A stretch of DNA of 34,274 bases from IMG/VR virus record IMGVR_UViG_2740892426_000003. The stretch is one strand, 5' to 3'. Shown here one piece after another: positions 1 through 34,274 of the stretch. The translations under genes were made by a program, and so were the position numbers. Numbering within the stretch: position 1 is the first letter of the stretch; every line of letters begins with the position of its first letter. This stretch comes from a virus. Lineage: Duplodnaviria; Heunggongvirae; Uroviricota; Caudoviricetes. The notes below the pieces were generated by a model. The model had not been told where the DNA came from and did not search any database. It saw nothing but the letters and a program-made list of their open reading frames with translations.

Positions 1-1200
1 ATGCTGACCGATACCAAGCTGAAAAACCTCAAAGCGCGGGAAAAACTTTATAAAGTTGCAGACCGTGATGGGCTGTATGTAACCGTATCTCCCAAGGGAT
101 TGGTGACGTTTCGCTATGACTATCGAATCAATGGTCGTCGTGAAACGTTAACGATTGGTCGCTATGGTGACGGTATTTCTCTGGCGCAGGCGCGCGAAAA
201 ATTAGTGGAAGCTAAAAAACGCGTAAATGCAGGAATATCGCCCGCTGGAGAGAAGCGTGACGGTAAAACAAAGCGAAAAGAAGAAAAGACACTCCACGAT
301 TTTACCGTCAGCTACATGAAACACACCCGGCTGGCGGACAGCACAAGGGCGATGAAGCAAAGCATTATCGACAGAGACATCACCCCAGTATGGGGGCGCA
401 AGCTGCTGTCAGAGATAACCCCCTCTCTCCTACGTGAGTATTGCGATAAGATAAAAGCGCGTGGTGCGCCAGCGACGGCGATTCAGGTTCGCAATATCGT
501 TAGTGCGGTATTTAAGTTCGCCGCGCTTCACGGCGACTATTACCCCAATCCTGCCGAAGAGGTTTTACCGGCTTCAATTGCGACATTCGAAGCGCGCGAC
601 AGGGCGCTCAAGCCAGAGGAGATAGGCTGGTTTTTCAATCAGCTTGAACAAACGGGTACATTACCCACCATCAAGCTGGCCATTAAATTGGTTTTATTAA
701 CGATGGTGCGTAAAAGTGAACTGCTGAACGCGCCGTGGGGTGAGGTTAATTTTAATGCCTGCCTTTGGACGATTGACGCCAGCCGGATGAAGGGATCACG
801 GGATCATAATGTTTATCTGTCCCGGCAGGCACAGGACATTCTGATTGCCCTGAAAATGTGCGCAGGAAGCAGTGATTGGGTTTTGCCTTCATGCAATCAG
901 TCGTCGCATAAGACCATGTCGGCGGCGACCTTAAACCGGGTCATTAATCTTACGGTTAAGCAGGCGCAGGAACGGGGGATCAGGCTGGCGTCGTTTTCCG
1001 TTCACGATATGCGCCGAACGGCCTCGACGTTATTGCATGAGGCGGGGTTTAATTCCGACTGGATAGAAAAATGCCTCGCGCACGAGGAAAGAAGCGTCAG
1101 AGCCGTTTATAACAAAGCGGAATACGCAGAGCAGCGCCGTGATATGTTGCAGCAGTGGGCGGATATGGTTGATGGGTGGATCAAGCAATACCGCCCGTAA
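1..1200 (+). CDS. int: P4-type tyrosine integrase (site-specific recombinase)
   Basis: 399-aa ORF beginning at window position 1. N-terminus (TDTKLKNLK...DGLYVTVSPKG...) is typical of P4-family integrases; C-terminal catalytic region has HDMRRT (H-x-x-R) and a downstream Tyr (RAVYNKAEY). Family assignment from recalled sequence patterns. Confidence 0.9.
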   Translation: MLTDTKLKNLKAREKLYKVADRDGLYVTVSPKGLVTFRYDYRINGRRETLTIGRYGDGISLAQAREKLVEAKKRVNAGISPAGEKRDGKTKRKEEKTLHDFTVSYMKHTRLADSTRAMKQSIIDRDITPVWGRKLLSEITPSLLREYCDKIKARGAPATAIQVRNIVSAVFKFAALHGDYYPNPAEEVLPASIATFEARDRALKPEEIGWFFNQLEQTGTLPTIKLAIKLVLLTMVRKSELLNAPWGEVNFNACLWTIDASRMKGSRDHNVYLSRQAQDILIALKMCAGSSDWVLPSCNQSSHKTMSAATLNRVINLTVKQAQERGIRLASFSVHDMRRTASTLLHEAGFNSDWIEKCLAHEERSVRAVYNKAEYAEQRRDMLQQWADMVDGWIKQYRP

Positions 1201-1203
1201 GTA

Positions 1204-1470
1204 CTATGCGGGGATCTTGGTACCAGAGCGCTTTGGTGCTTTGGCCAGATTCTTCTGTACCGCACTATCAATATGGTAATGGTTACTTTCCTGCCGAGTC
1301 TTGAGCCAGCGTTCCACTTCCTCTTTGTCCCACGCGACGGCGCGCTTCGTTAGCGCAAAACGTTTGGGAAACAGGCCTTTTTGCTCCAACGCATAAATCG
1401 TACTTTCAGAGAGTGGCACCATCTGTAAAAGCACGTTTTTTCTAATGGCAATTTTCATTGTTTTCCCCAT
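1204..1470 (-). CDS. alpA: AlpA/Vis-family phage transcriptional regulator/excisionase-like protein
   Basis: 88-aa ORF convergent with int; core LSESTIYALEQKGLFPKR...VAWDKEEVERWL matches the AlpA HTH signature (STIYR...G.FP.P...G.R.V.W...EV..W). True start may be an internal Met (MKIAIRK). Confidence 0.75.
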   Translation of the reverse strand: MGKTMKIAIRKNVLLQMVPLSESTIYALEQKGLFPKRFALTKRAVAWDKEEVERWLKTRQESNHYHIDSAVQKNLAKAPKRSGTKIPA

Positions 1471-1819
1471 GCCGTTCGGCGTTCAGGTGTTGCCACTGCG
1501 CTGCAATCCGCTTCATCACCGCATTCCCCTCCGGGATCACCTCCTGCGGCTCTTTCATCAACATTATCCGCCCCCGGATAACGATCAGCGCCTGTTCCAG
1601 CAGGTCATAGTCCAGATAACAGAGGTCGGGAATATCCAATTGCCACACGTAGCCATTCCATGCAGAAAGCAGTACCTGCGCAGCCGCGCGTCCGCCGGTG
1701 GTTTCTGTGAGAGCAACGTCGACAAGGGTATTGACAGCAAGGCGGTATTCCTCTGGCGCTACGCAAAGTCTTTGTCGTTGGGTTTCTTGCGTTGCCAGAG
1801 CCTTAAATATTTCGTTCAT
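1442..1819 (-). CDS. hypothetical protein (between primase and alpA)
   Basis: 125-aa ORF co-oriented with primase and alpA and overlapping the alpA start; no recognisable motif. Confidence 0.5.
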   Translation of the reverse strand: MNEIFKALATQETQRQRLCVAPEEYRLAVNTLVDVALTETTGGRAAAQVLLSAWNGYVWQLDIPDLCYLDYDLLEQALIVIRGRIMLMKEPQEVIPEGNAVMKRIAAQWQHLNAERHGENNENCH

Positions 1820-1828
1820 AACATTTCC

Positions 1829-4483
1829 TTATCGTTGAAAAACCCAACACTTCACTGTCGCCGGGCGGCGCGATGCGGCTGGGTAACGGCGGTTAAATTC
1901 AGCGTTGATGCCGCTGTTAACCGTTCTGACTTCAATAAACTTGTGGGTACGGCTGGTTTTCAGTACCCGCTTTAAATCGCTGACTGGTGGGATCTGCTGG
2001 CGACGTTCGGTGGCCAGTTGAATAAAGTGGTTAAGGTTGACGGCGATAAGCTGTTCATCGCGCGAGTGGTTAAGCTGCGGTTCGTCGTCGCCATCGAGGA
2101 AGTCGAAAATATCCCAGAACTCCTGTACCAGAGGATGGTCGGCGCTGATAGCCTGCTGGCGTTCCAGACTGAGCTGGATAAACATTTCTCTGGTGGCCTG
2201 TAGCTGTTCCTCCGTGACCGGAATAACCAGCGCCAGCGCGTCGAGCAGCGCCATAAGCTGGGCGTGGTTTTTAATGATGCGGATATGGCGAATATCGGGG
2301 TGGGCGTGAAGCTGCTGCTCGTATAGCGGGATCTGCCGGTTGACGCACTCCAGCACGGCCTGTTCCGCCAGCGCTGCCTTCAGCATAAAGCCGGAAAGCA
2401 GCTCCACCGGCAGGCGTTCGAGCTGCTCGGCAGCGACCTTGGTCTGAGTATTCTGGCCGCTGCGGTCGGTGTACAGGTGAATAATACGTTCCAGCACCGG
2501 GTTAGAGGCGCTGACGTCGGCGTTTTGCGCAATTACAATCGCGCCCCGGAACGGCGGTTCATAGGTCTCGTTACCGCTGTTACGCAGACCGCGAGAACGT
2601 ACCGACCGCCCGTTGTAGGCGGTTTTCAGCTCTTCCCAATCAAAGCCGCGCTGTTTTGCACCCTCCTGATTACGGTCACCCTCGATCAGCACTACCGGCA
2701 TATTCGCCACCTGCGCAAAGTTGCGCGCGCGGGCGGCCAGCGTTGATTTAGACGGATCGAAACCTTCATAGTCGCGTCGACCCAACAGTTTCCAGAGGAA
2801 CTCTATCAGCGTGGTTTTACCGCTGCCGGGTTCGCCGACGATTTCCAGAAACGGAAAGCTCTTGTGCTTGTCGCGGATCTGTTCTGCAAACATCGTCCCA
2901 AACCAGAACGCCAGCGCCACAAAGCCCTTTGCGCCAAACGCCTGCCAGAGTAACTGGGGCCACTGGCTGTCCATCTGTTTTAAATTGTCGTTCAGCGTCA
3001 GGCTGACCGACTGGTTCAGGCTTTTAAGGCTGAGTTTGCCCATGTCGAAGAAGTCTTCTTCGTTGAGCGCGTACAGCCGACCATCGCGAACGGCCAGATC
3101 GTTGAACACGTAAGCGCGGTATTCTTTGCTATAGCCGATAAAATCGGTGGTCTGGACGGTTTTGATTTTGGGAAGTTGCTTGAGCAGCAGCTTATCTAAC
3201 TGCTGACTAGTGCCAGTAAAGATGCCGCCCTGTGCGATATGCAGCAGGCGCTTTTTGAATTCTGAGCCGCTGGAAAGTTGGGAGCCGGTGAAGGTGTTTT
3301 TTATCGGCGGCGTGTCGTCCGGGAAGTTAATGCGAAAGTAATACCAGCTTTCGTCGGTGATGGTGTTGGCCTGATAGTAGAGGGCGGTCGGGTAGCAGTT
3401 GGCGATCTCCACCACGGCGGACGACTCTTTCAGCGCCTTCTGTTTCAGCTCTTCTTCGCTCAGGTCGTCATTGGAGAATGAGATACTTTCATGCACCCGC
3501 ATATAGCGGTCAATATCCAGCTTGAACCAGAACAGGCGGCTGTCAAACTCGAAGTGGAACTCTTTACGCTCTGTCTGTTCGTGCATCAGCAGGGCTTTGG
3601 CGGCGGGAGAGGTGGCGATCAGCAGAGAGCCGTAGTAGCGGTATTTCTTCACTAGCTCTGGGTTAAGCCGGTCGCGTTGGTGCAAATCGTTCCAGTCCAG
3701 CTTGCTGCGGGAATGCGGCGTCTGTGCGGCGGCTGCGCTCCAGCCTTCGTCCCGGCTGCGCTTTACCCATCGCCGGGTATAGCTCATGCCCGCCTTGTCG
3801 TTATCCAGCGCCCATACCAGTAAAGGGCGCTTTTTATCCACGAACAGCGCGGCCAGTTGGTTTAACGCCTGCGCCGGATAGTTGTTGCAGGTCATCAGGG
3901 AAACGGCGGCGATGCCGTGGTGGTGCAGGGCGATAGCGTCAAAAATGCCCTCAACCAGCCAGATCTCCTGCTGCCCTTCCAGCTTCAGCGTTGGCAATTG
4001 CCACCATAGCCCGCTGTAAGCGCCGTGAAAATTGGCTTTGCGATCGCCGAAACGCTGCGGGCGGTCAACGATCCGCTCCCACCACACGCCGTCAGCCAGC
4101 GGGAAACGCACGGTGGCCGAGCCGATATCGCGCCGTGCGTCGTAGTAGTTCTCTTGAGCGTAACAGTCACGGATCAGCGAAAGATCAAAGCCGCGCATCT
4201 CGCGCAGGTAGGCATCGGCGGCGGCCTGTGGGTTTTCCGGGGTTGGGGGATATCTGTCTGACCAGCTTTCAAACAGTTCCGGGTACACCTCTTTGATATG
4301 GATTTCGGCATTGCATTTATTCAGACGACCGCAGCGCAGTACCCACGGGCTGATGGCGTTGGTGTATAGCTCCTTTTTCTGGCAGTCCGGGCAGACGCCC
4401 TGCCGCAGCCAGTCGCCCTGTTCTTTAAAGGAAAAGTCGGCCAGCAGTCGCCGCGTAATTTCCTGATGAAGTTGTGGTTGCAT
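1829..4483 (-). CDS. P4 alpha-like DNA primase-helicase (zinc-binding primase N-terminus, Toprim, D5/SF3-like NTPase)
   Basis: 884-aa ORF; N-terminal Cys cluster (CPDC...C..C), Toprim-like LVEGIFDAIALHHHG, Walker A GEPGSGKTT and Walker B-like VVLIEGD. Architecture as in satellite P4 alpha and PICI pri-rep proteins. Confidence 0.85.
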   Translation of the reverse strand: MQPQLHQEITRRLLADFSFKEQGDWLRQGVCPDCQKKELYTNAISPWVLRCGRLNKCNAEIHIKEVYPELFESWSDRYPPTPENPQAAADAYLREMRGFDLSLIRDCYAQENYYDARRDIGSATVRFPLADGVWWERIVDRPQRFGDRKANFHGAYSGLWWQLPTLKLEGQQEIWLVEGIFDAIALHHHGIAAVSLMTCNNYPAQALNQLAALFVDKKRPLLVWALDNDKAGMSYTRRWVKRSRDEGWSAAAAQTPHSRSKLDWNDLHQRDRLNPELVKKYRYYGSLLIATSPAAKALLMHEQTERKEFHFEFDSRLFWFKLDIDRYMRVHESISFSNDDLSEEELKQKALKESSAVVEIANCYPTALYYQANTITDESWYYFRINFPDDTPPIKNTFTGSQLSSGSEFKKRLLHIAQGGIFTGTSQQLDKLLLKQLPKIKTVQTTDFIGYSKEYRAYVFNDLAVRDGRLYALNEEDFFDMGKLSLKSLNQSVSLTLNDNLKQMDSQWPQLLWQAFGAKGFVALAFWFGTMFAEQIRDKHKSFPFLEIVGEPGSGKTTLIEFLWKLLGRRDYEGFDPSKSTLAARARNFAQVANMPVVLIEGDRNQEGAKQRGFDWEELKTAYNGRSVRSRGLRNSGNETYEPPFRGAIVIAQNADVSASNPVLERIIHLYTDRSGQNTQTKVAAEQLERLPVELLSGFMLKAALAEQAVLECVNRQIPLYEQQLHAHPDIRHIRIIKNHAQLMALLDALALVIPVTEEQLQATREMFIQLSLERQQAISADHPLVQEFWDIFDFLDGDDEPQLNHSRDEQLIAVNLNHFIQLATERRQQIPPVSDLKRVLKTSRTHKFIEVRTVNSGINAEFNRRYPAASRRPATVKCWVFQR

Positions 4484-4571
4484 TGCCAGTACCTTTATTC
4501 AGGTAATACTTACCCGTCGCACAGACACGTTGTTTATGCGTTGTGGTTGTGAGTCTTTTATTTACTGAGTG

Positions 4572-4802
4572 TTACGCGATTTTCTGCTTTTGCAGAAATT
4601 GCCCGCGTGTGGATAGCGGGATGTGTATCTTAGGATTCGGGCAACCGCTCGGTACCACTGTTCCCATCACGGTTTCCATTGCGATAAATGAAAACGAACA
4701 GTTAACGTTTTTGCACTGGTAATAGAGCTTACGTACCAGCGGTGACATATATTCGCTGCTGCGAATTATCGCCTTACCGTCGCAGTGTGGGCATTTCATC
4801 AT
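4572..4802 (-). CDS. ogr: Ogr/Delta-family zinc-finger late transcription activator
   Basis: MMKCPHCDGKAIIRSSEYMSPLVRKLYYQCKNVNCSFSF has the CxxC...CxxxxC zinc-finger of P2 Ogr. Start set at the ATG-ATG pair preceded by AAGGAGA; the ORF-track start at 4820 is probably an upstream overextension. Confidence 0.85.
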   Translation of the reverse strand: MMKCPHCDGKAIIRSSEYMSPLVRKLYYQCKNVNCSFSFIAMETVMGTVVPSGCPNPKIHIPLSTRGQFLQKQKIA

Positions 4803-4838
4803 GTCCTGTCTCCTTACCACTTTTAACTAACTGAAACA

Positions 4839-5045
4839 CTAACGCTTTTCGTTAACGGACTGACGAAATAGTGTGATGCCGTTCAAAAAAATGATTCTTG
4901 CCATGCTGGACATCGAACGGTTCTGATCCAGCGCTAATGCTTCCAGTTCCGCGATTTCAGCGGGGAGCAGGCGCATTGCCACCGGTTTGTTCGACATCAC
5001 CCCGCGAGGCGCTCTTGAGCGTAAGACGTTCTCATTTGTTTTCAT
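4839..5045 (-). CDS. small ribbon-helix-helix (CopG/Arc-like) DNA-binding protein, first gene of the leftward ogr-primase transcription unit
   Basis: 68-aa ORF 18 nt upstream of ogr. VAMRLLPAEIAELEALA...RSMSSMARIIF looks like an RHH beta-strand plus helices. Divergent from the HTH gene across an 80-bp control region. Start may be internal. Confidence 0.5.
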   Translation of the reverse strand: MKTNENVLRSRAPRGVMSNKPVAMRLLPAEIAELEALALDQNRSMSSMARIIFLNGITLFRQSVNEKR

Positions 5046-5125
5046 GGTGGTATATTGTGGTTATTAACATTACACAATCTATAATTCCCTCAATTGAGTG
5101 AATTGTCAATGGTAATTATATCCAA

Positions 5126-5461
5126 ATGAAAGAATTTGGCATCCGTTTGAAGGAAGAACGTATCCGACTTGGACTTGATCAAGACGGCTTTGGACAACTT
5201 GGGGGCGTGAAGAAAAACGCACAAAGCAACTATGAGAATGGGTTGCGCAAGCCGGACAGTGACTATCTTGCTGGCATAGCGGCAGCGGGAGTTGATGTTC
5301 TGTATGTTCTAACAGGCAACCGCACGCCTGTGGTTACGTTGTCCAGTAAAGAGAGTGTGTTGGTGGAAAACTATCGTTCTGCTACGCCAGAACACCAGTC
5401 CACCCTTGACACGGTTAGCGCTGCGCTTGCGCAACCGATGAATTGTCGAAAAGTACAATGA
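5126..5461 (+). CDS. XRE-family helix-turn-helix transcriptional regulator (possible prophage repressor)
   Basis: 111-aa ORF; N-terminal GIRLKEERIRLGLDQDGFGQLGGVKKNAQSNYENGLRKPDSDYLAGIAAAGVDVLYVLTG is a Cro/C1-type HTH. First gene of a three-gene plus-strand operon. Confidence 0.75.
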   Translation: MKEFGIRLKEERIRLGLDQDGFGQLGGVKKNAQSNYENGLRKPDSDYLAGIAAAGVDVLYVLTGNRTPVVTLSSKESVLVENYRSATPEHQSTLDTVSAALAQPMNCRKVQ

Positions 5462-5491
5462 TTTATTAAATTCAGCTTATTAGGAGTAATT

Positions 5492-6580
5492 ATGGCAAAT
5501 GTCGGCTTTTCTTTTGAGGGGGTGATGATTGAAAGAATTATTGCTCATCGAATCTTCCCAAGGTCTCCCGATAAGCAAATGGTTCCACCTAAGTTAAGTA
5601 ATCAGTTAATAACGTTAGAACAAGATGCTTTGGATGCACTACAGGTTCGTATAACAGAAGCCTTAGGTAATAAATCTCATGGCATTGAAATGTCTATCAC
5701 TGATACCGGTGATGATAGTTTTTTTGCACTGACAACGTCTGTACTACATGTTGAAGGCGAATCATTTATTAACGTATCTAAGCGATTGGCGCATAAGTTA
5801 ACAGAAGCTCAATATAGTGCGGGGAAGGTTTCCGGTGGTGTGTTAGTAATCATTACGGGAAAAATTGGTGAACAAGCCTGCCCATTCTTTGCTGTACTGC
5901 GTGCTGAAATGCAAAACGGATTTCGGACCAATGATACCCCAGAGAAAATAGCGATGGAGTATATTGCTGACTTATTACTTACACCAACTCAGCGGCTTTA
6001 TAAAATAGGAGTGTTGATTGAGTGTGAGTCAGGCCATGAATTGATTGATGGTCGTTGTGATACGCAATATTATCGTTCATTTTTATTTGATCACTTGATG
6101 ACATCGACGGAAACTAAAAATGCTGCGGGGTATTTTTACAGTGTTTTTCTTGGAATGGGGATCGAAAAATCCTCCAAGAAATTGACGCAGGATTTTTTTG
6201 AACATACTCGAAATTTCATTAATCAGGCTCCAGTTGATGAGGAAACTAAGTTTGATTTACACGAGTCATTACGTTCTGAACTGAGAAGTCAGAAAGCAAC
6301 TTTGAGTACCGCTTCGTTTGCTACGGAACATCTTCCTCAAGAATTACAGACGAGCTATCAGTCATTTATGGCTCAAAAAGGTTTTCCGCAGAATGCAGTG
6401 TCTAAAGATACTGATTATATTAAGAAAAAGCTTCGTCGTAGAAGTAAATTAGTGTTTACAAGCGATGTATGGATATCCATACCACCAGATCAAGTAAAAG
6501 AACTGGTACAGATTGAACAAACAGATGATGATGAGTCAACTACACTTAAAGTCAAAGGGCGGTTGAAAAGTCAAGAATGA
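5492..6580 (+). CDS. NA37/YejK (NdpA)-like nucleoid-associated-protein-family protein; candidate DNA-binding sensor or antitoxin component
   Basis: 362-aa ORF with RBS TAGGAG upstream. By-eye similarity to E. coli YejK recalled from memory: I..H.I near the N-terminus, a GG-hydrophobic stretch (SGGVLVIITG), FLGMG...DFF, and C-terminal F..KG...TL.VKG. Very AT-rich relative to flanking phage genes. Stop overlaps the next start (ATGA). Confidence 0.55.
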   Translation: MANVGFSFEGVMIERIIAHRIFPRSPDKQMVPPKLSNQLITLEQDALDALQVRITEALGNKSHGIEMSITDTGDDSFFALTTSVLHVEGESFINVSKRLAHKLTEAQYSAGKVSGGVLVIITGKIGEQACPFFAVLRAEMQNGFRTNDTPEKIAMEYIADLLLTPTQRLYKIGVLIECESGHELIDGRCDTQYYRSFLFDHLMTSTETKNAAGYFYSVFLGMGIEKSSKKLTQDFFEHTRNFINQAPVDEETKFDLHESLRSELRSQKATLSTASFATEHLPQELQTSYQSFMAQKGFPQNAVSKDTDYIKKKLRRRSKLVFTSDVWISIPPDQVKELVQIEQTDDDESTTLKVKGRLKSQE

Positions 6581-7578
6581 TGAGTATAGAGGATTTTAGA
6601 CGTTATCTGGTTGAAAACCATGCTGCTTATGAAGCATGGGGTAAACATATTGCGTCTGAAATCAATGCGGCTTTGATTGAACAACTTGGTGAAGGGGCCG
6701 CCCAGCTCTTCATCAAGGTACCACCCACTCCGAGAGTTAAAGGTATCGAGTCCGCATTAGGGAAGGTTGGTCGTAAAGGTTATAACAACCCTGTTCAGCA
6801 GATGACGGATCTCGTTGGCGTTCGTTTTGTCGTTTTACTTTCTGAAGATATTGAGACAATCTGTAAAATCATTCAGAATAATGAACAATGGATAGCTGTT
6901 GTTTCTAAAGATTATCAGGATGAAATAGAGGTAAACCCTAAACTATTTGATTATCAATCAAAGCATTTTGAAATAAGGCCAAAGATAAATAGCGTTATAT
7001 CGGGAGTTAATATTACAACTGATATGTGCTGTGAAGTACAAATTAGAACATTATTGCAGCATGCGTATGCAGAATTAGTTCATGATAGCGTTTATAAACC
7101 TGTTGGCCCCGTACCGAAAAAAGCGGAGCGCCAAATTGCGCGTAGTATGGCTTTGATGGAAACAACAGATGAATTATTTTGTAATACAATGCGGCTTTTA
7201 TGTGATACTAATAAACCAAGAAATGATTTTTTAAAGGAGTTAAAAGATTTTTATATAAATAAAATTGGGAGGCAGTATTTAAATCAGGAAGATAAAATAA
7301 ATTATTGTTTTTTAGATGAGTATAGGTCGTTTATACAAGAAGATCTTTTGACTAATCTAATCGACCTTCTTGATAAGAAAAAATATATATCATATAAAAT
7401 CCAACAAAGGGCTACTGCCAATCTTTTTTTTGCGCAGCCAGTGGTCATTTTTACTTACTGGCTGGCAATAAATGAAGACAGTAATAAATTACAGCAAGAA
7501 TGGCCGTTACCTGGATATTTGAACGAATTGAGAATGATTTTAAGTGATGTTGGTGTAAGTAGCGGTATTGGATATTAA
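6577..7578 (+). CDS. RelA/SpoT-homologue nucleotidyltransferase (small-alarmone-synthetase/toxSAS-like) with ~150-aa C-terminal extension
   Basis: 333-aa ORF. Synthetase-domain motifs are visible: PRVKGIESALGKVGRKG, TDLVGVRFVV, and CEVQIRTLLQHAYAE (the E-[IV]-Q-I-R-T...H...AE signature). C-terminal third is K/N-rich, AT-rich and unassigned. Translationally coupled to the upstream gene. Confidence 0.8.
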   Translation: MMSIEDFRRYLVENHAAYEAWGKHIASEINAALIEQLGEGAAQLFIKVPPTPRVKGIESALGKVGRKGYNNPVQQMTDLVGVRFVVLLSEDIETICKIIQNNEQWIAVVSKDYQDEIEVNPKLFDYQSKHFEIRPKINSVISGVNITTDMCCEVQIRTLLQHAYAELVHDSVYKPVGPVPKKAERQIARSMALMETTDELFCNTMRLLCDTNKPRNDFLKELKDFYINKIGRQYLNQEDKINYCFLDEYRSFIQEDLLTNLIDLLDKKKYISYKIQQRATANLFFAQPVVIFTYWLAINEDSNKLQQEWPLPGYLNELRMILSDVGVSSGIGY

Positions 7579-8681
7579 TCTTCCAGCCCCAACTCACACT
7601 CCACCGCCGTCCCATACCCACTGCTGTTATCCAACGTATGCACACACCGCGTAATCACCCACGCGGTGCCGTCAATCTCCGCCTTAAACCCCTTAACCTG
7701 CAGTGGTAATTCCGGGAACAAATCGGGCCGTCCACGCGCAAGATTCAGGCTGAACGTTGCCGCGCCGCGCTGTAATTGCTCCCACGCGCTTTTTGCCGCC
7801 CGGTAGGCGTTATTTTTGTTGGCATAGGTGTGGCGCAACACCTTGATATTTCCCTCTTCGCCTACCATCACGTTATCGGCGTTGAATGAGGCGTCTGATG
7901 GGGGAGATTCCGTTGGTTGCGTTTGCGGACGATTTTTCCGTGTCTTGCGCTTCACGTCAGTGGACTGCTTTTTAGCCTGCCGCGTATCCAGCCAGTAGGC
8001 CGTAACGCCGGTATAGGCTTCCCTGTCCGCGATGCTGAACCGGTGACTGTCGCCGTCCTCGCGGGTAATGGTTGCGACCGGCAGCGGCTTTCCGCTGGCG
8101 CTTTTACCGGAACCTGTCGGCATCAGTAACAGAGCATCATTTTTCACGCAGGCGATAGCGCCGTGCATTTGCGCCAGCCGGGTCAGGAAGGAGGCATCGG
8201 ATTCGTTAGTCTGGTCAACGTGCTCAATGGCGATCCCAGCCAGCTCGCCGCTGACGGTTGATTCCAGCTTATGGCGCGCCGCCACGGTTTGCACAATCGC
8301 GCCCAGCGTCACATCATGGTAGCTCTGTTCCCGTTTAACGTTCAGCGAATCGCGGAAATCGGCGCTGCGGGCGCGGAGGCTGAGTACGTCCGGTGCGCCG
8401 CTGTGCTCCAGTTCGTCCACGGTGAAGACATTCTGGTGCATCACGCCGTCACCCTTCCAGCCCAGAGAAACCGTTAGCTTTTCGCCCTTTGCCGGAAACG
8501 CCAGCAGGCCGTCGCTGTCGTCCAGTTCGAGCTGCAGTTCGTCGGCCTCAAAGCCCCGGTTGTCGGTGATACGCAGGCTGATTAAGCGGTTGTCCAGATT
8601 CCGCGTAATGTCCTTACCATTCAGCACCACGCTGTACTCCGGCTGCGGTTGGGCGTTTAAGAGTGCGTTTAACATCGTCAT
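7575..8681 (-). CDS. D: tail protein D (late control gene D, P2 gpD-like)
   Basis: 368-aa ORF at the 3' end of the E-T-U-D tail operon; gene order and length as in P2. Confidence 0.85.
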   Translation of the reverse strand: MTMLNALLNAQPQPEYSVVLNGKDITRNLDNRLISLRITDNRGFEADELQLELDDSDGLLAFPAKGEKLTVSLGWKGDGVMHQNVFTVDELEHSGAPDVLSLRARSADFRDSLNVKREQSYHDVTLGAIVQTVAARHKLESTVSGELAGIAIEHVDQTNESDASFLTRLAQMHGAIACVKNDALLLMPTGSGKSASGKPLPVATITREDGDSHRFSIADREAYTGVTAYWLDTRQAKKQSTDVKRKTRKNRPQTQPTESPPSDASFNADNVMVGEEGNIKVLRHTYANKNNAYRAAKSAWEQLQRGAATFSLNLARGRPDLFPELPLQVKGFKAEIDGTAWVITRCVHTLDNSSGYGTAVECELGLED

Positions 8682-9106
8682 AGTCCGTCTACCATCGTGA
8701 TGATGTCGCCCAGCAAGCCACCCAGCTTCGGCGGATCGACACGTTTTAACGCCAGCGTAAACTCAATGCGCCGGGCCGCACCGTCGCGAAAAAAGACGCT
8801 CCGGGTGACGTTCAGACTCTCAATCACAAACCAGCCATGCAGCGAGCCGGTGCCTTCAATCAGCGGCCACGCCATCCCCTGATCGGCCATCTTACGCAGG
8901 AAAAACAGGGTAAATCGCCCGCCGGTCAGTTCCGGCAACAGCACGCCGTTTAGCGTAATGGTTTCGTCACCCACGCCGATAAACTGGCTGGCCGGACGTA
9001 GCCCCACGCGGGAACTGGCAGGATGCCGCCACGCTACGGCGTGCTGCATATCCTGATAGGGCAGGGTTTTCAGGCTGAAGACGAACAGCCCCAGTACCAT
9101 CATCAT
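8678..9106 (-). CDS. U: tail protein U (P2 gpU-like)
   Basis: Start set at the internal ATG-ATG-ATG (MMMVLGLFVFSLKT...) preceded by TAAGGAG and overlapping the T stop; the ORF-track start at 9214 would run into gene T. Confidence 0.85.
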   Translation of the reverse strand: MMMVLGLFVFSLKTLPYQDMQHAVAWRHPASSRVGLRPASQFIGVGDETITLNGVLLPELTGGRFTLFFLRKMADQGMAWPLIEGTGSLHGWFVIESLNVTRSVFFRDGAARRIEFTLALKRVDPPKLGGLLGDIITMVDGL

Positions 9107-9116
9107 CTCATTCTCC

Positions 9117-11963
9117 TTAGTCGATATCGCGCAGGCTGCTGCGGGTTCTGGCGGCATTCTGCCGTTCGCGCTTGTCCAGTTCCTGCGCCACCAGTTTCGC
9201 CAGTTGTTGTTCATTCATGCCGGGAGCGGCGTGGATGTGAATAGTGACTGGCCCGCCGCTGGCTGCCGGTGCAGAAAGGGATGCTGGCGCGAGCGGGGCG
9301 CGATTATCCGGCAGGGCGGCGATAGGGGGCATGGCGACAGCGGCGGCGCTGAGCGTCAGCCCGGCACCGGCGGCGATTAACTGCTTCGAGAGTTGCCCTA
9401 CGCTGGCCAGCGCCGTTTGCGTGTTGTCCTCAATCCCGACCGCCAGCCCGTCCACGGTATAGCGGCCCATTTCGGCGAACACCCGCGACGGTGAATGAAT
9501 ACCGAGCTTGTCCTTAAACCAGTTGGAAATATTGCTGCCCAGATCCAGCACGCCCTGTTTAATCGCTTCCCATTTGGCAAAGATCCCCTGTTTCAGCCCT
9601 TCCATGATATTGCCGCCGATCTCGGTAAAGCGGGTGGACAGGTTACTGAAACTGTTCAGAACGTTATCCCAGACTGTGGTAAACACCGTGGACAGGTTCC
9701 AGTTGGTGAAAAAAGCAATGATGGCATTCAGGGCAGTGCTGACGGTGGTTTTAATTCTCTCCCAGATACCGGTGGCGGTAGTGGTAATGCCCGTCCATAT
9801 TTGTCCCAGAAATGCCACCACGCTGTTCCACGCCTCAACGGTCGTCGCTTTGATAGTATCCCAGTGCTGGTAAATCAGACCGGGCAGCGTCCAGTTCAGC
9901 AGGATATTCACCAGTCCGTCCCAGCAGCCGAAGAGAAACGTTTTAATCCCTTCCCAGACGGCGCTGGTTGTGGCTTTTACGCTGTTCCACGCATCGCTGC
10001 ATACCTGCTTAAAACTATTCCAGAGCGCGGCGAACTTCGGCCCCAGCCAGTCCCAGTTACTCCAGATCCAGATGGCGGCACCGGCGATCAGCGCAATCAC
10101 CACCAGAATCGGGTTAGCCATCATTGCGCGACCCAGCCAAATTACCGCTTTTCCCGCGCCTTTAAAGGCATTCGCCAGCAGCCCCAGCGCGCTGCTGCCC
10201 TTAATACCGAGCACCGACAGGCTGAGTTTTAGCGCCGCCATCGGGCCGAGGATACCGGCAAGCGTCAGGGATATGCCTCCGAGCGCCACGGCGAACGCGC
10301 CGATCGCCATGCCGATTTTCACCAGCGTGGCGGTTAGCTGCGGGTTGGCCTTTACCCACTGGCCGAGACGTTCCGCCATTCGTCCCAGCCATTCGGTAAG
10401 CTGTTTTAAATCCGGTGCAACGGTTTCACCAATGGCGGCCAGCGAGTTGGTAAAGGTACCGGAGGCCGCTTCCCATAAGTTTTTCAGGGTGCCTAGCTGT
10501 TCATTAACTCGCTGCTGCAGCGACGCCTGCGCGCTCATTTTCCCCTGAACGTCGTTATATCCGGCTGAGCCTTTCTCAATCAACAGGGAGATAACCTGCA
10601 GCGTCTCGGCATCGTCGCCGTAGAGGGATTTGATAATGCCGAGGCGGGTTTCCGTATTCAGGTCTTTCAGCTTATCCAGTTGCTTAAACATGTTATCCAG
10701 CCCGCCAAATTCCCCTTTGCCGTCGCTGAAACTAAGCTGAATATTCTGGCCCATTTTTGCCAGTTCATTGTTTACCTCTTTAATGTTGTCGGTATCCATG
10801 GATTTCTGGAATACCTTGCGGAAGGCGTTCCCGGCTGCGTCGCCGCGCATCCCGGCCTGATCGGCCATTACCAGCAACGGAGCCAGTGACTTAGCGCCCT
10901 CCAGCCCCTTGACTTTGATGATATCCATCGCGGCGGACATTTTGGCGAAGCCGTTGAGCATATTGTTGGCGTCCACGCCGAGGTAGTAGCTTTTCTGGAT
11001 CACGTCCATCAGCGACATCATGTCTTTTTCTGATGTACGGGTCGCATCCTGCATTTTGGCGGCAAACTCGGCAGCGGCTTCGGAAGGCATCTGGAGCTGC
11101 ACACCCAGATAAGCGGTCGCCTCACCCAGTCCGCCGAGAATGGACTGCGCCGACATCCCCTGCCTGCGTAACATAGTCATCATGTTCTGGAAGTCGGCAG
11201 TGGTGCCGGGGAGCCTGTCGCCCAGCGTCACGGCCAACTGGTTGATGGCTTCAAATTCGGGCAGGACGCCACTGGCGCCCATCATGGAAACCTTGAGCTG
11301 CGTTGAGGCGTTTTCCAGTTCGGCATAGGCTTTTACCGGAACCGCCAGTGTCATTCCGGTCGCGGTGCCGGTTGCCATCATGCCAGCGCCAAAGCCCGCC
11401 AGCTTGTTGCGGGCATCGATAGTTCCCGCGTAGCTGGATTTGGCGGAGTTCATCTTTTTCTGCTGCTGATTTAGGCGATTGAGTAACCGTTCTTGTTCTT
11501 TTAATTTTGTGTTATAGCGTTCAGTCTCCGTTTTTATTCTGACGGTAGCCTTTTCCCCCGCCTGCGTAGAAATACCCAGTCGATAGAGTTCCGCCCGTAA
11601 TTTGCCCATCTGAGTTATTTCTTGCTGTTGCTTATGTTCGAGCTGGCTGACTGTTCGCCACTGTCGTTCCAGCGCCTTTGTCTGCTTTTGTGTGGGGTTA
11701 TCCATTGCAGACATTTCGCGCGTCATCATCTGGGCTTTGAGACGAGCTTGATCCAGCTCTGTACCAAGCTGTTTAGTTGAACTCTTTAAACTATTAAATG
11801 TGGCTAATTGACCACTGGCCTGATTCAGTGCTTTGAGCTGGTTCCGTGTTTCTTTTAACGCACGGGCGGTTTCACCGCTGCCCTGCGTGACGGCTTTTAG
11901 CGGGCGGGTGATTTTATCTACGGCGCTGAGTAGTACCTGTAAACGAAGGTTTTGTGTGCTCAT
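9117..11963 (-). CDS. T: tail tape measure protein (P2 gpT-like)
   Basis: 948-aa ORF immediately downstream of E/E', with coiled-coil N-terminal half and hydrophobic central segments; start overlaps the E' stop (ATGA). Confidence 0.9.
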   Translation of the reverse strand: MSTQNLRLQVLLSAVDKITRPLKAVTQGSGETARALKETRNQLKALNQASGQLATFNSLKSSTKQLGTELDQARLKAQMMTREMSAMDNPTQKQTKALERQWRTVSQLEHKQQQEITQMGKLRAELYRLGISTQAGEKATVRIKTETERYNTKLKEQERLLNRLNQQQKKMNSAKSSYAGTIDARNKLAGFGAGMMATGTATGMTLAVPVKAYAELENASTQLKVSMMGASGVLPEFEAINQLAVTLGDRLPGTTADFQNMMTMLRRQGMSAQSILGGLGEATAYLGVQLQMPSEAAAEFAAKMQDATRTSEKDMMSLMDVIQKSYYLGVDANNMLNGFAKMSAAMDIIKVKGLEGAKSLAPLLVMADQAGMRGDAAGNAFRKVFQKSMDTDNIKEVNNELAKMGQNIQLSFSDGKGEFGGLDNMFKQLDKLKDLNTETRLGIIKSLYGDDAETLQVISLLIEKGSAGYNDVQGKMSAQASLQQRVNEQLGTLKNLWEAASGTFTNSLAAIGETVAPDLKQLTEWLGRMAERLGQWVKANPQLTATLVKIGMAIGAFAVALGGISLTLAGILGPMAALKLSLSVLGIKGSSALGLLANAFKGAGKAVIWLGRAMMANPILVVIALIAGAAIWIWSNWDWLGPKFAALWNSFKQVCSDAWNSVKATTSAVWEGIKTFLFGCWDGLVNILLNWTLPGLIYQHWDTIKATTVEAWNSVVAFLGQIWTGITTTATGIWERIKTTVSTALNAIIAFFTNWNLSTVFTTVWDNVLNSFSNLSTRFTEIGGNIMEGLKQGIFAKWEAIKQGVLDLGSNISNWFKDKLGIHSPSRVFAEMGRYTVDGLAVGIEDNTQTALASVGQLSKQLIAAGAGLTLSAAAVAMPPIAALPDNRAPLAPASLSAPAASGGPVTIHIHAAPGMNEQQLAKLVAQELDKRERQNAARTRSSLRDID

Positions 11964-12381
11964 GATTCAACACCGCTGCGCTGGCGGGCCTGCTCCCGCC
12001 AGTAAAGGGTTTCGCCAAGGGTTAATGCGTCCATCGCGGATAGCGGCCAATGGAAGATGACGGCTATGTCGCTTTGAGCCTCTTCTATGCGTCCGGGGTA
12101 TCCGCTGCTTCCGGCGAGGTCTGCGGCAAAAAACCGACAAGCGCCGTACCGAAAGCCGTCAGGTCGATAAAATCCAGTTGCGCCACCTCATGCTTATTCA
12201 GCGGCGGTGCGGTGATGCGCGGCAGAACGTTGGTGAGTGCATCTACGTTAAGGCTTAACAGCTCCACCAGACTGACACCGCGCAGGTCGCCGCCCAGCGG
12301 TTTACGGATCTGGAACTCGACAAATTCGGTTTCACCGCGTTTCAGGGGAGTATTCAGGGTAACGGTTTTACGTTCGCTCAT
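11960..12381 (-). CDS. tail assembly chaperone E+E' fusion made by programmed -1 ribosomal frameshift
   Basis: Slippery T-TTT-TTG (G-F-L codons) at about 12127-12133. The -1 frame is open from there to a TGA overlapping the T start codon, adding about 55 residues. This is the conserved tail-chaperone frameshift arrangement. Confidence 0.7.
12085..12381 (-). CDS. E: tail assembly chaperone E (P2 gpE-like)
   Basis: 98-aa ORF between tail tube and tape measure; contains an in-frame slippery heptamer near its 3' end. Confidence 0.85.
   Translation of the reverse strand: MSERKTVTLNTPLKRGETEFVEFQIRKPLGGDLRGVSLVELLSLNVDALTNVLPRITAPPLNKHEVAQLDFIDLTAFGTALVGFLPQTSPEAADTPDA
12127..12133 (-). other. 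programmed -1 frameshift slippery heptamer TTTTTTG
   Basis: Heptamer is in the X-XXY-YYZ register of gene E; the downstream -1 frame is stop-free until the T start. Confidence 0.7.
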
Positions 12382-12390
12382 GGTTCATCC

Positions 12391-12906
12391 TTACAGGCCA
12401 ATGGCGCGACGTGCGCCAGCCAGACGGTCTTTGCCGTCGATATTTTCAATAAAGTTCACGGTGTCGATTTCGACGATGATTTCACCGTTGACGCTCTCTT
12501 TGTAATAGGTACAAAGGGTGCTGATTTTGGTCGCGGAGTTCTCGCCCTGCTTGTATTCACCGCGATCCAGCTCTTTGTGGCGACCTCGCACCACGATTTC
12601 CACCGCGTCGTACTCTTCGCTGTCTTCACGCTGGATAGCGCCGGAGAATCGCAGCATCACGCCGCTGATCTTCGTCCAGCCGATCTGCCGCAGCGCCAGC
12701 AGCTCATAGCCGCCGATTGACCATTCCACGCTGAGCGCCTCGTCATCCAGTCCCAGATCGACATGCGCCGCGCCGTTCATCCCGCCGCCGCGATAGGCTT
12801 CCAGCTTGCGCGTCAGCTTTGCCGGGGTGAAGGACTCCACCTGTGCCAGATAGATATCGCCCTCGTTAAACAGGTTGAGGTATTTCAGTTTGCTGGGTAG
12901 TGCCAT
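12391..12906 (-). CDS. FII: tail tube protein FII
   Basis: 171-aa ORF between sheath and E, P2 order and size. Confidence 0.9.
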   Translation of the reverse strand: MALPSKLKYLNLFNEGDIYLAQVESFTPAKLTRKLEAYRGGGMNGAAHVDLGLDDEALSVEWSIGGYELLALRQIGWTKISGVMLRFSGAIQREDSEEYDAVEIVVRGRHKELDRGEYKQGENSATKISTLCTYYKESVNGEIIVEIDTVNFIENIDGKDRLAGARRAIGL

Positions 12907-12920
12907 GGTGCGTTCTCCTG

Positions 12921-14099
12921 TTACACGGTGGTGGCGATGGATTCAGCCAGATTGACCAGATAGCGGTCAGTAATGCGCTGGCGGAACATCAGGTTTTCCA
13001 GCGGCGGCACCGGGGTGTAGTCGTAGTCGATATACGCTTTACCCGCTTTCAGGATGTCCGGCGTGTTGGCGGCGGGATCGAACCATGCGGAACCATCGAC
13101 GATGTAGCCGTTGCCTTTCAGTTCGCGGAATTTGGCGTTCACGCCTTCGATAATGTCGCGGAACAGAGAAGCGTGTTGCGGTTTATCTACCGCCCAGAAG
13201 TGGGCGTCGGCGATGGTATCCGCCAGCACCTGCGCGGTGCGGGTATAGTTCTCAAAGGCAAACAGCGGATCGGTGCTACAGGTGCGCGATCCCCAGAAGC
13301 GATAGCCGCTGTTGCAAATCAGCGTGGTGACGTCGTGGCTGTTGAGGTAATCGGAATCGGTGGCGGTGGACTGCAGATCCCAGAATACGCTGCGGGAAAT
13401 GCCGGTCACGCCGTTGACGTCAACGTTGGATAGCGTTTTATGCCAGCCGGTTTCTTCATCAATTTTCGCGCGCAGGCCCACGGCGCGGGCGGTGGCGTAC
13501 AGGGTACGTTCGGCGGCAGCCTGTGTATCAAAGCCGACAAAATCTGGCCAGATAATCATCGCCTCTCGCGCACCGAGCTGATCGCGATACAGCACCGCCT
13601 CTTCTTTGGTCTGCGCGCCAAACGCCGACAGATAGCTGAAGGCGCGAAGCTGTTGTGAAATGCTGACCAGTTCGGTGGCGACGGGCAGGGAATCGAGTCC
13701 CGGTACCGCCAGAATGCGCGGTTTTATTTTCAGTTTGGTTTGCGAGTCCAGTAGCGCCTTCATGCCGGTGTATTTCCCGGCTGGCGTGCTGCCGCCGATG
13801 ATATTGGCGGTGGTTTCGGCAGCGGAGTCGCCGTCGGCTACGCGCACGGCGACCACCACCGGCTGCGTCTGGTCGGCGATGGCATCCAGCGAGTGCACCA
13901 GCGTACCGCTATCACCGGCTTTACCCAGCGCAGATCGCACGTCGGTTAACAGTACCGGGGTATCAAGGGGAAAGGTTTTTTCATCGGCGTCTGATCCGGT
14001 GCAGACGATGCCGATCACGGCGGTGGAGATGGTACGGATCGGGCGTACGCCTTCATTGATTTCAATAACGCGCGCGCCGTGGTGGTAGTCGGTTGCCAT
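12921..14099 (-). CDS. FI: contractile tail sheath protein FI
   Basis: Start set at MATDYHHGARVIEINEG (matches the recalled P2 FI N-terminus; preceded by GGAG). The longer ORF-track start (14186) would overlap the late-promoter dyad. Confidence 0.9.
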   Translation of the reverse strand: MATDYHHGARVIEINEGVRPIRTISTAVIGIVCTGSDADEKTFPLDTPVLLTDVRSALGKAGDSGTLVHSLDAIADQTQPVVVAVRVADGDSAAETTANIIGGSTPAGKYTGMKALLDSQTKLKIKPRILAVPGLDSLPVATELVSISQQLRAFSYLSAFGAQTKEEAVLYRDQLGAREAMIIWPDFVGFDTQAAAERTLYATARAVGLRAKIDEETGWHKTLSNVDVNGVTGISRSVFWDLQSTATDSDYLNSHDVTTLICNSGYRFWGSRTCSTDPLFAFENYTRTAQVLADTIADAHFWAVDKPQHASLFRDIIEGVNAKFRELKGNGYIVDGSAWFDPAANTPDILKAGKAYIDYDYTPVPPLENLMFRQRITDRYLVNLAESIATTV

Positions 14100-14169
14100 A
14101 AGGCGGGTCTCCATCAGGTCAATAAATGACGATGGTGGCACAGAGCGAAAAGGGCGGTGACGGCTTCCA

Positions 14170-14192
14170 CTTGTAACCACTGGCACTACAAG
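14170..14192 (-). promoter_or_regulatory. late-promoter activator site (CTTGTA-N11-TACAAG dyad) upstream of FI
   Basis: Dyad centred about 80 bp upstream of the FI start, just downstream of dam. Confidence 0.6.
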
Positions 14193-14204
14193 CAGAAGCA
14201 GTTT

Positions 14205-14963
14205 TTAATTCAGGATAATCAATTCTGATGTGGTGCTGGCTGGCTTTCCACCTACAGTATAGCGAATCCCTACCGTTGAAAATGTCAGGCCGTGGAAGAT
14301 ATCGCGCATTTCCGGGATGTCATTAACCGAGATAATCATCCGGCCCTGCATGGTGCGCGCCAGCTCTGCCATACGCTGGTACTGCTCAAGGCCAAATGGT
14401 ACGCCGTAGCCTTCGGTTTTCCAGTATGGCGGGTCGCAGTAGAACAGGGTATGCGGGCGGTCATAGCGGCGAATACAGTCGACCCAGTCCAGATTTTCAA
14501 TACAGACGCGCGCCAGCCGCAGATGGGCGGCGGATAAATCCTCTTCCATACGCAGCAGGTTCAGGCGCGGCGGTGAGGTGGTGGCGGTACCGAACGTGCG
14601 GCTTTCCACCTTACCGCCGAATGCCAGCTTTTGCAGATAGTAGAAGCGCGCCGCGCGCTGGATGTCGGTCAGCGTTTCTTCCGGGGTGATCTGGAGCCAG
14701 CGGTACATTTCGCGACTGACCAGCGACCATTTAAACTGGCGGACAAACTCTTCTAAATGGTGCTGGAGTACGCGGTAGAGGTTGGTAACGTCACCATTGA
14801 TATCGTTCAGCACCTCGGCCTGAGCGGGCTGTTTCATAAAGAACAACGCCGCCGCCCCGCAGAACGGTTCAACGTAGCAGCGGTGTTTGGGAAACAGCGG
14901 CAGAATGTGTTTTGCCAGCCTGCGCTTACCGCCGATCCACGGAATAATGGGTAACGTATTCAT
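14205..14963 (-). CDS. dam: Dam-family N6-adenine DNA methyltransferase (orphan, inside the late tail-fibre operon)
   Basis: 252-aa ORF with SAM-binding FCGAAALF and catalytic DPPY (YCDPPYW). Sits between G and FI, the position of Z/fun in P2. Confidence 0.85.
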   Translation of the reverse strand: MNTLPIIPWIGGKRRLAKHILPLFPKHRCYVEPFCGAAALFFMKQPAQAEVLNDINGDVTNLYRVLQHHLEEFVRQFKWSLVSREMYRWLQITPEETLTDIQRAARFYYLQKLAFGGKVESRTFGTATTSPPRLNLLRMEEDLSAAHLRLARVCIENLDWVDCIRRYDRPHTLFYCDPPYWKTEGYGVPFGLEQYQRMAELARTMQGRMIISVNDIPEMRDIFHGLTFSTVGIRYTVGGKPASTTSELIILN

Positions 14964-15427
14964 ATTGTCAATTTTCCAGATCGACTGCAGACCAGCGCAT
15001 ACAGCAGATTAGGTGAATAACGCCAGCTATCACGCAGATGCAGAAATTCGGCGCAGAACTCGCTGCAAAACAGGCGCTCCTGCTTGCCCTGACTGAGTAA
15101 CACAAAACCAATGGCACCCAGCCAGTCGTAACCTTTATCGTCGTGCTGACGAAAAAAGGTCTCCAGTGTCAGCGGATCGGCGTTGATCGGGAGTAAATCC
15201 CATTTCTCAATCGGCAGCGGCATTCTCTTGCTGCGCACGCCTTTATCCCGTACCGATGATGAGTAACAGATAAACAGGCCATCCGGCAGGCGTTCGACCA
15301 GTTCACAGTGAGAGTAAGGGCCGCGCGTGACCTGTCGCGTCAACCAGTCGGAGAGCCGTGCAAGGCTGAAAAAGCGTTCAGCCCGGCCACGGTAGAACGC
15401 CGCGTAAACCTGACTCATGGTTGCCAC
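14960..15427 (-). CDS. hypothetical 155-aa protein with conserved His/Cys motifs (possible permuted papain-like hydrolase), cargo at the G-FI locus
   Basis: Overlaps the G stop and dam start, so co-transcribed with the tail-fibre operon. YSHCELV and LFCSEFCAEF motifs; no firm family assignment. Confidence 0.6.
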   Translation of the reverse strand: MATMSQVYAAFYRGRAERFFSLARLSDWLTRQVTRGPYSHCELVERLPDGLFICYSSSVRDKGVRSKRMPLPIEKWDLLPINADPLTLETFFRQHDDKGYDWLGAIGFVLLSQGKQERLFCSEFCAEFLHLRDSWRYSPNLLYALVCSRSGKLTI

Positions 15428-16122
15428 CCTGACGAGTAGTCGTAATCCATAACCGCCTGTACCTCCGTCAATGCTTCAACGGTGGCAATATGCTGCTGGG
15501 CAGCGGCGAACAGGCGCATATCGTGCGCCATTGTTTCGGTTTCAAACCGGGCGGCGATTTCGTTGGTCAGTTCAATCAGGCCGTGATTTTTGGTCTGCCA
15601 CATTAAGCCCGTCGGTATTTGTTTTGCCATGCCCATTTTGGTGAGCGAGAGCTGCTGGATGCGGCTGTTAGCGTCGCTATGGAAATGGTGATCGTCGATG
15701 ATGATGTAGTCAGCGGTGATCCGATCGCGATACTGCTTTATTTCCGCCACCTTTGCCTGTCGGGCTTTTTCGATATCGGGCCGCCAGCGTTTGCCGTCCC
15801 AACGGACAAAGGTGTTATCAGGCTTCAGCAGAGTGACGTTATCCGGCAATGGCCCCAGATGATGAAGCTGTACCTCACTGCCCGCATCGGTATCAAACGC
15901 GGTTTTACCGCGATGATCTTCTACCGCAAGCCATGTTTCTCCGTTGAATGTCAGGGCAAAGCCGCTCTGGCATTCGGGCGGTTCGATAGTGGTACAGCAT
16001 TCCGGTAAGCCGGTGTTGGGGGCGATATAGGTGTCGCTGACGCCGATAAATTCCTGAGTATCTGCCGCGTAGTTAAAGATGAGCAGGGTTTGCGGTTCGT
16101 CGGAAAATGCGAATGTGCTCAT
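15415..16122 (-). CDS. G: tail fibre assembly protein (P2 gpG-like)
   Basis: 235-aa ORF immediately downstream of the tail fibre gene. Confidence 0.8.
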
Positions 16123-18002
16123 GCCAGCCTCACGATATAGTTGAAAGCGATATTTTTAACGGTGTTTTCGGCGTTCCCGGCGGCGTTCACCGTAATAGTG
16201 TGGCTGTGGGAACCCAAGGCGATAGTGTGGTTATGCGCGCCGATAGTCAGCGAATGAGTATGAGCGCCGATGGCTACTGTGTGAGTATGGACACCGTCTG
16301 TACTGGTTCTGAATTTGTAGTTATCCCAGTCTGTGTCTGCAGACCCCTGATTATTACGGGTACTGTCGAAGTAACCGTGACGCCCACCGCTGGCTTCACC
16401 CCATCCGCTGTCGTGGTTGTGAGCACCGGCTGACGCTGTTGATTTTGTCCCGTAGTCAAACGCGCTGGTATTTTTAGTACCCAAATCAGTGGAACTGGCG
16501 GTTTTAGTGCCTAAATCCGTGTTAGCGGCGCTGGCGGTGTGACCATGAGATTTAACGCCATCCTGTTCCTGAGACAGTATCGTGCGTCCGCTGGCGGGCT
16601 TCCCCTTGATTGTCCAGCCGCGCATATCCGGGATTACACCGGAGGGGTAAGCGATTGCCAGTTTAGGGTAGGCGGTTTTATTGAAGGACTGACCGACCAT
16701 CAGTGCATAGCCGCTAGGGATGGCATCGGATGGCCATGGAATGGGAGCGCCTGCTGGGTAGAGTTCTTCTGGTAAGTTTCTGCTATTAAAATCTCGCCGC
16801 CAGCCGGGAGAGTATTGTGCTCCGTGATCGATATAGATAAATTGCGCGTTGGCTATGCCTTTGGTCGATGTAGAGGGGGTAGTAATGCGGATTGTTTTTG
16901 CCGACTCAATACCCATGACCTCAATGACAGCGCCAGCCAGTTGAATATCGCCACAGCCTGTATCAGAAATGACTTTATTCGAGGCATAACTCCATGAACC
17001 TTTACACATCCAATAGGGGGTACTGAAAGCTCCCTGAACACTCAGCCAGCTTAGAAATTCAGTCGTAGTCCATGAGGCATCATTTCCACCAATAGACAGA
17101 CTGCCGCTGAAGGCACGGCAGCGGCTATTGGCATTATCCATTACTATTTTGACAGCCTTCGGTGTTGCGGCCATCGCCTCACTAACGTTATTGGTTTCGC
17201 TGTTAAGCTGGATTATCCCTTTGCGCATGGTGGTCGCATCCAGTGCGGTATATTTTCCATTAGCCAGATCGTAGGCCGCTTTCACGGCTTTAGGCGTGGC
17301 GGCCAGCGTTTCGCTGATACTGTCGATGGAGCTACTAAGCTGGACAATCCCTTTACGTGAGGTGGTGGCATCCAGTGCGGTATATTTTCCATTAGCCAGA
17401 TCGTAGGCTGCTTTCACGGCTTTGGGCGTGGCGGCCAGTGTTTCGCTGATGCTGTTGGTCGCACTGCTTAATTGAGTAAAACCTTTGGCAGTTAACGTGG
17501 CGTCAGGATGGTTACGGGACTGCGCGTGGCGAGTCAGGCTTTCATCCACATACTGCCTCGTTGCCAACACTACGGCAGGGTCGATTTTCAGTTCCACGTT
17601 TTCCGTATGGGAGACAATCAACACCATGCGGATAATCTGCGTGCGACCCGAACCTTCGATTAGCTGCGGCTTGTAGGTTGGCGGGCAGTTGCCGACGGCA
17701 ATCAGCCGGTCGTGCTCGTCGTACAGGCCAATTTCTCTGATCCACCATCCGCCTACGTCCTCCGGCAGCACCTGTTCGGCAATAATCTGGTTGGAGTTGT
17801 TAGGGTCAATACTGAGCGTATTCAGCGGTGCACGTCGACGTTCGTTGACTAGCCGGGTTTGACCGGTCTCCGGCGTTGGCAGGTTACCGTTTCCGTCGCC
17901 CACGGCCATTTGCGTCAGATGAAGAGGTGAACCCTGTGTGGTGGCGGTCGCCAGCGCGGATTCGCCAGTAGTGGTTAATAGCGTGAAATAGGTAGCGCTC
18001 AT
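16119..18002 (-). CDS. H: tail fibre protein (P2 gpH-like) with internal tandem repeats and His-x-His-rich C-terminal tip
   Basis: 627-aa ORF; three tandem ~39-aa repeats ([30 protein letters not shown]) and a C-terminal run of HxH motifs ([31 protein letters not shown]). Confidence 0.85.
17127..17486 (-). repeat. three tandem ~117-bp repeats inside the tail fibre gene
   Basis: Near-identical nucleotide repeats visible directly in the sequence (catccagtgcggtatattttccattagccagatcgtaggc...ggcgtggcggccag...gtttcgctgat twice, plus a diverged third copy). Coordinates approximate. Confidence 0.7.
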
Positions 18003-18613
18003 GGGGCGATCCTTAGCGTATCAATCAGATGCAGCGCAGCCCCGCGGTAGTCACGGCCCACGCTGTATACATGTTCGGGAATAAAGGGATAAACGGTGAG
18101 CGTATCGCCGGTATAGTTCGTCGCGCTGAACCAGACGTATCCGTTGCTTTGCAGGCTGATCGCCAGTCCGATTAAGTGGCGTGAACAGGGTTTTGCATCA
18201 TCGATCAGGCGCTCCAGCTCTACATACATCTGCTCGGTGATGCCCTGTTCGCGCACGCCGACTTCCAGCGCGAAGGTGCCGGGAATACCTTCCGGGCGCA
18301 GTTGCCACCATTCGGTTACCCGGATAAGGAAACCGAGCGGTTCCACCGCACGCTGCAGTGCGCCGATGGTGCCTTTGTGCTGATGGATGTAGAAAGAAGC
18401 AGCAATCACCTGCCGCTTGGTATCGGCTGGCCAGTTTTCATCCCAGCGGTCAACGGAAAACGCCCATGCCAGATAAGGCAACAGCGCGGCGGGGCAGCTA
18501 TCCGGTTGCCACAAGCTACGCAGCGGGACTGGCATTTGTTCAGTCAGACTGCCGGTTTGCGCCAGATTCTGCTCCAGCGAGCTGGCATTGTTGGGGAGCA
18601 GGGAGCTATTCAT
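17999..18613 (-). CDS. I: baseplate assembly protein I
   Basis: Start set at [15 protein letters not shown] (preceded by GGGGGAAG), overlapping the J stop; C-terminal region resembles P2 gpI. Confidence 0.85.
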
Positions 18614-19517
18614 CGCTTCCCCCGATGGCAATTTGCCATCCGGTGCAGTAGCTGGCCTGCGTTTTGTTGATAATGACATCAACGGCAGGGGAGAGCAGTT
18701 CTACGCGCTGAACGCCGGTGACATGCAGTGCGGCGTAAATCGCGCTGCGGCGAATATCGCGCCCGATTCGATGCTGGTCATTGACGTAGCTTTGTAGCCG
18801 CTGCTCGGCGGCCTGCCGAATGGGTTCCTGCTCCGGGCCGGGATAGCAATAAAGTACGGCATCAATCTGATACGGGATCACTTCGGCGGACTGAATGGTT
18901 GGGCGATCGCCTACCGGACGAATATCAATATCGTTCAGGGCGGAATCGACTATCGCCAGCAGTTCTGCGCTGGCCAGCCCGTTGCCTTCGCGGGAGAGTA
19001 CCGACACGGTGACGTAACAGGGATGTGGACTGATGGCGGAAACGTCAGCAATGCGCCCATCTGCGCTGCGGGCGTGATATTCGTAGGCGGCGGTCGGGCC
19101 TGCGACGGACAGACCTTCAAACGCCTGCTGTGCGCGCATTCGTAAATCGCTGTCGGATTCATGAACCGGATCAACGGGCGGTATCGCCGTACTGTCTCCG
19201 GGAGAGATTTGCAGGCGAAAAACCTTAAAGTTAGCGACCAGATTATCCAGATCGCGCCCGGCGGCATGGGCCAGCATATTAGCAACGGCGGCTTCATTGA
19301 TGCGTACCCGCAGCGCCATCTCTAAGTAAGTATTTTCCTGCAACAGCTTGACGAAGGGTTCTGATTCATAGCCCAGCGTGCGGGTAACTTCTGCTTGCTG
19401 TTCGGCTGGATACAGGCTGATAAAGCGCTGCTTGCGGGCGGTGAACAGGGTTTCAAAATCGAGTGTTTCCACCACATCAGGGATGGGTAACTGGCTTAAA
19501 TCGGTCAGCGCGCTCAT
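18606..19517 (-). CDS. J: baseplate protein J
   Basis: Start set at MSALTDLSQLPIPDVVE (recalled P2 gpJ N-terminus), overlapping the W stop; ends ...GGSDE as in P2 gpJ. Confidence 0.9.
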   Translation of the reverse strand: MSALTDLSQLPIPDVVETLDFETLFTARKQRFISLYPAEQQAEVTRTLGYESEPFVKLLQENTYLEMALRVRINEAAVANMLAHAAGRDLDNLVANFKVFRLQISPGDSTAIPPVDPVHESDSDLRMRAQQAFEGLSVAGPTAAYEYHARSADGRIADVSAISPHPCYVTVSVLSREGNGLASAELLAIVDSALNDIDIRPVGDRPTIQSAEVIPYQIDAVLYCYPGPEQEPIRQAAEQRLQSYVNDQHRIGRDIRRSAIYAALHVTGVQRVELLSPAVDVIINKTQASYCTGWQIAIGGSDE

Positions 19518-19864
19518 GGACGTCTCCTGTCGATCGGAATGGAGAATGCCCACGGCTGCCCGGGGATATCGGTACGTTCGGCTTCAATAGTGACGCTGAG
19601 ATCGGCATTTTCCGCAGCAAAGTCCACGCCGATAATCTCGAGGCGGGGTTCCCAGCGCGTCAGCGCCATAACCACCGCCGACATCACCCGCAGCCGGGTG
19701 CCGCCATCGTTGGGCTGGTCGATCAGGTTGCCGATCAGTGAGCCATAATCGCGACGCATCACGCGCGTACCTACCGGCGTGGCCAGAATATCTTTTACGG
19801 ATTGCTTAATGTGCAACTCATCGCTTAATGCTCTGCCGGTTTCGGCGTTCATACCGAGGTACAT
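19514..19864 (-). CDS. W: baseplate protein W (gp25-like wedge subunit)
   Basis: 116-aa ORF between V and J. Confidence 0.85.
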   Translation of the reverse strand: MYLGMNAETGRALSDELHIKQSVKDILATPVGTRVMRRDYGSLIGNLIDQPNDGGTRLRVMSAVVMALTRWEPRLEIIGVDFAAENADLSVTIEAERTDIPGQPWAFSIPIDRRRP

Positions 19865-20463
19865 TACTGCGGCCCTCCGGTATTGCTACCGCCGCGCTCT
19901 ACGCCTGTGTGCGTGTGGGTATGGACGGTGACGCCGTTGGAGGTAAAACTGCCGCTGCTGTGGGTGTAAGTGCCTTTAAGCGTGCCGCCTTTTTTAACCG
20001 ACAGCGTGGCGGTTTCCAGATGCTGGGTGCAGACGACGAGCGGTGTATCCAGCGTGACGCGGGTGTTGGCTTCGACCAGTGCGGTCTTGATGCCGGTGGC
20101 TTTTAACGCGCTGGAGCGCGGATCATATTCAATCACCGCACCATCGGGGTAAACGCTATGGTGAACCTGTTCATCCAGCAGCGGGGCGGGGTTGGCGTCA
20201 GAGTAAATGGCAGGAAGCGCCACGGCGGTGGTTAACTCACCGCTTAAACAGAGCAGTAACACCTGTTCGCCTGTTGATGGTCGCCACCACGTCCGGGCAT
20301 CACCGGCGCGCAGCGTCAGCCACGGTATCCAGTTGGTGGTCAGTTCACCAGTGTGAATGCGTACTCGATCGCCCTTCACCTCTTCAACGGTGCCGGTACG
20401 GATCAGGTTTTCAATGCGCCGGTGCAGCTCGGCGAGGTTGGCTGGGTGGTTTGCGTCGCTCAT
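19864..20463 (-). CDS. V: baseplate spike/hub protein V
   Basis: 199-aa ORF; C-terminal HTHTHTG metal-binding repeat typical of spike tips; first gene of the V-W-J-I-H-G operon. Confidence 0.85.
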   Translation of the reverse strand: MSDANHPANLAELHRRIENLIRTGTVEEVKGDRVRIHTGELTTNWIPWLTLRAGDARTWWRPSTGEQVLLLCLSGELTTAVALPAIYSDANPAPLLDEQVHHSVYPDGAVIEYDPRSSALKATGIKTALVEANTRVTLDTPLVVCTQHLETATLSVKKGGTLKGTYTHSSGSFTSNGVTVHTHTHTGVERGGSNTGGPQ

Positions 20464-20507
20464 GCCGGAATCATTGGGATTCGCGGGCGAAGAGGGAAGG
20501 GCTAAGG

Positions 20508-20530
20508 CTTGTAGGATAATGGGCTACAAG
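20508..20530 (-). promoter_or_regulatory. late-promoter activator site (CTTGTA-N11-TACAAG dyad) upstream of V
   Basis: Perfect hexamer inverted repeat with 11-bp spacer; same element found upstream of FI, X and in the O/P divergent region. Confidence 0.6.
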
Positions 20531-20533
20531 TAA

Positions 20534-20555
20534 AACGCCCCTGAGTAGGGGCGTT
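20534..20555 (-). terminator. rho-independent terminator downstream of hicB
   Basis: 8-bp GC-rich stem (ACGCCCCT/AGGGGCGT) with 4-nt loop, followed on the minus strand by UUUUAC. Confidence 0.6.
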
Positions 20556-20569
20556 GAACGAAAAAGAGC

Positions 20570-20905
20570 TTAACCGTGCGCAGCCTTCATCAGTGTATCG
20601 TTAATCCACTGGTTAACGCTTTTACCGGAGACTTCTGCCGCAACGTTAATGGCAGAGTGAATTTCAGGTGGAATACGCAGGCTGATTTTTCCGCTGGCCG
20701 GACGCAACGGCTCCCGGCCCCGTTCCTCGCAGTAAGCCAGATAGTCGTCTACCGCCTCTTCAAACGCTTTACGCAGATCGGCAACATTATCGGCATGAAA
20801 GCCAATGACATCCCGAATGCCTGCAACGTGACCAACAATGCATTGATCTTCATCGCTGTATTCAATTTTTGCGGCATAGCCTCTATATGTCATGGTATTC
20901 ATCAT
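20570..20905 (-). CDS. hicB: HicB-family antitoxin (RNase-H-like N-domain + C-terminal RHH)
   Basis: 111-aa ORF; YRGYAAKIEYSDEDQCIVGHVAGI...DLRKAFEEAVDDYLAYCEERGREPLRP is a HicB pattern; C-terminal ISLRIPPEIHSAINVAA is RHH-like. Confidence 0.8.
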   Translation of the reverse strand: MMNTMTYRGYAAKIEYSDEDQCIVGHVAGIRDVIGFHADNVADLRKAFEEAVDDYLAYCEERGREPLRPASGKISLRIPPEIHSAINVAAEVSGKSVNQWINDTLMKAAHG

Positions 20906-21165
20906 GGTGTTACCCCTACAGCTTCAAGGAATGTTCTGGCATCGCGAACCTGATAGGCTTTCGCTTCTTTTTCCGGGTGTGGACGATGAAATGAAGCCAC
21001 AACCTGATTAATTTCAAACCTGACGCGGGAACCGTTTCCTTCCGTAGCAATAGCCCCCAAAGCAATAAATAAGGCTTCTATTTTTCGCCATTCCAGCGTG
21101 ACAGGTGTTGGCGTAGAAAAAACAGCTTGTAAGGTTTTTTTATGTTTGGCGCTTAACGTATTCAT
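20902..21165 (-). CDS. hicA: HicA-family toxin (putative mRNA interferase)
   Basis: 87-aa ORF overlapping the hicB start; GNGSRVRFE...FHRPHPEKEAKAYQVRDARTFLEAVG resembles HicA/YcfA, with Arg where the usual GSH histidine sits. Confidence 0.65.
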   Translation of the reverse strand: MNTLSAKHKKTLQAVFSTPTPVTLEWRKIEALFIALGAIATEGNGSRVRFEINQVVASFHRPHPEKEAKAYQVRDARTFLEAVGVTP

Positions 21166-21213
21166 ACAGGGTATTTTCCATAAGTTATTTTATTCTTCCG
21201 CCAAGATATAATG

Positions 21214-21236
21214 ATGATATCATTTTTTGATATCAT
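21214..21236 (-). promoter_or_regulatory. tandem palindromic operator-like sites (TGATATCA x2) in the hicAB promoter region
   Basis: Two copies of the palindrome TGATATCA, 13 bp centre to centre, between the S stop and the hicA start. Confidence 0.5.
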
Positions 21237-21237
21237 T

Positions 21238-21684
21238 TCAAGTCAGGAAGTGAACGATTAGCGCCTCTATTTTTCGCACATCCTCCGCCGAAAACCCCAG
21301 CAACTGCCTTTGTGCGTAATCCACCTCCAACCCGTAGCGATTTACCCGATCGCGCAGGCCATACTGATGAACGGCAGCCATATGTCGAACGCTGCTGAGA
21401 AACGAAATGGTTGCTCCCTGCCCATCGCCTTTCCCTTTCATATAGCGTGCGGTACGCAGCTTACGGAACATCTGGCGGCGGATCTTTCCTTTTTTACTGC
21501 GTAGCTGGAGCTTACGGGGGGCGAACGGTGAGCCGTCCGGGTTTTTCTGCGCGGTTATTCGCTGGCTTTGCGACTGGCGCAGGCTGCGGGCGATTTCCCG
21601 TGCCAGTTGGGTTCGGCTTGCCGGGGAGAGCTTTGCGAGCAGGCCATCGGCCCAGCGGTGGAGTTGTTGCAGGTCGTCGCTCAT
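21238..21684 (-). CDS. S: tail completion protein S
   Basis: 148-aa ORF downstream of R, P2 order. Confidence 0.85.
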   Translation of the reverse strand: MSDDLQQLHRWADGLLAKLSPASRTQLAREIARSLRQSQSQRITAQKNPDGSPFAPRKLQLRSKKGKIRRQMFRKLRTARYMKGKGDGQGATISFLSSVRHMAAVHQYGLRDRVNRYGLEVDYAQRQLLGFSAEDVRKIEALIVHFLT

Positions 21685-22142
21685 CAGGTGCTCACAATCG
21701 TTTCACCGCGACAGGCGATTTCCCAGCCGTTGTAACCGCTTTCTGGCTGCTGGTCGTTACAGTGCTTTGCTTCCAGACTACCGTCGCGCTGGCGAACAAT
21801 GACGCGCTCGGTCAGCGCCAGTTTGATGCTGATATCGTAGCTCTGATGGTCGATGGCTTCGGCCTCAAACTGAAACGCCTGCTCGCGCAGGTCGCTATTG
21901 GCGAAGGCTTCCTGCTGGTGAAGCGACATCCAGCCGACCAGCGGCACCATCAGTGTATCGGGATCGGCGGCGTAGTCGGTGATCAACAGTTCCAGCGTGT
22001 ACTGGTATTCAAAACTGGTGCTGCGCCCTGCGGTGGCGACGATCCGGCCCTTATTGATAAAGACCCGCAGCGTGTCCGGGTTCTGCTGTAGATGCGGGAC
22101 GCTGGCGGCCAGCAGTTCACGGATGAGCTGCGCTTTGTGCAT
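21684..22142 (-). CDS. R: tail completion protein R
   Basis: 152-aa ORF following the lysis cassette, P2 order. Confidence 0.8.
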   Translation of the reverse strand: MHKAQLIRELLAASVPHLQQNPDTLRVFINKGRIVATAGRSTSFEYQYTLELLITDYAADPDTLMVPLVGWMSLHQQEAFANSDLREQAFQFEAEAIDHQSYDISIKLALTERVIVRQRDGSLEAKHCNDQQPESGYNGWEIACRGETIVST

Positions 22143-22392
22143 CGATACGCTCCTGACAGCTAATCGTCATATCCACCTGCGCAGCGCACTGGTGCCACGC
22201 GTTTTCAGTTTCCAGCAGTGCGCGGCTTAAATCCTCATTACTCTGCGGTTGCAGCGCCGGAAGCTGGCAGGGCGTCAGTTTCGGGCAATTGACGGTAAGC
22301 CGCACTGCCGGTAATGGTGGTGTGCTGGTGCAGGCGGATAATATCAGCGAGCAAAGCAGTATCAGCCCATTCACGAAGCTGTTGATTTTCAC
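22117..22392 (-). CDS. lysC: LysC-like o-spanin lipoprotein (Rz1-like), overlapping the lysB 3' end in another frame
   Basis: 91-aa ORF with signal peptide and lipobox (LILSAC), Pro-rich mature region; overlapping arrangement as in P2 lysB/lysC. Confidence 0.6.
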   Translation of the reverse strand: MKINSFVNGLILLCSLILSACTSTPPLPAVRLTVNCPKLTPCQLPALQPQSNEDLSRALLETENAWHQCAAQVDMTISCQERIDAQSAAHP

Positions 22393-22687
22393 GTTTCAGT
22401 TTCTCCAGTTGTTGATTGTGCTGCCGTAGCTGGTCATGGGCGTCGGCGGTTTGCTGTTGCAGCGTCAGGTATGCCTGCTGGTCGGCGTCGGCCTGTTGCT
22501 GGAGTTCGTCCAGTTCCTGCACTTTTGTCATCAGGGATTCGGTCAGGCTGGCAATCTGAGTGTCGGCCAGCCTGATGTGCTGCTGCTGTTCAATAAGCTG
22601 TTCCTGCTGCGTCATACGCTGCCAGTTCGTCCAGAGCAGCATCACGCCGAGCAACAGCAGCGGCGCGGCTTTTATCCAGCCCATCAT
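22238..22687 (-). CDS. lysB: LysB-like i-spanin (Rz-like)
   Basis: 149-aa ORF with N-terminal TM segment (AAPLLLLGVMLLW) and Q/E-rich coiled-coil periplasmic domain, downstream of the endolysin. Confidence 0.7.
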   Translation of the reverse strand: MMGWIKAAPLLLLGVMLLWTNWQRMTQQEQLIEQQQHIRLADTQIASLTESLMTKVQELDELQQQADADQQAYLTLQQQTADAHDQLRQHNQQLEKLKRENQQLREWADTALLADIIRLHQHTTITGSAAYRQLPETDALPASGAATAE

Positions 22688-23274
22688 GCTGCCGCCTTAC
22701 TGAATTTTTCGAAGGCGATCGCCAGCTTCGTATCGTACTGGTTGCGTTTGTACTGTGGCCCGTTGTAGCGGCGGGCGAACTCTGGCCAGTTCTGTACCTT
22801 CATCGCGTCGTGGATCTTCGAATTGGCCTCAACGAAGCGCACGAAGGCGTCAAGCTGCATCTGCTCGCTGTCGTTCATCTGCTTTTCAAAGTCGGCGGCA
22901 GAGGCGTAGCCCAGCGCTTTCCAGTGAAAGCCCATAATCTGGAACAGTCCCCAGCTTGCGCTCTCAATGGCGGCGGTGCTGTGGATCTGTTTCGCCAGAT
23001 TCAGACGGTAGTGCTCACGGCTTCCGCCCTGATAGCCGCCTGTGCTCTTGTTCACCAGATCCGGGTCATTCTGCGCCAGCCGGTCGGCGTCCAGTCCGTG
23101 GCTTTTTAACTGGCGGTACATGATGTGGCGTTCAAACAAAAGAGCCGGGTGGCCATCGGGCAGGAAGCCGTGAGATCGGGCTTCAACCTCCTGCACCGCC
23201 TGTAATGCCGCCAGCGGGATACCCAGATACAACGCGGCGGCCTGCTGCTGATCATGGGTGAGTGTACGAGTCAT
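22684..23274 (-). CDS. endolysin (predicted muramidase)
   Basis: 196-aa soluble ORF between the holin/LysA-like genes and the spanins; catalytic family not assigned by eye. Confidence 0.7.
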   Translation of the reverse strand: MTRTLTHDQQQAAALYLGIPLAALQAVQEVEARSHGFLPDGHPALLFERHIMYRQLKSHGLDADRLAQNDPDLVNKSTGGYQGGSREHYRLNLAKQIHSTAAIESASWGLFQIMGFHWKALGYASAADFEKQMNDSEQMQLDAFVRFVEANSKIHDAMKVQNWPEFARRYNGPQYKRNQYDTKLAIAFEKFSKAAA

Positions 23275-23566
23275 GGCGTGGCTCCTTCGGGTGATGACGT
23301 AAGGGGTTAATCAGACTGGCGACGTTGCCGCGTGCAGCGCTCAGGCAAATCAGCAGCACGATGTTGATGGCGGTTTCGGCGATAAACACGTAGCGGTACA
23401 GGCTGAAACAAATCAGTACCGCCACCGATGCGGTGCAGCACATCAGCAGCCACGCCAGCCAGCTATACAGCGGGCGATAGGTAGTACCGTGAATGCGGCG
23501 ATAGAGGAACAGGCGGACGGTAATCAGCAGGCAAATAATGGCGTTAAGGCTCAGGATTAGTTTCAT
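23252..23566 (-). CDS. LysA-like small membrane protein (putative antiholin/lysis regulator)
   Basis: 104-aa ORF with three hydrophobic segments, between holin and endolysin. Confidence 0.55.
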   Translation of the reverse strand: MKLILSLNAIICLLITVRLFLYRRIHGTTYRPLYSWLAWLLMCCTASVAVLICFSLYRYVFIAETAINIVLLICLSAARGNVASLINPLRHHPKEPRHDSYTHP

Positions 23567-23952
23567 TTGCGTCCCCTTAAAAAGTCGAGCAGTTGACCGG
23601 GGTTATCCAGTTGTCGGATGGCCCATAGCAGCGCCTTGACGGTAAGCGCCGATGAGAGCAGCGCCCCGATACCGGGGGAGACTTTTTCCATCAGATGCTG
23701 CGGCAGATATCCGGCGACCAGCGCGGTAAACAGGTCGGCGGTCAGCAGGCCGATCACAAACGCCACGCAGAAGAAAATGATGCGCAGGAACAGGCCGATC
23801 TCTTTTTGCGAAATCACCAGCAGCAGCGCGCCACACAATGCGCCGAGCACTACCGGAGCCTGTAGCGTCGGGAACAGCGTGGCAATGGAGAATGCGCTTA
23901 CGGAAGCGGCGACGACGGTGCCGGTTACGGGTTCGTTCATAGTCAGTCCCAC
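23563..23952 (-). CDS. holin
   Basis: 129-aa ORF with multiple TM segments and charged C-terminus, immediately after X. Confidence 0.7.
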   Translation of the reverse strand: MGLTMNEPVTGTVVAASVSAFSIATLFPTLQAPVVLGALCGALLLVISQKEIGLFLRIIFFCVAFVIGLLTADLFTALVAGYLPQHLMEKVSPGIGALLSSALTVKALLWAIRQLDNPGQLLDFLRGRK

Positions 23953-24146
23953 AGGTTGATTCGTTGACGTGCGGTGGCGGGAGCCTGTTCCGGTACGTTA
24001 ACCGCCGTACCGTGTGGCAGGCGCAGCGGCAGTTCGCACAGGCGCGGGTTGTTCTGGTAAAGCTGTTCGACAATCCCGGCAGTGCGCCCGAAGATGCGCC
24101 AGCAGAGCTGATCGAGCGTTTCGTTTTGCAGGCTATAGACAATCAT
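23943..24146 (-). CDS. X: tail protein X
   Basis: 67-aa ORF at the X position with a LysM-like pattern (ETLDQLCWRIFG...). Confidence 0.8.
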   Translation of the reverse strand: MIVYSLQNETLDQLCWRIFGRTAGIVEQLYQNNPRLCELPLRLPHGTAVNVPEQAPATARQRINLWD

Positions 24147-24218
24147 GGTGTTTCCCGCGCGGCGTCAGGTGATGCGGGGATGGTGGCACAGGGGCGGGAA
24201 GTGAAGGGAAGGCTTCCG

Positions 24219-24241
24219 CTTGTAACTGAGGGCAGTACAAG
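24219..24241 (-). promoter_or_regulatory. late-promoter activator site (CTTGTA-N11-TACAAG dyad, extended to a 13-bp inverted repeat) upstream of X
   Basis: GCTTCCGCTTGTA...TACAAGCGGAAGC, centred about 84 bp upstream of the X start. Confidence 0.6.
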
Positions 24242-24260
24242 CGGAAGCGATTGGCGAGGG

Positions 24261-24581
24261 CTATGCCTCGTCGCTGTCGGTATTGATGATTTTCAGTTCA
24301 GCGGACTTCTGGAGCTGGATCAGCGCCGGAAGCAGAAGCGCGGTAGCCGACAGGCCATGCCCTAGCTGGCACAGGCTTTCAGCGGAGAATTCCAGCACGT
24401 TGCTGTCGGCAAAGGAGACGAAGGTTTTACCCAGAAAATGCAGGCCGTGACATAGTCCGGCGTAGCACTCTTCGCTGCTGTTGGCCAGTAGCAGAGTATC
24501 GTCGGCGTTCAGGTGTGAAATATCCATCTTGCGGATCGCGTCCGCCAGTTCAGAGGACAGAATATTGGTTTCAGGCACCAT
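24261..24581 (-). CDS. hypothetical protein (106 aa)
   Basis: ORF in GC-rich backbone-like DNA; overlaps the upstream 68-aa ORF by 11 nt; no motif recognised. Confidence 0.4.
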   Translation of the reverse strand: MVPETNILSSELADAIRKMDISHLNADDTLLLANSSEECYAGLCHGLHFLGKTFVSFADSNVLEFSAESLCQLGHGLSATALLLPALIQLQKSAELKIINTDSDEA

Positions 24582-24777
24582 GGCGCACCTCCAGCGGTTT
24601 GCAGGAGACGAACACCAGCGGGAAACCCGCCAGCAGGTCGCGAGCCTCGATTTCAGTTGTTGCCAGTACAGACACCAGACGCAGGGGCTGGATCTCGCGC
24701 AGCAGGCGGTTGGAACGGGCGTTCAGGAAGGTGTAGAGCTTTGAATGTGCGCGTATGTTACTATTAGCGGTAGCCAT
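24571..24777 (-). CDS. hypothetical protein (68 aa)
   Basis: Small ORF upstream of and overlapping the 106-aa ORF; the pair could be one frameshifted gene. Confidence 0.35.
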   Translation of the reverse strand: MATANSNIRAHSKLYTFLNARSNRLLREIQPLRLVSVLATTEIEARDLLAGFPLVFVSCKPLEVRHGA

Positions 24778-24866
24778 AGCATTAGCCTCTTTAATGTTGT
24801 GGTCAGAGGCCCGTCGGTGTTGGTAGCACCTGCGGGCTTCGTTCGTTTAAGGGTTGCAAAACATCA

Positions 24867-24918
24867 CGTAATTGCGATGTAATTACAACTACATCATTCT
24901 AAGGATTTTGTAATTACA
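24867..24918 (+). promoter_or_regulatory. operator-like palindromes (2 x TGTAATTACA plus a CGTAATTGCG half-match) upstream of the RHH gene
   Basis: Perfect 10-bp palindromes at about 24878-24887 and 24909-24918, 31 bp centre to centre; the second abuts the ATG. Confidence 0.55.
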
Positions 24919-25089
24919 ATGTCAAGTGAAAAGGCTAAAACAGATCAGTACCAACTTCGTCTTGCTCATGAATTTAGAAAGCAGCTTGAAGAACAGGCTC
25001 GTAAAGATGGAGATACCTCTCTCGCAACATGGATAAAACGCGTTTTGCGTAAGGAACTTCAGTCACGAGGTATTGAACCCAAAGGATAA
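24919..25089 (+). CDS. Arc/MetJ-type ribbon-helix-helix DNA-binding protein (56 aa; below the ORF-track size cutoff)
   Basis: Hand translation MSSEKAKTDQYQLRLAHEFRKQLEEQARKDGDTSLATWIKRVLRKELQSRGIEPKG; the strand-then-two-helices pattern resembles Arc repressor. Confidence 0.65.
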   Translation: MSSEKAKTDQYQLRLAHEFRKQLEEQARKDGDTSLATWIKRVLRKELQSRGIEPKG

Positions 25090-25190
25090 TTACGGAGATA
25101 TCAAGCAGCGCTAAGAAGTTAGGATTATTTGTTCAGCCCAGATTAGTCGATATGCACTGATTAACTTAAACATTGTGTGTAGGAGGTGTT

Positions 25191-25844
25191 GTGGATATTG
25201 AATTTTTTCTTAAAGAGCGCACAAGATTCGTTACTTATTTCTATGAAACGGCTGCTGCACCATTTGTTAACATCATGAATGATATTGAGAATGAAGTGGA
25301 ACCTTATATTCAGCCGTATGGTGAGAGTGATGAACCAGCTTTTTTAGATGAATGGTTAGATGCAAAGTCGGGATTAGAAACCTGTGGGCACCATGCATTA
25401 TCGATGCTTTCGTCTTCTCTTCAGTTGTACCTGAAGGCGTGGGTAGATCGCTTAGGATATCATAGCGTGAAATCTGATATAAATTTCAAGAAGGGTTGGT
25501 TTAATGGCTATCGTGAAATTTTCAACAAAATTGAGTTGGAAATGGCAAAATGTCCTGCAAATTTGGAAATAATTGAACAAATTCCCTTGGTGAGAAATCG
25601 TGTCCAGCATCCTGAGGAACTTACCTCAATTAATATTTCTCACTCAAAAAATGACTTGGAAAAATATCCTCGCCCATACTTTATTCAGGAGTGTGAGCTA
25701 CTTTTGGCTTCCGAACAGGAAGAAAAATCGTGGTTATTCCCACCTACAATATCCCCGACTAAAGAGAAAATATTCGAAGCTATCAGAAATGTTGAAATGC
25801 TGTGCTCTTGGTTAGAGTCTGAGTATTGGTCGGCTCTTGACTAA
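25191..25844 (+). CDS. hypothetical 217-aa protein, AT-rich orphan cargo (candidate effector or toxin partner of the upstream RHH)
   Basis: Start set at GTG 4 nt after a consensus AGGAGG (ORF track begins at TTG 25173). Markedly AT-rich versus the flanking head and lysis genes; no motif recognised. Confidence 0.65.
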   Translation: MDIEFFLKERTRFVTYFYETAAAPFVNIMNDIENEVEPYIQPYGESDEPAFLDEWLDAKSGLETCGHHALSMLSSSLQLYLKAWVDRLGYHSVKSDINFKKGWFNGYREIFNKIELEMAKCPANLEIIEQIPLVRNRVQHPEELTSINISHSKNDLEKYPRPYFIQECELLLASEQEEKSWLFPPTISPTKEKIFEAIRNVEMLCSWLESEYWSALD

Positions 25845-25879
25845 ATGTAGAATAGAGTAAGTCAGCGTCAAATGAAAAC

Positions 25880-25897
25880 AGCCCGACGAATCGGGCT
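25880..25897. terminator. hairpin terminator between convergent cargo genes
   Basis: 7-bp stem AGCCCGA/TCGGGCT with CGAA loop; T-rich on the minus-strand side, A/T-rich on both sides. Confidence 0.45.
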
Positions 25898-25933
25898 ATT
25901 ATGGCTATCAGGCAAACACTACCTTCAAACTCA

Positions 25934-26170
25934 TTATGCCGCCTCAATACCCGCTCTGGTTAACATATAGTGGCCCCAGTGGGTTTTCTTCAGATAACCG
26001 GCCAGTTCCATCTGTGTCACAATAAATTCAGCGTTAACTATTTCTATATCTGCGTAGTCGGCCAGATCGCGCAGCGGCCATGTGCTGCGAACGCCGACGC
26101 TAACTATGGTATCTCTGATGCGGCGAGCGGTATCGGTCATTGGGCGGGTTCTGGCTGCCTGAATAGTCAT
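25934..26170 (-). CDS. hypothetical small protein, possible winged-helix DNA-binding protein
   Basis: Start set at ATG (MTIQAARTRP...) preceded by GGGGA; immediately downstream of L. Confidence 0.45.
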   Translation of the reverse strand: MTIQAARTRPMTDTARRIRDTIVSVGVRSTWPLRDLADYADIEIVNAEFIVTQMELAGYLKKTHWGHYMLTRAGIEAA

Positions 26171-26285
26171 GGTATTTTCCCCTGTAAGTTCTTTCGTTGG
26201 GTCAGACACTAACTCTGGTGGGGAAGGGGCATCCAGCGTTCAGATGAGGCGATACGGTGATGCGCATCGCATATCCGTACTCTTT

Positions 26286-26753
26286 TTATACCAGAACAAA
26301 CGTGCTACGCGGCTTGCCCAGAATATCCCGCACTGCGAAGCGGGCATCGCGCGCCAGATCGTCGGCGGTGCTTTCCTTTTGTTCCACCAGTTTGCTGCCG
26401 TGGGCGGTGGCATCAAAGTTACGGTAGCGTTCCAGCAGGTTTGCGTGCGTCAGGCTGTACACCGCGTGGCGGTAGCGGTGCAGGTTAACGCTTGCGCCGT
26501 CCAGTCGTTCGGTCGTGGTTTCCGCAATGCAAGTTGTGCCACGGTTTTCCTGTTCCAGCCGCCATTCCCGCAGGTCGTCGTTTACGCTGGCCAGCGCAAT
26601 CAGCAGCGCCTCGCGCAGCCGTTCGTTGGTGACGGTGCTGTCCAGCCGTTGGGTCGCACGCAGATGTTGCGTATCAATATCGGGAAAGAAAGGGTGGTTG
26701 CTGATAACCAGCCCCGGCAGACTGGCGGCGGGGGCAACCTGAATAAAGCTCAT
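26286..26753 (-). CDS. L: head completion/stabilisation protein L
   Basis: Start set at MSFIQVAP (preceded by AGGGAG); FFPDID...ERYR pattern resembles recalled P2 gpL. Confidence 0.85.
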   Translation of the reverse strand: MSFIQVAPAASLPGLVISNHPFFPDIDTQHLRATQRLDSTVTNERLREALLIALASVNDDLREWRLEQENRGTTCIAETTTERLDGASVNLHRYRHAVYSLTHANLLERYRNFDATAHGSKLVEQKESTADDLARDARFAVRDILGKPRSTFVLV

Positions 26754-26838
26754 TATATTCTCCCTGTTCGGCGGTGGACGGCGGGCGTTGCAGTGGTATA
26801 ACCACGCGCGGCCAGCCGTGCCGCCGGTCGTGAGGGTC

Positions 26839-27492
26839 TCACTCGGTAGGCTGACTGTTGCGAATTTGTCGCTCCAGTTGCTCAATCAGTTTTTTCACGC
26901 CGACGTTCTCATCCAGTTGTAGCGCGCGCTGGAACTGCGCCAGCGCCTCCTGCGGCTGGCTTTCGCTGTGTGCCAGCCCCAATGCCTTGTGCAGGCGGGC
27001 GCGAACCTGATCCGGCATGTCTTGGGAGGCTAACAGTCCGGCAAAGGCCAGCAGGCTGTCCAGCGCCACAAAGGTACCGGCGGCAAGCTGTTTCAGAGCG
27101 GTGTCGGCAACCTCTTCAGCCACCATGCAGGCGGTCTGCCGTTGGTACTGATCCGGCGTTACCCAGCTGTGTTTCAGGGCGTGTTCCGCCATGGGGTAGG
27201 CAGCGGGAAAGTCGCCGGTATCCAGCGTCCAGAGCAGCACCGTCATAAACACATCGTCCTGATGCTTGCTGTCAGCGGCCAGAACGCCGCTTACCCACGG
27301 CTGGTAATCGGGCAGCAGTTCACCCTTAACCTCGATTTTACGTTCAATGGACTGGATCGCTTTCAGGCGGCGTTTATCGGTTGCCAGCTTTGCCAGCATC
27401 AGTTCATAGCCGCTGGCGTAGGTCTGGTTTTCCTGTTGATTTGCGGCCTGCGCCTGATGGCGCAACAGGTGGCGGCGGGCAGGCGTCATCAT
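26839..27492 (-). CDS. M: terminase endonuclease (small) subunit M
   Basis: 217-aa ORF; LKAIQSIERK...ELLP...QDDVFMTVLLWTLDTGD...GVKKLIEQLER aligns by eye with recalled P2 gpM. Confidence 0.85.
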   Translation of the reverse strand: MMTPARRHLLRHQAQAANQQENQTYASGYELMLAKLATDKRRLKAIQSIERKIEVKGELLPDYQPWVSGVLAADSKHQDDVFMTVLLWTLDTGDFPAAYPMAEHALKHSWVTPDQYQRQTACMVAEEVADTALKQLAAGTFVALDSLLAFAGLLASQDMPDQVRARLHKALGLAHSESQPQEALAQFQRALQLDENVGVKKLIEQLERQIRNSQPTE

Positions 27493-28508
27493 GCGTCTTT
27501 ATCCTCAAACTTAATGTTTTCAAACAGGCAGCCGCAGCCGAAGTCTTCCACCACAAATGCATCGTTGGAGGACTCGAAGTTCTCTACCCGGTCACGTTTG
27601 GGGTTATCAATAATGGCGCGGCGGCGGGTGCCTTTCTGGACATAGATAGACAGGTTGCTGAAGGCGGTGACCAGAATGGTGTTGCGCGGGAAACCCGGCA
27701 CGCGCACGGCAGGGCGTCCGCCGATGGTTTTCTGGCTGACCAGAATCTGCCCCGCCAGTTTTTCGCTGTTTTCATTGTGCTGGTTGAGGATCGGGAAGTA
27801 TTTGTCGTGCAGGACGCCACGGCCACAAATGGCGACCAGATCTGCGCCGTCGACGTGCCATTCGTCAATCAGGTTTTCTTCGCCGTCATTGACCATGGCG
27901 TCCAGATTCTCATAGTCGCCGCCTTTGCCAATGATGATTTTGCCGGAACCTTCCACACCTTCGTTCATGACGCGTTCCGGGGCGTGGTCGCGGTACTGTT
28001 GCAGCCAGCCCTTGTTAACGTCCTGTAGAAGGGGGTAACGCTGGAAGTCGGTCTGGGCGGCAACGAGGATACCGTTGAAGCCAATCAGGATGCGGTCTAA
28101 TCCCTGTCGCCGGGTGATGCTGTCGCGCACGCGGATCTGAAAATCCGGGTGCACGGCCCATGCGTCCAGTTTGGCGTATTTCAGCGCGGTGTCGTAGTTG
28201 GTTTTTTCGCAGCGGTAACGATTAGTCGTCATCGACGTGGGGTCGATGGGTTCACGCTCACGCTGGCTGGTATCGGTGCGACTGGCCGTGGGGCGATCAA
28301 TGCCGATACCGACTTTTTCACCTTCCTGATCCACCACTTCATGGACGTTGATTTTGGTCAGGAACTCCACGGACGCCTGAATTTTAGTTTCCAGCGTCTG
28401 CTGTACGGAAGGTTCTACCGTGAATTCGACGGCGGCGCTCTGGACACCGGACAGCCCGGCGACGGTTTCAACGTAAGCGTTGTATTTTAAGCGGGTTTCG
28501 TTACGCAT
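27489..28508 (-). CDS. N: major capsid protein N
   Basis: 339-aa ORF; MRNETRLKYNAY...LSIYVQKGTRRRAIIDNPKRDRVENFESSN resembles recalled P2 gpN throughout. Confidence 0.9.
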   Translation of the reverse strand: MRNETRLKYNAYVETVAGLSGVQSAAVEFTVEPSVQQTLETKIQASVEFLTKINVHEVVDQEGEKVGIGIDRPTASRTDTSQREREPIDPTSMTTNRYRCEKTNYDTALKYAKLDAWAVHPDFQIRVRDSITRRQGLDRILIGFNGILVAAQTDFQRYPLLQDVNKGWLQQYRDHAPERVMNEGVEGSGKIIIGKGGDYENLDAMVNDGEENLIDEWHVDGADLVAICGRGVLHDKYFPILNQHNENSEKLAGQILVSQKTIGGRPAVRVPGFPRNTILVTAFSNLSIYVQKGTRRRAIIDNPKRDRVENFESSNDAFVVEDFGCGCLFENIKFEDKDA

Positions 28509-28518
28509 CGGGGGTTCC

Positions 28519-29346
28519 TTAACAGTCGGTTTTCAGGTCGGTGTTGCCACCGGTGGCAGGCTGGCGCGATGGTGTGGCCGGTTGCTTTGCAAGCTGAGTT
28601 TTCAGCGTGGAATAATCGGCCTGTAGCTGCTGATGCTGCGTTTGCAGTTCAGACAGCTCAGCGCGAATTTGGTCGACCTGTTCGCTACAGAACGTCGCTA
28701 CTTCCTCCACCGCCAGATGCACGTCGTCCCGTTGCTGGTCGTCGTGGTTCTGCTTTTTACTTAACAGCGCCTTGATGCGGGTAAACAGCGATTCGCCGCT
28801 GCTTTCCTCCACTTCTTCAAACTCCAGTTCAATCTCTTCTGCCACGCTGAAAATGTTCTTCGGCGAGCGCTTACGCGCCGCCAGCGGGTTGCTCTGCGCG
28901 CTGGCGCAGAAGGAGAGCATTTCGGTGCCGAGACTGGCCGGATCGTCGGTGACTGCCAGCCCGACCAGATAGGCTTTGCCTGTATCGGCAAATTTCGGAT
29001 CGACTTCCACCGAGGTATAAACCTTCTGCCCTTTGCGGTTCATTTCGACCAATGAATCCGTTGGGGCCAGACGTGCCAGCAGCGCCAGTTTGCCTTTCAG
29101 GGGGCCGTCTTCGGCGATCTCTTCTTTCTTCACCATCGCCACGTCGCCGTAGCGCTGGAACGGGCCGTCCGGCAGGATGCCTTTCAGGTGCTCCAGATTA
29201 ATGCGCGCGCCGTACACTTTTGGGCTGTATGTATCGGCCATTTGCTCGATCCACTGGCGTTCAATAGTGCGCTTGTCGCAGGTTGCGCCTTCTACGGCGA
29301 TACGCACCCATTTAGAGAGCAGTTTTTTCTTTGGCTTTTTGTCCAT
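28519..29346 (-). CDS. O: capsid scaffolding protein O
   Basis: 275-aa ORF upstream of N, first gene of the O-N-M-L operon, divergent from P. Confidence 0.85.
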   Translation of the reverse strand: MDKKPKKKLLSKWVRIAVEGATCDKRTIERQWIEQMADTYSPKVYGARINLEHLKGILPDGPFQRYGDVAMVKKEEIAEDGPLKGKLALLARLAPTDSLVEMNRKGQKVYTSVEVDPKFADTGKAYLVGLAVTDDPASLGTEMLSFCASAQSNPLAARKRSPKNIFSVAEEIELEFEEVEESSGESLFTRIKALLSKKQNHDDQQRDDVHLAVEEVATFCSEQVDQIRAELSELQTQHQQLQADYSTLKTQLAKQPATPSRQPATGGNTDLKTDC

Positions 29347-29418
29347 AACGTTCAGTCCCGGCGTTGGCTAAATAAGCGAATGGTCGGGTAGTCCTCCGCT
29401 ATCAGGCAACGGGCTTCG

Positions 29419-29441
29419 CTTGTAATCATCCGGGTTACAAG
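29419..29441. promoter_or_regulatory. late-promoter activator site (CTTGTA-N11-TACAAG dyad) in the O/P divergent region
   Basis: Same dyad as upstream of FI, V and X, centred 72-84 bp from the O and P starts. Confidence 0.55.
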
Positions 29442-29501
29442 CGGCATTGCTACGCGCAGGCAGCGGCTTGTTTACGCTGACGGCAGAAACGAGAGGACGT
29501 T

Positions 29502-31286
29502 ATGCCGCCAGACATCGAAAAACATCTGCTTGCCCTTCAGGATGAAGATCCACGCCGCAAAGCCCGCTATCTGTACTGGCAGGGTTTTCGCATCGCGCGG
29601 ATCGCCGAACTGTTGGGGGTGAAAGTTACCACGCTGCATAGCTGGAAGCGGCGCGACGGCTGGGATGAATCCGCCCCGCTGGAGCGGGTGACGGCGGTGA
29701 CCGAGGCGCGTCTGATCCAGCTCACGGTGAAGGAAAATAAAGAGGGGAAGGATTTTAAGGAGATCGATTTGCTCTGGCGGCAGATGGAGCGCGGGGCAAG
29801 GGTTGAACGCTATCAGCAGGGAGGCAATGAGGTCGACCTGAATCCTGCTCTTGCGAAGCGTAACGCCGGGCCGCGCAGACAGCCGGAAACCAACCATATC
29901 AGCGAGGAGCAGGCGGAGAAGCTGAAACAGCTATTTCTGGACGGGCTGTATCCGCACCAGAAACACTGGTACCGCGCCGGACTGGAACACCGTATCCGCG
30001 ATATCAACAAGTCGCGCCAGATTGGGGCGACGATGTTCTTTGGGCGGGAAGGGTTTATGGATGCGGTGGAAAGTGGGCGCAACCAGATCTTTCTCTCTGC
30101 TTCCAAAGCGCAGGCGCACCAGTTCCGCCAGTACATTGTCGATTTTGCTCGTGAGGCGGATGTTGAGCTGAAAGGCGAAGTCATTCACCTGCCGCATAAT
30201 GATAGCCGGATGTATTTTCTCGGCACTAATGCCCGCACCGCCCAGACCTATCATGGCAACCTGTATCTGGATGAATACTTCTGGATACACCGCTTTCTGG
30301 AACTGCGCCGTAACGCGGCGGGGATGGCCAGCCAGAAGCGCTGGCGGCAAACCTACTTCTCCACGCCGTCCAGCATCACCCATGAAGCCTATAAGTTCTG
30401 GACAGGGCAACTGTTCAACAAGGGCAGGCCGAAGAGCGAACAGATTCGACTGGATATCAGCCATCGGGCGCTGTCGGCAGGGCGGTTGTGTGAAGACGGC
30501 CAGTGGCGGCAAATCGTCACCGTTGAGGATGCCATCAATCAGGGTTATGACCTGTTCGACCTTGAGCAACTCAGGCTGGAGAACTCGCCGGAAGAGTTCG
30601 CCAACCTGTTTATGTGCCAGTTTATTGACGATACCGCATCGGTATTCCCGCTCAGCATGTTGCAGGGTTGCATGGTCGATAGCTGGGAAGTCTGGGACGA
30701 CTACAAGCCGTTTGCCCTGCGTCCGCTCGGCGAACGCTCGGTATGGGTGGGCTACGATCCGGCGTTAAGCGGCGACAGCGCCGGATGCGTGGTGGTCGCG
30801 CCGCCGGTCATTGAGGGCGGCAAGTTTCGGGTAATTGAAAAGCACCAGTGGCACGGGATGGACTTCGCGGCGCAGGCGGAGAATATCCGCAAAATTACCG
30901 AGCGCTATAACGTGACGTACATCGGCATTGACGTGACCGGTATCGGCCACGGCGTGCATCAACTGGTGAAACAGTTCTTCCCGGCAGTGCAGGCATTCTC
31001 TTATTCCCCGGAAGTGAAACAGCGTCTGGTGCTGAAAACGCTGGACGTTGTCCGTAAACACCGACTGGAGTTTGACGCTGGATGGACGGATCTGGCGCAG
31101 GCATTTATGGCGATCCGCAAAACCCTGACCCCGTCCGGGCGTCAGGTGACCTTCGAGGCCAGCCGTTCGGAAGAAGTCTCCCACGCGGATCTGGCATGGG
31201 CGTGCATGCACGCCATTATCAATGAACCACTGGAAAGCTCTGGCGGCGCGAACAGCGGGCGGGGCTTAATTAAGGTGTATGGATGA
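29502..31286 (+). CDS. P: terminase large (ATPase) subunit P
   Basis: 594-aa ORF divergent from O; size and position as P2 gpP; stop overlaps the Q start (ATGA). Confidence 0.9.
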   Translation: MPPDIEKHLLALQDEDPRRKARYLYWQGFRIARIAELLGVKVTTLHSWKRRDGWDESAPLERVTAVTEARLIQLTVKENKEGKDFKEIDLLWRQMERGARVERYQQGGNEVDLNPALAKRNAGPRRQPETNHISEEQAEKLKQLFLDGLYPHQKHWYRAGLEHRIRDINKSRQIGATMFFGREGFMDAVESGRNQIFLSASKAQAHQFRQYIVDFAREADVELKGEVIHLPHNDSRMYFLGTNARTAQTYHGNLYLDEYFWIHRFLELRRNAAGMASQKRWRQTYFSTPSSITHEAYKFWTGQLFNKGRPKSEQIRLDISHRALSAGRLCEDGQWRQIVTVEDAINQGYDLFDLEQLRLENSPEEFANLFMCQFIDDTASVFPLSMLQGCMVDSWEVWDDYKPFALRPLGERSVWVGYDPALSGDSAGCVVVAPPVIEGGKFRVIEKHQWHGMDFAAQAENIRKITERYNVTYIGIDVTGIGHGVHQLVKQFFPAVQAFSYSPEVKQRLVLKTLDVVRKHRLEFDAGWTDLAQAFMAIRKTLTPSGRQVTFEASRSEEVSHADLAWACMHAIINEPLESSGGANSGRGLIKVYG

Positions 31287-32263
31287 ATAACGCAATGGCT
31301 TTCACCTTCGGTGAACCCGAAGCCCTGCTGGACAGGCGGGAAATACTGAACTATCTGGAGTGCGTAGACTTTGGCAAATGGTATGCGCCGCCGGTGGATT
31401 TTAATTCGCTGGCGCTGTCGTTCCGCGCTTCGGCGCATCATACCAGCCCGATCTGCGTGAAGCGCAATGTGCTGGTTGGTACCTTCATACCTCATCCGTT
31501 GTTGACCCGGCAGGCGTTCAGCCGCCTTGCGCTGGACTATCTGGTGTTCGGTAATGCCTATCTGGAGCGGCAGGATAACCGGCTGGGCCAGCCGTTAACG
31601 CTGGTGCCTGCGCTGGCGAAGTATGTCCGGCGCGGCAAGGCGCTGGACAGCTATTTCTTTGTTCAGCCCGGTAAAGTGGATCATGAGTTTGCGTCGGGCA
31701 GTATCGGCCACCTGCTGGAGCCGGATATCAATCAGGAAATCTACGGCCTGCCTGAATACCTCTCTGCGCTGAACGCGGCATGGCTGGATAACTCCGCCAC
31801 GCTGTTTCGCCGTCGCTACTACAAGAACGGCAGTCATGCCGGTTTCATCCTCTACCTGAGCGACCCTGCCCATAACGAGGCGGATATTGGGGCGTTACAG
31901 GAGGCGCTGGCGAACAGCCGTGGCCCCGGCAACTTCCGCAATCTGCTGATGTATCTGCCGAACGGCAAACCGGACAGCGTAAAGGTGATCCCGATTGGCG
32001 AGGTGGCGGCGAAAGATAACTTCTCCGATATCAAGAGCGTCAGCCGTGACGACCAGTTAGCCGCGCACCGGGTACCGCCCGCGCTCATGGGCGTGGTACC
32101 GAGTAACGCCGGTGGCTTCGGCGACGCTATCAAAGCGGCGAAGGTATTCAACTGCAATGAGATCGAGCCGCTGCAGGAACGCTTTAAAGAACTGAACGAC
32201 TGGCTGGGGCTGGAGGTTATTCGCTTCAAAAAGTACCGCCTTGCCGACGACGATTCAGAGTAA
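31283..32263 (+). CDS. Q: portal protein Q
   Basis: 326-aa ORF; AFTFGEPEALLDRREILNYLECV...LLEPDINQEIYGLPEYLSALNAAWL...ELNDWLG matches recalled P2 gpQ. Confidence 0.9.
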   Translation: MNNAMAFTFGEPEALLDRREILNYLECVDFGKWYAPPVDFNSLALSFRASAHHTSPICVKRNVLVGTFIPHPLLTRQAFSRLALDYLVFGNAYLERQDNRLGQPLTLVPALAKYVRRGKALDSYFFVQPGKVDHEFASGSIGHLLEPDINQEIYGLPEYLSALNAAWLDNSATLFRRRYYKNGSHAGFILYLSDPAHNEADIGALQEALANSRGPGNFRNLLMYLPNGKPDSVKVIPIGEVAAKDNFSDIKSVSRDDQLAAHRVPPALMGVVPSNAGGFGDAIKAAKVFNCNEIEPLQERFKELNDWLGLEVIRFKKYRLADDDSE

Positions 32264-32308
32264 CCCCAACAACGACCAGCTCCCCATCAGCGCCACCACG
32301 CGCCATTC

Positions 32309-32332
32309 AGCCCGCTTCCTGCGGGTTTTTTT
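32309..32332 (+). terminator. rho-independent terminator after the P-Q operon
   Basis: Stem CCCGC/GCGGG with TTCCT loop followed by a run of 7 T, about 45 nt after the Q stop. Confidence 0.5.
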
Positions 32333-32582
32333 ACGCCTTCTCACCGCCAGAATCCCCAGCCAGCACCGCCAGCGCGCGGTTGTGACCCCGCCACGCCTGC
32401 GCAGTAAATAGATCGCTTTTTTTGCACTGGTGCGTAAGCGTCGGAGCGGGCCATAACGGGAGGGCGTGGTCGGGTTGCAGGTGCAGCAGAATCATGCGGA
32501 TTTATGCGCCCTGTGTATGCGGCAGAGACGATCGGGAGGACAATGCCACGATCCTTTTGGTATTTTTGGATCGCCTGTCGGG

Positions 32583-32864
32583 AAAAGGTAACCTCAGTAA
32601 TTGGCAGTAAAAATAATGCTTATTTTATTGTTTATAAAAGAGAAATTTAGTTACCCCTAAAAGGTAATCTGAGGTAACCCAAAAGGTAACCTGTTTTATA
32701 TTTTCATATAAATCATAACGTTACCAATTAGAAGAGATCACTATTATAAAAGGTAACCTGATTACTCTTTGGTTACCAAAAGATTACCTTTCTCTGTTTT
32801 TGAAAAATCCTTTTTATTCATTAAGTTATTTTGATTTTTCGTTGCAGGTTACTAAGGTTACCTT
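32583..32864. repeat. iteron array: about 6 full and 3-4 partial copies of AAAGGTAACCT (both orientations) in AT-rich DNA
   Basis: Direct copies at about 32583, 32659 (AAAGGTAATCT), 32681 and 32748; inverted copies at about 32780 and 32854; partial cores at about 32671, 32719, 32770 and 32845. Some spacings are about 22 bp. Confidence 0.7.
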
Positions 32865-33135
32865 TTTCCGAAGCCCCCACGGACTTTGGTATATATAGAG
32901 AGGTTAAAAAGCAGTCATTATGTTTGCCAGCTATTTACTTCCCATTCTTCCACTGGCCAGCATGTTAATATGCCCGGTAGTGATAACTCGTTGCCGTTGG
33001 GTTACTTTCTTCTGTGGACGGTAAAATTGACGGTAAATTGGGTAGCGTGTCTCAATTTAGACTATTAAAATCAAGTAATTAAAGTGATTGTATATAATCG
33101 AGTGGGAATGATTTGACTCTGCACTATGAATGAAC

Positions 33136-33165
33136 AAAACCCTCTGTTACTACAGAGGGTTTTTT
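33136..33165 (-). terminator. hairpin terminator (potentially bidirectional) downstream of the exported coiled-coil protein gene
   Basis: 8-bp stem ACCCTCTG/CAGAGGGT with 6-nt loop, flanked by an A-run upstream and T-run downstream. Confidence 0.55.
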
Positions 33166-33203
33166 ATACTCACGAATCATAGGATTGAAGTTACTAACAT
33201 CGA

Positions 33204-33743
33204 TTAATTAAACCAGCTATCTGATTTATTCTCTTCTGCTTTGCCCACGCTTTTCATCAGATCGCGACCGCCTTCAGTCATATTCCTGTTTGCGTCAGCT
33301 TCAGATTGCACCACATCGGTTTGCGCAGCTTTGTGCTTCAGTTCCTGATCGATAAATTCGTTTTCTCGCTTAACGCGGGCTTCTTCTTTCGCCAGCGCCA
33401 GTTTTTGCTTCTGAATCTCTAAGCTGCGTAGCTCATCTTCATAACTTTGATCGCGTTTTTTGTCCGCAGTGGCTTCGGCGTCCAGTTTATCCTGACGAGC
33501 TTTCTTATTCGCCGCTGCCGTTGCCGCTCTTTTATTAGCCGCGGCCTGGGCGTTTGCGCGACGTTGCTTCTCTTGCTGGATTTCCCTGTTGCGCTCCGCG
33601 ACCCATTCGTCATGCTGCCTTTGCTCTTCATTTTTACCTTGCTGTTCCGCTTCTGCGACAGCCGAGAGTTGATCCTGCAATGATGAGGCGATAGCCGGAT
33701 AGCTTAAGGAGGCTAAGATGGCGCAAAGAAAAACTTTCTTCAT
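33204..33743 (-). CDS. exported (signal-peptide) charged coiled-coil protein, function unknown
   Basis: 179-aa ORF with N-terminal signal peptide and highly charged K/E/A/Q-rich helical region; unclear whether phage cargo or host. Confidence 0.6.
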   Translation of the reverse strand: MKKVFLCAILASLSYPAIASSLQDQLSAVAEAEQQGKNEEQRQHDEWVAERNREIQQEKQRRANAQAAANKRAATAAANKKARQDKLDAEATADKKRDQSYEDELRSLEIQKQKLALAKEEARVKRENEFIDQELKHKAAQTDVVQSEADANRNMTEGGRDLMKSVGKAEENKSDSWFN

Positions 33744-33758
33744 GACTCCTCCTGATCA

Positions 33759-34274
33759 TTAGCTCTTTTCAGGACATTTCGTATTTGGCTGAATACGCGT
33801 TTCGTTATACGTCGTGGTAATAACAACGGCTAAACCTGTCGTAAACTGGCACTCTTTACCCACCTGGGTGGAGGTATACACTTTGGTGCCTTCCTTATAC
33901 GTTAGAGAAACACCTTCCACTAAGGTTTTATCATTCACCATAGAACCCGCTGCCGCGCCAACAGCTCCGCCGCCAACTGCACCTGCCGTCGTTCCGGAAT
34001 TGCTGCCAGACCCCACGTTGTGGCCGATTACACCGCCAGCGACTGCACCAATAAGCGCGCCGAAGGCTTGTGCATTTCGTTTATTTTGGGCGTTGTCTAC
34101 GGCAACTTTTGCGGGAAGAATGGAAATAATATTAACGGTTTTAGTTTCTTGTTTGGTATTCAGTTGATCGGTTTGATAAACATCGGCGGCATGATCATCA
34201 GCATTTGACTGGCATCCTGCCAGAGTGAATGACGCTAACATTGCCACAGGCAGAAGACATTTTTTAAATTTCAT
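33759..34274 (-). CDS. glycine-zipper lipoprotein (predicted outer-membrane lipoprotein)
   Basis: 171-aa ORF starting at the last codon of the window; lipobox LAGC and a Gly-zipper segment (GALIGAVAGGVIGHNVG...GAVGGGAVGAAAG). Confidence 0.7.
   Translation of the reverse strand: MKFKKCLLPVAMLASFTLAGCQSNADDHAADVYQTDQLNTKQETKTVNIISILPAKVAVDNAQNKRNAQAFGALIGAVAGGVIGHNVGSGSNSGTTAGAVGGGAVGAAAGSMVNDKTLVEGVSLTYKEGTKVYTSTQVGKECQFTTGLAVVITTTYNETRIQPNTKCPEKS

Follow-up and report, generated by a model that had tools for sequence, protein, structure and literature searches.

An Escherichia coli prophage whose integrase, probable excisionase and primase-helicase are most probably the usual early genes of a large and already known P2-like branch

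When a complete set of P2-type virion genes lies beside a P4-type integrase, an AlpA homologue, a primase-helicase and an ogr gene, it has to be asked whether a satellite has been joined to its helper or whether all these genes belong to one phage. The window analysed here, a whole stretch of 34,274 nucleotides, presents this combination. The original prediction, whose listed genes are all present where it placed them (Table 1), saw a P4/PICI-like integration-replication module attached to a P2-like virion module, either as one helper-independent phage with a satellite-type replicon or as a tandem of satellite and helper. The window most probably holds just one temperate prophage, P2-like (Peduoviridae) and to all appearances intact, of the phiCTX/RSY1/Smp131 lineage, in which a primase-helicase replaces P2 gpA and gpB (probability of roughly 85%). 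The integration and replication genes are indeed not those of P2. The integrase, excisionase and primase-helicase of this E. coli prophage are the normal early genes of a large and known P2-like branch: ever since phiCTX, P2-like phages have been known in which a primase, Ogr and a tyrosine integrase stand in place of A, B, C and cox; they are very common, and the combination of Ogr, primase and tyrosine integrase has already been published (PMC3931495, PMC6389784). Protein similarity and synteny are the grounds for assigning it to this lineage, because there is no close nucleotide relative among sequenced phage isolates. Megablast of both window halves against these isolates gave less than 5% coverage, and the sole high-identity match (TL-2011b, 95.7%) is confined to the host gene yfgI at the right end.

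Table 1. Features of the window, with the basis of each assignment
Feature	Coordinates	Strand	Basis
int, tyrosine integrase	1-1200	+	Pfam Arm-DNA-bind_3 + Phage_int_M + Phage_integrase; guaA specificity
alpA, AlpA-family	1204-1470	-	PF05930, E 8e-13; PHROG 'excisionase and transcriptional regulator'
DUF7673 protein, role unassigned	1442-1819	-	PF24720, E 2e-17; phrog_6694; just 3' of primase
Primase-helicase, 884 aa	1829-4483	-	Toprim/P-loop; phrog_1139 'DNA primase', 1263 bits
ogr, Ogr-type zinc-finger late activator	4572-4820	-	PF04606, E 1e-19; second early-operon gene
Arc-like ribbon-helix-helix protein, 68 aa	4839-5045	-	phrog_3431 'Arc-like repressor', E 4e-24, residues 1-66
Switch region	5046-5125		Facing promoter-like sites and dyads as candidate operators; consensus matches only
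HTH (XRE/cI-like) protein	5126-5461	+	HTH_3/HTH_31; PHROG repressor families; divergent from early operon
Low-GC cargo, NA37-like and RelA/SpoT-domain proteins	5492-7578	+	PF04245, PF04607; GC 38-43%; downstream of repressor gene
P2-type late region D through Q, lysis genes, three further cargo insertions	7575-32263		Protein identity, P2 order; RefSeq annotation of 98.7% relative
Late-promoter dyad upstream of FI	14171-14191	-	TTGTA-N11-TACAA, 1 mismatch
Late-promoter dyad upstream of V	20509-20529	-	2 mismatches
Late-promoter dyad upstream of X and lysis operon	24220-24240	-	1 mismatch
Late-promoter dyad between divergent O and P	29420-29440		Perfect match
cos-like site downstream of Q	32380-32400		CCCCGCCACGCC at 32386-32397, unique in window
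AT-rich iteron cluster AAAGGTAAC(C), candidate origin	32584-32865		4 forward and 2 reverse copies
Int arm-type sites GACGGTAAA, two copies	33017-33037	+	Motif match
attR core GAGTGGGAATGATT, prophage right end	33100-33113	+	Three-way alignment: empty K-12 site, L725 junctions
Host genes yfgI and yfgH, outside prophage	33204-34274	-	99% identical to K-12

The element, one helper-independent phage, is about 33.3 kb long, is bounded by a single pair of attachment sites and carries a complete P2-type set of genes for head, tail, lysis and terminase. Q, P, O, N, M, L, X, R, S, V, W, J, I, H, FI, FII, E, T, U and D are all present in the P2 order, with 37-65% protein identity to their counterparts in P2, phiCTX and RSY1. 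Against P2 itself the values are 37-61% for Q, P, O, N, M and L and 39-62% for the collinear tail genes, and the virion module is equally distant from P2 and from phiCTX/RSY1. The claim that the structural and lysis genes of P2 stand in canonical order holds for the virion genes, but not for lysis: endolysin and holins belong to the phiCTX/RSY1 type instead of P2 K/Y, with a muramidase-type endolysin (54-55%) shared with both phages. Cargo slots occupy the positions of P2 orf30, of Z/fun and downstream of L. A PADLOC search of the cargo genes returned only a weak PDC-S33 match, in the 5492-7578 block, and methyltransferase models.

Late transcription and packaging signals appear to be in place as well. 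The late dyads amount to four sites against 0.89 expected by chance, and equivalent positions in phiCTX and RSY1 bear the same TGT-N13-ACA dyads. In P2, the late-promoter dyads have N12 spacing; a search of the window for TGT-N12-ACA gave matches that were neither enriched nor intergenic, the dyads here having N13 spacing. P2 has late promoters before the same operons (P/O, V and FI), the one before X being additional here. Ogr would switch on the four late operons through GCTTGTA-N11-TACAAGC dyads, judging from the motifs. At the cos-like site, CCCCGCCACGCC aligns with the cos of phiCTX at 12 of 12 positions and with that of P2 at 11 of 12, and in packaging the genome would be cut at this phiCTX/P2-type cos near 32386.

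E. coli L725 and CEC15 match the window at 98.7% identity, and in both the element lies between guaA and yfgI. An 8.7-kb query found copies in 4 of 5426 complete E. coli genomes, 95-99% identical where aligned; two span the full query, while the other two span 71-75% of it and differ in the low-GC block. The lineage is rare in E. coli and lacks a closely related sequenced isolate. This rarity would be in keeping with a cryptic, defective member of the lineage that has lost phage production. Such a loss is nevertheless improbable: every essential P2-type gene is full-length relative to its homologues, attR, cos, the late dyads and the switch region are all intact, and a primase of 82% identity is encoded on a phage-sized metagenomic viral contig.

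Comparison with the empty site of K-12 places a 14-bp core at both junctions of the prophage and locates the insertion at the 3' end of E. coli guaA, by a tyrosine integrase that its sequence identifies as epsilon15-type. The attL core, expected to the left of position 1, lies about 224-237 bp beyond it, as read in the 98.7%-identical L725. The tRNA that was expected with it is absent: a tRNA attachment site was rejected in favour of guaA, the window scan having revealed no tRNA and none being annotated left of int in L725. P2-type early genes might also have been situated just outside the window, but none is found there, the neighbours being guaA at the left and yfgI and yfgH at the right end. 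Nor does the window contain a second att site, between ogr and D or elsewhere: the copy at 33100-33113 is the only exact one, and core matches with three mismatches number 4 against 2.08 expected by chance.

Int has the same Pfam architecture as P4 Int, that of the P4 family. It is, however, 61% identical to the integrase of epsilon15, as compared to 30% for P4 and 26% for RSY1, and AlpA is 51% identical to epsilon15 gp33 (Xis), 39% to P4 ORF88 and 38% to RSY1 ORF48. A P4-type origin of both proteins, as first supposed, does not agree with these values, both having been rated 'twice as similar' to the podovirus epsilon15 as to P4. The attachment core is the one experimentally verified for phage vB_EcoP_ZX5 (PMC9782041). 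Salmonella phage epsilon15 and E. coli phage vB_EcoP_ZX5 (Uetakevirus) share with the prophage this core at the guaA 3' end and the GTGACGGTA arm-type sites, two of which lie within int. In the epsilon15 record, GTGACGGTAT is annotated as integrase-binding sites around the same core, and GACGGTAAA motifs of the window are found in the 5' part of int, at 259 (+) and 301 (-), as annotated for epsilon15. The likeness ends there, since both are podoviruses with unrelated virion and replication genes and have the integration module alone in common with the prophage. By analogy, AlpA, convergent with int and last in the early operon, is probably an excisionase and regulator, and would act with Int in excision.

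The early region has a compact organization. Five tightly spaced minus-strand genes fit one transcription unit; this operon structure, like the promoters, operators, Ogr binding and AlpA role put forward here, is proposed on the basis of consensus matches and analogy. The divergent HTH protein is probably the immunity repressor, and 43 of 80 related loci have a homologue of it at this position and in this orientation. The first gene of the operon encodes the Arc-like protein, with a weak RHH_5 match and homologues at the same position in six of the related loci; it may be an analogue of Cox or Apl. Between the two, a promoter-like site on the minus strand (TTGACA-17-AATTAT, 5109-5081) faces one on the plus strand (TTCTCA-16-TG-TATATT, 5029-5056), with palindromes at 5055-5079 and 5074-5113, while, taken overall, the promoter and terminator scan was not above chance. 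In lysogeny, the HTH repressor would shut off the facing early promoter; derepression would lead to expression of one compact operon for the Arc-like regulator, Ogr, the primase-helicase, the DUF7673 protein and AlpA. The absence of P2 C, cox, B and A is borne out as far as homologues are concerned (tblastn against the window, best E = 0.19), but the putative functional stand-ins for C and cox, at 5126-5461 and 4839-5045 respectively, had not been counted. The Ogr of the prophage has one unit only (82 aa), as in P2 Ogr, and is nearer to RSY1 ORF40 (47%) and P2 Ogr (42%) than to P4 Delta (32%).

The primase-helicase consists of a Zn-ribbon and DnaG-type Toprim primase, followed by a Cch/SaPIbov1-Rep-like (MCM-like AAA+) helicase and a C-terminal helical/beta domain. 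Full-length identity is 49% to the primase of phiCTX, 58% to that of RSY1 and 52% to that of Escherichia phage ev239; all three phages are Peduoviridae. Its description as 'alpha-like' is accurate for the N-terminal primase domain and for no other part of the protein. P4 alpha matches phrog_1139 over residues 31-344 (E 8e-23; hhalign E 9e-9), and the kinship is detectable only in this Zn-ribbon/Toprim part; tblastn gives no match of P4 alpha to the primase, and the latter does not match phrog_2249, the best PHROG of P4 alpha. The helicase part has a fold in common with SaPI Rep and SCCmec Cch at a sequence identity of about 12%, including the MCM-like AAA+ fold, the N-terminal beta domain and the C-terminal DNA-binding domain. 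This family is visible by fold comparison and not by sequence search, and single-sequence and profile searches against the PDB returned only weak DnaG Toprim matches. The satellite-type replicon can thus be retained at the level of mechanism, by virtue of the shared helicase fold, but not as a statement of descent from a satellite. Differences from SaPIbov1 Rep and SCCmec Cch are the fusion of the helicase to a DnaG-type primase, the proteobacterial host, the location of the gene on a complete phage, and iterons that are not immediately downstream of the gene. It could be imagined, at slightly less than even odds, that the phiCTX-type replicase is an uncharacterised fusion of a DnaG-type primase and a Cch/SaPI-Rep-like self-loading initiator helicase, with AAAGGTAA(C/T) iterons as its origin. 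If so, a large P2-like branch shares replication machinery with staphylococcal satellites and SCCmec, which hints at a common pool from which the replicons of islands and satellites and those of helper-type phages are drawn.

The family is represented by at least 553 relatives among species-representative genomes, and 1962 protein clusters were matched. Among 80 genomic loci with primase homologues, P2-type virion genes lie within 10 kb in 65 and ogr in 61, whereas psu, sid, alpha and gpA occur in none. The joint arrangement of early block and P2-like virion part recurs in 48 of the 80, and across beta- and gammaproteobacteria the block keeps its order and its linkage to gpD. Edwardsiella ictaluri has the closest relative (90%), which also adjoins guaA and whose genes, starting with FI in the tail region and ending with int, follow an identical order across the 22.7 kb examined. 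RSY1 (Ralstonia, Arsyunavirus) and phiCTX (Pseudomonas, Citexvirus) share with the prophage the trait of their lineage, a full-length phrog_1139 primase-helicase in an early operon between repressor and integrase and near gpD, as well as the Ogr-type activator inside that operon, the AAAGGTAA iteron clusters and the layout of D, cargo, repressor, early operon, integrase, attP, iterons/cos and Q. In RSY1 the order is D, cargo, repressor and early operon (Ogr ... primase, AlpA), and of the two phages it is the one noted to have AlpA followed by a convergent Arm-DNA-bind_3 integrase, as here; the phiCTX integrase has Arm-DNA-bind_2, in contrast to the epsilon15/guaA type of the prophage. The prophage further differs from both in its host, E. 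coli, in a much shorter early operon of five genes and in its cargo, and similarity to them at the nucleotide level does not go beyond about 1 kb.

These relationships also bear on the proposed satellite. [quoted passage not shown] The prophage shares with P4 the Int architecture, AlpA, the Ogr/Delta zinc finger, the homologous N-terminal Zn-ribbon and Toprim primase domain, and the use of one polypeptide for priming, unwinding and, presumably, origin recognition. Conversely, the P4 proteins alpha, psu, sid and epsilon had no tblastn match in the window below E = 0.19, with values above 0.2 for psu, sid and epsilon. The ORFs scanned included no member of the Psu or Sid families, and the helicase is Cch/MCM-like and lacks three domains of alpha, D5_N, DUF5906 and Pox_D5. 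Its 33 kb with all virion genes are equally unlike a P4 satellite or PICI (about 10-15 kb, no virion genes, helper-dependent). A recent recombination, in which a P4-like or PICI satellite gave an int-alpA-primase-delta block to a P2 helper and replaced C-cox-B-A, could account for the P4-like features of Int, AlpA and Ogr/Delta, for the primase domain homologous to that of alpha and for the helicase fold common to SaPI Rep. It is very improbable. The nearest relatives of primase and ogr are in the complete phages phiCTX, RSY1 and ev239, and those of int and alpA in epsilon15, also a complete phage; the psu, sid, epsilon and alpha families are missing; and the conserved block order and gpD linkage, like the phage-wide distribution of the primase family, speak against a recent transfer. 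As the virion genes are equally far from P2 and from phiCTX/RSY1, no recent P2 parent or P2 x satellite recombination is visible. The supposed P4/PICI module is the early region of phiCTX/RSY1/Smp131-type P2-like phages, whose standard replicase this primase family is, and int, alpA, primase and ogr/delta together are insufficient for calling a satellite. A tandem of two elements, with a satellite or island (1 to about 7.5 kb) beside a P2-like prophage lacking its own early region, might be read from the low-GC block that separates the early region from gpD, but it can be discarded: there is one exact att core with inexact matches at chance level, the block is a variable cargo slot, filled with other genes downstream of the repressor in Edwardsiella (L012) and otherwise in two E. 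coli strains, the right part alone would have no integrase, repressor, replicase or Ogr although its four late promoters need an Ogr-type activator, and the joint arrangement is found in 48 of 80 loci.

With regard to replication of the single prophage, six of the seven copies of AAAGGTAAC in the window fall within 32584-32865, where GC is 31.5%. The same motif clusters in phiCTX (its 'R3 repeats'), RSY1, Smp131 and an IMG/VR sequence (L163), a conservation that spans Pseudomonas, Ralstonia and Stenotrophomonas phages and the E. coli prophage; no such cluster occurs in P2, P4, epsilon15 or ev239. The cluster is a candidate origin, an assignment that is not secure because ev239 has a 52%-identical primase yet no cluster. 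It may instead serve packaging or an IHF-related role, being near cos in four of five phages; a function of the repeats as cos accessory sites is weakened by their location 10 kb from Q in L163 and their absence from P2. A role as Int arm sites was rejected, given that epsilon15, with the same Int type, core and GTGACGGTA sites, is devoid of them and that phiCTX and RSY1 keep them despite different integrases. Direct repeats within or beside the primase gene offered nothing convincing as an origin, and a literature search for a described phiCTX origin returned nothing relevant. The primase-helicase would probably bind the AAAGGTAAC iterons, melt the AT-rich origin, load itself and prime theta-type replication. 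The combination of replicase fold and conserved iterons provides a testable origin for this phage group.

The prophage and P2 (Peduovirus) have the whole virion gene set in order and Ogr in common, and the traits of the Peduoviridae are present: the Q-L block and contractile-tail genes in P2 order, an Ogr-type activator with predicted dyad sites at late promoters, and a predicted P2-type cos beside Q. The traits of Peduovirus sensu stricto, gpA/gpB and a C/Cox switch, are not, nor is a P2-type Int. The gene ogr, located after D in P2, is part of the early operon here, and the gpA nickase, as annotated in the P2 record, is replaced by the primase-helicase; replication is presumably of the theta type rather than by origin nicking as in P2. 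Schemes for the detection of P2-like prophages that demand gpA or a P2-type integrase would call this element incomplete (compare PMC13586616). Finally, the DUF7673 protein is homologous to the ORF that follows the primase gene in phiCTX (orf38, E 2e-7) and in a Halomonas phage (E 3e-13).

Six-frame ORFs, combined with Pfam and PHROG scans, give the layout of the left end (see table). It is followed, up to position 32263, by the full P2 virion set in the order of P2 (D U T E FII FI ... H I J W V ... S R lysB ... X ... L M N O / P Q). The virion proteins are 37-65% identical to those of P2, and the distance to phiCTX and RSY1 is about equal. With tblastn, neither A, B, C and cox of P2 nor alpha, psu, sid and epsilon of P4 match the window below E = 0.19; the original prediction was thus correct on the gene content and on the missing P2 early genes. 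It had also placed all P2 structural and lysis genes in canonical order, which holds for the virion set; the endolysin and holins are of the phiCTX/RSY1 type and not P2 K/Y. In function, C and cox are presumably replaced by a repressor and a small RHH protein. The stop codons of int and alpA are convergent and 3 bp apart (1200-1204), with no terminator-like hairpin between them, so that transcription of the early operon would run antisense into int.

Features of the window and repeat clusters of related phages (genes from ORFs with Pfam and PHROG scans)
Feature	Position	Strand	Remark
int	1-1200	+
alpA	1204-1470	-
DUF7673 gene	1442-1819	-
primase-helicase	1829-4483	-	884-aa Toprim/P-loop protein
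ogr	4572-4820	-
Arc-like gene	4839-5045	-	68 aa
HTH repressor-like gene	5126-5461	+	divergent
two low-GC genes	5492-7578	+	NA37-like; RelA/SpoT-domain
gpD	7575-8681	-
late-promoter dyads GCTTGTA-N11-TACAAGC			four; upstream of P/O, X, V, FI, nowhere else in window
predicted cos site CCCCGCCACGCC	32386-32397		unique in window; aligns with phiCTX and P2 cos
iteron cluster AAAGGTAAC(C), candidate origin	32584-32865	four forward, two reverse	six copies; 31.5% GC; between cos and attR
att core (attR)	33100-33113		single exact copy in window
AAAGGTAA(C/T) cluster, phiCTX (L001)	35143-35384	both	annotated 'R3 repeats'
AAAGGTAA(C/T) cluster, RSY1 (L005)	14-295	both
AAAGGTAA(C/T) cluster, Smp131 (L008)	14656-14853	both
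AAAGGTAA(C/T) cluster, IMG/VR contig L163	17586-17800	both	4.9 kb downstream of primase, 10 kb from Q

The early block is the usual early region of a large, already described branch of the P2-like phages, on the strength of primase identity, module order, distribution and published precedents. Over its whole length, the primase-helicase is 58% identical to that of RSY1, 52% to that of Escherichia phage ESSI2_ev239 and 49% to that of phiCTX, all Peduoviridae, and 34-45% to the primases of Smp131 and phi3; P4 gives no tblastn match for it. The modules of RSY1 are ordered as in the window: D, cargo, repressor, an early operon (Ogr-type regulator, primase, AlpA) and a convergent Arm-DNA-bind_3 integrase. 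In phiCTX the order is D, repressor region, early operon with primase, int, attP, cos and Q. Relatives number at least 553 in a scan of species-representative genomes and come from beta- and gammaproteobacteria. Of the best 80 loci, 65 possess one or more P2-type virion genes within 10 kb. An ogr gene occurs in 61 of them and a co-oriented gpD upstream in 48; psu, sid, alpha and gpA were found in none. Among the candidates scored, 1962 protein-database clusters match at E <= 1e-10, and many IMG/VR contigs of phage size (32-38 kb) carry the gene. The combination of Ogr, a DNA primase and a tyrosine integrase has been described for the P2-like phages Smp131 and RsoM1USA (PMC3931495, PMC6389784). 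The nearest relative (90%), in Edwardsiella ictaluri, has the order of the window from FI (tail) to int within the 22.7 kb compared and adjoins guaA. Few E. coli strains have the prophage (4 of 5426 complete genomes), and nucleotide searches with both window halves found no close relative among sequenced phage isolates.

[quoted passage not shown] Three generic components of this set are present in the element; the satellite-specific ones are all absent and an own virion is encoded. On this definition it belongs to neither the P4-like nor the PICI family. The Pfam domains of P4 alpha are Zn_Ribbon_Prim, Toprim_3, D5_N, DUF5906 and Pox_D5, while only Toprim and a weakly matching P-loop are recognised in the window protein and its relatives. 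An eight-member family profile matches alpha in the Toprim region only (hhalign probability 95.7%, E 9e-9); in reverse, alpha, whose own family is phrog_2249, matches phrog_1139, the family of the window protein, over alpha residues 31-344 only (E 8e-23). Since both matches are confined to this part, the N-terminal primase domain is homologous to that of alpha and the remainder not detectably so; the designation 'alpha-like' survives for that domain alone. The original reading is upheld in part: the element is a single phage, independent of a helper, whose early genes are not those of P2. A satellite-derived mosaic is rejected in view of the primase identities to RSY1, ev239 and phiCTX (49-58%) and the lack of psu, sid and alpha in those 80 relatives.

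The predicted direct repeat was found as a 14-bp core, GAGTGGGAATGATT, which includes the guaA stop codon; it was derived by aligning the empty guaA-yfgI site of K-12, both junctions in E. coli L725 and the right junction of the window. The chromosomes of E. coli L725 and CEC15 contain DNA with 98.7% identity to the window. In the former, int begins 224 bp past guaA, and behind the portal gene come yfgI and yfgH, the final two ORFs of the window. Because the window begins exactly at the int ATG, it just misses attL, the P' arm sites and the end of guaA, which in L725 are about 224-237 bp further left. Instead of the tRNA expected on the left, the 3' end of guaA was found; no tRNA was detected in the window or is annotated left of int in L725. 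Three further matches to the core, with 3 mismatches each, do not exceed chance expectation. Neither of the two findings that were to refute the original prediction was made: the element has no internal att site, and beyond the window there are no early genes of P2. With one exact core, no tRNA and the guaA/yfgI junctions, the element is a single unit of about 33.3 kb with attL just left of position 1. A tandem satellite-helper arrangement is excluded by the single core between guaA on the left and yfgI/yfgH on the right. Among phage records, a single high-identity match came up: Escherichia phage TL-2011b (95.7%), over host yfgI (DUF5384; window 33091-33600). This record seems to contain host DNA from the flank, or yfgI itself, beside the guaA site.

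Int has a P4-family architecture, with 30% identity to P4 Int versus 61% to that of podovirus epsilon15; likewise, AlpA is 39% identical to P4 ORF88 versus 51% to epsilon15 gp33. For the epsilon15-like phage vB_EcoP_ZX5, an attP/attB core at the guaA 3' end was verified experimentally (PMC9782041), and it is identical to the window core. In the record of epsilon15, GTGACGGTAT sites for the integrase are marked around the same core and within int. These are matched by GACGGTAAA, at 33017, 33029, 259 and 301 and at the L725 left junction. The two inverted copies within the 5' part of int (259-267, 301-309), where epsilon15 has annotated sites at the corresponding place, suggest either autoregulation or a P' arm that reaches further.

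Between the Arc-like gene and the repressor gene (5046-5125, 80 bp) there are facing promoter-like sites and palindromes, as consensus matches only. For the late-promoter dyads, 4 sites with up to 2 mismatches compare with 0.89 expected; 4 sites are reached in 1 of 100 shuffles. TGT-N13-ACA dyads occur at equivalent positions in phiCTX and RSY1, and this seemingly ties the Ogr of the early operon and the late genes into one regulatory circuit.

An AlphaFold model of the primase-helicase with 43 homologues (mean pLDDT 86.5), Foldseek matches to Cch (E 5e-15) and SaPIbov1 Rep (E 4e-12), and the conserved motifs CPxC...C...C and Walker A together define a Zn-ribbon and Toprim primase joined in one polypeptide to a self-loading, MCM-like initiator helicase. 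In Reps of the Cch/SaPI type, a C-terminal winged helix binds 6-12 iterons flanking an AT-rich centre (PMC9371898). Outside its cluster, AAAGGTAAC(C) has one copy in the window, with one mismatch. The AAAGGTAA(C/T) iterons are conserved in P2-like phages of four host genera with a common primase-helicase, and a long inverted repeat, TCGGRAAAAGGTAA..., bounds the cluster in the window and in RSY1. No such cluster was found in P2, P4, epsilon15 or ev239. The repeats track the primase and not the integrase type, which differs among these phages, and are uncoupled from cos at least once; with moderate confidence, we infer that they are the replication origin. The main arguments against this are that ev239 lacks the cluster and that it usually lies near cos. 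The element could then be a self-contained theta-type replicon, working like P4 alpha or SaPI Pri+Rep; by family, it still belongs to the phage lineage. Only the Cch/SaPI-Rep-like fold of a common phage replicase and the conserved iterons are of wider note.

Directly downstream of the repressor gene, the cargo genes (GC 38-43%) encode an NA37 nucleoid-associated-like protein of 362 aa and a protein of 333 aa, in which a RelA/SpoT synthetase domain at the N-terminus is followed by an uncharacterised half of ~160 aa. PADLOC gives a weak PDC-S33 match only, and phage matches are remote (27-35% identity); the pair could serve as a system for defence or as a toxin system, expressed in the lysogen. 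In the Edwardsiella locus this slot holds different genes. A D12-class (Dam-like) adenine methyltransferase (14205-14963) separates the tail-fibre assembly genes from FI, in the P2 Z/fun slot. Between S and V, the position of P2 orf30, there is a HicA/HicB toxin-antitoxin pair (20570-21165), replaced in L725 by an 'abortive phage resistance protein'. The variable region between X and L (24261-26209) contains small ORFs and a 223-aa ORF (25173-25844, GC ~40%) with no Pfam or PADLOC match and no counterpart in L725; that strain has a RelE/ParE toxin plus an HTH gene at this place. T (tape measure, 9117-11963) and H (tail fibre, 16119-18002) are 57% and 64% identical to those of L725, versus 90-100% for almost all other proteins, which points to local replacement of both within otherwise near-identical prophages.

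Follow-up and report, generated by a model that had tools for sequence, protein, structure and literature searches.

Known immunity switches of P2-family phages

The switches of P2-like phages employ two converging promoters. One of them, the weak Pc, has its start within cox and is subject to repression by Cox; the converging transcripts overlap by about 35 nt in P2 and by 82 nt in WPhi, and the operator of the P2 C repressor is a pair of direct repeats (PMC1904263). The known early regions closest to the one described here are those of phages phiE202, phi52237 and phiX216 (Tigrvirus), KS5 and Carl1 (Kisquinquevirus) and RSA1-like phages (Aresaunavirus). Equivalents of C and cox were not identifiable in phiE202, phi52237, phiCTX and RSA1 (Nilsson et al. 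2011), and for Burkholderia phages only a 'repressor' was annotated (Lynch et al. 2010). A literature search found no experimental study of this switch type, either in the present phage or in its relatives.

Genomic context of the region

The whole stretch of DNA analysed here (the window, 34,274 nt) is a complete P2-like prophage, as judged from gene content using Pfam and PHROG. Near-identical copies occur in 4 of 5426 complete E. coli genomes, each beside guaA. The left side of the window contains, in this order, a P4-type integrase (assigned by the Pfam domain Arm-DNA-bind_3), AlpA, a DUF7673 gene, a Toprim primase, ogr and a ribbon–helix–helix (RHH) gene. To the right of a short gap lie the helix–turn–helix (HTH) gene, NA37-like and RelA_SpoT genes, gpD, gpU, the tape measure gene and other tail and head genes. 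The AlpA-family excisionase-like gene, at 1204–1470, is separate from the RHH gene (Pfam, PHROG). The gap between the RHH and HTH genes is, very probably, the immunity (lysis–lysogeny) switch of the prophage. The genes surrounding it are as follows.

4572–4820, minus strand: Ogr/Delta zinc-finger late activator, encoded second in the early operon (Pfam Ogr_Delta, 1.2e-19)
4839–5045, minus strand: Arc-like RHH gene heading the early (lytic) operon, 68 aa, proposed Cro/Cox analogue (PHROG 3431)
5126–5461, plus strand: XRE-type HTH gene (111-aa product), proposed immunity repressor (Pfam HTH_3/HTH_31; PHROG transcriptional repressor families)
5492–7578, plus strand: cargo genes, NA37-like and then RelA_SpoT-domain protein, directly 3′ of the repressor gene (Pfam)

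The original prediction, made from the sequence without database searches, placed the gap between an RHH–ogr–primase unit and a cargo operon led by an XRE-type HTH gene. The gene identities found here agree with it, the RHH gene being Arc-like and first in the ogr–primase early operon. Its outline of a repressor-type genetic switch is supported by the presence of the same divergent HTH/RHH pair at the same place in P2-family phages, where the HTH homologues carry the labels 'repressor' or 'immunity repressor' (KS5 and Carl1).

No Rfam family was found in the window, nor in the gap region at E values up to 1, and RNA folding of either strand of the gap and of the inverted repeat within it is no better than that of shuffled sequences (z about 0). 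A riboswitch, sRNA or terminator reading of the gap was rejected on these grounds. Neither the RHH gene nor the HTH gene of the window has a Shine–Dalgarno sequence. LexA control through the motif CTGT-N8-ACAG at 5300 was also rejected; the motif lies within VLYVLTG codons, is missing from eight relatives and was treated as a chance occurrence.

Relatives and the immunity cassette

Positions 4500–5600 show no DNA similarity to sequenced phages, distant mode included, and relatives were therefore sought via proteins. A tblastn search with the HTH protein yielded 222 records with identities of up to 62%; the RHH protein yielded 64 phage records with 52–55% identity across 82–87% of its length. 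Divergent RHH and HTH genes in equal synteny are present in phiE202, phiX216, KS5, Carl1 and Ralstonia RSA1-like phages, and the RHH orthologues of phiE202, KS5 and RsoM1USA (52–55% identity) are found at the corresponding place. The order T–U–D, cargo, HTH diverging from RHH–ogr–small ORFs–Toprim primase is common to the phiE202/KS5/RSA1-type regions; from D to the primase, it was followed in phiE202, RsoM1USA, KS5 and Carl1.

The comparison set comprises 13 aligned loci ranging from E. coli to Burkholderia and Ralstonia phages (phiE202, KS5, RSA1-like). Its enteric part is small, with about seven distinct gap variants, and a word-indexed search with the RHH protein gave 13 close relatives. 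Related loci are referred to below by number (L004 and so on). Gene order, a Pe-like leftward promoter and an opposite-strand TATAnT hexamer are shared across the 13 loci. The phiE202/KS5/RSA1-type regions have in common with the window orthologous proteins (RHH 52–55% identical, HTH up to 62%), a Pe-like promoter, the leader block TTGTGYAAKGTTAAY and TATAYC beside the RHH ATG. Because of this synteny, orthology and shared non-coding signature, the switch of the window is assigned to the phiE202/KS5/RSA1-type early region of Peduoviridae. The window differs from these phages in its E. coli host, its position next to guaA and its rarity; its early operon is much shorter (RHH, ogr, primase, DUF7673, AlpA), and the P4-type integrase and the cargo are different as well.

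Comparison of the window with locus L007 delimits an exchangeable segment. The RHH proteins of the two loci are identical, whereas the N-terminal halves of the HTH proteins are different; the DNA is identical from the RHH gene to position 5077 and unrelated beyond it. The unrelated stretch comprises the early promoter Pe, the proposed operator and the first 50 or so HTH codons. On sequence grounds, this swapped segment is a classical immunity cassette. The inverted repeat ATTGTG-N13-CACAAT lies outside the cassette exchanged between the two loci, and a 22-bp palindrome lies inside it.

Proposed HTH repressor

The solved structures closest to the HTH protein are those of ImmR and the 434 repressor. 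In Pfam, it matches only the generic families HTH_3 and HTH_31 and, as an XRE/434-type HTH protein, it differs from P2 C and 186 CI. No Peptidase_S24 domain was found by Pfam in its 111 residues; unlike lambda and 434 CI, the protein is devoid of the LexA/S24-type cleavage domain. We infer that it is a short, non-cleavable immunity repressor with a 434/ImmR-like HTH domain. Its recognition helix, GGVKKNAQSNYENG, is common to six loci: the window, L004, L006, L018, L021 and L034.

Early promoter Pe and the palindrome in its spacer

A promoter scan detected a strong leftward early promoter, Pe, placed to drive RHH–ogr–primase. The features of this promoter are:

5103–5108, minus strand: Pe −35 hexamer TTGACA (consensus), core of ATTGTCAAT; TTGACA or a close variant in all relatives (promoter scan)
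5081–5086, minus strand: Pe −10 hexamer AATTAT (promoter scan, 10/12, TTGACA-17-AATTAT)
5083–5104, either strand: 22-bp palindrome AATTCCCTCAATTGAGTGAATT (10 of 11 pairs matched) occupying the Pe spacer; proposed HTH operator

Pe is visible in all 13 aligned loci. The scan called the equivalents in phiE202 (TTGACA-17-TATTCT) and L005 (TTGATT-17-AATAAT), and alignment indicated those in KS5 (TTGCAT-17-TATTAT) and Ralstonia (TTGACT-17-CATACT). In the window, only 17 nt separate the Pe −35 hexamer from the HTH ATG; in L007 and KS5, the HTH start codon overlaps the Pe −35 or lies past it. Since 17 nt are too short to accommodate a back-to-back promoter, Pe and a promoter of the repressor gene must overlap or converge, and the back-to-back divergent promoters assumed in the original prediction are not compatible with the room available. 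A second leftward promoter-like site is situated upstream of Pe:

5115–5142, minus strand: ATGCCA-16-TATAAT (scan, 10/12; also called in L034)

This second site is confined to loci of the window's immunity type.

The 22-bp palindrome is the best symmetric element of the region (P = 0.015 against shuffles); the original prediction had not singled it out as a palindrome. It is present in a single copy in the 34-kb window, where the runner-up site has 6 mismatches in 20 positions and no further operator copies were found. Locus L034, which has the same recognition helix, carries in the Pe spacer a perfect 20-mer (TTTCACTCAA followed directly by TTGAGTGAAA; TTTCACTCAATTGAGTGAAA when written as one word) at a position equivalent to that of the window palindrome. 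The L004 spacer contains the dyad ATTTCAC-N8-GTGAAAT, a symmetric A/T exchange relative to the window, and the recognition helix of this locus is identical. Among the loci with the GGVKKNAQSNYENG helix, the Pe spacers carry variants of one dyad in which the C..C and G..G positions are invariant; the conserved positions of the palindrome are CTC..GAG and TTCAC..GTGAA, not ATTG.

Loci with other recognition helices have other dyads in the Pe spacer: TTGCAG-N4-CTGCAA in L005 and TAGGGAA-N4-TTTCCTA in L007. The spacer dyad of phiE202 is AGTGG-N8-CCACT and that of KS5 is ATACGCACCGATCGGTGTGTAT (P = 0.002). In phiX216 and Carl1, no spacer dyad was found, and the palindromes there are located upstream of the −35 hexamer. 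Comparison of these sequences shows that the palindrome changes together with the recognition region of the HTH protein. The 22-bp palindrome is predicted, with good confidence, to be the operator of the HTH repressor.

Inverted repeat, ATTG/CAAT elements and leader block

All motifs named in the original prediction are present where it placed them: ATTGTG at 5054–5059, CACAAT at 5073–5078, CAATTG at 5091–5096 and ATTGTCAAT at 5102–5110. Two elements were distinguished in this part of the gap:

5054–5078, either strand: inverted repeat ATTGTG-N13-CACAAT, spanning the predicted Pc and Pe start sites (sequence; repeat search)
5060–5077, minus strand: conserved early-leader block TTGTGTAATGTTAATAAC, about +1 to +17 of Pe; candidate RHH operator (alignment)

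The motifs had been interpreted as half-sites of the ATTGT type, that is, as one family of elements at 5054–5110 bound by the HTH and/or RHH protein and controlling two back-to-back promoters. Every named element exists, and the gap is enriched in ATTG/CAAT tetramers (6 observed, 1.9 expected, P = 0.004, top 0.1% of tiles). The elements, however, evolve differently from each other. ATTGTCAAT contains the Pe −35, and relatives retain just its TTGACA part; CAATTG is the centre of the longer palindrome, which is conserved at the positions given above. The inverted repeat is kept on the exchange of HTH type in L007 and broken in L004 and L034, which share the recognition helix. As the 17-nt interval cannot hold the postulated promoter either, the existence of a single half-site family is regarded as very unlikely.

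The inverted repeat itself is no rarer than chance. Its arms extend to 9 nt at 89% complementarity in a repeat search, but one perfect repeat with 6-bp arms and a spacer of up to 20 nt was observed where dinucleotide shuffles of this 30%-GC stretch give a mean of 1.05 (P = 0.54), and repeats with 6-bp arms and such spacing are found in 27% of the 80-bp tiles of the window. A special statistical status of the repeat was rejected. On exchange of the repressor module (L007), the repeat remains with the RHH gene with one change in the CACAAT arm. This arm is replaced by CATACT in L004 and by GATACT in L034, despite the HTH helix shared with the window, and the repeat is absent in L005. The repeat lies outside the immunity cassette and is not conserved as an inverted repeat, and its place in a single operator family of half-sites is not supported.

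The alternative that ATTGTG-N13-CACAAT is the RHH operator in this lineage, with one RHH tetramer shutting both Pc and Pe, is improbable, though less so than the half-site family. The repeat travels with the RHH gene and not with the HTH gene, it is located between the Pc −10 and the Pe +1, and its CACAA/TTGTG arm belongs to a block whose conservation extends to the Burkholderia phages. Against this reading stand the chance-level occurrence of the repeat and the loss of its second arm in RHH orthologues of 75–82% identity whose β-strand sequence is unchanged. The centre-to-centre spacing of 19 bp is also unlike that of the subsites of Arc and Mnt, which are roughly one turn apart, and in Burkholderia phages the position of the ATTGTG arm is occupied by a Shine–Dalgarno-like sequence, GAAGGGAAG.

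The leader block has the family consensus TTGTG-YAA-KGTTAAY and lies downstream of the Pe −10. According to the 13-locus alignment, it is kept whatever the immunity type, Burkholderia phages included; the alignment signature upstream of RHH consists of an invariant TATA.C..ATG and a conserved T.GTG.A....TAA block.

A compositional accident of AT-rich intergenic DNA, having no regulatory meaning, would account for a 6-bp inverted repeat in a region of 30% GC and for the lack of an RNA-structure signal. It would not account for promoter hexamers, a dyad position and a TATAnT hexamer conserved in 13 loci, which include phages of hosts with 63% GC, or for the perfect 20-bp palindrome of L034; this explanation is given hardly any credence.

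RHH gene and its product

The RHH protein matches PHROG 3431, 'Arc-like repressor' (E = 4e-24), in an alignment beginning at residue 1. Its Pfam RHH_5 score is 16.4 bits, below the cut-off of 26, and the match to PDB 2kke, an uncharacterised protein, has E = 0.003. An hhalign comparison with Arc gave 32% identity over 31 residues in a strand–helix–helix register with a non-significant E value of 0.08. The AlphaFold2 monomer, built on an 11-sequence alignment, is a single long helix (pLDDT 71, pTM 0.33) and is uninformative. The sequence-based case for a ribbon–helix–helix fold is marginal beyond PHROG 3431.

The gap of 80 bp (5046–5125) given in the original prediction is correct with an RHH start codon (ATG) at 5045, but not with the RefSeq/PGAP start at 4997 (52 aa). 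The long form is favoured because codons 1–17 have accumulated more synonymous than non-synonymous changes (counts such as 8 vs. 1 and 8 vs. 3), which indicates purifying selection, because the PHROG 3431 alignment begins at residue 1 and because Leu replaces the alternative-start Met in Burkholderia and Ralstonia homologues.

The original prediction cast the RHH protein as an anti-repressor; a second repressor of the Cro/Cox kind is judged to be the better description. That it represses Pc in a Cro/Cox-like manner is a tentative assignment with somewhat less than an even chance.

Rightward promoter candidates

Three hexamers were considered in the search for the promoter of the repressor gene:

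5029–5034, plus strand: candidate Pc −35 hexamer TTCTCA, inside RHH codons 4–6 (promoter scan, window)
5048–5056, plus strand: candidate Pc extended −10 TGgTATATT, perhaps also part of an RHH binding site (promoter scan; alignment)
5080–5085, plus strand: alternative −10 TATAAT overlapping the Pe −10, rival repressor promoter (visible in the sequence; no usable −35)

The first two, with a 16-nt spacer, constitute the Pc candidate called by the scan. The TATAnT hexamer is invariant in the 13 loci at a fixed distance of 5 nt from the RHH start codon, on the opposite strand. The alignment up to the RHH ATG is free of gaps in phages of E. coli, Burkholderia and Ralstonia alike, and TATA and the C after it do not vary; TATA.C on the other strand reads TATATT, TATAGT or TATACT. 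In L034 and L005, TTTTCA-16-TGgTATAGT was called independently at the position matching Pc, and L005 has exactly two promoter calls, Pe and a Pc-like site facing each other. In all three loci (window, L034, L005), the consensus scans thus predict promoters that face each other. In phiE202, Pe alone passes the scan, and TATACT has no accompanying −35.

The Pc −35 matches the consensus at 4 of 6 positions in enteric loci and is not recognisable in Burkholderia or Ralstonia. Because the −35 is so weak or unrecognisable, TATAYC beside the RHH ATG could be not a −10 but a binding site for a protein or a signal for translation. The TATAnT hexamer is, by a narrow preference, taken to be the repressor promoter Pc, placed head-on to Pe as in P2 and 186. 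The check by promoter prediction that was suggested with the original prediction did return a leftward Pe and a rightward Pc; their predicted arrangement is head-on and not back-to-back.

Alternatively, the repressor promoter could be TATAAT at 5080–5085, which would place the start near 5092 and make the two promoters divergent and overlapping instead of face-to-face; TATAYC would be an RHH site or a translation element. TATAAT is a perfect −10 hexamer with −10-like equivalents in L018 and L021 (TATGAT), KS5 (GATAAT) and L004 (CATATT), and HTH protein bound to the palindrome would autoregulate such a promoter. The hexamer lacks, however, a −35 within 16–18 nt and a TG extension, was not called by the scan and is an expected by-product of an AT-rich −10 on the opposite strand. 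L005 (ATTATT) and L034 have no usable equivalent, and in both of them the Pc site was called. This alternative appears unlikely, and the head-on Pc is retained below.

Proposed switch and its comparison with described systems

In the proposed mechanism, an HTH dimer would bind the palindrome at 5083–5104 and occlude Pe, so that lysogeny is maintained. Pc, at the RHH start codon, would fire head-on into Pe and transcribe the repressor gene and the downstream cargo rightward. With predicted start sites at about 5063 (Pc) and 5074 (Pe), the transcripts would overlap by about 12 nt. The RNA polymerase footprints of the two promoters would overlap and be mutually exclusive; an active Pe would thereby silence Pc, and a repressed Pe would release it. 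After derepression, the RHH protein may bind the conserved leader and the Pc −10 region (5046–5077) and lock Pc off. The full model, a phiE202/KS5/RSA1-type switch with an HTH operator, head-on Pe and Pc and RHH as a second repressor, is favoured on balance.

As in P2 (C/Cox) and 186 (CI/Apl), repressor and early-regulator genes diverge in a P2-family phage. Further predicted likenesses are two repressors with different operators, promoters that converge, transcripts that overlap and a weak Pc located within the first early gene or at it. The analogy to P2 C/cox drawn in the original prediction thus stands as regards function. It does not extend to the proteins, which are not homologues of C/CI or Cox/Apl, or to the operator: instead of the direct repeats of P2 C, the predicted operator is a single palindrome, and no direct repeats longer than 6 nt were found in 5000–5180. 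Cox and Apl are winged-helix/HTH proteins, whereas the first early gene of the window encodes an RHH protein by PHROG 3431 and, marginally, RHH_5. The predicted overlap of the transcripts is shorter than the approximately 35 nt of P2 and the 82 nt of WPhi. Cox of P2 and Apl of 186 are also excisionases; in the window, excision is probably delegated to the separate AlpA-family protein.

The 434-like HTH domain and the palindrome (the predicted operator) overlapping the early promoter resemble the cI–cro systems of lambda and 434. These have three shared operators, compared with one palindrome in the window; the second regulator of the window is an RHH protein and not an HTH Cro, and its promoters are predicted to be head-on, not back-to-back. 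Phage P22 has small RHH-type repressors as well, Arc and Mnt of immI, and the PHROG family bears the name 'Arc-like'. The RHH gene of the window, however, heads the main early operon and is not part of a secondary immunity region controlling an antirepressor.

The element is of an ordinary class and represents, in E. coli, a switch type already known, though undissected. A further-reaching reading, rated as possible but doubtful, is a third, ancient class of P2-family immunity switch beside C/Cox and CI/Apl. It would be characterised by a 434-like repressor, a single palindrome in the Pe spacer, a Pe/Pc collision of about 12 nt, an RHH operator doubling as the Pc −10 and an anti-phage cargo slot powered by Pc. 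The slot, in this third-class reading, is a fast-swapping one between the repressor gene and gpD.

Cargo slot and significance

The HTH stop codon is followed by the next gene after 30 nt in the window and after 2–49 nt in relatives, and the scan called no promoter or terminator between the HTH gene and the cargo in either. Because the cargo follows the repressor gene with no intervening terminator, its lysogenic co-expression with this gene is plausible. In phage lambda, rexAB is co-transcribed with cI, and the window resembles cI–rexAB in having accessory, defence-type genes directly behind the repressor gene. PADLOC matches the RelA_SpoT protein to the candidate system PDC-S33 (1e-13) and finds no known defence family for the NA37-like protein. 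The contents of the slot are unrelated between relatives: NA37 and RelA_SpoT in the window; elsewhere DUF6037, NA37 and hypothetical proteins, or WYL, ThsB_TIR and Peptidase_C14 (caspase-like), or DUF2971. The deeply conserved Pc-like hexamer and a cargo slot probably driven from the switch are of modest added interest.

A defence hotspot adjacent to the repressor has been reported in K139-like P2 relatives (PMC9122126). Transcription of the cargo from Pc, if it takes place, would make expression of this variable, repressor-adjacent slot specific to lysogens; this is the expected logic for prophage-borne defence and fits the K139-like hotspot (PMC9122126).

The analysis provides concrete, predicted coordinates for the operator, Pe and Pc of a switch type that is widespread in the P2-family phages of Burkholderia, Ralstonia and enteric bacteria and that the 2011 survey of P2-like regulatory regions (Nilsson et al.) failed to identify. 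Lytic derivatives have been proposed for Burkholderia phages (Lynch et al.), and knowledge of the repressor and its operator is needed to engineer such derivatives of these temperate phages.

Start sites of the RHH and repressor genes

The Arc-like ribbon-helix-helix (RHH) gene, the first of the early operon RHH-ogr-primase, occupies window 4839–5045. In RefSeq/PGAP it is a 'hypothetical protein' of 52 aa with its start at 4997 and, in one genome, an antisense ORF was called in its place. Judging from conservation, the real gene is the 68-aa form starting at 5045. Among the enteric loci, no recognisable Shine–Dalgarno sequence was found for the RHH gene or the XRE-type repressor (HTH) gene; the Burkholderia RHH genes carry GAAGGGAAG. 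The start codons concerned flank the gap 5046–5125:

5043–5045, RHH gene start codon without a recognisable Shine–Dalgarno sequence
5126–5128, HTH gene start codon without a recognisable Shine–Dalgarno sequence

Minor signals around the switch region

Two further features lie on the minus strand, the strand of the predicted early promoter Pe:

5115–5142, minus, promoter-like site ATGCCA-16-TATAAT, upstream of Pe
4821–4857, minus, weak terminator-like hairpin, between the RHH gene and ogr

The promoter-like site, a second one besides Pe, has its −35 element within the HTH coding sequence and was also called in the related enteric locus L034. It may represent either a tandem early promoter or a by-product of coding sequence. 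The hairpin, which has 8 pairs, 3 of them GC, and a poor T-run, might attenuate transcription that runs on from Pe into ogr. A perfect LexA-box-like CTGT-N8-ACAG (CTGTATGTTCTAACAG) lies within the HTH gene at 5300–5315, across the VLYVLTG codons; since it is absent from 8 relatives, it is probably due to chance.

Decayed and interrupted relatives

In the Enterobacteriaceae MAG UBA5654 (L006, 3579–4210), an in-frame stop makes the RHH gene a pseudogene, and ogr and the primase are absent; the HTH gene, its operator/promoter region and a cargo set are intact. This locus is a decayed prophage that has retained repressor and cargo. In the plaque-isolated Ralstonia phage RsoM1USA (L023, 3161–4870), the annotation gives the XRE repressor gene as no more than a remnant ('similar to XRE family transcriptional regulator'), separated from the RHH gene by insertion-sequence transposase genes.

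Cargo between the repressor gene and gpD

The cargo in this slot varies among otherwise similar prophages:

Window 5492–7578, NA37 and RelA_SpoT (PADLOC candidate PDC-S33)
L002/L003 10006–13009, DUF6037, NA37 and hypotheticals
L033 239–2075, WYL, ThsB_TIR and Peptidase_C14
L034 277–2040, 205-aa protein and DUF2971, with an Abi_alpha-domain gene just past the set

NA37-like proteins are present in two distinct sets. The slot looks like a defence hotspot, with predicted expression from the repressor promoter.

Follow-up and report, generated by a model that had tools for sequence, protein, structure and literature searches.

Accessory cargo of a P2-family prophage between a repressor-like gene and gene D: a probable Type I PANGU anti-phage system

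Operons that combine a nucleoid-associated protein (NAP) with a GRel toxSAS enzyme were named Type I PANGU (Pag1A/Pag1B) in April 2026, and variants from Ferrimonas futtsuensis (Ff), Pseudomonas aeruginosa (Pa), and Escherichia coli (Ec) have been validated (bioRxiv 10.64898/2026.04.06.716658). In these variants both genes are needed for protection against phages, uninfected cells suffer no toxicity, (pp)pGpp synthesis depends on the NAP, and the NAP is released on genome degradation (bioRxiv 10.64898/2026.04.06.716658). Neither protein of the Ff and Pa systems is toxic, singly or together, Pag1B is inactive in vitro without Pag1A, and a DNA-binding-dead Pag1A renders the pair toxic (bioRxiv 10.64898/2026.04.06.716658). 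The Ff proteins turn ATP and GTP into AMP and pppGpp, with no tRNA labeling; Pag1A-Pag1B pairs co-evolve, and homologues are protective when cloned outside any phage context (bioRxiv 10.64898/2026.04.06.716658). A "DNA mimic" idea of activation rests on the acidic C-terminal domain of the Ff enzyme (bioRxiv 10.64898/2026.04.06.716658). The source of this mechanism is a single preprint that is not peer reviewed (bioRxiv 10.64898/2026.04.06.716658), and it was the only document found in a literature search for "GRel" and "toxSAS". Two other two-gene operons centered on YejK/NA37 proteins are validated in E. coli, namely, DefensePredictor DS-1 (NAP WP_000355468.1, which has an extra N-terminal zinc-ribbon-like region, and hypothetical protein WP_000150292.1) and Type II PANGU (a NAP and a transmembrane effector); unlike the effector described below, theirs are not RelA/SpoT enzymes. 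DefensePredictor also lists the NA37 cluster of the window protein as a predicted defense gene, a prediction only, and its representative, WP_074388881.1, is the accession annotated in E. coli L725.

The window examined here is the whole stretch of 34,274 nucleotides of phage DNA. A sequence-only reading of it had proposed that approximately 2.7 kb of AT-rich DNA inserted between ogr and D encodes a three-gene operon forming an undescribed toxin or anti-phage system. All three open reading frames were recovered (5126-5461, 5492-6580, and 6577-7578, all on the plus strand), and their predicted HTH, NA37/YejK, and RelA/SpoT domains were each matched by Pfam. The region is laid out as follows, the last two of these genes being referred to as genes 2 and 3.

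4572-4820, minus strand: ogr (ORF call and Pfam).
4839-5045, minus strand: Arc-like (ribbon-helix-helix) small regulator; phrog_3431 "Arc-like repressor", E = 4.2e-24, full length.
5046-5125, no strand assigned: control region separating the divergent Arc-like and HTH genes; contains a candidate operator and, on each strand, promoter-like sites.
5126-5461, plus strand: XRE-type HTH gene, 111 aa; Pfam HTH_3/HTH_31, E about 3e-5.
5438-7628, plus strand: AT-rich module of variable cargo, comprising two genes and the final few codons of each flanking gene.
5492-6580, plus strand: gene 2, pag1A-like, a YejK/NA37-family nucleoid-associated protein of 362 aa; PF04245, E = 9.5e-15, residues 17-356.
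6577-7578, plus strand: gene 3, pag1B-like, a GRel-type small alarmone synthetase of 333 aa; PF04607, E = 1.7e-18, residues 53-174.
6724-7101, plus strand: toxSYNTH (synthetase) domain encoded by gene 3, roughly aa 50-175, containing D78, G-loop Y126, and E153/Q155.
7117-7263, plus strand: long single alpha-helix linking the two domains of gene 3, aa 181-229 (DSSP on the AF2 model).
7264-7575, plus strand: C-terminal domain of gene 3 (aa 230-333), wholly helical, with helices 239-324 modeled at high pLDDT; equivalent to the "DMK" domain through which Pag1B binds the NAP.
7575-8681, minus strand: phage gene D (baseplate hub/late control D); PF05954, E = 1.9e-23.

Genes 2 and 3 (5492-7578) most probably constitute a Type I PANGU anti-phage system, which a P2-family prophage has as accessory cargo between a repressor-like HTH gene and D. 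Assignment to Type I PANGU was based in part on a NAP gene lying immediately upstream of the effector gene, on the same strand and less than 40 bp apart; in the window, the stop of gene 2 and the start of gene 3 share a 4-nt ATGA overlap at 6577-6580, as had been claimed. Among 49 species-representative loci, 46 had an NA37 gene directly upstream of the GRel gene in the same orientation, the two mostly overlapping by 4 or 1 nt, and the other three were cut by contig ends or were fragments, hence 46 of 46 testable loci; the NA37 and GRel families are inseparable across bacterial genomes. One locus (L040, from F. futtsuensis DSM 18154) is PANGU-Ff itself, with published residue numbers matching at 15 of 15 positions (7 in Pag1B and 8 in Pag1A). 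Profiles built from relatives of the window proteins matched both Ff ORFs (E = 4.5e-77 and 1.1e-96), and over their entire length the window proteins align with the validated Ff Pag1A (121/354 identical residues; 34%) and Pag1B (100/329; 30%). This full-length homology supports the proposal that the pair may act as sensor and effector in anti-phage defense. Gene order, overlapping frames, the YejK fold, the layout of synthetase, linker, and helical C-terminal domain, and the catalytic Tyr are all shared with Type I PANGU. The window pair is a new member of that group and not an undescribed system, a match to an already named system (bioRxiv 10.64898/2026.04.06.716658) being an outcome that the sequence-only reading had itself listed as contrary to its claim. 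At least two Type I variants occur in E. coli, the window type and an NA37 + Rel + SLATT arrangement near zinT.

Gene 2 belongs to phrog_1974 (E = 2e-71) and gene 3 to phrog_32462 (E = 9e-129). For the AF2 model of gene 2 (pLDDT 80.5), the sole significant PDB fold match was E. coli YejK (9BE2; E = 7.4e-10, 357 columns aligned); when the sequence of this protein was searched against the PDB, no match appeared even at E up to 1, so that YejK was found by fold search alone. By homology, the gene 2 protein would be a DNA-bound sensor and activator. In gene 3 (AF2 pLDDT 87.7), the synthetase motifs picked out beforehand are real: the Asp of TDLVGVRF (D78) and the Glu and Gln of EVQIRT (E153/Q155) are invariant in 34 homologues, and Y126 aligns with the catalytic G-loop Y129 of Ff in a column that is Tyr in 49 of 49 sequences. 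The helix at aa 181-229 matches the "alpha-helical linker" described for Pag1B. No PDB fold match covered the C-terminal domain, in which W309, L311, and D324 are invariant. The gene 3 enzyme is predicted, again by homology, to make (pp)pGpp.

The borders of the cassette were located by alignment with a sister prophage, L002, that carries different cargo. Homology ends at approximately 5437 and returns at approximately 7608-7629, within the 3' terminal part of D, which leaves approximately 2.15 to 2.2 kb of variable cargo with two genes. Of the insert described earlier, the low G+C content was borne out (0.31-0.40 over genes 2 and 3, versus 0.52-0.62 in the flanks), but not the length or the third gene. 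ogr, the Arc-like gene, the intergenic region, and nearly the whole HTH gene (as far as approximately 5437) are approximately 98% identical in L002, and as the HTH gene keeps this identity beside different cargo, the mobile unit is the two genes. The cargo is also more AT-rich than the HTH gene, for which the G+C content is 0.455 to 0.463 in the two profile intervals that span it and extend over neighboring genes. Its product matches the phrog_8/phrog_4 transcriptional regulators/repressors, and homologues with 45 to 62% identity occur in Peduoviridae and Mu-like phages, where they are annotated "immunity repressor" (Carl1) and "repressor" (Fc22); judged from these similarities, it is probably the prophage immunity repressor. 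It is part of the conserved backbone and bounds the cargo slot on the left. The right border is gene D, whose stop overlaps that of the convergent gene 3 (TTAA at 7575-7578) and whose last 11 to 18 codons vary between prophages with different cargo in the junction alignment. The 68-aa Arc-like gene, divergent from the HTH gene and first in the leftward ogr-primase unit, has an annotated "Arc-like repressor" at the corresponding position in phiE202; it is phage backbone and lies outside the defense cargo.

In P2 itself, ogr directly follows D. The expectation that this holds here was correct for P2 but not for the present lineage of Peduoviridae, as the Carl1 and phiE202 backbones place the Arc-like/repressor switch between ogr and D; the repressor-to-D slot belongs to the phiE202/KS5/Carl1-like branch. 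Salmonella prophages have a 111-aa HTH gene in the same position and, in the slot, a pair 85 to 92% identical to that of the window, and Carl1 and phiE202 have other two-gene cargo there. The P2-like slot alternates between two different NAP-centered operons, and the cassette is a swappable module between conserved flanks. Comparison of the ogr-D junction, which had been suggested as a check, thus revealed cargo swapped between prophages, but with the HTH gene kept and so outside the cargo. A search for direct and inverted repeats flanking 5438-7628 returned only short matches at chance level. A transposon or integron origin was rejected for this reason, and exchange of cassettes via the conserved flanks fits better. 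Neither a megablast search of 4400-8700 against 50,697 phage records nor a tblastn search of gene 2 against phages gave a match, and locus context was taken from E. coli genomes.

The control region at 5046-5125 is 100% identical in L002. A 40-bp imperfect palindrome at 5074-5113 is a candidate operator. Promoter-like sites were found on the plus strand (TTCTCA-16-TATATT with an extended TG, 5029-5056) and on the minus strand (TTGACA-17-AATTAT at 5109-5081 and ATGCCA-16-TATAAT at 5142-5115), although promoter consensus sites were not above chance (9 found, 8.6 expected). Neither the stretch separating the HTH gene from gene 2 nor the region past gene 3 contained a convincing terminator in the scan, and the promoter and terminator scans were given the weight of weak support only. 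The gap from the HTH stop to gene 2 is 30 nt, and an AGGAG ribosome-binding site precedes the gene 2 ATG by 7 nt. This anatomy (short gap, good ribosome-binding site, no convincing terminator) suggests that the cargo pair is probably co-transcribed with the HTH gene and that, as had been proposed, genes 2 and 3 are probably expressed in the lysogen.

By homology with the preprint experiments, the NA37 protein would sit as a dimer on the chromosome of an uninfected lysogen, and the GRel enzyme would be idle in the cytoplasm as an inactive tetramer. When a superinfecting lytic phage shreds the host DNA (e.g., T4, with EndoII and then later nucleases), the NA37 protein would be released and would bind the C-terminal helical domain of GRel, forming a 2:1 complex. 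This complex is expected to move pyrophosphate from ATP to GTP, GDP, or GMP, so that (pp)pGpp builds up while the ATP and GTP pools run down; transcription and translation would stop, and the infection would be aborted. The anatomy of the locus further suggests that a rightward promoter in the switch region drives the repressor gene and, with it or just after it, the pair, which would make the pair a lysogenic-conversion defense that is on in the lysogen.

Several residues on which the published mechanism depends differ in the window. The Ff residues that contact DNA (K200, R203, and K204) align with T206, K209, and N210, so that only the middle position is basic here; among 47 sequences, 36 have R or K at that position, and the gene 2 protein has further basic patches (KSSKK at 226-230 and KKKLRRRSK at 311-319). 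The published Ff Pag1A-Pag1B contact residues R258, R306, and H314 correspond to E255, N299, and E308 and are not conserved. Residues 230 to 333 of gene 3 have a net charge of -3 (13 D/E and 10 K/R), in contrast to -7 in Ff, which is the family extreme (family median, -2). With a C-terminal domain close to neutral, and with differences at two of the three DNA-contact positions and at all interface residues tested, this clade could conceivably bypass DNA mimicry, with the NA37 protein freed or the enzyme licensed by another cue, such as a phage protein that displaces or modifies the NAP; since the pair is probably wired to the prophage repressor transcript, the module might also be restricted to the lysogen and be off when the prophage is induced. 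This variant is considered unlikely.

Under the type II toxin-antitoxin arrangement raised in the sequence-only reading, a constitutively toxic toxSAS would be held by an NA37 antitoxin and freed when phage infection causes antitoxin loss. The ATGA gene overlap, as in many toxin-antitoxin pairs, would suit it, prophage-borne toxSAS toxin-antitoxin systems exist, mycobacterial prophage homologues were among those matched, and every toxSAS studied before PANGU was a toxin of such a system (bioRxiv 10.64898/2026.04.06.716658). The characterized homologues are nontoxic, however, and the dependence of Pag1B on Pag1A and the toxicity conferred by DNA-binding-dead Pag1A are properties of a NAP that activates and does not neutralize; a 362-aa DNA-binding protein with a YejK fold is also unlike any known toxSAS antitoxin. 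The arrangement is accordingly regarded as improbable.

A CapRel-, FaRel2-, or PhRel2-like defense, in which tRNA 3' ends are pyrophosphorylated and translation stops with no alarmone made, likewise has a low likelihood. CapRel(SJ46), a fused toxSAS toxin-antitoxin of a Salmonella prophage, resembles gene 3 in being a prophage-borne RelA/SpoT-fold effector of approximately 330 to 370 aa with a regulatory C-terminal domain; its defense is by abortive infection. The two have the toxSYNTH fold in common, the CapRel structure 7ZTB was matched at E = 2.4e-5, and toxSAS substrate choice is hard to read from sequence. CapRel differs in that it is a single gene, auto-inhibited in cis, triggered by a phage capsid protein, and modifies tRNA; in place of a cis-antitoxin within a single polypeptide, the window has a separate, obligate partner gene. 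In Foldseek, gene 3 aligned to 7ZTB with a TMt of only 0.42 (rmsd 14.2), and its PDB sequence search returned no CapRel match at E <0.01. Instead, the catalytic domain was closest in fold to the (p)ppGpp-making RelQ/RelP (YjbM/YwaC; E about 1e-8; TMt 0.75-0.84), and no other PDB entries were significant sequence matches. Gene 3 can be called a RelA/SpoT toxSAS, as first read, but the accompanying analogy to CapRel and FaRel2 did not hold, and production of pppGpp without tRNA labeling by the Ff pair points the same way. RelQ is a (p)ppGpp synthetase and forms a tetramer. Unlike the window protein, RelQ/RelP lack a C-terminal NAP-binding domain and an NA37 partner, and against the NCBIfam YjbM/RelQ equivalog NF053588 gene 3 scored 48.9 bits (cutoff, 320), below the level set for a housekeeping synthetase. 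The PADLOC candidate PDC-S33 matched in the synthetase core only and not over its full length (gene 3 residues 34-166 against profile positions 52-176 of 349; E = 1.1e-13), and no paper on it was found in a literature search.

Beyond P2-like prophages, the pair is also carried by Mu-like prophages, where it follows the repressor. Sampling of Pfam-annotated contigs added lambdoid prophages, in which the pair lies between Q and the lysis genes on the opposite strand, and a CRISPR-adjacent island in Aeromonas, where the pair adjoins CRISPR-Cas; other neighbors include restriction enzymes and patatin. These varied settings are typical of portable defense cargo. When the surroundings of the 49 species-representative loci were searched by BLAST for hallmark genes of P2-like and Mu-like type, Mu-like genes turned up at one locus (L037) and an integrase at five; with so few hallmark genes, the view that prophages are the only carriers of the pair was abandoned. 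The settings also bear on whether the cassette chiefly serves the prophage life cycle, with an alarmone synthetase responsive to chromosome integrity tuning the maintenance or induction of lysogeny via (p)ppGpp. Its place directly downstream of repressor-like genes in P2-like and Mu-like prophages and its probable co-transcription with the repressor would accord with such a role, but the lambdoid site, the neighboring CRISPR-Cas, restriction, and patatin genes, and the protection given by homologues cloned without phage context make it very improbable.

The reading of the HTH, NA37, and RelA/SpoT genes as a three-component system with the HTH protein as dedicated regulator, like CapH or BrxR, is barely credible and was rejected, as the three co-oriented genes, the 30-nt gap, and weak PADLOC similarity of the HTH protein to RmrA (best E = 1.8e-6) and capH (E = 0.004) are outweighed by its retention in L002 with other cargo, its place before unrelated cargo in Carl1 and phiE202, the annotation of its homologues as phage immunity repressors, and an HTH_3 gene as upstream neighbor in only 4 of 47 loci.

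The Type I PANGU assignment places the pair beside the repressor-linked lysogenic-conversion defenses of other temperate phages, such as rexAB downstream of cI in lambda and the old/tin/fun morons of P2. All are anti-phage accessory genes of temperate phages in slots expressed in the lysogen, the window slot lying directly after a repressor-like gene; the proteins and sensing logic of rexAB and old/tin/fun are unrelated to those of the window pair.

As the discovery of a new system the original claim falls, Type I PANGU having been published in April 2026 and the NA37 cluster having been flagged earlier by DefensePredictor. New here are the prophage settings (P2-like, Mu-like, and lambdoid), the weakly acidic C-terminal domain, and the poorly conserved DNA-contact residues. 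At least three families of temperate phage carry the pair as portable cargo, a context absent from the accessible part of the preprint text, in which the word "prophage" does not occur (bioRxiv 10.64898/2026.04.06.716658). Natural lysogens (E. coli L725 and CEC15, and Salmonella) are convenient material for PANGU under native expression, and the same lysogens could reveal how a prophage avoids tripping its own genome-integrity sensor. In this clade, weak acidity and divergent contact residues allow the generality of the "DNA mimic" activation model to be tested directly.

Three co-oriented open reading frames occupy 5126-7578 on the plus strand, at exactly the coordinates proposed in the sequence-only reading, and profile searches assigned the second and third to NA37 and RelA_SpoT, respectively, as had been suspected. 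The window is a complete P2-family prophage with integrase, P2-type capsid, GPO scaffold, terminase, portal, sheath, tube, and fiber genes.

Genes of the region and likely accessory genes of the prophage
Left neighbors, minus strand: 68-aa Arc-like gene, ogr, and 884-aa primase
5126-5461, plus strand: HTH gene, 111 aa, Pfam HTH_3/HTH_31
5492-6580, plus strand: gene 2, 362 aa, NA37 (PF04245, E 9.5e-15, residues 17-356)
6577-7578, plus strand: gene 3, 333 aa, RelA_SpoT (PF04607, E 1.7e-18, residues 53-174)
Right neighbors of gene 3: genes D, U, and T
14205-14963, minus strand: D12-class adenine methyltransferase between sheath and tail-fiber genes, likely accessory
33204-33743, minus strand: DUF5384 protein, likely an accessory gene of the prophage
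33759-34274, minus strand: glycine-zipper/TraT-like lipoprotein at the window's right end, likely accessory

A 30-nt gap separates the stop of the HTH gene from gene 2, which is preceded by an AGGAG ribosome-binding site. The ATGA overlap joining genes 2 and 3 was confirmed, as was their AT-richness, with a G+C content of 0.31 to 0.40 across the two genes versus 0.52 to 0.62 in both flanks. Downstream, the stop codon of gene 3 (TAA, plus strand) overlaps that of the convergent gene D (TAA, minus strand) within the TTAA at 7575-7578. The cargo abuts D with no intergenic space and no terminator between them, so rightward transcription would enter D antisense.

Genes 2 and 3 had been proposed to form an undescribed system, but a preprint of 6 April 2026 (bioRxiv 10.64898/2026.04.06.716658) describes PANGU, two-gene operons encoding a YejK-like nucleoid-associated protein (NAP; PagA) and an effector (PagB). 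In Type I PANGU these are Pag1A and Pag1B, the latter a toxSAS of the GRel subfamily, and the pairing of NAP and GRel enzyme therefore already has a name. When a profile of gene 3 relatives was scanned against one genome per species, 49 loci were recovered, including one in Ferrimonas futtsuensis DSM 18154, the species from which the PANGU system characterized in most detail was taken (bioRxiv 10.64898/2026.04.06.716658). As every residue numbered in the preprint was present in its Pag1B (Y129, R258, E272, R279, R306, H314, and E337) and Pag1A (K6, E47, K52, K200, R203, K204, E278, and D282) open reading frames, this locus was identified as PANGU-Ff. Aligned end to end with the PANGU-Ff pair, gene 3 shares 30% identity and gene 2 shares 34%. 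The catalytic G-loop tyrosine (Y126 in gene 3) is a tyrosine in all 49 sequences. At 46 of the 49 loci the Rel gene is immediately preceded, on its own strand, by an NA37 gene, usually with an overlap of 4 or 1 nt; the other three loci are contig-end truncations or fragments.

The predicted structures agree with this assignment. In its AF2 model (pLDDT 87.7), gene 3 has the architecture published for Pag1B: the synthetase core is followed by a single long helix (181-229) and then by a C-terminal domain that is also helical. The core of this model matched the (p)ppGpp synthetases RelQ and RelP (E about 1e-8, TMt 0.75 to 0.84), whereas CapRel was a much poorer match (TMt 0.42). For the gene 2 model (pLDDT 80.5), the sole significant PDB match was Escherichia coli YejK (9BE2, E 7.4e-10). 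Genes 2 and 3 are thus very probably a Type I PANGU homologue.

In the preprint (bioRxiv 10.64898/2026.04.06.716658), Pag1A coats the chromosome while Pag1B is held as an inactive tetramer. Degradation of host DNA by T4 EndoII and later nucleases frees Pag1A, two subunits of which bind one Pag1B at its C-terminal domain, and the complex converts ATP and GTP, GDP, or GMP to AMP and (pp)pGpp, halting transcription and translation. In the absence of phage neither protein is toxic, a DNA-binding-deficient Pag1A mutant renders the pair toxic, and T4 escapes by mutation of denA (same source). By homology, the gene 2 protein of the window would reside on the chromosome with the gene 3 enzyme idle; host-DNA degradation by an infecting phage would free it to activate gene 3, and the (pp)pGpp then made would stop transcription and translation. 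That the pair works in this way is likely, and the combined explanation, a Type I PANGU cargo of the prophage acting by the published mechanism, is held with somewhat greater confidence. As the homologous NAP is an activator of its enzyme and neither protein is toxic without phage, the suggestion of a toxin-antitoxin pair is contradicted; the defense interpretation was right in spirit, whereas its claim to novelty and its toxin-antitoxin logic fail.

Several features differ from PANGU-Ff. The interface residues R258, R306, and H314 are replaced by E, N, and E in gene 3, and pair-wise coevolution of the partners has been reported (bioRxiv 10.64898/2026.04.06.716658). Of the three DNA-contact residues of Pag1A, only the middle one is basic in gene 2. 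The C-terminal domain of Pag1B, described as an acidic DNA mimic (bioRxiv 10.64898/2026.04.06.716658), has a net charge of -7 in PANGU-Ff but only -3 in gene 3. The F. futtsuensis Pag1B, encoded at L040:8001-9017, has the most acidic domain of the 49 family members; the family median is -2 and the range extends to +2. These interface, DNA-contact, and charge differences do not break membership in Type I PANGU; however, given the divergent contacts and weak acidity, DNA mimicry is the least certain step of the mechanism carried over from PANGU-Ff, and with the F. futtsuensis domain at the acidic extreme of the family, this property may not extend to all of Type I PANGU.

To define the borders of the cargo, the ogr-D junction was compared across related prophages. 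E. coli L725 and CEC15 carry the same cassette at 98.8% identity in a prophage integrated beside guaA, while two further E. coli genomes, 24A16CRGN010 and GMF054, have the same phage backbone with other cargo in the slot between the HTH gene and D. In 24A16CRGN010 this cargo (L002:4956-7958) encodes DUF6037, an NA37 protein, and two hypothetical proteins. The preprint leaves some "PANGU-like" clusters with two hypothetical genes untested, and this cargo may be one of them. The slot in this P2-like lineage thus alternates between two distantly related NAP-centered operons, their NA37 proteins being 20% identical. The window and 24A16CRGN010 are approximately 98% identical over ogr, the Arc-like gene, the intergenic region, and nearly the entire HTH gene; homology ends on the left at approximately 5437, eight codons upstream of the HTH stop, and on the right at approximately 7608-7629, within the last codons of D. 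No flanking repeats marking insertion were seen around the cargo. The three-gene, 2.7-kb insert between ogr and D envisaged earlier is therefore reduced to a two-gene module of approximately 2.15 to 2.2 kb, the HTH gene being conserved backbone.

The Burkholderia Peduoviridae Carl1, KS5, and phiE202 and a Mu-like Pseudomonas phage encode homologues of the HTH protein (45 to 62% identity), of which some are annotated as "immunity repressor" or "repressor." Carl1 and phiE202 share the layout of the window, with primase, ogr, and a small gene (Arc-like in phiE202) leftward, followed by the repressor, two unrelated cargo genes, and D, U, and T. An HTH gene is the upstream neighbor of the pair at only 4 of 47 homologous loci. 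Its conservation beside swapped cargo, its repressor homologues, the shared layout, and this count all indicate that the HTH gene is probably the phage's own switch regulator and lies outside the cargo. The repressor-to-D interval is a general cargo slot in this phage lineage.

A 40-bp imperfect palindrome at 5074-5113 in the Arc-like/HTH divergent region (ACAATCTATAATTCCCTCAATTGA / TCAATTGAGTGAATTGTCAATGGT) overlaps a leftward promoter-like site, TTGACA-17-AATTAT, is 100% conserved in 24A16CRGN010, and may serve as an operator in the lysis-lysogeny switch. Promoter-like sites occur on both strands of this region, but as their number is at chance level they are weak evidence for promoters. No convincing terminator was found after the HTH gene. 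Judging by the anatomy, the rightward promoter of the switch region probably drives the repressor gene and the pair together, in which case the pair would be a lysogen-expressed defense.

Previous work had touched on these families. DefensePredictor validated another YejK-domain pair, DS-1 (bioRxiv January 2025; Science 2026, PMC13092281), and its supplement flags a 362-aa NAP (cluster representative WP_074388881.1) as "Predicted novel defense gene"; this is the accession annotated for gene 2 in E. coli L725, and the cluster was not found among the tested units (PMC13092281). Both families are present in PHROGs as "unknown function" (phrog_1974 and phrog_32462), and the PADLOC match was limited to the synthetase core, via the candidate PDC-S33. 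Among the Type I variants, PANGU-Ec from E. coli was tested against Bas34 (bioRxiv 10.64898/2026.04.06.716658). As E. coli has at least two Type I variants and the preprint's text gives no accession, the window cassette may or may not be PANGU-Ec.

Prophages are not mentioned in the preprint's text (bioRxiv 10.64898/2026.04.06.716658). Here, E. coli and Salmonella were found to carry the pair in P2-like prophages, where it occupies the same slot and is 85 to 92% identical; its other settings are as follows.

Other genomic settings of the NA37-Rel pair
Mu-like transposable prophages (L003:4904-6984, L004:4931-7002, and L037): directly after a repressor-like HTH_3 or Peptidase_S24 gene, before lysis/late genes
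Lambdoid prophages of Yersinia kristensenii (L061), Klebsiella aerogenes (L062), and an Enterobacter-type contig (L063), approximately 5916-7996: between antiterminator Q and holin/lysozyme genes, on the opposite strand
Aeromonas salmonicida (L064:5901-7993): between type I-F CRISPR-Cas (Csy) and a 1,660-aa NERD/helicase/kinase-like protein
E. coli Z1323HEC0423 (L060:3495-5974), near zinT: second, divergent Type I variant with NA37 (351 aa), RelA_SpoT (327 aa), and DUF4231/SLATT (145 aa)

The post-repressor position in the Mu-like prophages parallels the placement in the P2-like phage. In one of them (L037:8001-9010, in a record titled Neisseria gonorrhoeae DSM 9188), Rel is split into open reading frames of 124 and 212 aa downstream of an intact NA37 gene and is probably a frameshifted, inactivated copy. 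The Q-to-lysis position in the lambdoid prophages is that of stx and other morons. The Z1323HEC0423-type variant, present in 5 of 5,426 complete genomes, adjoins degraded integrase genes, and the A. salmonicida setting looks like a chromosomal defense island. The addition made here is that several temperate phages and islands carry the pair as portable cargo.

Follow-up and report, generated by a model that had tools for sequence, protein, structure and literature searches.

A P2-like prophage probably carries a type I PANGU anti-phage system composed of an NA37-family protein and a small alarmone synthetase

Two overlapping genes, one for a nucleoid-associated protein of the NA37/YejK family and the other for a RelA/SpoT-type synthetase, probably constitute a type I PANGU anti-phage system that is carried as cargo by a P2-like prophage and is probably co-transcribed with a repressor-like HTH gene. 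They were found in a 34,274-nt stretch of DNA (IMG/VR virus record IMGVR_UViG_2740892426_000003), referred to here as the window; its relevant features are collected in Table 1. The initial annotation had drawn attention to the synthetase and its unassigned C-terminal part, for which the role of an autoinhibitory phage sensor, as in CapRel, was considered plausible. Our analysis suggests instead that this part is most likely a docking site for the NA37-like protein of the adjoining upstream gene and not a self-contained phage sensor. What looked like an orphan domain on an alarmone synthetase would then serve as the receiver for a sensor protein that is bound to the chromosome and encoded by the neighbouring gene, and for this reason we have re-scoped the finding to the two-gene cassette at 5492-7578.

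Type I PANGU, first reported in 2026, is an anti-phage system of two genes, with Pag1A as the sensor and Pag1B/GRel as the effector; the characterised copies come from Ferrimonas futtsuensis and Pseudomonas aeruginosa (bioRxiv 10.64898/2026.04.06.716658). The source for its mechanism is this single preprint, which is not yet peer reviewed. It reports anti-phage activity for which both genes are required, T4 denA escape mutants, a Pag1A2:Pag1B structure and, for the two orthologues, the transition from an inert homotetramer to an active heterotrimer; phage-driven genome degradation frees DNA-bound Pag1A, which binds the C-terminal domain of the effector and turns on (pp)pGpp synthesis (bioRxiv 10.64898/2026.04.06.716658). 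We recognised a locus of F. futtsuensis DSM 18154 as the characterised one by 15 residue positions quoted in the preprint: its Pag1B carries 7 of 7 (Y129, R258, E272, R279, R306, H314 and E337) and the upstream ORF, corresponding to Pag1A, 8 of 8 (K6, E47, K52, K200, R203, K204, E278 and D282).

Both proteins of the window are end-to-end homologues of this pair. The synthetase is 30% identical to Pag1B over its full length (residues 2-328, E 1e-54) and the NA37 protein 34% identical to Pag1A, also over the full length (E 2e-71). The two loci share an overlapped two-gene operon in the same order, similar protein sizes (362 + 333 aa in the window vs 355 + 338 aa in F. futtsuensis), the succession of synthetase, long helix and helical C-terminal domain, and the catalytic set together with the G-loop tyrosine; moreover, the C-terminal domain of the window synthetase is homologous to that of Pag1B on its own. 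They differ in that the window domain is near-neutral (net charge -1, pI about 5.5, with a mean of -1.0 in its clade) whereas that of F. futtsuensis is acidic (-9, pI 4.6), and in that the window pair occupies a cargo slot of a P2-like prophage, next to a repressor-like gene on its 5' side. A SLATT gene, which another E. coli variant has, is absent from the window cassette, and this cassette may even be the 'PANGU-Ec' of the preprint itself.

Table 1. Features of the window discussed in the text
Feature	Position	Strand	Evidence or remark
XRE-type HTH gene, prophage backbone	5126-5461	+	Pfam HTH_3, HTH_31; NCBIfam RstR-like; PHROG transcriptional repressor families
Variable cargo slot of the prophage, AT-rich cassette	5438-7612	+	Not shared by prophages that are otherwise near-identical
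Pag1A-like nucleoid-associated protein, NA37/YejK family, 362 aa	5492-6580	+	Predicted DNA-bound sensor and activator
ATGA stop/start overlap of 4 nt, NA37 gene/synthetase gene	6577-6580	+	Sequence ...CAAGAATGATGAGT...
Pag1B-like GRel-type small alarmone synthetase, putative effector, 333 aa	6577-7578	+	Pfam RelA_SpoT, phrog_32462, Pag1B homology, AlphaFold2
N-terminal helix (residues 4-37) and synthetase alpha/beta core (46-173)	6577-7116	+	Alignment, invariant columns, model
Long linker helix (residues 181-211) with invariant SMALMETTDELF motif	7117-7212	+	DSSP on model; invariant columns
All-alpha C-terminal domain (residues 213-333), 7 helices	7213-7578	+	Predicted Pag1A-docking domain, homologous to 'DMK' domain

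That the downstream ORF encodes a RelA/SpoT-domain protein, as initially proposed, is borne out by the Pfam RelA_SpoT match at residues 53-174 (E 1.7e-18, 67 bits vs a cut-off of 27) and by phrog_32462, which covers the protein over its full length (E 9e-129). The signatures that had been pointed out are all present: RVKG at residue 53, KVGRKG at 62-68, DLVGVRFVV at 78-86 and EVQIRTLLQHAYAE at 153-166. Nor are they fortuitous, as the catalytic residues are complete and invariant in the family. In the alignment with Bacillus subtilis RelQ, R53, K55, D78, R83, Y126 (G-loop), H130, E153 and Q155 correspond to R46, K48, D72, R77, Y116, H120, E139 and Q141, respectively, and all eight are invariant in 40 family members. 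The G-loop tyrosine, which aligns with Y129 of F. futtsuensis Pag1B, is invariant in 86 of 86 sequences. RelQ R117, located beside this tyrosine, corresponds to Q127 in the window synthetase.

The AlphaFold2 model of the synthetase (pLDDT 88) has RelQ/RelP as its closest solved structures (PDB 5DEC, 6EWZ and 6FGK; E about 1e-9, TM 0.77-0.85, about 22% identity). These are homotetrameric enzymes with the same catalytic residues and the same predicted product class; however, they consist of a single domain (about 210-230 aa in total), lack a docking domain and an NA37 partner, and belong to the chromosomal stress response rather than to mobile cargo. The window synthetase, with its extra C-terminal part of 150 aa, scores only 48.9 bits against the NCBIfam model GTPPhKinYjbM, the cut-off of which is 320. 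The 349-position PADLOC profile PDC-S33 gave no full-length match and was aligned only at its positions 52-176 (E 1.1e-13), and GenBank phage records yielded synthetase-core matches and no full-length family member. A sequence search with the full synthetase and with the NA37 protein matched no PANGU structure in the PDB copy used, to which the cryo-EM entry evidently does not belong.

The C-terminal part was initially described as matching nothing recognisable, and indeed it receives no Pfam, NCBIfam or PADLOC assignment. Structure prediction and fold search, which had been suggested as a check, returned an all-helical domain of ~120 aa (pLDDT 88 for a domain-only model) with no fold match in a PDB library that included the CapRel entries. 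It is not a separate, mis-joined gene: the domain is conserved, and in the AlphaFold2 model a single long helix (residues 181-211) bridges it to the synthetase, the helical domain itself spanning residues 213-324. Full-length family members have 320-335 aa and share the invariant C-terminal residues K268, Y294, W309, L311 and D324. An HMM built for the domain alone matches F. futtsuensis Pag1B at residues 239-332 (E 2e-7, 27 bits; among 2000 shuffles the highest score was 5.5 bits). Among 1.84 billion representative proteins, the domain occurs only at residues ~210-330 of ~330-aa proteins or in fragments. We considered whether proteins of ~137 aa might be standalone docking domains acting as phage decoys and rejected this possibility; all of them start at the Met inside the conserved SMALMETTD motif and are therefore truncated gene calls. 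The description of the last residues as K/N-rich turned out to be only mildly true: the most common of the last 153 residues is leucine (20), compared with 12 K and 11 N, and no low-complexity tract was found in this region.

The obligate partner gene of the synthetase had gone unnoticed in the initial annotation. Its product matches Pfam NA37 at residues 17-356 (E 9.5e-15), and it lies directly upstream of the synthetase gene in 111 of 111 loci in which the latter is full-length and preceded by DNA. If all loci with both genes are counted, the two are adjacent and on the same strand in 111 of 113, the two exceptions being frameshifted copies. This adjacency extends over several phyla and holds at identities as low as 28-31%. 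Homologous loci show the same overlapped junction, and the ATGA overlap itself suggests translational coupling. In addition, identities of the A- and B-proteins are correlated (r = 0.94 for 86 non-redundant pairs). The homologues are found in defence or mobile contexts, where they adjoin type I-F CRISPR genes, DarTG and HicAB, and they are also present in 59 IMG/VR viral contigs. Neither PADLOC 2.0 nor Pfam yet recognises a PANGU-type pair. Pairs of this kind, annotated as 'GTP pyrophosphokinase' and 'nucleoid-associated protein', deserve a defence-system label.

By analogy with the F. futtsuensis and P. aeruginosa orthologues, from which we infer the mechanism of the window pair, the system would operate as follows. 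In an uninfected lysogen the NA37 protein would reside on chromosomal DNA, and the synthetase would be kept as an inert oligomer. Degradation of the host chromosome by a superinfecting phage would free the NA37 dimer, which would then bind the helical C-terminal domain of the synthetase to form the active complex. The complex would transfer pyrophosphate from ATP to GTP, GDP or GMP, so that depletion of NTPs and build-up of (pp)pGpp would halt transcription and translation and abort the infection. In other words, a P2-like prophage would equip its host to sense degradation of the host genome, an arrangement workable only if its own lytic cycle spares the chromosome. As for the substrate, which the initial annotation considered unreadable from sequence, homology offers an answer: the orthologue uses ATP together with GTP, GDP or GMP to produce (pp)pGpp, whereas tRNA is not labelled (bioRxiv 10.64898/2026.04.06.716658). 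By the same analogy, the output of the window synthetase would be (pp)pGpp and not tRNA modification.

The residues reported to mediate these interactions are poorly retained in the window pair. According to the 86-pair family alignment, the positions of the Pag1B contacts R258, R306 and H314 are occupied by E255, N299 and E308; of the six alignable contact residues, only R279 is kept, as K274, at a position where 58 of 86 sequences have K or R. E272 falls within an insertion specific to F. futtsuensis, and E337 aligns with the terminal Y333. On the sensor side, E47, K52, E278 and D282 of Pag1A are replaced by Q51, E56, Q283 and T287, and the DNA contacts K200, R203 and K204 by T206, K209 and N210, of which only K209 is basic. 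Among the DNA-contact positions, that of R203 is also the only one where basic residues generally occur across the family (67 of 86). A pairwise alignment hinted at a charge swap, from Pag1A K6/Pag1B E272 to E9/K269 in the window; it looked like a compensated salt bridge, but we rejected it, since in the 86-pair alignment E272 lies in the insertion mentioned above and none of the six published salt bridges shows charge covariation. Nonetheless, the preprint reports pair-specific co-evolution of Pag1A and Pag1B (bioRxiv 10.64898/2026.04.06.716658), and the loss of the Pag1B contact residues is therefore still compatible with Pag1A binding.

Given its near-neutral net charge, the C-terminal domain of the window synthetase does not obviously fit the description of an acidic DNA mimic; residues 238-266 are, however, locally acidic, with a net charge of -6 by sequence count. 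Since the window clade has lost the charge along with nearly all published contacts, the DNA-mimic model may not apply to it. It is tempting to speculate, as an unlikely yet not negligible variant, that in the enterobacterial prophage-borne clade the domain does not compete with DNA for the NA37 pore, that the clade relies on another binding mode or responds to another perturbation of the nucleoid, and that the slot alternates between two unrelated NA37-centred cassettes. A related and rather improbable alternative is that the two-protein architecture is the same but the enterobacterial clade has diverged in its trigger, responding to something other than bulk genome degradation, or in its acceptor, using for example adenine nucleotides. 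Such divergence would be in line with the mostly lost interface and DNA-binding residues, the difference in C-terminal charge between the clades and the presence of Q127 in place of RelQ R117. However, the catalytic set is conserved in full, as is the overall fold, the family shows an unbroken range of sequence similarity from the window clade through to F. futtsuensis, and the reported co-evolution of the pairs would by itself explain the divergent contacts. Furthermore, a two-gene 'NA37 + gRel' system of E. coli is reported to defend (bioRxiv 10.64898/2026.04.06.716658).

Other toxSAS subfamilies are toxins of toxin-antitoxin modules, and the tight overlapped bicistronic arrangement is typical of type II pairs. 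The window pair could accordingly be viewed as a classical two-gene toxin-antitoxin module, with the synthetase as a constitutive toxin and the NA37 protein as a labile antitoxin neutralising it through the C-terminal domain; the occurrence of homologues among modules such as HicAB and DarTG points in the same direction. We give this view little credence. An NA37-fold partner of 362 aa is unlike the known small antitoxins. In the PANGU orthologues, neither gene is toxic alone, nor is the pair toxic in uninfected cells; the upstream NA37 protein is both the sensor and the activator, stimulating the enzyme in vitro, and it is a DNA-binding-defective Pag1A that renders the pair toxic (bioRxiv 10.64898/2026.04.06.716658).

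The CapRel-style reading of the initial annotation stands as far as it concerns a RelA/SpoT-type small synthetase with an additional C-terminal regulatory domain in a defence-like setting, but not as a single fused protein with an autoinhibitory sensor of a phage protein. CapRel(SJ46) (PDB 7ZTB and 9ERV) is likewise prophage-encoded, combines a RelA/SpoT-type fold with a C-terminal regulatory domain and follows abortive-infection logic. It is, however, the product of a single gene, its C-terminal domain autoinhibits the enzyme and binds a phage capsid protein, and its target is the CCA end of tRNA. For the window protein to be a toxin-antitoxin fusion of this type, its C-terminal domain would have to act in cis until a phage protein such as capsid bound it and released a tRNA-pyrophosphorylating toxin, which we regard as very improbable. 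The CapRel structure 7ZTB is a significant match to the N-terminal domain (E 1e-5), yet a weaker one than RelQ/RelP (TM about 0.4 vs 0.8). The C-terminal domain is structurally unrelated to that of CapRel, the NA37 partner is obligately adjacent across the family, and the N-terminal helix, with a net charge of -4, is acidic rather than basic. Finally, tRNA is not labelled by the orthologue, and the isolated synthetase domain of the F. futtsuensis protein is inactive (bioRxiv 10.64898/2026.04.06.716658); the C-terminal domain is therefore not an internal antitoxin. Taken from the orthologue, the role we infer for it in the window is that of an activator-docking module, neither a phage-protein sensor nor an internal antitoxin.

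The genomic setting is also that of accessory cargo. The window aligns with a prophage of E. coli GMF054 at 1-5437 (98.3%) and at 7613-10366 (96.7%), and between these flanks, at 5438-7612, there is no homology. The HTH gene ends 30 nt before the cassette and has been kept in the sister prophage; it is divergent to an Arc-like gene (4839-5045), and its family matches indicate that it is probably the immunity repressor. A scan found no terminator-like site between 5461 and 5492, and promoter and terminator scans gave nothing above chance. The HTH gene is likely the source of cassette transcription in the lysogen. A comparable placement is known for lambda cI-rexA-rexB, where a two-gene abortive-infection module lies just 3' of the prophage repressor gene and is thereby expressed in the lysogen. 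This analogy with the predicted co-transcription in the window concerns placement only, as the proteins and the mechanism are unrelated. The position directly 3' of a repressor-like gene, in a lysogeny-side transcription unit, and the known influence of (p)ppGpp on phage development might also suggest that the pair modulates host physiology or the prophage's own lysis-lysogeny decision, but such a non-defence role is highly unlikely considering that the pair also resides in many non-phage chromosomal defence islands, that the sister prophage has exchanged the cassette for another NA37-centred one, as is typical of accessory defence cargo, and that the orthologues are validated defences.

The slot of the sister prophage holds a different NA37-centred cassette, with a membrane effector. 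We considered a shared sensor with swapped effectors and rejected it: the two NA37 proteins share only 20% identity, and the family HMM does not pick up the second one, so whole cassettes and not just effectors have been swapped. This exchange of type I/type II-like cassettes within a single slot and the diverged, near-neutral docking domain are modest new observations, which could help to test how general the published PANGU mechanism is. If our interpretation is correct, a slot with alternating NA37-centred cassettes would represent a natural experiment in sensor-effector modularity. The cassette in the window also differs from its surroundings in composition, with a GC content of 0.35-0.39 vs 0.56-0.58 in the flanks. 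The C-terminal part of the synthetase was rightly noted to be encoded by the most AT-rich DNA of the window: the GC content for residues 181-333 is 0.31, and the lowest-GC stretch of 460 nt (0.30) starts at 6941.

The window is a P2-like prophage with an AT-rich island between its HTH gene and gpD (GC 0.35-0.39 versus 0.56-0.58) that holds exactly two genes, coding for an NA37/YejK-family protein and a RelA/SpoT synthetase, the TGA stop of the former overlapping the ATG of the latter (ATGA). This cassette is a further member of the recently described "PANGU" kind of systems, defined in bioRxiv 10.64898/2026.04.06.716658 (April 2026; hereafter the preprint). Type I PANGU couples a YejK-like nucleoid-associated sensor (Pag1A) to a toxSAS of the GRel subfamily (Pag1B), whose synthetase domain is N-terminal and is connected through a helical linker to a C-terminal "DMK" domain, the part that binds a Pag1A dimer.

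Features of the prophage window
Feature	Position	Strand	Remark
Integrase	1-1200		
Toprim primase	1829-4483	-	
ogr	4572-4820	-	
Arc-like gene	4839-5045	-	PHROG 3431
XRE-type HTH gene	5126-5461	+	divergent from Arc-like gene
NA37/YejK-family "nucleoid-associated protein"	5492-6580	+	Pfam E 9.5e-15 over residues 17-356
RelA/SpoT synthetase	6577-7578	+	Pfam RelA_SpoT
gpD	7575-8681	-	first of tail genes
223-aa ORF	25173-25844	+	
Signal-peptide/lipoprotein-like ORF	33204-33743	-	
Signal-peptide/lipoprotein-like ORF	33759-34274	-	

The preprint text gives no accessions, and the characterised locus was recognised by the residue identities quoted in it. All 15 are matched exactly by locus L104 of Ferrimonas futtsuensis (Ff) DSM 18154, where the synthetase ORF (L104:5001-6017) carries Y129, R258, E272, R279, R306, H314 and E337, and the ORF upstream of it (read from MSFEFKN) shows K6, E47, K52, K200, R203, K204, E278 and D282; L104 is therefore the characterised Ff system. 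With Pag1B-Ff, the window synthetase shares 30% identity over residues 2-328 (E 1e-54); the NA37 protein shares 34% with Pag1A-Ff along its full length (E 2e-71). When a profile was built solely from the C-terminal domain of the window clade, it scored 27 bits on the Ff DMK domain (residues 239-332), whereas the top score in 2000 shuffles was 5.5 bits. The window domain by itself is therefore a homologue of the Pag1A-docking domain.

The 333-aa synthetase combines this docking-domain homologue with a complete alarmone-synthetase active site. The initial annotation had recognised the ORF and its synthetase signatures correctly: Pfam RelA_SpoT matches residues 53-174 (E 1.7e-18, 67 bits, cut-off 27), and the named motifs lie at residues 53, 62-68, 78-86 and 153-166. 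In HMMER alignments the catalytic residues correspond one-to-one to those of B. subtilis RelQ (R53=R46, K55=K48, D78=D72, R83=R77, Y126=Y116, the G-loop tyrosine, H130=H120, E153=E139 and Q155=Q141). All eight are invariant among 40 aligned family members, contrary to the possibility that the motifs were fortuitous and the catalytic residues missing. By Foldseek, the nearest folds to the N-terminal 200 residues are the (p)ppGpp makers RelQ/RelP (E ~1e-9, TM 0.77-0.85), whereas CapRel (7ZTB), a fused toxSAS toxin-antitoxin, is a far weaker match (E 1e-5, TM ~0.4).

For the last 150 residues, no covering model was found in Pfam, NCBIfam or PADLOC; the PADLOC candidate PDC-S33 matches the synthetase core only. 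Nonetheless, the C-terminal part is a genuine domain. Of 747 relatives retrieved from 5.8 billion proteins, the best 120 are nearly all 320-335 aa long and cover 97-100% of the query; PHROG 32462 aligns over the entire length (E 9e-129); and the structure prediction that had been proposed (AlphaFold2, pLDDT 88) shows a seven-helix domain (213-324) preceded by one long helix (181-211). Its coding DNA is indeed AT-rich (GC 0.31 for residues 181-333), and position 6941 is where the stretch of lowest GC in the window begins, but "K/N-rich" was an overstatement: K and N make up ~7-8% each, and leucine is commonest. A representative library also contains recurrent ~137-aa "proteins" consisting of the docking domain alone (P0132, P0140, P0142, P0145, P0148, P0152, P0171, P0176 and P0177). 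We rejected these as standalone decoys, since all begin at the internal Met of an invariant SMALMETTD and are truncated gene calls.

The NA37 and synthetase genes abut in all three distant homologues checked first, adjoining type I-F CRISPR genes in Aeromonas, DarTG in Pseudomonas lurida and HicAB in a Gallionellaceae MAG. We then searched all ORFs of sampled loci (59 from IMG/VR viral contigs and 51 from one-genome-per-species contigs) with both window proteins. Both genes were present in 113 loci and adjacent on the same strand in 111, the two exceptions being frameshifted copies; five loci without the NA37 gene were cut by a contig end or had a truncated synthetase gene. Adjacency persists down to 28-31% identity, and the pair occurs in Gamma-, Beta-, Alpha- and Deltaproteobacteria, Bacteroidota, Verrucomicrobiota, Planctomycetota, Actinomycetota and Negativicutes. 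Across 86 non-redundant pairs, pairwise identities of one protein closely track those of the other (r = 0.94). The pair is obligate, and the cassette is a two-gene unit selected as such. Decayed copies, with frameshifted or split genes, were seen in Neisseria gonorrhoeae DSM 9188 (L101), Burkholderia sp. LMG 13014 (L102) and a further locus (L043); L102 has a 5'-truncated synthetase gene and no NA37 gene upstream.

According to the preprint, both PANGU genes are needed and neither is toxic, and the synthetase domain has no activity when isolated. By itself Pag1B is tetrameric, and Pag1A turns it into a 2:1 heterotrimer; together they convert ATP plus GTP, GDP or GMP into AMP and (pp)pGpp, with no labelling of tRNA. 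Upon infection Pag1A departs from the nucleoid, and denA (EndoII) mutations are a T4 escape route. An unrelated E. coli defence system with a YejK/NA37-domain protein (WP_000355468.1, 391 aa, N-terminal zinc ribbon) was independently validated in the DefensePredictor study (Science 2026, PMC13092281), so that NA37-based defence is backed by a second group. By homology, the NA37 protein would sit on DNA in the lysogen while the synthetase stays inert. Chromosome degradation by a superinfecting phage would free the NA37 dimer, which would bind synthetase residues 213-333 and activate the enzyme; ATP and GTP would be consumed and (pp)pGpp would build up, aborting the infection. Of the earlier CapRel-like reading, a regulatory role of the C-terminal domain is supported, but the domain is most likely neither autoinhibitory nor a sensor of phage protein, and the NA37 partner gene had been overlooked.

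The docking domain has diverged from that of Ff. Its net charge is -1, compared with -9 in Ff (pI 4.6); the mean for the window clade (identity of 45% or more) is -1.0, values in the family run from -12 to +3, and the acidic part is limited to a local stretch, 238-266 (net -6). In the 86-pair alignment, Ff R258, R306 and H314, whose triple mutation abolished binding in the preprint, correspond to E255, N299 and E308; only R279 is kept among the Pag1B contact residues, as K274, and only R203 among the Pag1A-Ff DNA-contact residues, as K209. A seemingly compensating charge swap (Ff K6/E272 to window E9/K269) was rejected, as it is lost in the family alignment. Since the preprint notes pair-specific co-evolution, this divergence lowers no homology claim; the "DNA mimic" detail published for Ff is only putative for the window clade. 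The diverged domain is a test of how general the published mechanism is and, along with the correct annotation and the prophage cargo-slot context, constitutes the main value of this case.

As for that context, the divergent Arc-like and HTH genes look like the prophage immunity switch, and the 80 nt between them carry promoter-like hexamers on both strands. The cassette lies on the repressor side. Its place directly behind the repressor-like HTH gene, across a 30-nt gap in which no terminator-like site was found, suggests expression in the lysogen, analogous to lambda cI-rexAB; a promoter scan gave nothing above chance. A second low-GC island (~25000-26000, GC 0.40) may be another cargo (moron) slot; its 223-aa ORF, on the strand opposite to the surrounding late genes, has no match in Pfam or PADLOC. 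A third low-GC stretch lies in the 32500-34274 region (0.37-0.42), followed by the two signal-peptide/lipoprotein-like ORFs; these are more suggestive of host flank than of phage genes, placing the right end of the prophage probably near 32300-33000.

Among 5426 complete E. coli genomes the cassette occurs in only two, L725 and CEC15, each time in the guaA-adjacent prophage. The guaA-adjacent sister prophage of E. coli GMF054 (L002) is 96.7-98.3% identical to the window at 1-5437 and 7613-10366, and the two differ only in the slot (window 5438-7612 versus L002 7939-11035). There, L002 encodes DUF6037, an NA37 protein that differs strongly from that of the window (20% identity) and a 418-aa protein, acidic in its N-terminal part and with transmembrane helices in its C-terminal part. 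None of the three genes has a PADLOC match; the arrangement resembles type II PANGU, described in the preprint as NAP plus membrane effector. A 34%-identical NA37 + GRel + SLATT variant is present in five further E. coli genomes; the preprint mentions this arrangement too.

Follow-up and report, generated by a model that had tools for sequence, protein, structure and literature searches.

A putative type I PANGU-like module, an NA37/YejK-family gene coupled to an alarmone synthetase gene, in the cargo of a P2-like Escherichia coli prophage

PANGU is a recently described class of anti-phage operons, bicistronic and based on nucleoid-associated proteins (NAPs) that resemble YejK (bioRxiv preprint, April 2026; 10.64898/2026.04.06.716658). 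Its mechanism comes from this one preprint, which is not peer reviewed (10.64898/2026.04.06.716658). In type I PANGU, the NAP Pag1A is paired with Pag1B, a toxSAS of the GRel subfamily in which a helical linker joins a toxSYNTH domain to a C-terminal 'DMK' domain, an acidic DNA mimic (10.64898/2026.04.06.716658). Two type I systems, PANGU-Ff (F. futtsuensis) and PANGU-Pa (P. aeruginosa), were tested, and genetic, biochemical, cryo-EM, ChIP-seq and microscopy evidence was given for both (10.64898/2026.04.06.716658). Defence against T4 depends on both genes, and in the absence of phage neither gene by itself nor the pair is toxic (10.64898/2026.04.06.716658). Specifically, Pag1B alone is an inactive tetramer, and a Pag1A dimer binds its C-terminal domain with a KD of 9 nM, giving a 2:1 complex seen by cryo-EM (10.64898/2026.04.06.716658). 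Pag1A binding turns on pppGpp synthesis from ATP and GTP, with no labelling of tRNA (10.64898/2026.04.06.716658). Pag1A binds only DNA of at least about 400 bp and coats the chromosome, which it clamps until phage nucleases degrade the host DNA and set it free; it departs from the nucleoid during infection (10.64898/2026.04.06.716658). Mutations in denA (EndoII) that keep the host DNA from being degraded allow T4 to escape, and a Pag1A that is dead for DNA binding makes the pair toxic (10.64898/2026.04.06.716658). The activated heterotrimer aborts infection, and Pag1A is a sensor and activator, not an antitoxin (10.64898/2026.04.06.716658). Additionally, SLATT genes are present in some Cluster 1 operons (10.64898/2026.04.06.716658).

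The window analysed here, a DNA stretch of 34,274 nt, is a P2-like E. coli prophage with genes for integrase, toprim primase, Ogr, gpD, gpU, tape measure, tube, sheath and terminase. A near-identical prophage adjoins guaA in E. coli L725. The GC content falls to 38-43% at 5-8 kb, versus about 55% in the flanks, and this region contains a 2.2-kb exchangeable cargo segment (5438-7612) that carries an NA37-family gene and a RelA/SpoT-type (Rel) gene (Table 1). An earlier sequence-only reading had described the first gene as a diverged YejK/NdpA-type copy in phage cargo DNA that overlaps a downstream toxSAS-like gene. The prophage genes, the low GC and the exchangeable segment bear out the cargo location, and the ATGA overlap and the RelA_SpoT domain of the second product bear out the coupling. 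By analogy with the described systems, this prophage cargo would be an abortive-infection module of the type I PANGU-like kind, made up of the two genes, a reading to which we give a probability of roughly 0.75.

Table 1. Features of the prophage cargo region and its switch (positions in the window)
Feature	Position	Strand	Basis or remark
Arc-like repressor gene, heads ogr/primase operon	4839..5045	-	phrog_3431 E 4e-24; weak RHH_5 match
XRE/CI-type HTH gene	5126..5461	+	HTH_3/HTH_31, phage repressor PHROGs; 30 nt upstream of NA37 gene
Exchangeable cargo segment	5438..7612	.	blastn vs sister prophages L002/L003: homology ends at 5437, resumes at 7613; low GC
Diverged NA37/YejK-family nucleoid-associated protein, Pag1A-like sensor (putative)	5492..6580	+	362 aa, 40.8 kDa; Pfam, AF2, PHROG
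Stop/start overlap ATGA, 4 nt, NA37 gene / Rel gene	6577..6580	+	read in sequence
Small alarmone synthetase, toxSAS-type, Pag1B-like effector (putative)	6577..7578	+	333 aa, 38.4 kDa; RelA_SpoT, AF2, PHROG
C-terminal helical domain of effector (residues 213-333)	7213..7575	+	all-helical in AF2 model

Two other observations were made elsewhere in the window. A second low-GC (40%) island at 24900-25900, amid the late genes, carries a 56-aa and a 223-aa ORF on the strand opposite to their neighbours; the 223-aa ORF matched phrog_28203 (unknown function), had no Pfam or PADLOC match and may be another cargo or defence gene. In addition, a gene for an orphan Dam-like DNA adenine methyltransferase (14205-14963, minus strand; PADLOC MTase_II, 380 bits) lies between the tail sheath and tail-fibre genes, and no adjacent restriction gene was seen.

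The 362-aa protein belongs to the NA37/YejK family, of which it is a strongly diverged copy. Its gene starts with ATG and is preceded by an AGGAG ribosome-binding site, and the product is identical to RefSeq WP_074388881.1 ('nucleoid-associated protein') of E. coli L725. The Pfam NA37 profile (PF04245; family also IPR007358) matched residues 17-356 over profile positions 1-319 of 325 (E 9.5e-15); the score of 55.2 bits lies above the cut-off of 24.6 bits. An AF2 model built from 54 homologues (mean pLDDT 80.9) had E. coli YejK (9BE2) as its sole significant PDB match (E 1.2e-8, probability 1.00; TM 0.49/0.52 over 352 columns, 14% identity). The pairwise comparisons with YejK were not significant, by BLASTP of the protein or by hhalign of the 54-sequence profile (E 0.029); it is thus the Pfam HMM and the structure on which the family assignment is based. 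The sequence-only reading had made this call by eye, had named it as its weakest link and would have dropped it if neither an NA37 profile match nor structural similarity had turned up; both were found, and the low similarity to YejK confirmed the divergence that it had noticed. However, its view of YejK/NdpA proteins as normally chromosomal is too simple, because MGE-borne NdpA homologues were already known, for example from ICE PAPI-1 (NdpA2, regulatory) and the Pseudomonas phages PseuP_222/224, and 47% of YejK-like NAPs are in operons (10.64898/2026.04.06.716658).

Among the relatives of the NA37 protein, 144 homologues of about 360 aa were collected, and 22 columns were at least 80% K/R across the 54 homologues aligned, an indirect hint at the sequence-nonspecific dsDNA binding, as a dimeric clamp, that would be expected of the family. 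The protein matched phrog_1974 at full length (E 2e-71), whereas phmmer with it against PDB sequences gave no match. Among phage databases, megablast and tblastn against 50,697 phage records gave none, and BFVD gave one structural match, without a name. PADLOC had no model for the NA37 protein, and there was no specific model in NCBIfam. The exact NA37 and Rel sequences were found on 253 and 202 contigs, respectively, and all organism-named members were E. coli. The DefensePredictor supplementary table lists the 362-aa WP_210171975.1 as a 'putative novel defense gene'; WP_074388881.1 is in the same row, apparently as the cluster representative. The YejK-domain system validated by the DefensePredictor authors is a protein other than WP_074388881.1.

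The second gene encodes a product identical to RefSeq WP_232565499.1 ('GTP pyrophosphokinase') of E. coli L725, with a RelA_SpoT domain (PF04607, E 1.7e-18) and a full-length match to phrog_32462 (E 9e-129). In the AF2 model (pLDDT 89.1), a synthetase domain (residues 1-180) is followed by a helical linker (about 181-212) and a helical C-terminal domain (213-324, pLDDT >90). Eleven residues of the synthetase (R53, K55, D78, G81, R83, Y126, S128, H130, E153, Q155 and R157) were invariant in 51 homologues, with the G-loop Tyr126 lying in a YQSKH motif, and the catalytic core is, judged from these residues, intact. Residues 1-205 matched the RelQ/RelP structures (5DEC, 6FGK and 6EWZ) with E values from 4e-9 to 4e-8 and TMt of 0.77-0.84; CapRel (7ZTB) was also a significant match but a weaker one (E 1e-5). 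The SAS fold of the model thus resembles RelQ/RelP, which make alarmones, more than CapRel, which modifies tRNA. The PADLOC profile PDC-S33 matched at positions 52-176 of 349 only (E 1e-13), which is the shared catalytic core, and not over its full length.

The C-terminal domain diverges faster than the catalytic domain (mean identity 42% vs 65%). Five of its residues (K268, Y294, W309, L311 and D324) were invariant in the 51 homologues, and its WPL motif was kept even in the Clostridium and Klebsiella plasmid homologues. This domain is presumed, by analogy with the 'DMK' domain of the preprint, to be the docking site for the NA37 dimer. The effector length, the gammaproteobacterial host range and the NAP partner are consistent with the GRel subfamily. 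The net charge of the C-terminal domain by composition is -1 (D+E 13%, K+R 12%), with a range from -7 to +5 in relatives, and such a neutral domain does not obviously fit 'DNA mimicry', which speaks against a full transfer of the PANGU-Ff mechanism. Moreover, the PANGU-Ff residues at their quoted positions were present in none of the more than 240 homologues collected; PANGU-Ff therefore probably belongs to another subclade, and details of the interface may not transfer.

The neutral domain and the missing PANGU-Ff residue numbering would also suit an abortive-infection system that differs from PANGU-Ff in its trigger, such as a phage protein or phage DNA, or in its chemistry, such as (pp)pApp synthesis or tRNA pyrophosphorylation. 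The significant match to CapRel points the same way, as does the finding that PANGU is escaped by T1 and T5, although these phages degrade the DNA of the host (10.64898/2026.04.06.716658). However, RelQ and RelP rank well above CapRel, pppGpp is made without tRNA labelling in the preprint, and the denA-dependent trigger is common to type I and type II systems (10.64898/2026.04.06.716658). Such a departure from PANGU-Ff is unlikely in our judgement.

The pairing of the NA37 and Rel genes is nearly obligate. In 18 of the 19 species-representative genomes that have this NA37 subclade, the NA37 gene is followed at 0-18 bp by the start of the Rel gene, and the sole exception is a truncated NA37 match. 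The identities of the NA37 and Rel proteins to the window copies co-vary (r 0.89-0.95, a measure confounded by shared ancestry), which fits, at the level of sequence, two genes inherited together as a unit. The partner order, with the NA37 gene upstream, and the ATGA coupling resemble toxSAS toxin-antitoxin (TA) operons, and all toxSAS enzymes studied before PANGU were TA toxins. Read in this way, the RelA/SpoT protein would be a constitutively toxic toxSAS of a classical type II TA system, and the NA37 protein would be an antitoxin that is titrated or degraded on infection. Neither protein nor the pair is toxic in PANGU-Ff and PANGU-Pa, where the enzyme needs the NAP for activity and loss of DNA binding by the NAP makes the pair toxic. 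In addition, a domain profile search of the cassette found no antitoxin domain of the known toxSAS types (SAH, Panacea and fused pseudo-ZFD) or of other types; the sole partner is the NA37 protein. We therefore regard a classical TA system as very unlikely. The sequence-only reading had proposed that the NA37 protein was recruited as a sensor or antitoxin: by analogy with Pag1A, which senses host-DNA degradation, the sensor part would hold, whereas the antitoxin part would not, the NAP being an activator in the homologous systems.

The pair is sporadic: among 5426 complete E. coli genomes, 2 carry it. It occurs in several kinds of location. In favour of a defence role, it occupies classic moron slots: Klebsiella and Enterobacter have it in lambdoid prophages, where it lies between the genes for antiterminator Q and holin, a Pseudomonas copy is in a Mu-like prophage, and the P2-like ogr-gpD slot is the one used here and in Salmonella. 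In Snodgrassella and Acinetobacter, it lies in plain chromosome. In Dickeya oryzae (L014, 5313-8113), it is part of an element that also encodes a MobA/MobL relaxase and a shufflon protein and in which the Arc-like gene, the switch region, the HTH gene and the NA37-Rel pair have 84% nucleotide identity to the window; this arrangement suggests transfer of the module between MGE types. More distant pairs, with 28-32% identity, were found on a Clostridium botulinum C/D phage-plasmid (L039, 4001-6024) and a Klebsiella pneumoniae IncFIB plasmid (L040, 3497-6060), and both keep the 4-nt overlap. A DUF4231 gene, which we take to be of the SLATT type, lies upstream of the Klebsiella IncFIB copy. Further genes were also observed in lambdoid prophages that carry the pair. 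In Enterobacter ludwigii (L035, 12114-14557), a DarT-Macro (DarTG-like) pair lies 3 kb away, and in Klebsiella (L004, 3414-3707), there is an Acb2/Tad1-hairpin anti-defence-like gene.

This distribution bears on whether the NA37 protein might be an MGE nucleoid protein that regulates or silences prophage genes, as with NdpA2 of ICE PAPI-1, with the synthetase as an unrelated moron neighbour. Regulatory MGE-borne NdpA homologues are documented, and in the window a repressor-like HTH gene, at the switch of the prophage, precedes the NA37 gene. However, near-obligate pairing with Rel is seen both in MGEs that are unrelated and at chromosomal sites without a prophage, and the two genes overlap and are co-inherited, which makes a purely regulatory role highly improbable.

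The cargo segment begins 24 nt before the stop codon of the HTH gene and ends within the last gpD codons. The stop codons of the effector gene (plus strand) and gpD (minus strand) overlap at 7575-7578 (TTAA), and the cargo is packed against gpD and leaves no room for a terminator between the two genes. A promoter and terminator scan of 4700-7900 gave counts at chance level. The HTH gene is 98-99% identical in sister prophages that carry other cargo, is absent from the lambdoid, Mu-like and chromosomal copies and is a pseudogene with indels in Dickeya. As a part of the system, this gene was considered and rejected, because most other loci either lack it or have a pseudogene; it is probably the prophage repressor and the promoter-proximal gene of the operon. 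The Arc-like gene, which is divergent from it, would be the other arm of a putative switch and is given as context only. By analogy with lambda cI-rexAB, we infer that the promoter of the CI-like HTH gene drives transcription of the pair in the lysogen, as part of an immunity operon. If so, it would serve the prophage as a host-protecting superinfection-exclusion module.

In sister E. coli prophages, the same slot holds a different NAP cassette of 3.1 kb (L002, 6456-9459; L003, 6456-9458). Its genes encode, in order, a DUF6037 protein, a 382-aa NA37 protein (158 bits) and a 418-aa protein whose N-terminus is acidic and which has TM helices at the C-terminal end; from these features, the cassette appears to be designed like type II PANGU. 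The effector of L003 is divided between two ORFs, probably by a frameshift. The 382-aa NA37 protein is barely alignable with that of the window (BLASTP E 0.002). We tentatively suggest, while holding it somewhat doubtful, that P2-like prophages keep a slot after the CI-like repressor gene in which NAP genome-integrity sensors are exchanged as alleles, type I toxSAS here and DUF6037 plus type II-like in the sisters. In this proposal, PANGU systems would largely be prophage superinfection-exclusion modules expressed from the immunity operon, and the neutral C-terminal domain may engage the NAP by an interface other than DNA mimicry.

For the favoured reading, a type I PANGU-like module, the following course can be proposed by homology with PANGU-Ff and PANGU-Pa. 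The NA37 dimer would clamp long chromosomal DNA and be held on the nucleoid, while the RelA/SpoT protein would rest as an inactive oligomer. When a superinfecting lytic phage, for example, T4, shreds the host chromosome, the NA37 dimer would be freed and would bind the C-terminal domain of the effector. The resulting 2:1 complex would move pyrophosphate from ATP to GTP, GDP or GMP. The (pp)pGpp synthesis would drain NTPs, stop transcription and translation, and block propagation of the invader.

A system of this type was already described in the 2026 preprint, and the E. coli cassette would be a further, prophage-borne member. The word 'prophage' is absent from the preprint (10.64898/2026.04.06.716658). 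Two observations appear new, namely the position of the cassette just downstream of a repressor-like gene and the type II-like NAP cassette in the same slot of the sister prophages. The sequence-only reading had correctly picked out a putative defence system; its logic, with a nucleoid protein as chromosome-integrity sentinel and an alarmone synthetase turned on by it, was first published in 2026. What is added is modest but real: cargo slots of temperate phages, from at least three lineages, are shown to hold putative type I PANGU, and two NAP-based cassettes appear to be exchanged as alleles at one prophage hotspot. Additionally, the cassette offers an E. coli-native and prophage-native copy whose natural promoter context could be tried directly against T-even phages.

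Among known proteins and systems, E. coli YejK (9BE2) has the Pfam family and the overall fold in common with the NA37 protein of the window; however, YejK is a standalone, chromosomal housekeeping protein that is universal in E. coli, whereas the window protein is accessory, operonic and MGE-borne. The toxSAS TA modules (FaRel, FaRel2, PhRel and CapRel) are recognized by pairing or fusion with a known antitoxin, and the cassette shows neither. RelQ and RelP (SAS1/SAS2) share all catalytic motifs with the window effector but have neither its 120-residue C-terminal domain nor a NAP partner, and they are chromosomal stress-response enzymes. RelQ-type SAS are homotetramers, which resembles the reported resting tetramer of Pag1B.

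CapRel-SJ46 is likewise a prophage-carried abortive-infection effector with a RelA/SpoT fold and a regulatory C-terminal region. Unlike the window pair, in which the regulator is a separate NAP, it is a single fused protein that is auto-inhibited in cis, and it is triggered by a phage capsid protein and pyrophosphorylates tRNA. In phage lambda, RexAB is a prophage abortive-infection pair that the lysogen expresses and whose genes lie immediately downstream of that for the immunity repressor. Its placement after the repressor gene is like that of the NA37-Rel pair; the proteins are unrelated, and with co-transcription with the HTH gene presumed here, the likeness is one of analogy only.

Type II PANGU (Pag2A NAP and Pag2B) has the sensor family in common with the window cassette, and differs from it in having a membrane protein as effector instead of a nucleotide enzyme. 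Pag2B has an N-terminal acidic domain and a C-terminal TM domain, the design seen in the sister cassette, which differs from type II PANGU by its extra upstream DUF6037 gene.

From type I PANGU, the E. coli cassette differs in that the effector C-terminal domain is not acidic by composition and in that the cassette sits in a prophage cargo slot. In its architecture, the cassette matches type I PANGU when compared by description with PANGU-Ff and PANGU-Pa. Both are bicistronic, with a YejK-like NAP gene followed by a toxSAS gene at a gap of less than 40 bp (here a 4-nt overlap), and both are sporadic, horizontally mobile pairs. The effectors share an N-terminal synthetase with a G-loop Tyr (Y126 here and Y129 in Pag1B-Ff), a helical linker and a C-terminal domain. 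Moreover, the two proteins are of similar size, with 40.8 and 38.4 kDa here and 40.6 and 37.5 kDa in PANGU-Pa.

Follow-up and report, generated by a model that had tools for sequence, protein, structure and literature searches.

We analysed a 34,274-nt stretch of viral DNA (hereafter the window) and searched it for the inverted repeat CTTGTA-N11-TACAAG. The pattern scan returned four exact matches, at 14170-14192, 20508-20530, 24219-24241 and 29419-29441, and these coincide to the base with the four 23-bp dyads listed in a preliminary description of this DNA. All four lie between genes. The FI dyad is flanked by the stop codon of a Dam-like methyltransferase gene (14205) and the FI ATG (14099), the V dyad by the stop codon of hicB (20570) and the start codon of V (20463), and the X dyad by the stop codon of a cargo ORF (24261) and the start codon of X (24146); the O/P dyad separates the divergent start codons of O (29346, minus strand) and P (29502, plus strand). 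An intrinsic-terminator hairpin of hicB (20534-20555, minus strand; nine pairs, six of them G-C, followed by a T run) abuts the V dyad, and the earlier placement of this copy between the hicAB terminator and V is thus borne out. The occurrence of the dyads is non-random: the chance level estimated from shuffled sequence was 0.01 exact matches, and none of 100 shuffles reached four. The preliminary description had proposed such a motif scan and had named extra copies outside promoters as evidence against its reading; the whole-window scan revealed no further copies at up to two mismatches. It had also counted the spacing as TGT-N13-ACA, correctly: all four sites were recovered in a scan for TGT-N13-ACA and none in a scan for TGT-N12-ACA. 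An Rfam search of the window matched no RNA family. A neighbouring intimin-like gene pointed at first to a Salmonella host, an idea we rejected because the guaA gene next to the prophage shows 100% identity to that of E. coli.

We placed -10 hexamers and transcription start sites by analogy with the geometry of P2 promoters. At PF (minus strand), the dyad is centred at 14181, 82 nt upstream of the FI ATG, an offset equal to that of P2 pF, and the putative -10 hexamer CACCAT (14132-14137) predicts a start near 14125. At PV (minus strand), the centre at 20519 lies 56 nt upstream of the V ATG, with the putative hexamer AATGAT (20470-20475), CAAT at the offset that it has in P2 pV, and a predicted start at 20463. 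At PX (minus strand), the centre at 24230 lies 84 nt upstream of the X ATG, the putative hexamer is CACCAT (24180-24185), and the predicted start is near 24173. The O/P dyad, centred at 29430, is 84 nt away from the O start codon and 72 nt away from that of P, and would serve both strands: PO on the minus strand, with GACCAT (29380-29385) and a start near 29373, and PP on the plus strand, with TACGCT (29473-29478) and a start near 29485. A -10-like hexamer of the form NANNNT is present at all five putative promoters and ends 48-50 nt from the dyad centre, which would put the centre near -55 to -57. A scan for the sigma70 consensus found no promoter at any of the four dyads. Because one O/P site is common to two promoters, the four dyads would give five promoters in all, with the X copy as the additional one.

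We compared this geometry with the mapped promoters of the annotated P2 genome (NC_001895; pP, pO, pV and pF). The P2 dyads lie about 55-57 bp upstream of the start, as predicted for the window, and the site centres are at identical offsets from the V ATG (56 nt) and the FI ATG (82 nt). The P2 record lists three activator sites for four late promoters, with one common to pO and pP as here, and places the pV start at the first base of the V coding sequence. The V mRNA of the window is probably leaderless too, by analogy with the P2 annotation. In both phages, cargo genes immediately precede the V and F sites.

The window, a P2-like prophage, also encodes a candidate for the protein that would act at these sites. 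A gene at 4572-4802 (minus strand), second in an early operon divergent from the repressor gene, encodes a 76-aa zinc-finger protein of the Ogr/Delta family, the presumed activator. Pfam PF04606 (Ogr_Delta) matches at 4572-4820 on the minus strand with an E-value of 1.2e-19 and 70.4 bits, against a cut-off of 26.3. The family motif CX2CX22CX4C (PMC3931495), shared with the P2 activator, is present as C4, C7, C30 and C35, and all four cysteines are invariant in alignment with P2 Ogr and 186 B. Identity to these two proteins is 33-35% (35% to P2 Ogr), and the nearest Ogr homologues among sequenced phages, at 41-47% identity, are those of the Ralstonia phages phiRSA1 and phiRSY1. The product belongs to a PHROG class labelled 'transcriptional regulator', and its E. 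coli copies carry the RefSeq annotation 'ogr/Delta-like'. The gene sequence occurs in about 1,990 collection blocks, but in 4 of 5,426 complete E. coli genomes. The preliminary description had not placed an Ogr/Delta gene within the window.

Ogr-type activation is the known late-gene switch of P2-like phages, and Ogr-dependent promoters of the P2 type are defined by binding of the activator and by dependence on it and on the RNA polymerase alpha subunit. We consider it very probable that the four dyads are binding sites of the prophage's own Ogr/Delta-type zinc-finger activator and serve five late promoters. The preliminary description had read the dyads as Ogr-type late-promoter marks, and the intergenic positions and P2-like offsets support it; activator binding, the start sites and the dependence on the activator we infer from the homologous systems of P2 (Ogr), 186 (B) and P4 (Delta). 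As the gene order suggests, derepression would switch on the early operon (an Arc-like gene, ogr and a primase gene) and so yield the activator. Bound at each dyad, with the centre some 55-57 bp before the transcription start, the activator would then recruit RNA polymerase to promoters that lack a -35 element and offer only a weak -10 hexamer. The O/P dyad would drive both divergent promoters, and transcription from PV would probably begin at the V ATG and give a leaderless mRNA. The X dyad would restart late transcription of X, the lysis genes, R and S, after the O-N-M-L transcript had ended at a terminator upstream of it. Nothing in this scheme alters the known mechanism; its one unusual point is the extra promoter before X.

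Palindromic sites are also typical of dimeric repressors, and the window encodes several other small DNA-binding proteins. We therefore weighed the possibility that the dyads are operators of another DNA-binding protein that may repress late genes, such as the HTH repressor (5126-5461), the Arc-like early protein (4839-5045), an AlpA-like protein or a host factor. Against this, the early control region, from the repressor gene to the early operon, has no copy of the dyad even at two mismatches. The dyads sit about 55 nt upstream of the predicted starts, which is the position of an activator and is clear of the core promoter, and P2-like phages whose early regions differ share the core motif. 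We judge an operator function to be very improbable.

We compared the activator-site arrangement with those of other phages, taking the P2 and P4 consensus statements from secondary citations and from the annotated P2 and 186 records. Among the differences from P2 are the site sequence and the position of the activator gene. P2 has TGT-N12-CCA at pF and pO/pP and TTGT-N11-ACAA at pV, whereas the window has the perfect palindrome CTTGTA-N11-TACAAG, and P2 ogr follows gene D and has its own promoter, whereas the ogr of the window is inside the early operon. Phage 186 (NC_001317; B sites for pV/p12 and pJ) likewise has a site common to the divergent head promoters, and its terminator t45 immediately precedes the B site of the tail-sheath promoter, as the hicB terminator precedes the V dyad here. 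In contrast, the 186 sites read GTTGT-N12-CCA rather than N13, and the B gene follows D. P4 Delta (promoters Psid and PLL), compared by description, belongs to the same activator family, but it is a fused double Ogr-like protein encoded on a satellite, unlike the 76-aa protein of the window. The published consensus is TGT-N12-ACA, as cited in PMC3931495, and none of the four sites of the window fits it.

The N13 spacing has a published precedent in phiRSA1 and phiRSY1, for which the presumed Ogr motif is TGTTGT-N13-ACAACA with the core TTGT-N13-ACAA (PMC5694545). A check of the RSA1 genome confirmed this core at the O/P, V and FI regions, and the core and its spacing at these regions are as in the window. 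The early region of RSA1 is also laid out like that of the window: ogr is part of the early operon, the replication gene is of the primase type and the integrase gene lies at the far end. The outer bases differ, being TGTTGT(A/G)...(C)ACAACA in the Ralstonia phages and CTTGTA...TACAAG in the window.

Megablast of the late region against sequenced phages gave short, weak matches only, and relatives were therefore sought by protein and pattern scans. The half-sites do not vary among relatives from Edwardsiella ictaluri, Erwinia and E. coli or among related contigs of viral and metagenome origin, while the 11-nt spacers vary freely. Of 55 distinct P2-like FI upstream regions, about 52 have TGT-N13-ACA at the same position, and N13 is the majority spacing in our survey of 80 P2-like FI loci. 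The V site of one relative, L006, has N12. A viral-contig scan with CG flanks returned mostly unrelated A/T-rich phages, in which the matches were ordinary terminator hairpins between A/T runs, and we set these aside as chance. A single metagenome scan added almost no new dyad variants. Acidovorax phage Acica and a Shewanella group encode Ogr yet use quite different motifs, so membership of the Ogr family alone does not predict the site. We also rejected Ogr similarity as a site predictor, as the closest homologue, that of Acica, has an unrelated motif.

The X dyad is where this lineage departs from the classical plan. In P2, L and X overlap and X has no promoter of its own; no promoter lies between the L and X homologues of 186; and L and X abut in RSA1, which leaves that phage without an X promoter, only four classical promoter regions being reported for phiRSA1 and phiRSY1. 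In our P2-like survey, the X dyad was absent from the other 76 of 80 L-X loci and was seen only in this lineage. By analogy, the X site would thus be an extra, fifth promoter relative to P2. Between the L stop and the PX dyad lies a cargo island of five ORFs (24254-26283), bounded by alignment to an insert-free E. ictaluri prophage. It contains a sigma70-like promoter (24925-24896, minus strand) and an internal terminator (25900-25877, minus strand), the one at which the O-N-M-L transcript would end, and its content differs among relatives. In the E. ictaluri-type relatives, which have no insert, a perfect X dyad follows the stop codon of L at a distance of 14 nt; in the Erwinia outgroup, an insert and the dyad occur together. 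The preliminary description had held that the insert split the O-N-M-L-X unit and left X with its own activator site. This stands as a description, with a terminator in the insert and a dyad just after it; as a causal order it is one possibility, the dyad being present also in relatives without the insert. Separately, we tested for an origin of the X promoter by duplication of the F promoter and found no support: their identity outside the half-sites is 0.62, against 0.46-0.62 in other promoter pairs.

The F and X dyads are embedded in longer inverted repeats. The PF repeat (14163-14199, minus strand) has 13-bp arms, GCTTCTGCTTGTA and TACAAGTGGAAGC, with two pairs that are G.U in the sense RNA, and the PX repeat (24212-24248, minus strand) has perfect 13-bp arms, GCTTCCGCTTGTA and TACAAGCGGAAGC. 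Folded as RNA, they reach -20.2 kcal/mol (z -4.1) and -25.1 kcal/mol (z -9.0), respectively. Both are stable G+C-rich stem-loops of the intrinsic-terminator kind, but the stem is not directly followed by a U run (downstream sequence CGTCACCGCCC for F and CTTCCCTTCAC for X), and our terminator scan reported neither hairpin. The Erwinia orthologue of PF keeps the pairing with different bases. Because the F and X dyads are strong hairpins, part of their conservation could have another purpose.

In its strongest form, this line of argument would make the dyads primarily RNA or DNA hairpins, that is, terminators or processing or stability elements at operon ends, and not activator sites. The F and X copies do directly follow co-oriented genes without a separate terminator, their folds reach -20 and -25 kcal/mol, and the Erwinia F site retains its extended pairing despite changes on both sides. 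The other two copies fit poorly: the genes on either side of the O/P dyad diverge, so that no transcript should reach it from upstream, and the V and O/P dyads have arms of only 6-8 bp around an 11-nt loop. Furthermore, none of the four dyads is followed by a T run, the half-site sequence, and not just the pairing, is invariant across sites and phages, and the distances to the start codons equal those of P2 activator sites. Hence, we regard it as highly unlikely that hairpin formation is the primary role of the dyads.

A weaker form is compatible with binding of the Ogr-type activator at all four dyads. Here, the F and X activator sites would each sit inside a hairpin with arms of 13-15 bp that also stops or attenuates transcription coming in from upstream cargo genes (the Dam-like methyltransferase gene, and c68-c106 or L), and this hairpin would stand in for the terminator found as a separate element before the site in other P2-like phages. 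Long arms are found only at the two sites directly after a co-oriented gene, and the V site has short arms and, in the window, L006 and the E. coli relative L725 alike, follows a canonical terminator. Pairing holds in 98.6% of cells over 11 distinct F and X sequences, three pairs are altered on both sides, and the wobble pairs are valid in the sense RNA only. Outward extension of the arms by at least 4 bp was seen in none of the 17 FI loci with a terminator right upstream. Several observations weigh against the idea: (i) the hairpins lack a U tract; (ii) the Erwinia F site is the single sequence, and its lineage the only one, that supplies the three two-sided changes, and the covariation test rests on 11 distinct sequences since the metagenome scan yielded almost no new variants; (iii) the association in the survey is weak and, by a rough estimate, not significant; (iv) a distant phage, L025, has a dyad with 11-bp arms in the untranscribed O/P region; and (v) template-switch correction of quasi-palindromes could lengthen the arms without selection. 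We therefore put this forward as a tentative addition that we think is unlikely. Slightly more doubtful still is the full dual-purpose proposal, in which the FI and X sites would act as an RNA hairpin, its pairing kept by compensatory change, that insulates the tail and lysis operons from cargo read-through, and as a DNA switch that starts late transcription. Expression in the lysogen is probable for some of this cargo.

These results provide a regulatory map of five putative promoters, four sites and predicted starts for a P2-like prophage family, so far unstudied, that is found in E. coli, Edwardsiella and Erwinia. The textbook TGT-N12-ACA fits the P2 and 186 coliphages, but N13 is the commoner spacing among the relatives sampled here, which is relevant to scans of prophages for late promoters. 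A cargo island in the middle of an essential operon may be tolerable by means of an activator-dependent restart promoter just downstream. If the dual-purpose proposal is true, dual sites together with the lineage-specific X promoter would explain how L-X can be a hotspot for toxin-antitoxin and defence genes without loss of late expression.

We scanned the 34,274-base window for CTTGTA-N11-TACAAG and found exactly four matches, against 0.01 expected from dinucleotide-preserving shuffles. All four are intergenic. The F dyad (14170-14192) precedes the FI ATG (14099) and follows a gene for a Dam-like methyltransferase, whose stop codon is at 14205. The V dyad (20508-20530) is flanked by the stop codon of hicB (20570) and the start codon of V (20463), and the X dyad (24219-24241) by the end of a cargo ORF (stop at 24261) and the start codon of X (24146). 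The O/P dyad (29419-29441) separates the ATGs of two divergent genes, O at 29346 on the minus strand and P at 29502 on the plus strand. The preliminary description had placed the dyads at these coordinates, and each matched exactly. Its TGT-N13-ACA spacing also held, as all four sites were present in a scan for that pattern and absent from a TGT-N12-ACA scan. Stray copies, which it had named as a refutation, were found nowhere else in the window, even at two mismatches.

The window holds a P2-like prophage whose late genes are on the minus strand. Pfam and PHROG searches found tail spike V, tail protein X, head completion protein L, tail protein D and hicA/hicB, as well as an integrase, a Toprim primase and an HTH repressor. 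The presumed activator is an Ogr/Delta zinc-finger protein (4572-4802, minus strand; PF04606, 70.4 bits versus a cut-off of 26.3) with a CX2CX22CX4C motif. Identity is 35% with P2 Ogr and 33% with 186 B, and the three proteins share all four cysteines. Its gene is the second in the early operon, which diverges from the repressor gene, whereas in P2 ogr follows gene D. The early region (1-5461) also contains the Toprim primase, in place of the A-type nickase of P2, together with DUF7673, an AlpA-like gene and the integrase. This layout is that of Ralstonia phage RSA1, and P2 and 186 are laid out differently. Because the late genes are P2-like and the early region RSA1-like, we regard the phage as a mosaic. 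The activator gene sequence is on record in approximately 1,990 blocks of a large sequence collection; this prophage occurs in only 4 of 5,426 complete E. coli genomes, and E. coli guaA adjoins an otherwise identical prophage.

We compared promoter geometry with that of P2 and 186. The P2 record annotates three activator sites for four late promoters: pO and pP share one, with starts 55-56 nt to each side, while pF and pV each have their own, the pV start being the first base of the V coding sequence. In the 186 record one annotated B site is again shared, and another stands at the tail-sheath promoter, immediately preceded by a terminator. The FI and V ATGs lie at +82 and +56 from the site centre, respectively, in both the window and P2; in the window, the O and P ATGs lie at +84 and +72 from the O/P dyad centre. 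A NANNNT hexamer (CACCAT, AATGAT, CACCAT, GACCAT and TACGCT) ends 48-50 nt from the dyad centre at all five implied promoters, which puts the centre at about -55 to -57. A sigma70 consensus scan found no full promoter at any implied late promoter, as expected if these promoters are activator-dependent. By analogy, the dyads are placed as in P2-type late promoters; the one between O and P probably acts in both directions, and the V mRNA is probably leaderless. At F, X and O we also note a GGAAGCC/GAAGCC box immediately beyond the proximal half-site, 12-19 nt from the dyad centre on the promoter side. The O/P regions of loci L004 and L012 also bear on this box, and a similar cgaagccc follows an unrelated GGTAT-N10-ATACC dyad in a Shewanella group of P2-like phages. 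The box may be a conserved core-promoter or polymerase-contact element.

Relatives recovered by protein and pattern scans comprised Edwardsiella ictaluri prophages, an Erwinia MAG prophage, four E. coli genomes, and contigs of viral or metagenomic origin. Every relative has its dyads at the same positions with invariant half-sites, and the 11-nt spacers vary freely (at the V site, for example, GCCCATTATCC, ATCATCTGGAT, ATTAATTAATC and GCCTACCTCCT). The same dyad occupies the O/P and V positions in two distant, G+C-rich P2-like contigs. The V dyad of one relative (L006, 9764-9785) has a 10-nt spacer, not 11 (TGT-N12-ACA), with the distance from proximal half-site to ATG unchanged at 44 nt, which suggests that a one-bp spacing change is tolerated. 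Conserved half-sites around free spacers are the signature of a protein-binding dyad. A purely structural role as a hairpin would leave the invariant half-site sequence unexplained, and it fails for the O/P and V sites. Binding by a protein other than Ogr is unlikely, since no dyad copy lies in the early control region, the dyad stands where an activator would bind, and phages whose early regions differ share the motif. Geometry, conservation and the Ogr/Delta gene in the window together support the Ogr-type late-promoter reading offered earlier.

The spacing differs from that of the coliphages. P2 and 186 sites are TGT-N12-CCA, P2 pV is TTGT-N11-ACAA, and the literature consensus is TGT-N12-ACA (PMC3931495). 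The N13 form is already published for phiRSY1/phiRSA1: phiRSY1 has TGTTGT-(X)13-ACAACA in four late promoter regions, an exact match to phiRSA1 (PMC5694545). The RSA1 genome has TTGT-N13-ACAA at the O/P, V and FI regions, and RSY1 and RSA1 encode the closest Ogr homologues among sequenced phages (41-47% identity). We surveyed FI upstream regions in 80 viral contigs (FI 65-99% identical). A dyad was detectable in 55 distinct regions, and approximately 52 of these had TGT-N13-ACA, mostly as TGTA-N11-TACA; exact CTTGTA-N11-TACAAG occurred in several unrelated lineages. By these counts N13 prevails among the surveyed relatives, and the coliphage N12 is a minority. Site specificity varies across the Ogr family, as a Shewanella group of Ogr-encoding phages has GGTAT-N10-ATACC and Acidovorax phage Acica a CAGCAGC-type repeat as motif.

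The V copy had been described as lying between the hicAB terminator and V. Indeed, of the terminators predicted in the scanned region, the top one (20555-20534, minus strand) is located after hicB and immediately adjoins the dyad; hicAB have a sigma70-like promoter of their own (21241-21214, minus strand). In P2, orf30 occupies the position of hicAB, and at the same junction in E. coli L725 an 'abortive phage resistance protein' gene is followed by a hairpin and then the dyad. The hicA-proximal promoter carries two copies of a direct repeat, ATGATATCA, that may be an operator for HicB.

In P2, 186 and RSA1, L and X abut or overlap with no promoter between them. Among 80 loci found via gpL homologues, L and X were at most 30 nt apart in 57, separated by 126-247 nt (mostly 247) with no centred dyad in 19, and preceded by a dyad 84-85 nt before X in 4, all of the window's own clade. 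Alignment with an insert-free E. ictaluri prophage delimited a cargo island of ~2 kb (~24254-26283) between the L stop and the X dyad, confirming that the X copy lies downstream of the L-X insert. The first island gene is followed by a terminator (25900-25877, minus strand); the last two have a strong sigma70-like promoter (24925-24896, minus strand). The island holds a RelE/ParE pair in E. coli L725, a Doc-family toxin in another E. coli strain and a different 305-aa ORF in the Erwinia phage; two ORFs adjoining the X promoter are conserved (PHROGs 20855 and 19484). E. ictaluri prophages lack the island and have a perfect X dyad 14 nt past the L stop. Because the Erwinia outgroup has both, the simplest history is loss of the island in the E. 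ictaluri lineage from a clade ancestor that possessed island and X dyad alike, either of which may have come first. The X site would restart late transcription through X, two holin-like genes, a muramidase, spanins, R and S.

The L-X junction is variable in the window and four related loci (L063, L064, L003 and L006), with RelE/ParE plus an HTH protein, a Doc-family toxin plus a YlcI/YnfO protein, or unknown ORFs. Three other P2-like loci (L183, L192 and L211) and about 15 more share a constant 247-nt L-X gap with no TGT-N12-14-ACA dyad in it; the gap presumably contains a small inserted ORF read through from the O promoter. Within the island, a palindrome, TTGTAATTACA(A/T), occurs twice (24877-24888 and 24908-24919; 0.03 expected), overlapping the promoter of the last two genes (c68-c106) in a region that diverges from an Arc-like ORF (24919-25089). 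The palindromes are probably operators of the island's own repressor, and we take their half-site likeness to the late dyad (spacing 2) as coincidence.

The F and X dyads form the core of inverted repeats with 13-bp arms, GCTTCYGCTTGTA-N11-TACAAGYGGAAGC, that fold as sense RNA at -20.2 (F) and -25.1 kcal/mol (X); arms at V and O/P reach only 6-8 bp. F and X are the two sites right after a co-oriented gene without a separate terminator, none being found ahead of the F dyad. At the Erwinia F site the outer bases differ (GCTATTG/CAATAGC) but still pair. Across 11 distinct sequences, 98.6% of cells were paired and three pairs had changed on both sides, all three from that Erwinia sequence. Neither hairpin is followed by a U tract, and arms of 11 bp also occur at the dyad in the untranscribed O/P region of a distant phage. 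None of the 17 surveyed FI loci with a canonical terminator just upstream had arms extended outward by 4 bp or more, a weak association. A second, insulating function of these hairpins is conceivable but rather unlikely; the long arms could also stem from quasi-palindrome correction, or the invariant outer GCT/AGC could make additional contacts with protein.

Other cargo was also apparent. A D12-class (Dam-like) adenine methyltransferase and a 155-aa ORF (PHROG 1128; 14205-15427, minus strand) occupy the interval from the tail-fibre assembly gene to the FI promoter, where P2 has Z/fun. Between the repressor gene and gene D (5492-7578, plus strand) lie an NA37 nucleoid-associated-protein domain protein and a RelA/SpoT-domain protein; where the Ogr protein is identical, other prophages have C14 peptidase, ThsB-TIR and WYL proteins, or DUF6037 and NA37, at this spot, which looks like a hotspot of anti-phage defence genes. 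Two ORFs lie past the portal gene (33204-34274, minus strand), one with DUF5384 and one with a glycine zipper and a weak TraT-like match; they may be cargo for surface exclusion or lysogenic conversion, or host DNA.

As read from sequence, the dyads most likely represent the familiar Ogr-type switch for late promoters, here in a prophage lineage that is unstudied. It departs from the known scheme in two modest ways: a predicted fifth promoter, specific to the lineage, before X and beside a cargo hotspot, and the long-arm sites at F and X.

Follow-up and report, generated by a model that had tools for sequence, protein, structure and literature searches.

Two minus-strand genes, both real and both under purifying selection, lie between the tail-fibre assembly chaperone gene and the tail sheath gene in the 34,274-nt stretch of phage DNA analysed here (the window). 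The main finding concerns the smaller of the two: sequence and fold evidence together show that its product belongs to the YiiX/YaeF branch of circularly permuted NlpC/P60 enzymes, with a His...Tyr...Cys active site, and, as judged from protein identities, it has been co-transferred with the fibre tip and the chaperone between unrelated phage backbones. The larger gene is predicted to encode a catalytically intact orphan D12 N6-adenine methylase. The explanation that we put forward for the interval as a whole, namely two late genes, one for a methylase acting on phage DNA and one for a lipid-acting enzyme whose effect is matched to the phage receptor, is in our judgement about evenly poised between right and wrong. 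The original prediction for this interval, a Dam methyltransferase and an orphan protein embedded in the late tail-fibre operon at a locus equivalent to Z/fun, proved right in part.

To redirect host range, phage engineers and tailocin designers exchange cassettes made up of tail fibre and chaperone. Should the small enzyme belong to such a cassette, it may affect the performance of swapped fibres, or the handling of the matching receptor by lysogens or lysing cells. In addition, a family of about 4,600 clusters that has gone under the name ‘enoyl-CoA hydratase’ gains a testable assignment, as Cys/His acyl-enzymes of the permuted NlpC/P60 type whose catalytic residues are well defined. The methylase adds little.

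Layout of the G/FI interval

The natural reading of the interval, as far as gene order and overlaps can indicate, would be that the V-W-J-I-H-G tail operon of a P2-like prophage has been extended by two separate late genes (Table 1).

Table 1. Genes and activator sites of the late tail region around the two genes studied (window coordinates)
Feature	Position	Strand	Remarks
Late-promoter activator dyad TTGTA-N11-TACAAG	20508–20530	−	Upstream of baseplate gene V; presumed start of the V operon
Tail fibre, gpH-like, 627 aa	16119–18002	−	Pfam Phage_tail_fib 2.6e-61, Phage_fiber_2 9.1e-55, Collar 1.8e-9
Tail-fibre assembly chaperone, Mu-U type, 235 aa	15415–16122	−	Caudo_TAP N-terminal part plus DUF4376
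Permuted NlpC/P60 (YiiX/YaeF-like) Cys/His enzyme, 152 aa	14960–15418	−	Read from GTG: 14960–15427, 155 aa
Orphan D12-class N6-adenine DNA methyltransferase, 252 aa	14205–14963	−	PF02086
Activator dyad of the sheath (F) operon, exact TTGTA-N11-TACAAG	14170–14192	−	In the 105-nt gap after the methylase gene
Tail sheath FI, 392 aa	12921–14099	−	Pfam Phage_sheath_1, Phage_sheath_1C, Gp18_domIII_N

The chaperone was recognized both by Pfam (DUF4376, 4.9e-13; Caudo_TAP, 1.2e-4) and by PHROGs (phrog_1807 and phrog_105), and the Pfam labels precomputed in public assemblies are likewise Caudo_TAP_N and DUF4376. The sheath gene starts at ATG 14099, and the 392-aa product is the one called in public assemblies; a 421-aa reading frame from a GTG codon was rejected as over-extended. 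The late promoters of the window are marked by four exact palindromic activator dyads, scored as eight matches over both strands against 0.28 expected by chance, and a hairpin followed by a run of T residues lies just upstream of the dyad of the V operon. The centre of the F-operon dyad is 82 nt before the sheath ATG, the corresponding distance between the annotated pF site of P2 and the FI ATG being 83 nt. The stretch between the V-operon and F-operon dyads has no further activator dyad, promoter-like and terminator-like sites there do not exceed chance, and on the strand of the genes themselves no terminator-like site was found at all, in keeping with the prediction that neither gene has a promoter of its own. 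A sigma-70-like site at 14971–14944 was considered as a methylase promoter and rejected because the methylase ATG falls within its spacer.

The chaperone and small-enzyme genes, and again the small-enzyme and methylase genes, are joined by ATGA overlaps. The claim that both genes overlap their neighbours holds for these two junctions and fails at the third, where the methylase gene is separated from the sheath gene. Since both genes sit at the end of the V operon, to which they are chained by their overlaps, late co-expression with the tail genes is supported as the natural reading of the sequence, as had been predicted. In a megablast search of 50,697 phage records, the interval found no match.

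According to the annotated P2 record, this is the position of the G/FI slot of P2, which is bounded by the chaperone gene and the pF promoter and holds fun(Z). The likeness is positional only. Whereas fun(Z) is annotated in P2 as a lysogenic-conversion gene and lies on the opposite strand behind the terminator of the V operon, the genes in the window lie on the same strand as the operon, overlap, and have no terminator. Neither protein had a blastp match to Fun(Z) at E ≤ 10, and tblastn gave no match in the window at E ≤ 1. Nor, with the ATGA overlaps and the lack of above-chance promoter-like and own-strand terminator-like sites, did we find an independent transcription unit of the kind that characterizes a fun(Z)-type moron. 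The equivalence to Z/fun in the original prediction thus stands for position and not for strand, terminator or homology.

Family and fold of the small enzyme

The 155-aa open reading frame predicted between the chaperone and methylase genes is real, and its proposed GTG start is not upheld. Homologues begin at the residues MSQVY, the ATG at 15418 makes an ATGA overlap with the chaperone stop codon, and the exact 152-aa product has been recorded by gene callers in 113 blocks of public assemblies; for these reasons ATG 15418 is most likely the start.

No match to the small protein was found in Pfam or NCBIfam at E ≤ 0.01, and the lack of a Pfam match means that the model of MEROPS family C92 was also unmatched. 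A single-sequence phmmer search of the PDB gave nothing at E ≤ 10, PADLOC matched neither the small protein nor the chaperone, and the matches in a BFVD fold search were confined to uncharacterized viral proteins. The protein is, however, a member of phrog_1128 (3.6e-52), and a profile built from 29 homologues matched PDB entry 3kw0 at 4e-5, so that the statement that it has no assignable family is correct for Pfam and NCBIfam only. The description as an orphan has to be abandoned: at 50% identity the family comprises about 4,600 clusters, albeit with no Pfam or NCBIfam model.

The original prediction of conserved-looking His and Cys motifs was confirmed. His37 (codon 15310–15308) and Cys118 (codon 15067–15065), which are His40 and Cys121 in the numbering of the 155-aa reading, do not vary among the 29 sequences of the alignment (28 homologues and the window protein) and align to the catalytic residues of 3kw0 and of 2if6. 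At Tyr97 (Tyr100 in 155-aa numbering), which aligns to Tyr115 of YiiX, conservation is 90% or more. With the His N-terminal to the Cys, the protein has the circular permutation of the papain-like core that defines this group. A third catalytic residue is not clearly conserved in the alignment; Glu64 of BcPPNE, the third member of its triad, which follows the His by about 15 residues, is replaced by Ser or Ala at the aligned position in the small-enzyme family, and the invariant residues S56, D61 and E42 (155-aa numbering) lie near this position. The protein is predicted to be soluble and basic, with a maximum 19-residue hydropathy of 0.68, a pI of 8.9 (family median 9.0) and no apparent transmembrane segment or signal peptide.

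Homologues in the databases, and phrog_1128 itself, carry the name ‘enoyl-CoA hydratase/carnithine racemase’. We found no crotonase-family Pfam match and no crotonase among the fold matches listed, and the name appears to be a propagated mis-annotation.

The nearest characterized structures, YiiX (PDB 2if6) and BcPPNE (PDB 3kw0), both of MEROPS family C92, are only 15–16% identical to the small enzyme, which is about 30–40 residues shorter than they are. It further differs from them in being phage-borne and fixed beside a gene for a tail-fibre chaperone; the literature covered describes no such setting for YiiX-like proteins. A permuted Cys/His core and thioester acyl-enzyme chemistry are common to the small enzyme's wider relatives, namely Tox-Act1 and TseH of type VI secretion systems (T6SS), LnsA of Staphylococcus aureus, PLAAT/LRAT and MARTX RID, and it is because these proteins share both core and chemistry that we propose an acyl-enzyme mechanism here: Cys118, activated by His37, would form a thioester acyl-enzyme and then hydrolyse or transfer a fatty-acyl group. 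Relatives that have been characterized have fatty-acyl bonds as their target. Tox-Act1 and TseH are phospholipases (PMC12994826), LnsA takes part in lipoprotein N-acylation (PMC7387801), and YiiX has been co-crystallized with a fatty acid (PMC3142127).

The NlpC/P60 superfamily also includes many cell-wall amidases, the phospholipase relatives disrupt membranes, and in phages AP1 and pAN the small-enzyme gene is closely followed by genes with a holin, lysozyme or lysis-protein annotation. These observations would suit a hydrolase of peptidoglycan, lipoprotein or membrane that assists lysis or release, a function that we nevertheless judge very unlikely. The S1 pocket of the permuted YiiX branch is hydrophobic and has been judged unsuitable for peptides (PMC3142127), the protein is devoid of a signal peptide or membrane-spanning segment, and in the window its gene lies between fibre and sheath genes, not beside recognizable lysis genes, and tracks the chaperone gene instead.

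Co-transfer with fibre genes and proposed role

In 38 of 39 non-redundant phage loci, the small-enzyme gene directly follows a tail-fibre assembly gene of the Mu-U type, and in most cases its start codon overlaps the stop codon of that gene. Mu-like, P2-like and P1-like backbones are represented among these loci, as are other phage backbones that are unclassified, and the arrangement recurs in the Mu-like phage SuMu, in phages Pm86, Mcat2 and AP1, and on P1-like and BcepMu-like backbones. The same order is found at the STM4198 locus annotated in Salmonella Infantis SARB27; the papers that name STM4198 appear to deal with gene content and virulence-gene profiling only. The possibility, raised with the original prediction as one that would count against it, that the open reading frame is a conserved tail component in related phages is therefore partly borne out, in that the gene is a conserved companion of the chaperone gene.

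Across backbones whose baseplate proteins are 27–32% identical, the fibre tip (the C-terminal ~220 residues of the fibre) is 55–74%, the chaperone 59–64% and the small enzyme 57–65% identical. Constant adjacency and co-transfer place the gene within the fibre host-recognition cassette, and co-transfer could also reflect mere physical linkage. A comparison with a sister prophage gave nucleotide identities of 52–77% for the small-enzyme gene and 70–97% for the chaperone gene against about 90% for the methylase and sheath genes, with an identity boundary near position 15067. Apparent natural fusions of chaperone and enzyme, in the form of long reading frames at three loci (L022, L025 and L027), were rejected as artefacts of upstream in-frame starts. 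The homologues found outside fibre cassettes are the more distant ones. In Cohaesibacter they lie immediately behind a CDP-alcohol phosphatidyltransferase gene, with an overlap at one of the two loci, and in large phage-type contigs, jumbo ones included, the gene stands apart from anything recognizable as a fibre-chaperone gene.

We consider it unlikely that the two genes are simply unrelated ‘morons’ in the variable G/FI slot, the accessory site of the original prediction, with a function such as anti-defence that has no connection to adsorption and a link to the fibre that is due to hitch-hiking. The slot after the chaperone gene does hold other cargo elsewhere, fun(Z) in P2 being one example and the macro-domain proteins that SEN4/5 and Gifsy-1 have, by annotation, at the chaperone match or adjoining it another; the genes downstream of the small enzyme are highly varied, and overlapping genes are hard for recombination to separate. 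However, hitch-hiking leaves unexplained why the same partner and the same overlap are kept in P2-like, Mu-like, P1-like and other backbones at 33–65% identity and under purifying selection, and the small-enzyme gene has neither the promoter nor the terminator typical of morons.

Our current working model for the small enzyme is that, in the late-infected cell, it would act either in the cytoplasm or on the membrane from its inner side, where its substrate may be a host lipid-linked molecule such as a phospholipid, a lipoprotein or an LPS precursor, and that the effect may be matched to the receptor specificity of the fibre, for example by curbing re-adsorption or superinfection. Substrate and effect are the least secure steps of the model. 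The lipid specificity is extrapolated from relatives at the 15–16% identity given above, and an enzyme made only late and in the cytoplasm would be an awkward way to alter an outer-membrane receptor.

A direct action on the fibre would be just as consistent with how tightly the gene is coupled to that of the chaperone. The small enzyme might work on the tail fibre or its chaperone, by acylating, de-acylating or trimming it or by riding on the virion at the fibre tip, and so constitute a third fibre component. This, too, we regard as improbable. Translational coupling to the chaperone gene is seen in almost every temperate-phage locus, and the divergence of the enzyme matches that of the chaperone and the fibre tip across backbones. 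MARTX RID, a structural relative, acts on protein lysines. TfaMu, moreover, has been reported to remain bound to the fibre (PMC7882524). On the other hand, the chaperone has homologues in 190 records of the phage collection and the enzyme in only 25, so that fibre assembly in general can dispense with the enzyme; distant homologues occur where no chaperone gene is recognizable, both in large phage-type contigs and beside a bacterial phospholipid synthase gene; and no genuine chaperone–enzyme fusion was found. The SuMu homologue, gp51, was not seen in the searchable virion proteomics files, weak data that do not amount to evidence of absence. A further proposal, that the enzyme serves counter-defence as an isopeptidase by removing from tail fibres the ubiquitin-like or other conjugates of the host, we hold to be highly improbable.

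More generally, it is possible, and we suggest it only tentatively, that among temperate phages of Proteobacteria many host-range cassettes include an enzyme as their third member, namely a thiol acyl-enzyme of the YiiX kind by which either a lipid-linked precursor of the host surface or the fibre–chaperone complex is chemically edited. Its specificity would be matched to the receptor of the fibre, and it would for this reason be exchanged together with the fibre tip.

The D12 methylase

The prediction of a methylase gene was confirmed, and its motifs proved intact on alignment. The protein matches PF02086 at 7.5e-29 (101.7 bits against a cut-off of 22; residues 9–225, model positions 1–241 of 253), phrog_56 at 2.1e-97 and, over its full length, the PADLOC model MTase_II (PDLC03253) at 1.4e-114. 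Its motifs GGK (residues 11–13), EPFCGAAALF (32–41), ND (53–54) and DPPY (177–180) are invariant in 14 homologues and align to those of E. coli Dam (EcoDam), and its dN/dS is 0.04–0.07.

With the GATC-specific enzymes E. coli Dam, T4 Dam and DpnM the protein has in common the D12 class and the GGK, FxGxG-like, D/N and DPPY motifs, yet the similarity is weak, at about 55 bits, and the residues of the EcoDam target-recognition loop do not appear to align. EcoDam contacts GATC through R124, L122, N120 and P134. In a HMMER alignment that is uncertain in this loop, the corresponding residues of the methylase are E, K, G and S. The curated cut-offs for Dam proper were also missed, with 105 bits against 114.85 for the TIGR00571 subfamily and 61.1 against 441 for the NF008152 equivalog. 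The observed/expected ratio of GATC in the window is 0.81, a statistic uninformative on specificity. On this basis, GATC specificity cannot be assumed for the methylase. The most likely substrate is replicating and progeny phage DNA, which the enzyme would methylate late in infection, and an anti-restriction role for it would be plausible.

The methylase is 65–73% identical to those of phages B3, PhiKM, KP12, VP882 and phiE125, and belongs to a lineage found in Mu-like phages at the genome's right end, behind com; in these phages its relatives lie behind com-like zinc-finger ORFs. The com-regulated Dam methylases of Mu-like phages (B3, SuMu-type and BcepMu-like) resemble it in this level of identity and in being orphan methylases, and the order fibre, chaperone, small enzyme, methylase is common to both settings. 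Unlike them, the window has no com, and the methylase gene is joined by its ATGA overlap to a P2-type V operon, between the fibre and sheath genes.

The recurrence of this order raises the question of whether small enzyme and methylase form one two-gene DNA-modification unit, with a hypermodification like that of Mom. Their genes overlap by ATGA in the sister prophage as in the window, and roughly one non-redundant locus in three has, downstream of the enzyme, a methylase of this lineage. Most loci, however, have the enzyme and no methylase, and PhiKM and KP12 have the same methylase lineage and no enzyme; in Mu-like phages, a com-like ORF and 280–350 nt separate the two genes; and in the sister prophage a recombination boundary falls between them, the methylase being 95% and the enzyme 68% identical. 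A functional enzyme–methylase pair was rejected on the grounds of this distribution, the com separation and the recombination boundary, and we disfavour it as scarcely credible. The methylase is of an ordinary and common phage orphan type, which is notable only for its move from a com-controlled, Mu-type setting to a P2-type late operon.

Association of the small enzyme with tail-fibre chaperone genes

The window represents an almost complete P2-like prophage, carrying genes for the integrase, gpD, tape measure, tube, sheath, fibre, baseplate and head, and a small ORF lies in it between the gene for a tail-fibre assembly chaperone and that for a DNA methylase (see table). The original prediction of two genes at this site was real, although its coordinates need small corrections: homologues of the small protein begin at MSQVY, its ATG at 15418 forms an ATGA overlap with the chaperone stop codon, and 113 blocks of public assemblies record the exact 152-aa product instead of 155 aa from the GTG. 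A second ATGA overlap joins its stop codon to the methylase ATG.

Features of the window and of two related Cohaesibacter loci
Feature	Coordinates	Strand	Remarks
Integrase	1-1200		
Sheath FI	12921-14099	-	
Gap		 	105 nt, between methylase and sheath FI
TTGTA-N11-TACAAG dyad	14170-14192		before FI
Methylase	14205-14963	-	
Small ORF	from GTG 15427 or ATG 15418	-	155 aa (GTG) or 152 aa (ATG); between chaperone and methylase
Tail-fibre assembly chaperone	15415-16122	-	
Tail fibre H	16119-18002	-	
TTGTA-N11-TACAAG dyad	20508-20530		before V
TTGTA-N11-TACAAG dyad	24219-24241		
TTGTA-N11-TACAAG dyad	29419-29441		
HTH protein	in island 5126-7578	+	111 aa
NA37/YejK-like nucleoid-associated protein	in island 5126-7578	+	362 aa; PF04245 9.5e-15
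RelA/SpoT-domain protein	in island 5126-7578	+	333 aa; PF04607 1.7e-18; PADLOC candidate PDC-S33 1.1e-13
Cohaesibacter locus L104	3153-4504		
Cohaesibacter locus L105	3251-4468		

The main new result is the adjacency of this small enzyme to tail-fibre chaperone genes. Its homologue lies directly after a tail-fibre assembly gene, or a gene in that position, in SuMu (Mu-like, Haemophilus), Pm86 (Pasteurella), Mcat2 (Moraxella), pAN (Pseudomonas) and AP1 (Acidovorax), and likewise in the STM4198-annotated locus of Salmonella Infantis SARB27. We clustered 85 phage loci at 85% identity, obtaining 39 clusters. In these, the gene upstream on the same strand abuts or overlaps the start of the small-enzyme gene, and the homology network of the window chaperone took in 36 of the 38 loci having an upstream ORF. 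The two mis-assigned outside it (L022 and L027) proved on inspection to be chaperone homologues, and a chaperone homologue is thus upstream in 38 of the 39 clusters, pAN being the sole unclear case. A Pfam scan of 39 upstream sequences (38 loci and the window's own chaperone) identified DUF4376, the C-terminal domain of Mu U (PMC7882524), in 26 and Caudo_TAP in seven, and PHROGs tail-fibre assembly families covered most of them. This gene order recurs in another P2-like prophage as well as in a BcepMu-like and an Escherichia coli P1-like element. We found no published description of a fixed partnership between the small enzyme and tail-fibre chaperone genes, and it represents a readily testable lead.

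In the P1-like element (L111, L112) the small-enzyme gene ends a P1-type tail-fibre operon (R, S, U); immediately after it, on the other strand, come antirepressor-like and very large helicase/methylase-like genes, no further fibre-chaperone set being called in the interval. Another locus (L097, contig JAEZCC010000043.1), from a MAG labelled Bacillota bacterium, encodes fibre, chaperone and enzyme in a block with 57% identity to the enterobacterial-type proteins of the window, and is probably a mis-binned proteobacterial prophage contig. In the Salmonella phages SEN4, SEN5 and Gifsy-1 (chaperone matches H80, H93 and H94) the annotation places a macro-domain protein at the tail-fibre assembly gene match or beside it, so different small enzymes may occupy the position behind the chaperone gene.

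Fold and predicted activity of the small enzyme

No Pfam or NCBIfam model matches the small protein. In an alignment with 28 homologues His40, Glu42, Ser56, Asp61, Gly63, Arg65, Cys121 and Glu123 are invariant (155-aa numbering; subtract 3 for the 152-aa product), so the predicted conservation of His and Cys motifs holds for His40 and Cys121. The profile of these 29 sequences matches the Bacillus cereus 'cysteine peptidase' 3kw0 at 4e-5 (0.68 for E. coli YiiX), and its His, Tyr and Cys coincide with the known catalytic positions of both, whose roles have been described for YiiX-type enzymes (PMC3142127). The AlphaFold model is confident (pLDDT 89.5), and its closest viral structural matches are all uncharacterised. 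We assign the small enzyme to the YaeF/YiiX branch of the circularly permuted NlpC/P60 group. An exhaustive profile search (E <= 1e-3) returned 4,620 clusters at 50% identity, mostly single-domain proteins of ~135-200 aa among the 150 clusters listed; what had been called an orphan of no assignable family belongs to a large, unnamed one that is mis-annotated in databases. The protein is basic (pI 8.9; family median 9.0), with no apparent transmembrane segment.

Characterised members of this permuted group act on fatty-acyl bonds, YiiX having been crystallized with a fatty acid (PMC3142127); Tox-Act1 and TseH are phospholipases (PMC12994826) and LnsA has a part in lipoprotein N-acylation (PMC7387801). 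In a jumbo phage and in large phage-type contigs, more distant homologues (~32-43% identity) stand apart from any recognisable fibre-chaperone gene. In the non-phage setting of Cohaesibacter chromosomes, a homologue (33% identity) directly follows a CDP-alcohol phosphatidyltransferase gene of phospholipid synthesis, overlapping it in one of the two loci (L104). These settings argue that the predicted catalytic activity is autonomous and make a lipid substrate plausible. Further downstream, L104 also has a gene with a rhodanese domain.

The analysis shows the enzyme class, catalytic residues, purifying selection and fibre-cassette membership of the small enzyme, and its operon position implies late co-translation with the chaperone. 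Our working hypothesis is that it would attack a fatty-acyl substrate through a thioester, either in the cytoplasm or on the inner membrane leaflet, and we would guess that its physiological effect is tied to the receptor specificity of the fibre. The likeliest of four rivals is that it may act directly on the fibre or chaperone. That the ORF may be a conserved tail component, which would count against the original prediction, is borne out in part, a chaperone homologue being its near-constant companion in the clusters. Chaperones also occur without it: across the phage collection a chaperone homologue is present in 190 records and an enzyme homologue in only 25, so that chaperones as a rule do not depend on the enzyme. 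It might, with lower probability, be a lysis helper, the third-ranked rival, and least probably a de-conjugating counter-defence protein.

Fibre cassette, methylase and late operon

Where an element's baseplate proteins J and I share no more than 27-32% identity with those of the window, its fibre tip is still 55-74%, its chaperone 59-64% and its enzyme 57-65% identical, indicating joint transfer of the three between unrelated backbones. The pattern is reversed in a sister prophage, where nucleotide identity is ~90% for the methylase and sheath genes, 70-97% for the chaperone gene and only 52-77% for the enzyme gene, with a boundary near 15067, at the conserved Cys motif. The small enzyme is thus part of the variable host-recognition cassette and the methylase a backbone gene in the window's lineage. 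That the enzyme may merely hitch-hike with the fibre genes ranks second among the rivals; its dN/dS of 0.09-0.19 indicates purifying selection.

Roughly one cluster in three has a same-lineage methylase downstream of the enzyme. We rejected a functional pairing of the two, as the methylase is missing from most loci, the genes of Mu-like phages are 280-350 nt apart with a com-like ORF between them, and their recombination histories differ. Most simply, the block of fibre, chaperone, enzyme, (com) and methylase would derive from the right end of a Mu-type genome that became attached to a P2-type backbone at the G/FI junction. All four genes of the BcepMu-like L109 share 62-72% identity with their counterparts in the window, compared with ~30% for the baseplate genes.

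The methylase itself is ordinary, of the D12 class (PF02086 7.5e-29; phrog_56 2.1e-97; end-to-end match to the PADLOC MTase_II model, 1.4e-114). Its motifs GGK, EPFCGAAALF, ND and DPPY are invariant in 14 homologues and align with EcoDam, and dN/dS is 0.04-0.07; inactivating motif mutations, which would have counted against the original prediction, were not found on the alignment, and the methylase looks active. Its score does not reach the curated cut-offs of the Dam subfamily and equivalog models, and in the HMMER alignment, uncertain over this loop, the EcoDam GATC-contact residues do not align with it. The nearest relatives (65-73% identical) are in Pseudomonas phage B3, in which a Com regulator is annotated, the BcepMu-like PhiKM, Klebsiella phage KP12, VP882, phiE125 and others. 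SuMu and several metagenomic and prophage loci have a com-like zinc-finger ORF just upstream of the methylase, whereas the window has no com gene.

The window contains the palindrome TTGTA-N11-TACAAG, without mismatch, at four sites (eight hits when both strands are counted, 0.28 being expected by chance). Three of the sites coincide with expected positions of P2-type late promoters, namely upstream of FI, upstream of V and within the divergent head-gene region. All four are presumed to bind a late activator of the Ogr/Delta type. The half-sites have 13 nt between TGT and ACA, the P2 spacing being 12 nt, and the FI dyad centre lies 82 nt from the FI ATG, compared with 83 nt for the pF activator site in the annotated P2 record. 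Between 20508 and 14192 there is no further dyad, and generic promoter-like and terminator-like sites are not above chance; the small-enzyme and methylase genes therefore close the V operon, a position from which late expression would naturally follow. Together with the ATGA overlaps, this supports the original prediction of expression with the tail genes from no promoter of their own. In P2, by contrast, a terminator behind G ends the V operon and fun(Z) is read from the other strand; no Fun(Z) homologue was found in the window.

Other cargo in the window

A HicB-family antitoxin gene (20570-20905, minus strand; PF05534 2.7e-18), just upstream of a strong hairpin with T-run and the V-operon dyad, is likely toxin-antitoxin cargo between tail operons. 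An ORF of 223 aa (25173-25844, plus strand), matching nothing in Pfam or PADLOC, has low GC (~0.40) and runs opposite to the surrounding late genes. Next to gpD, a low-GC island (0.32-0.44; 5126-7578, plus strand) seems to be a prophage cargo region with a candidate defence or toxin module based on an alarmone synthetase.
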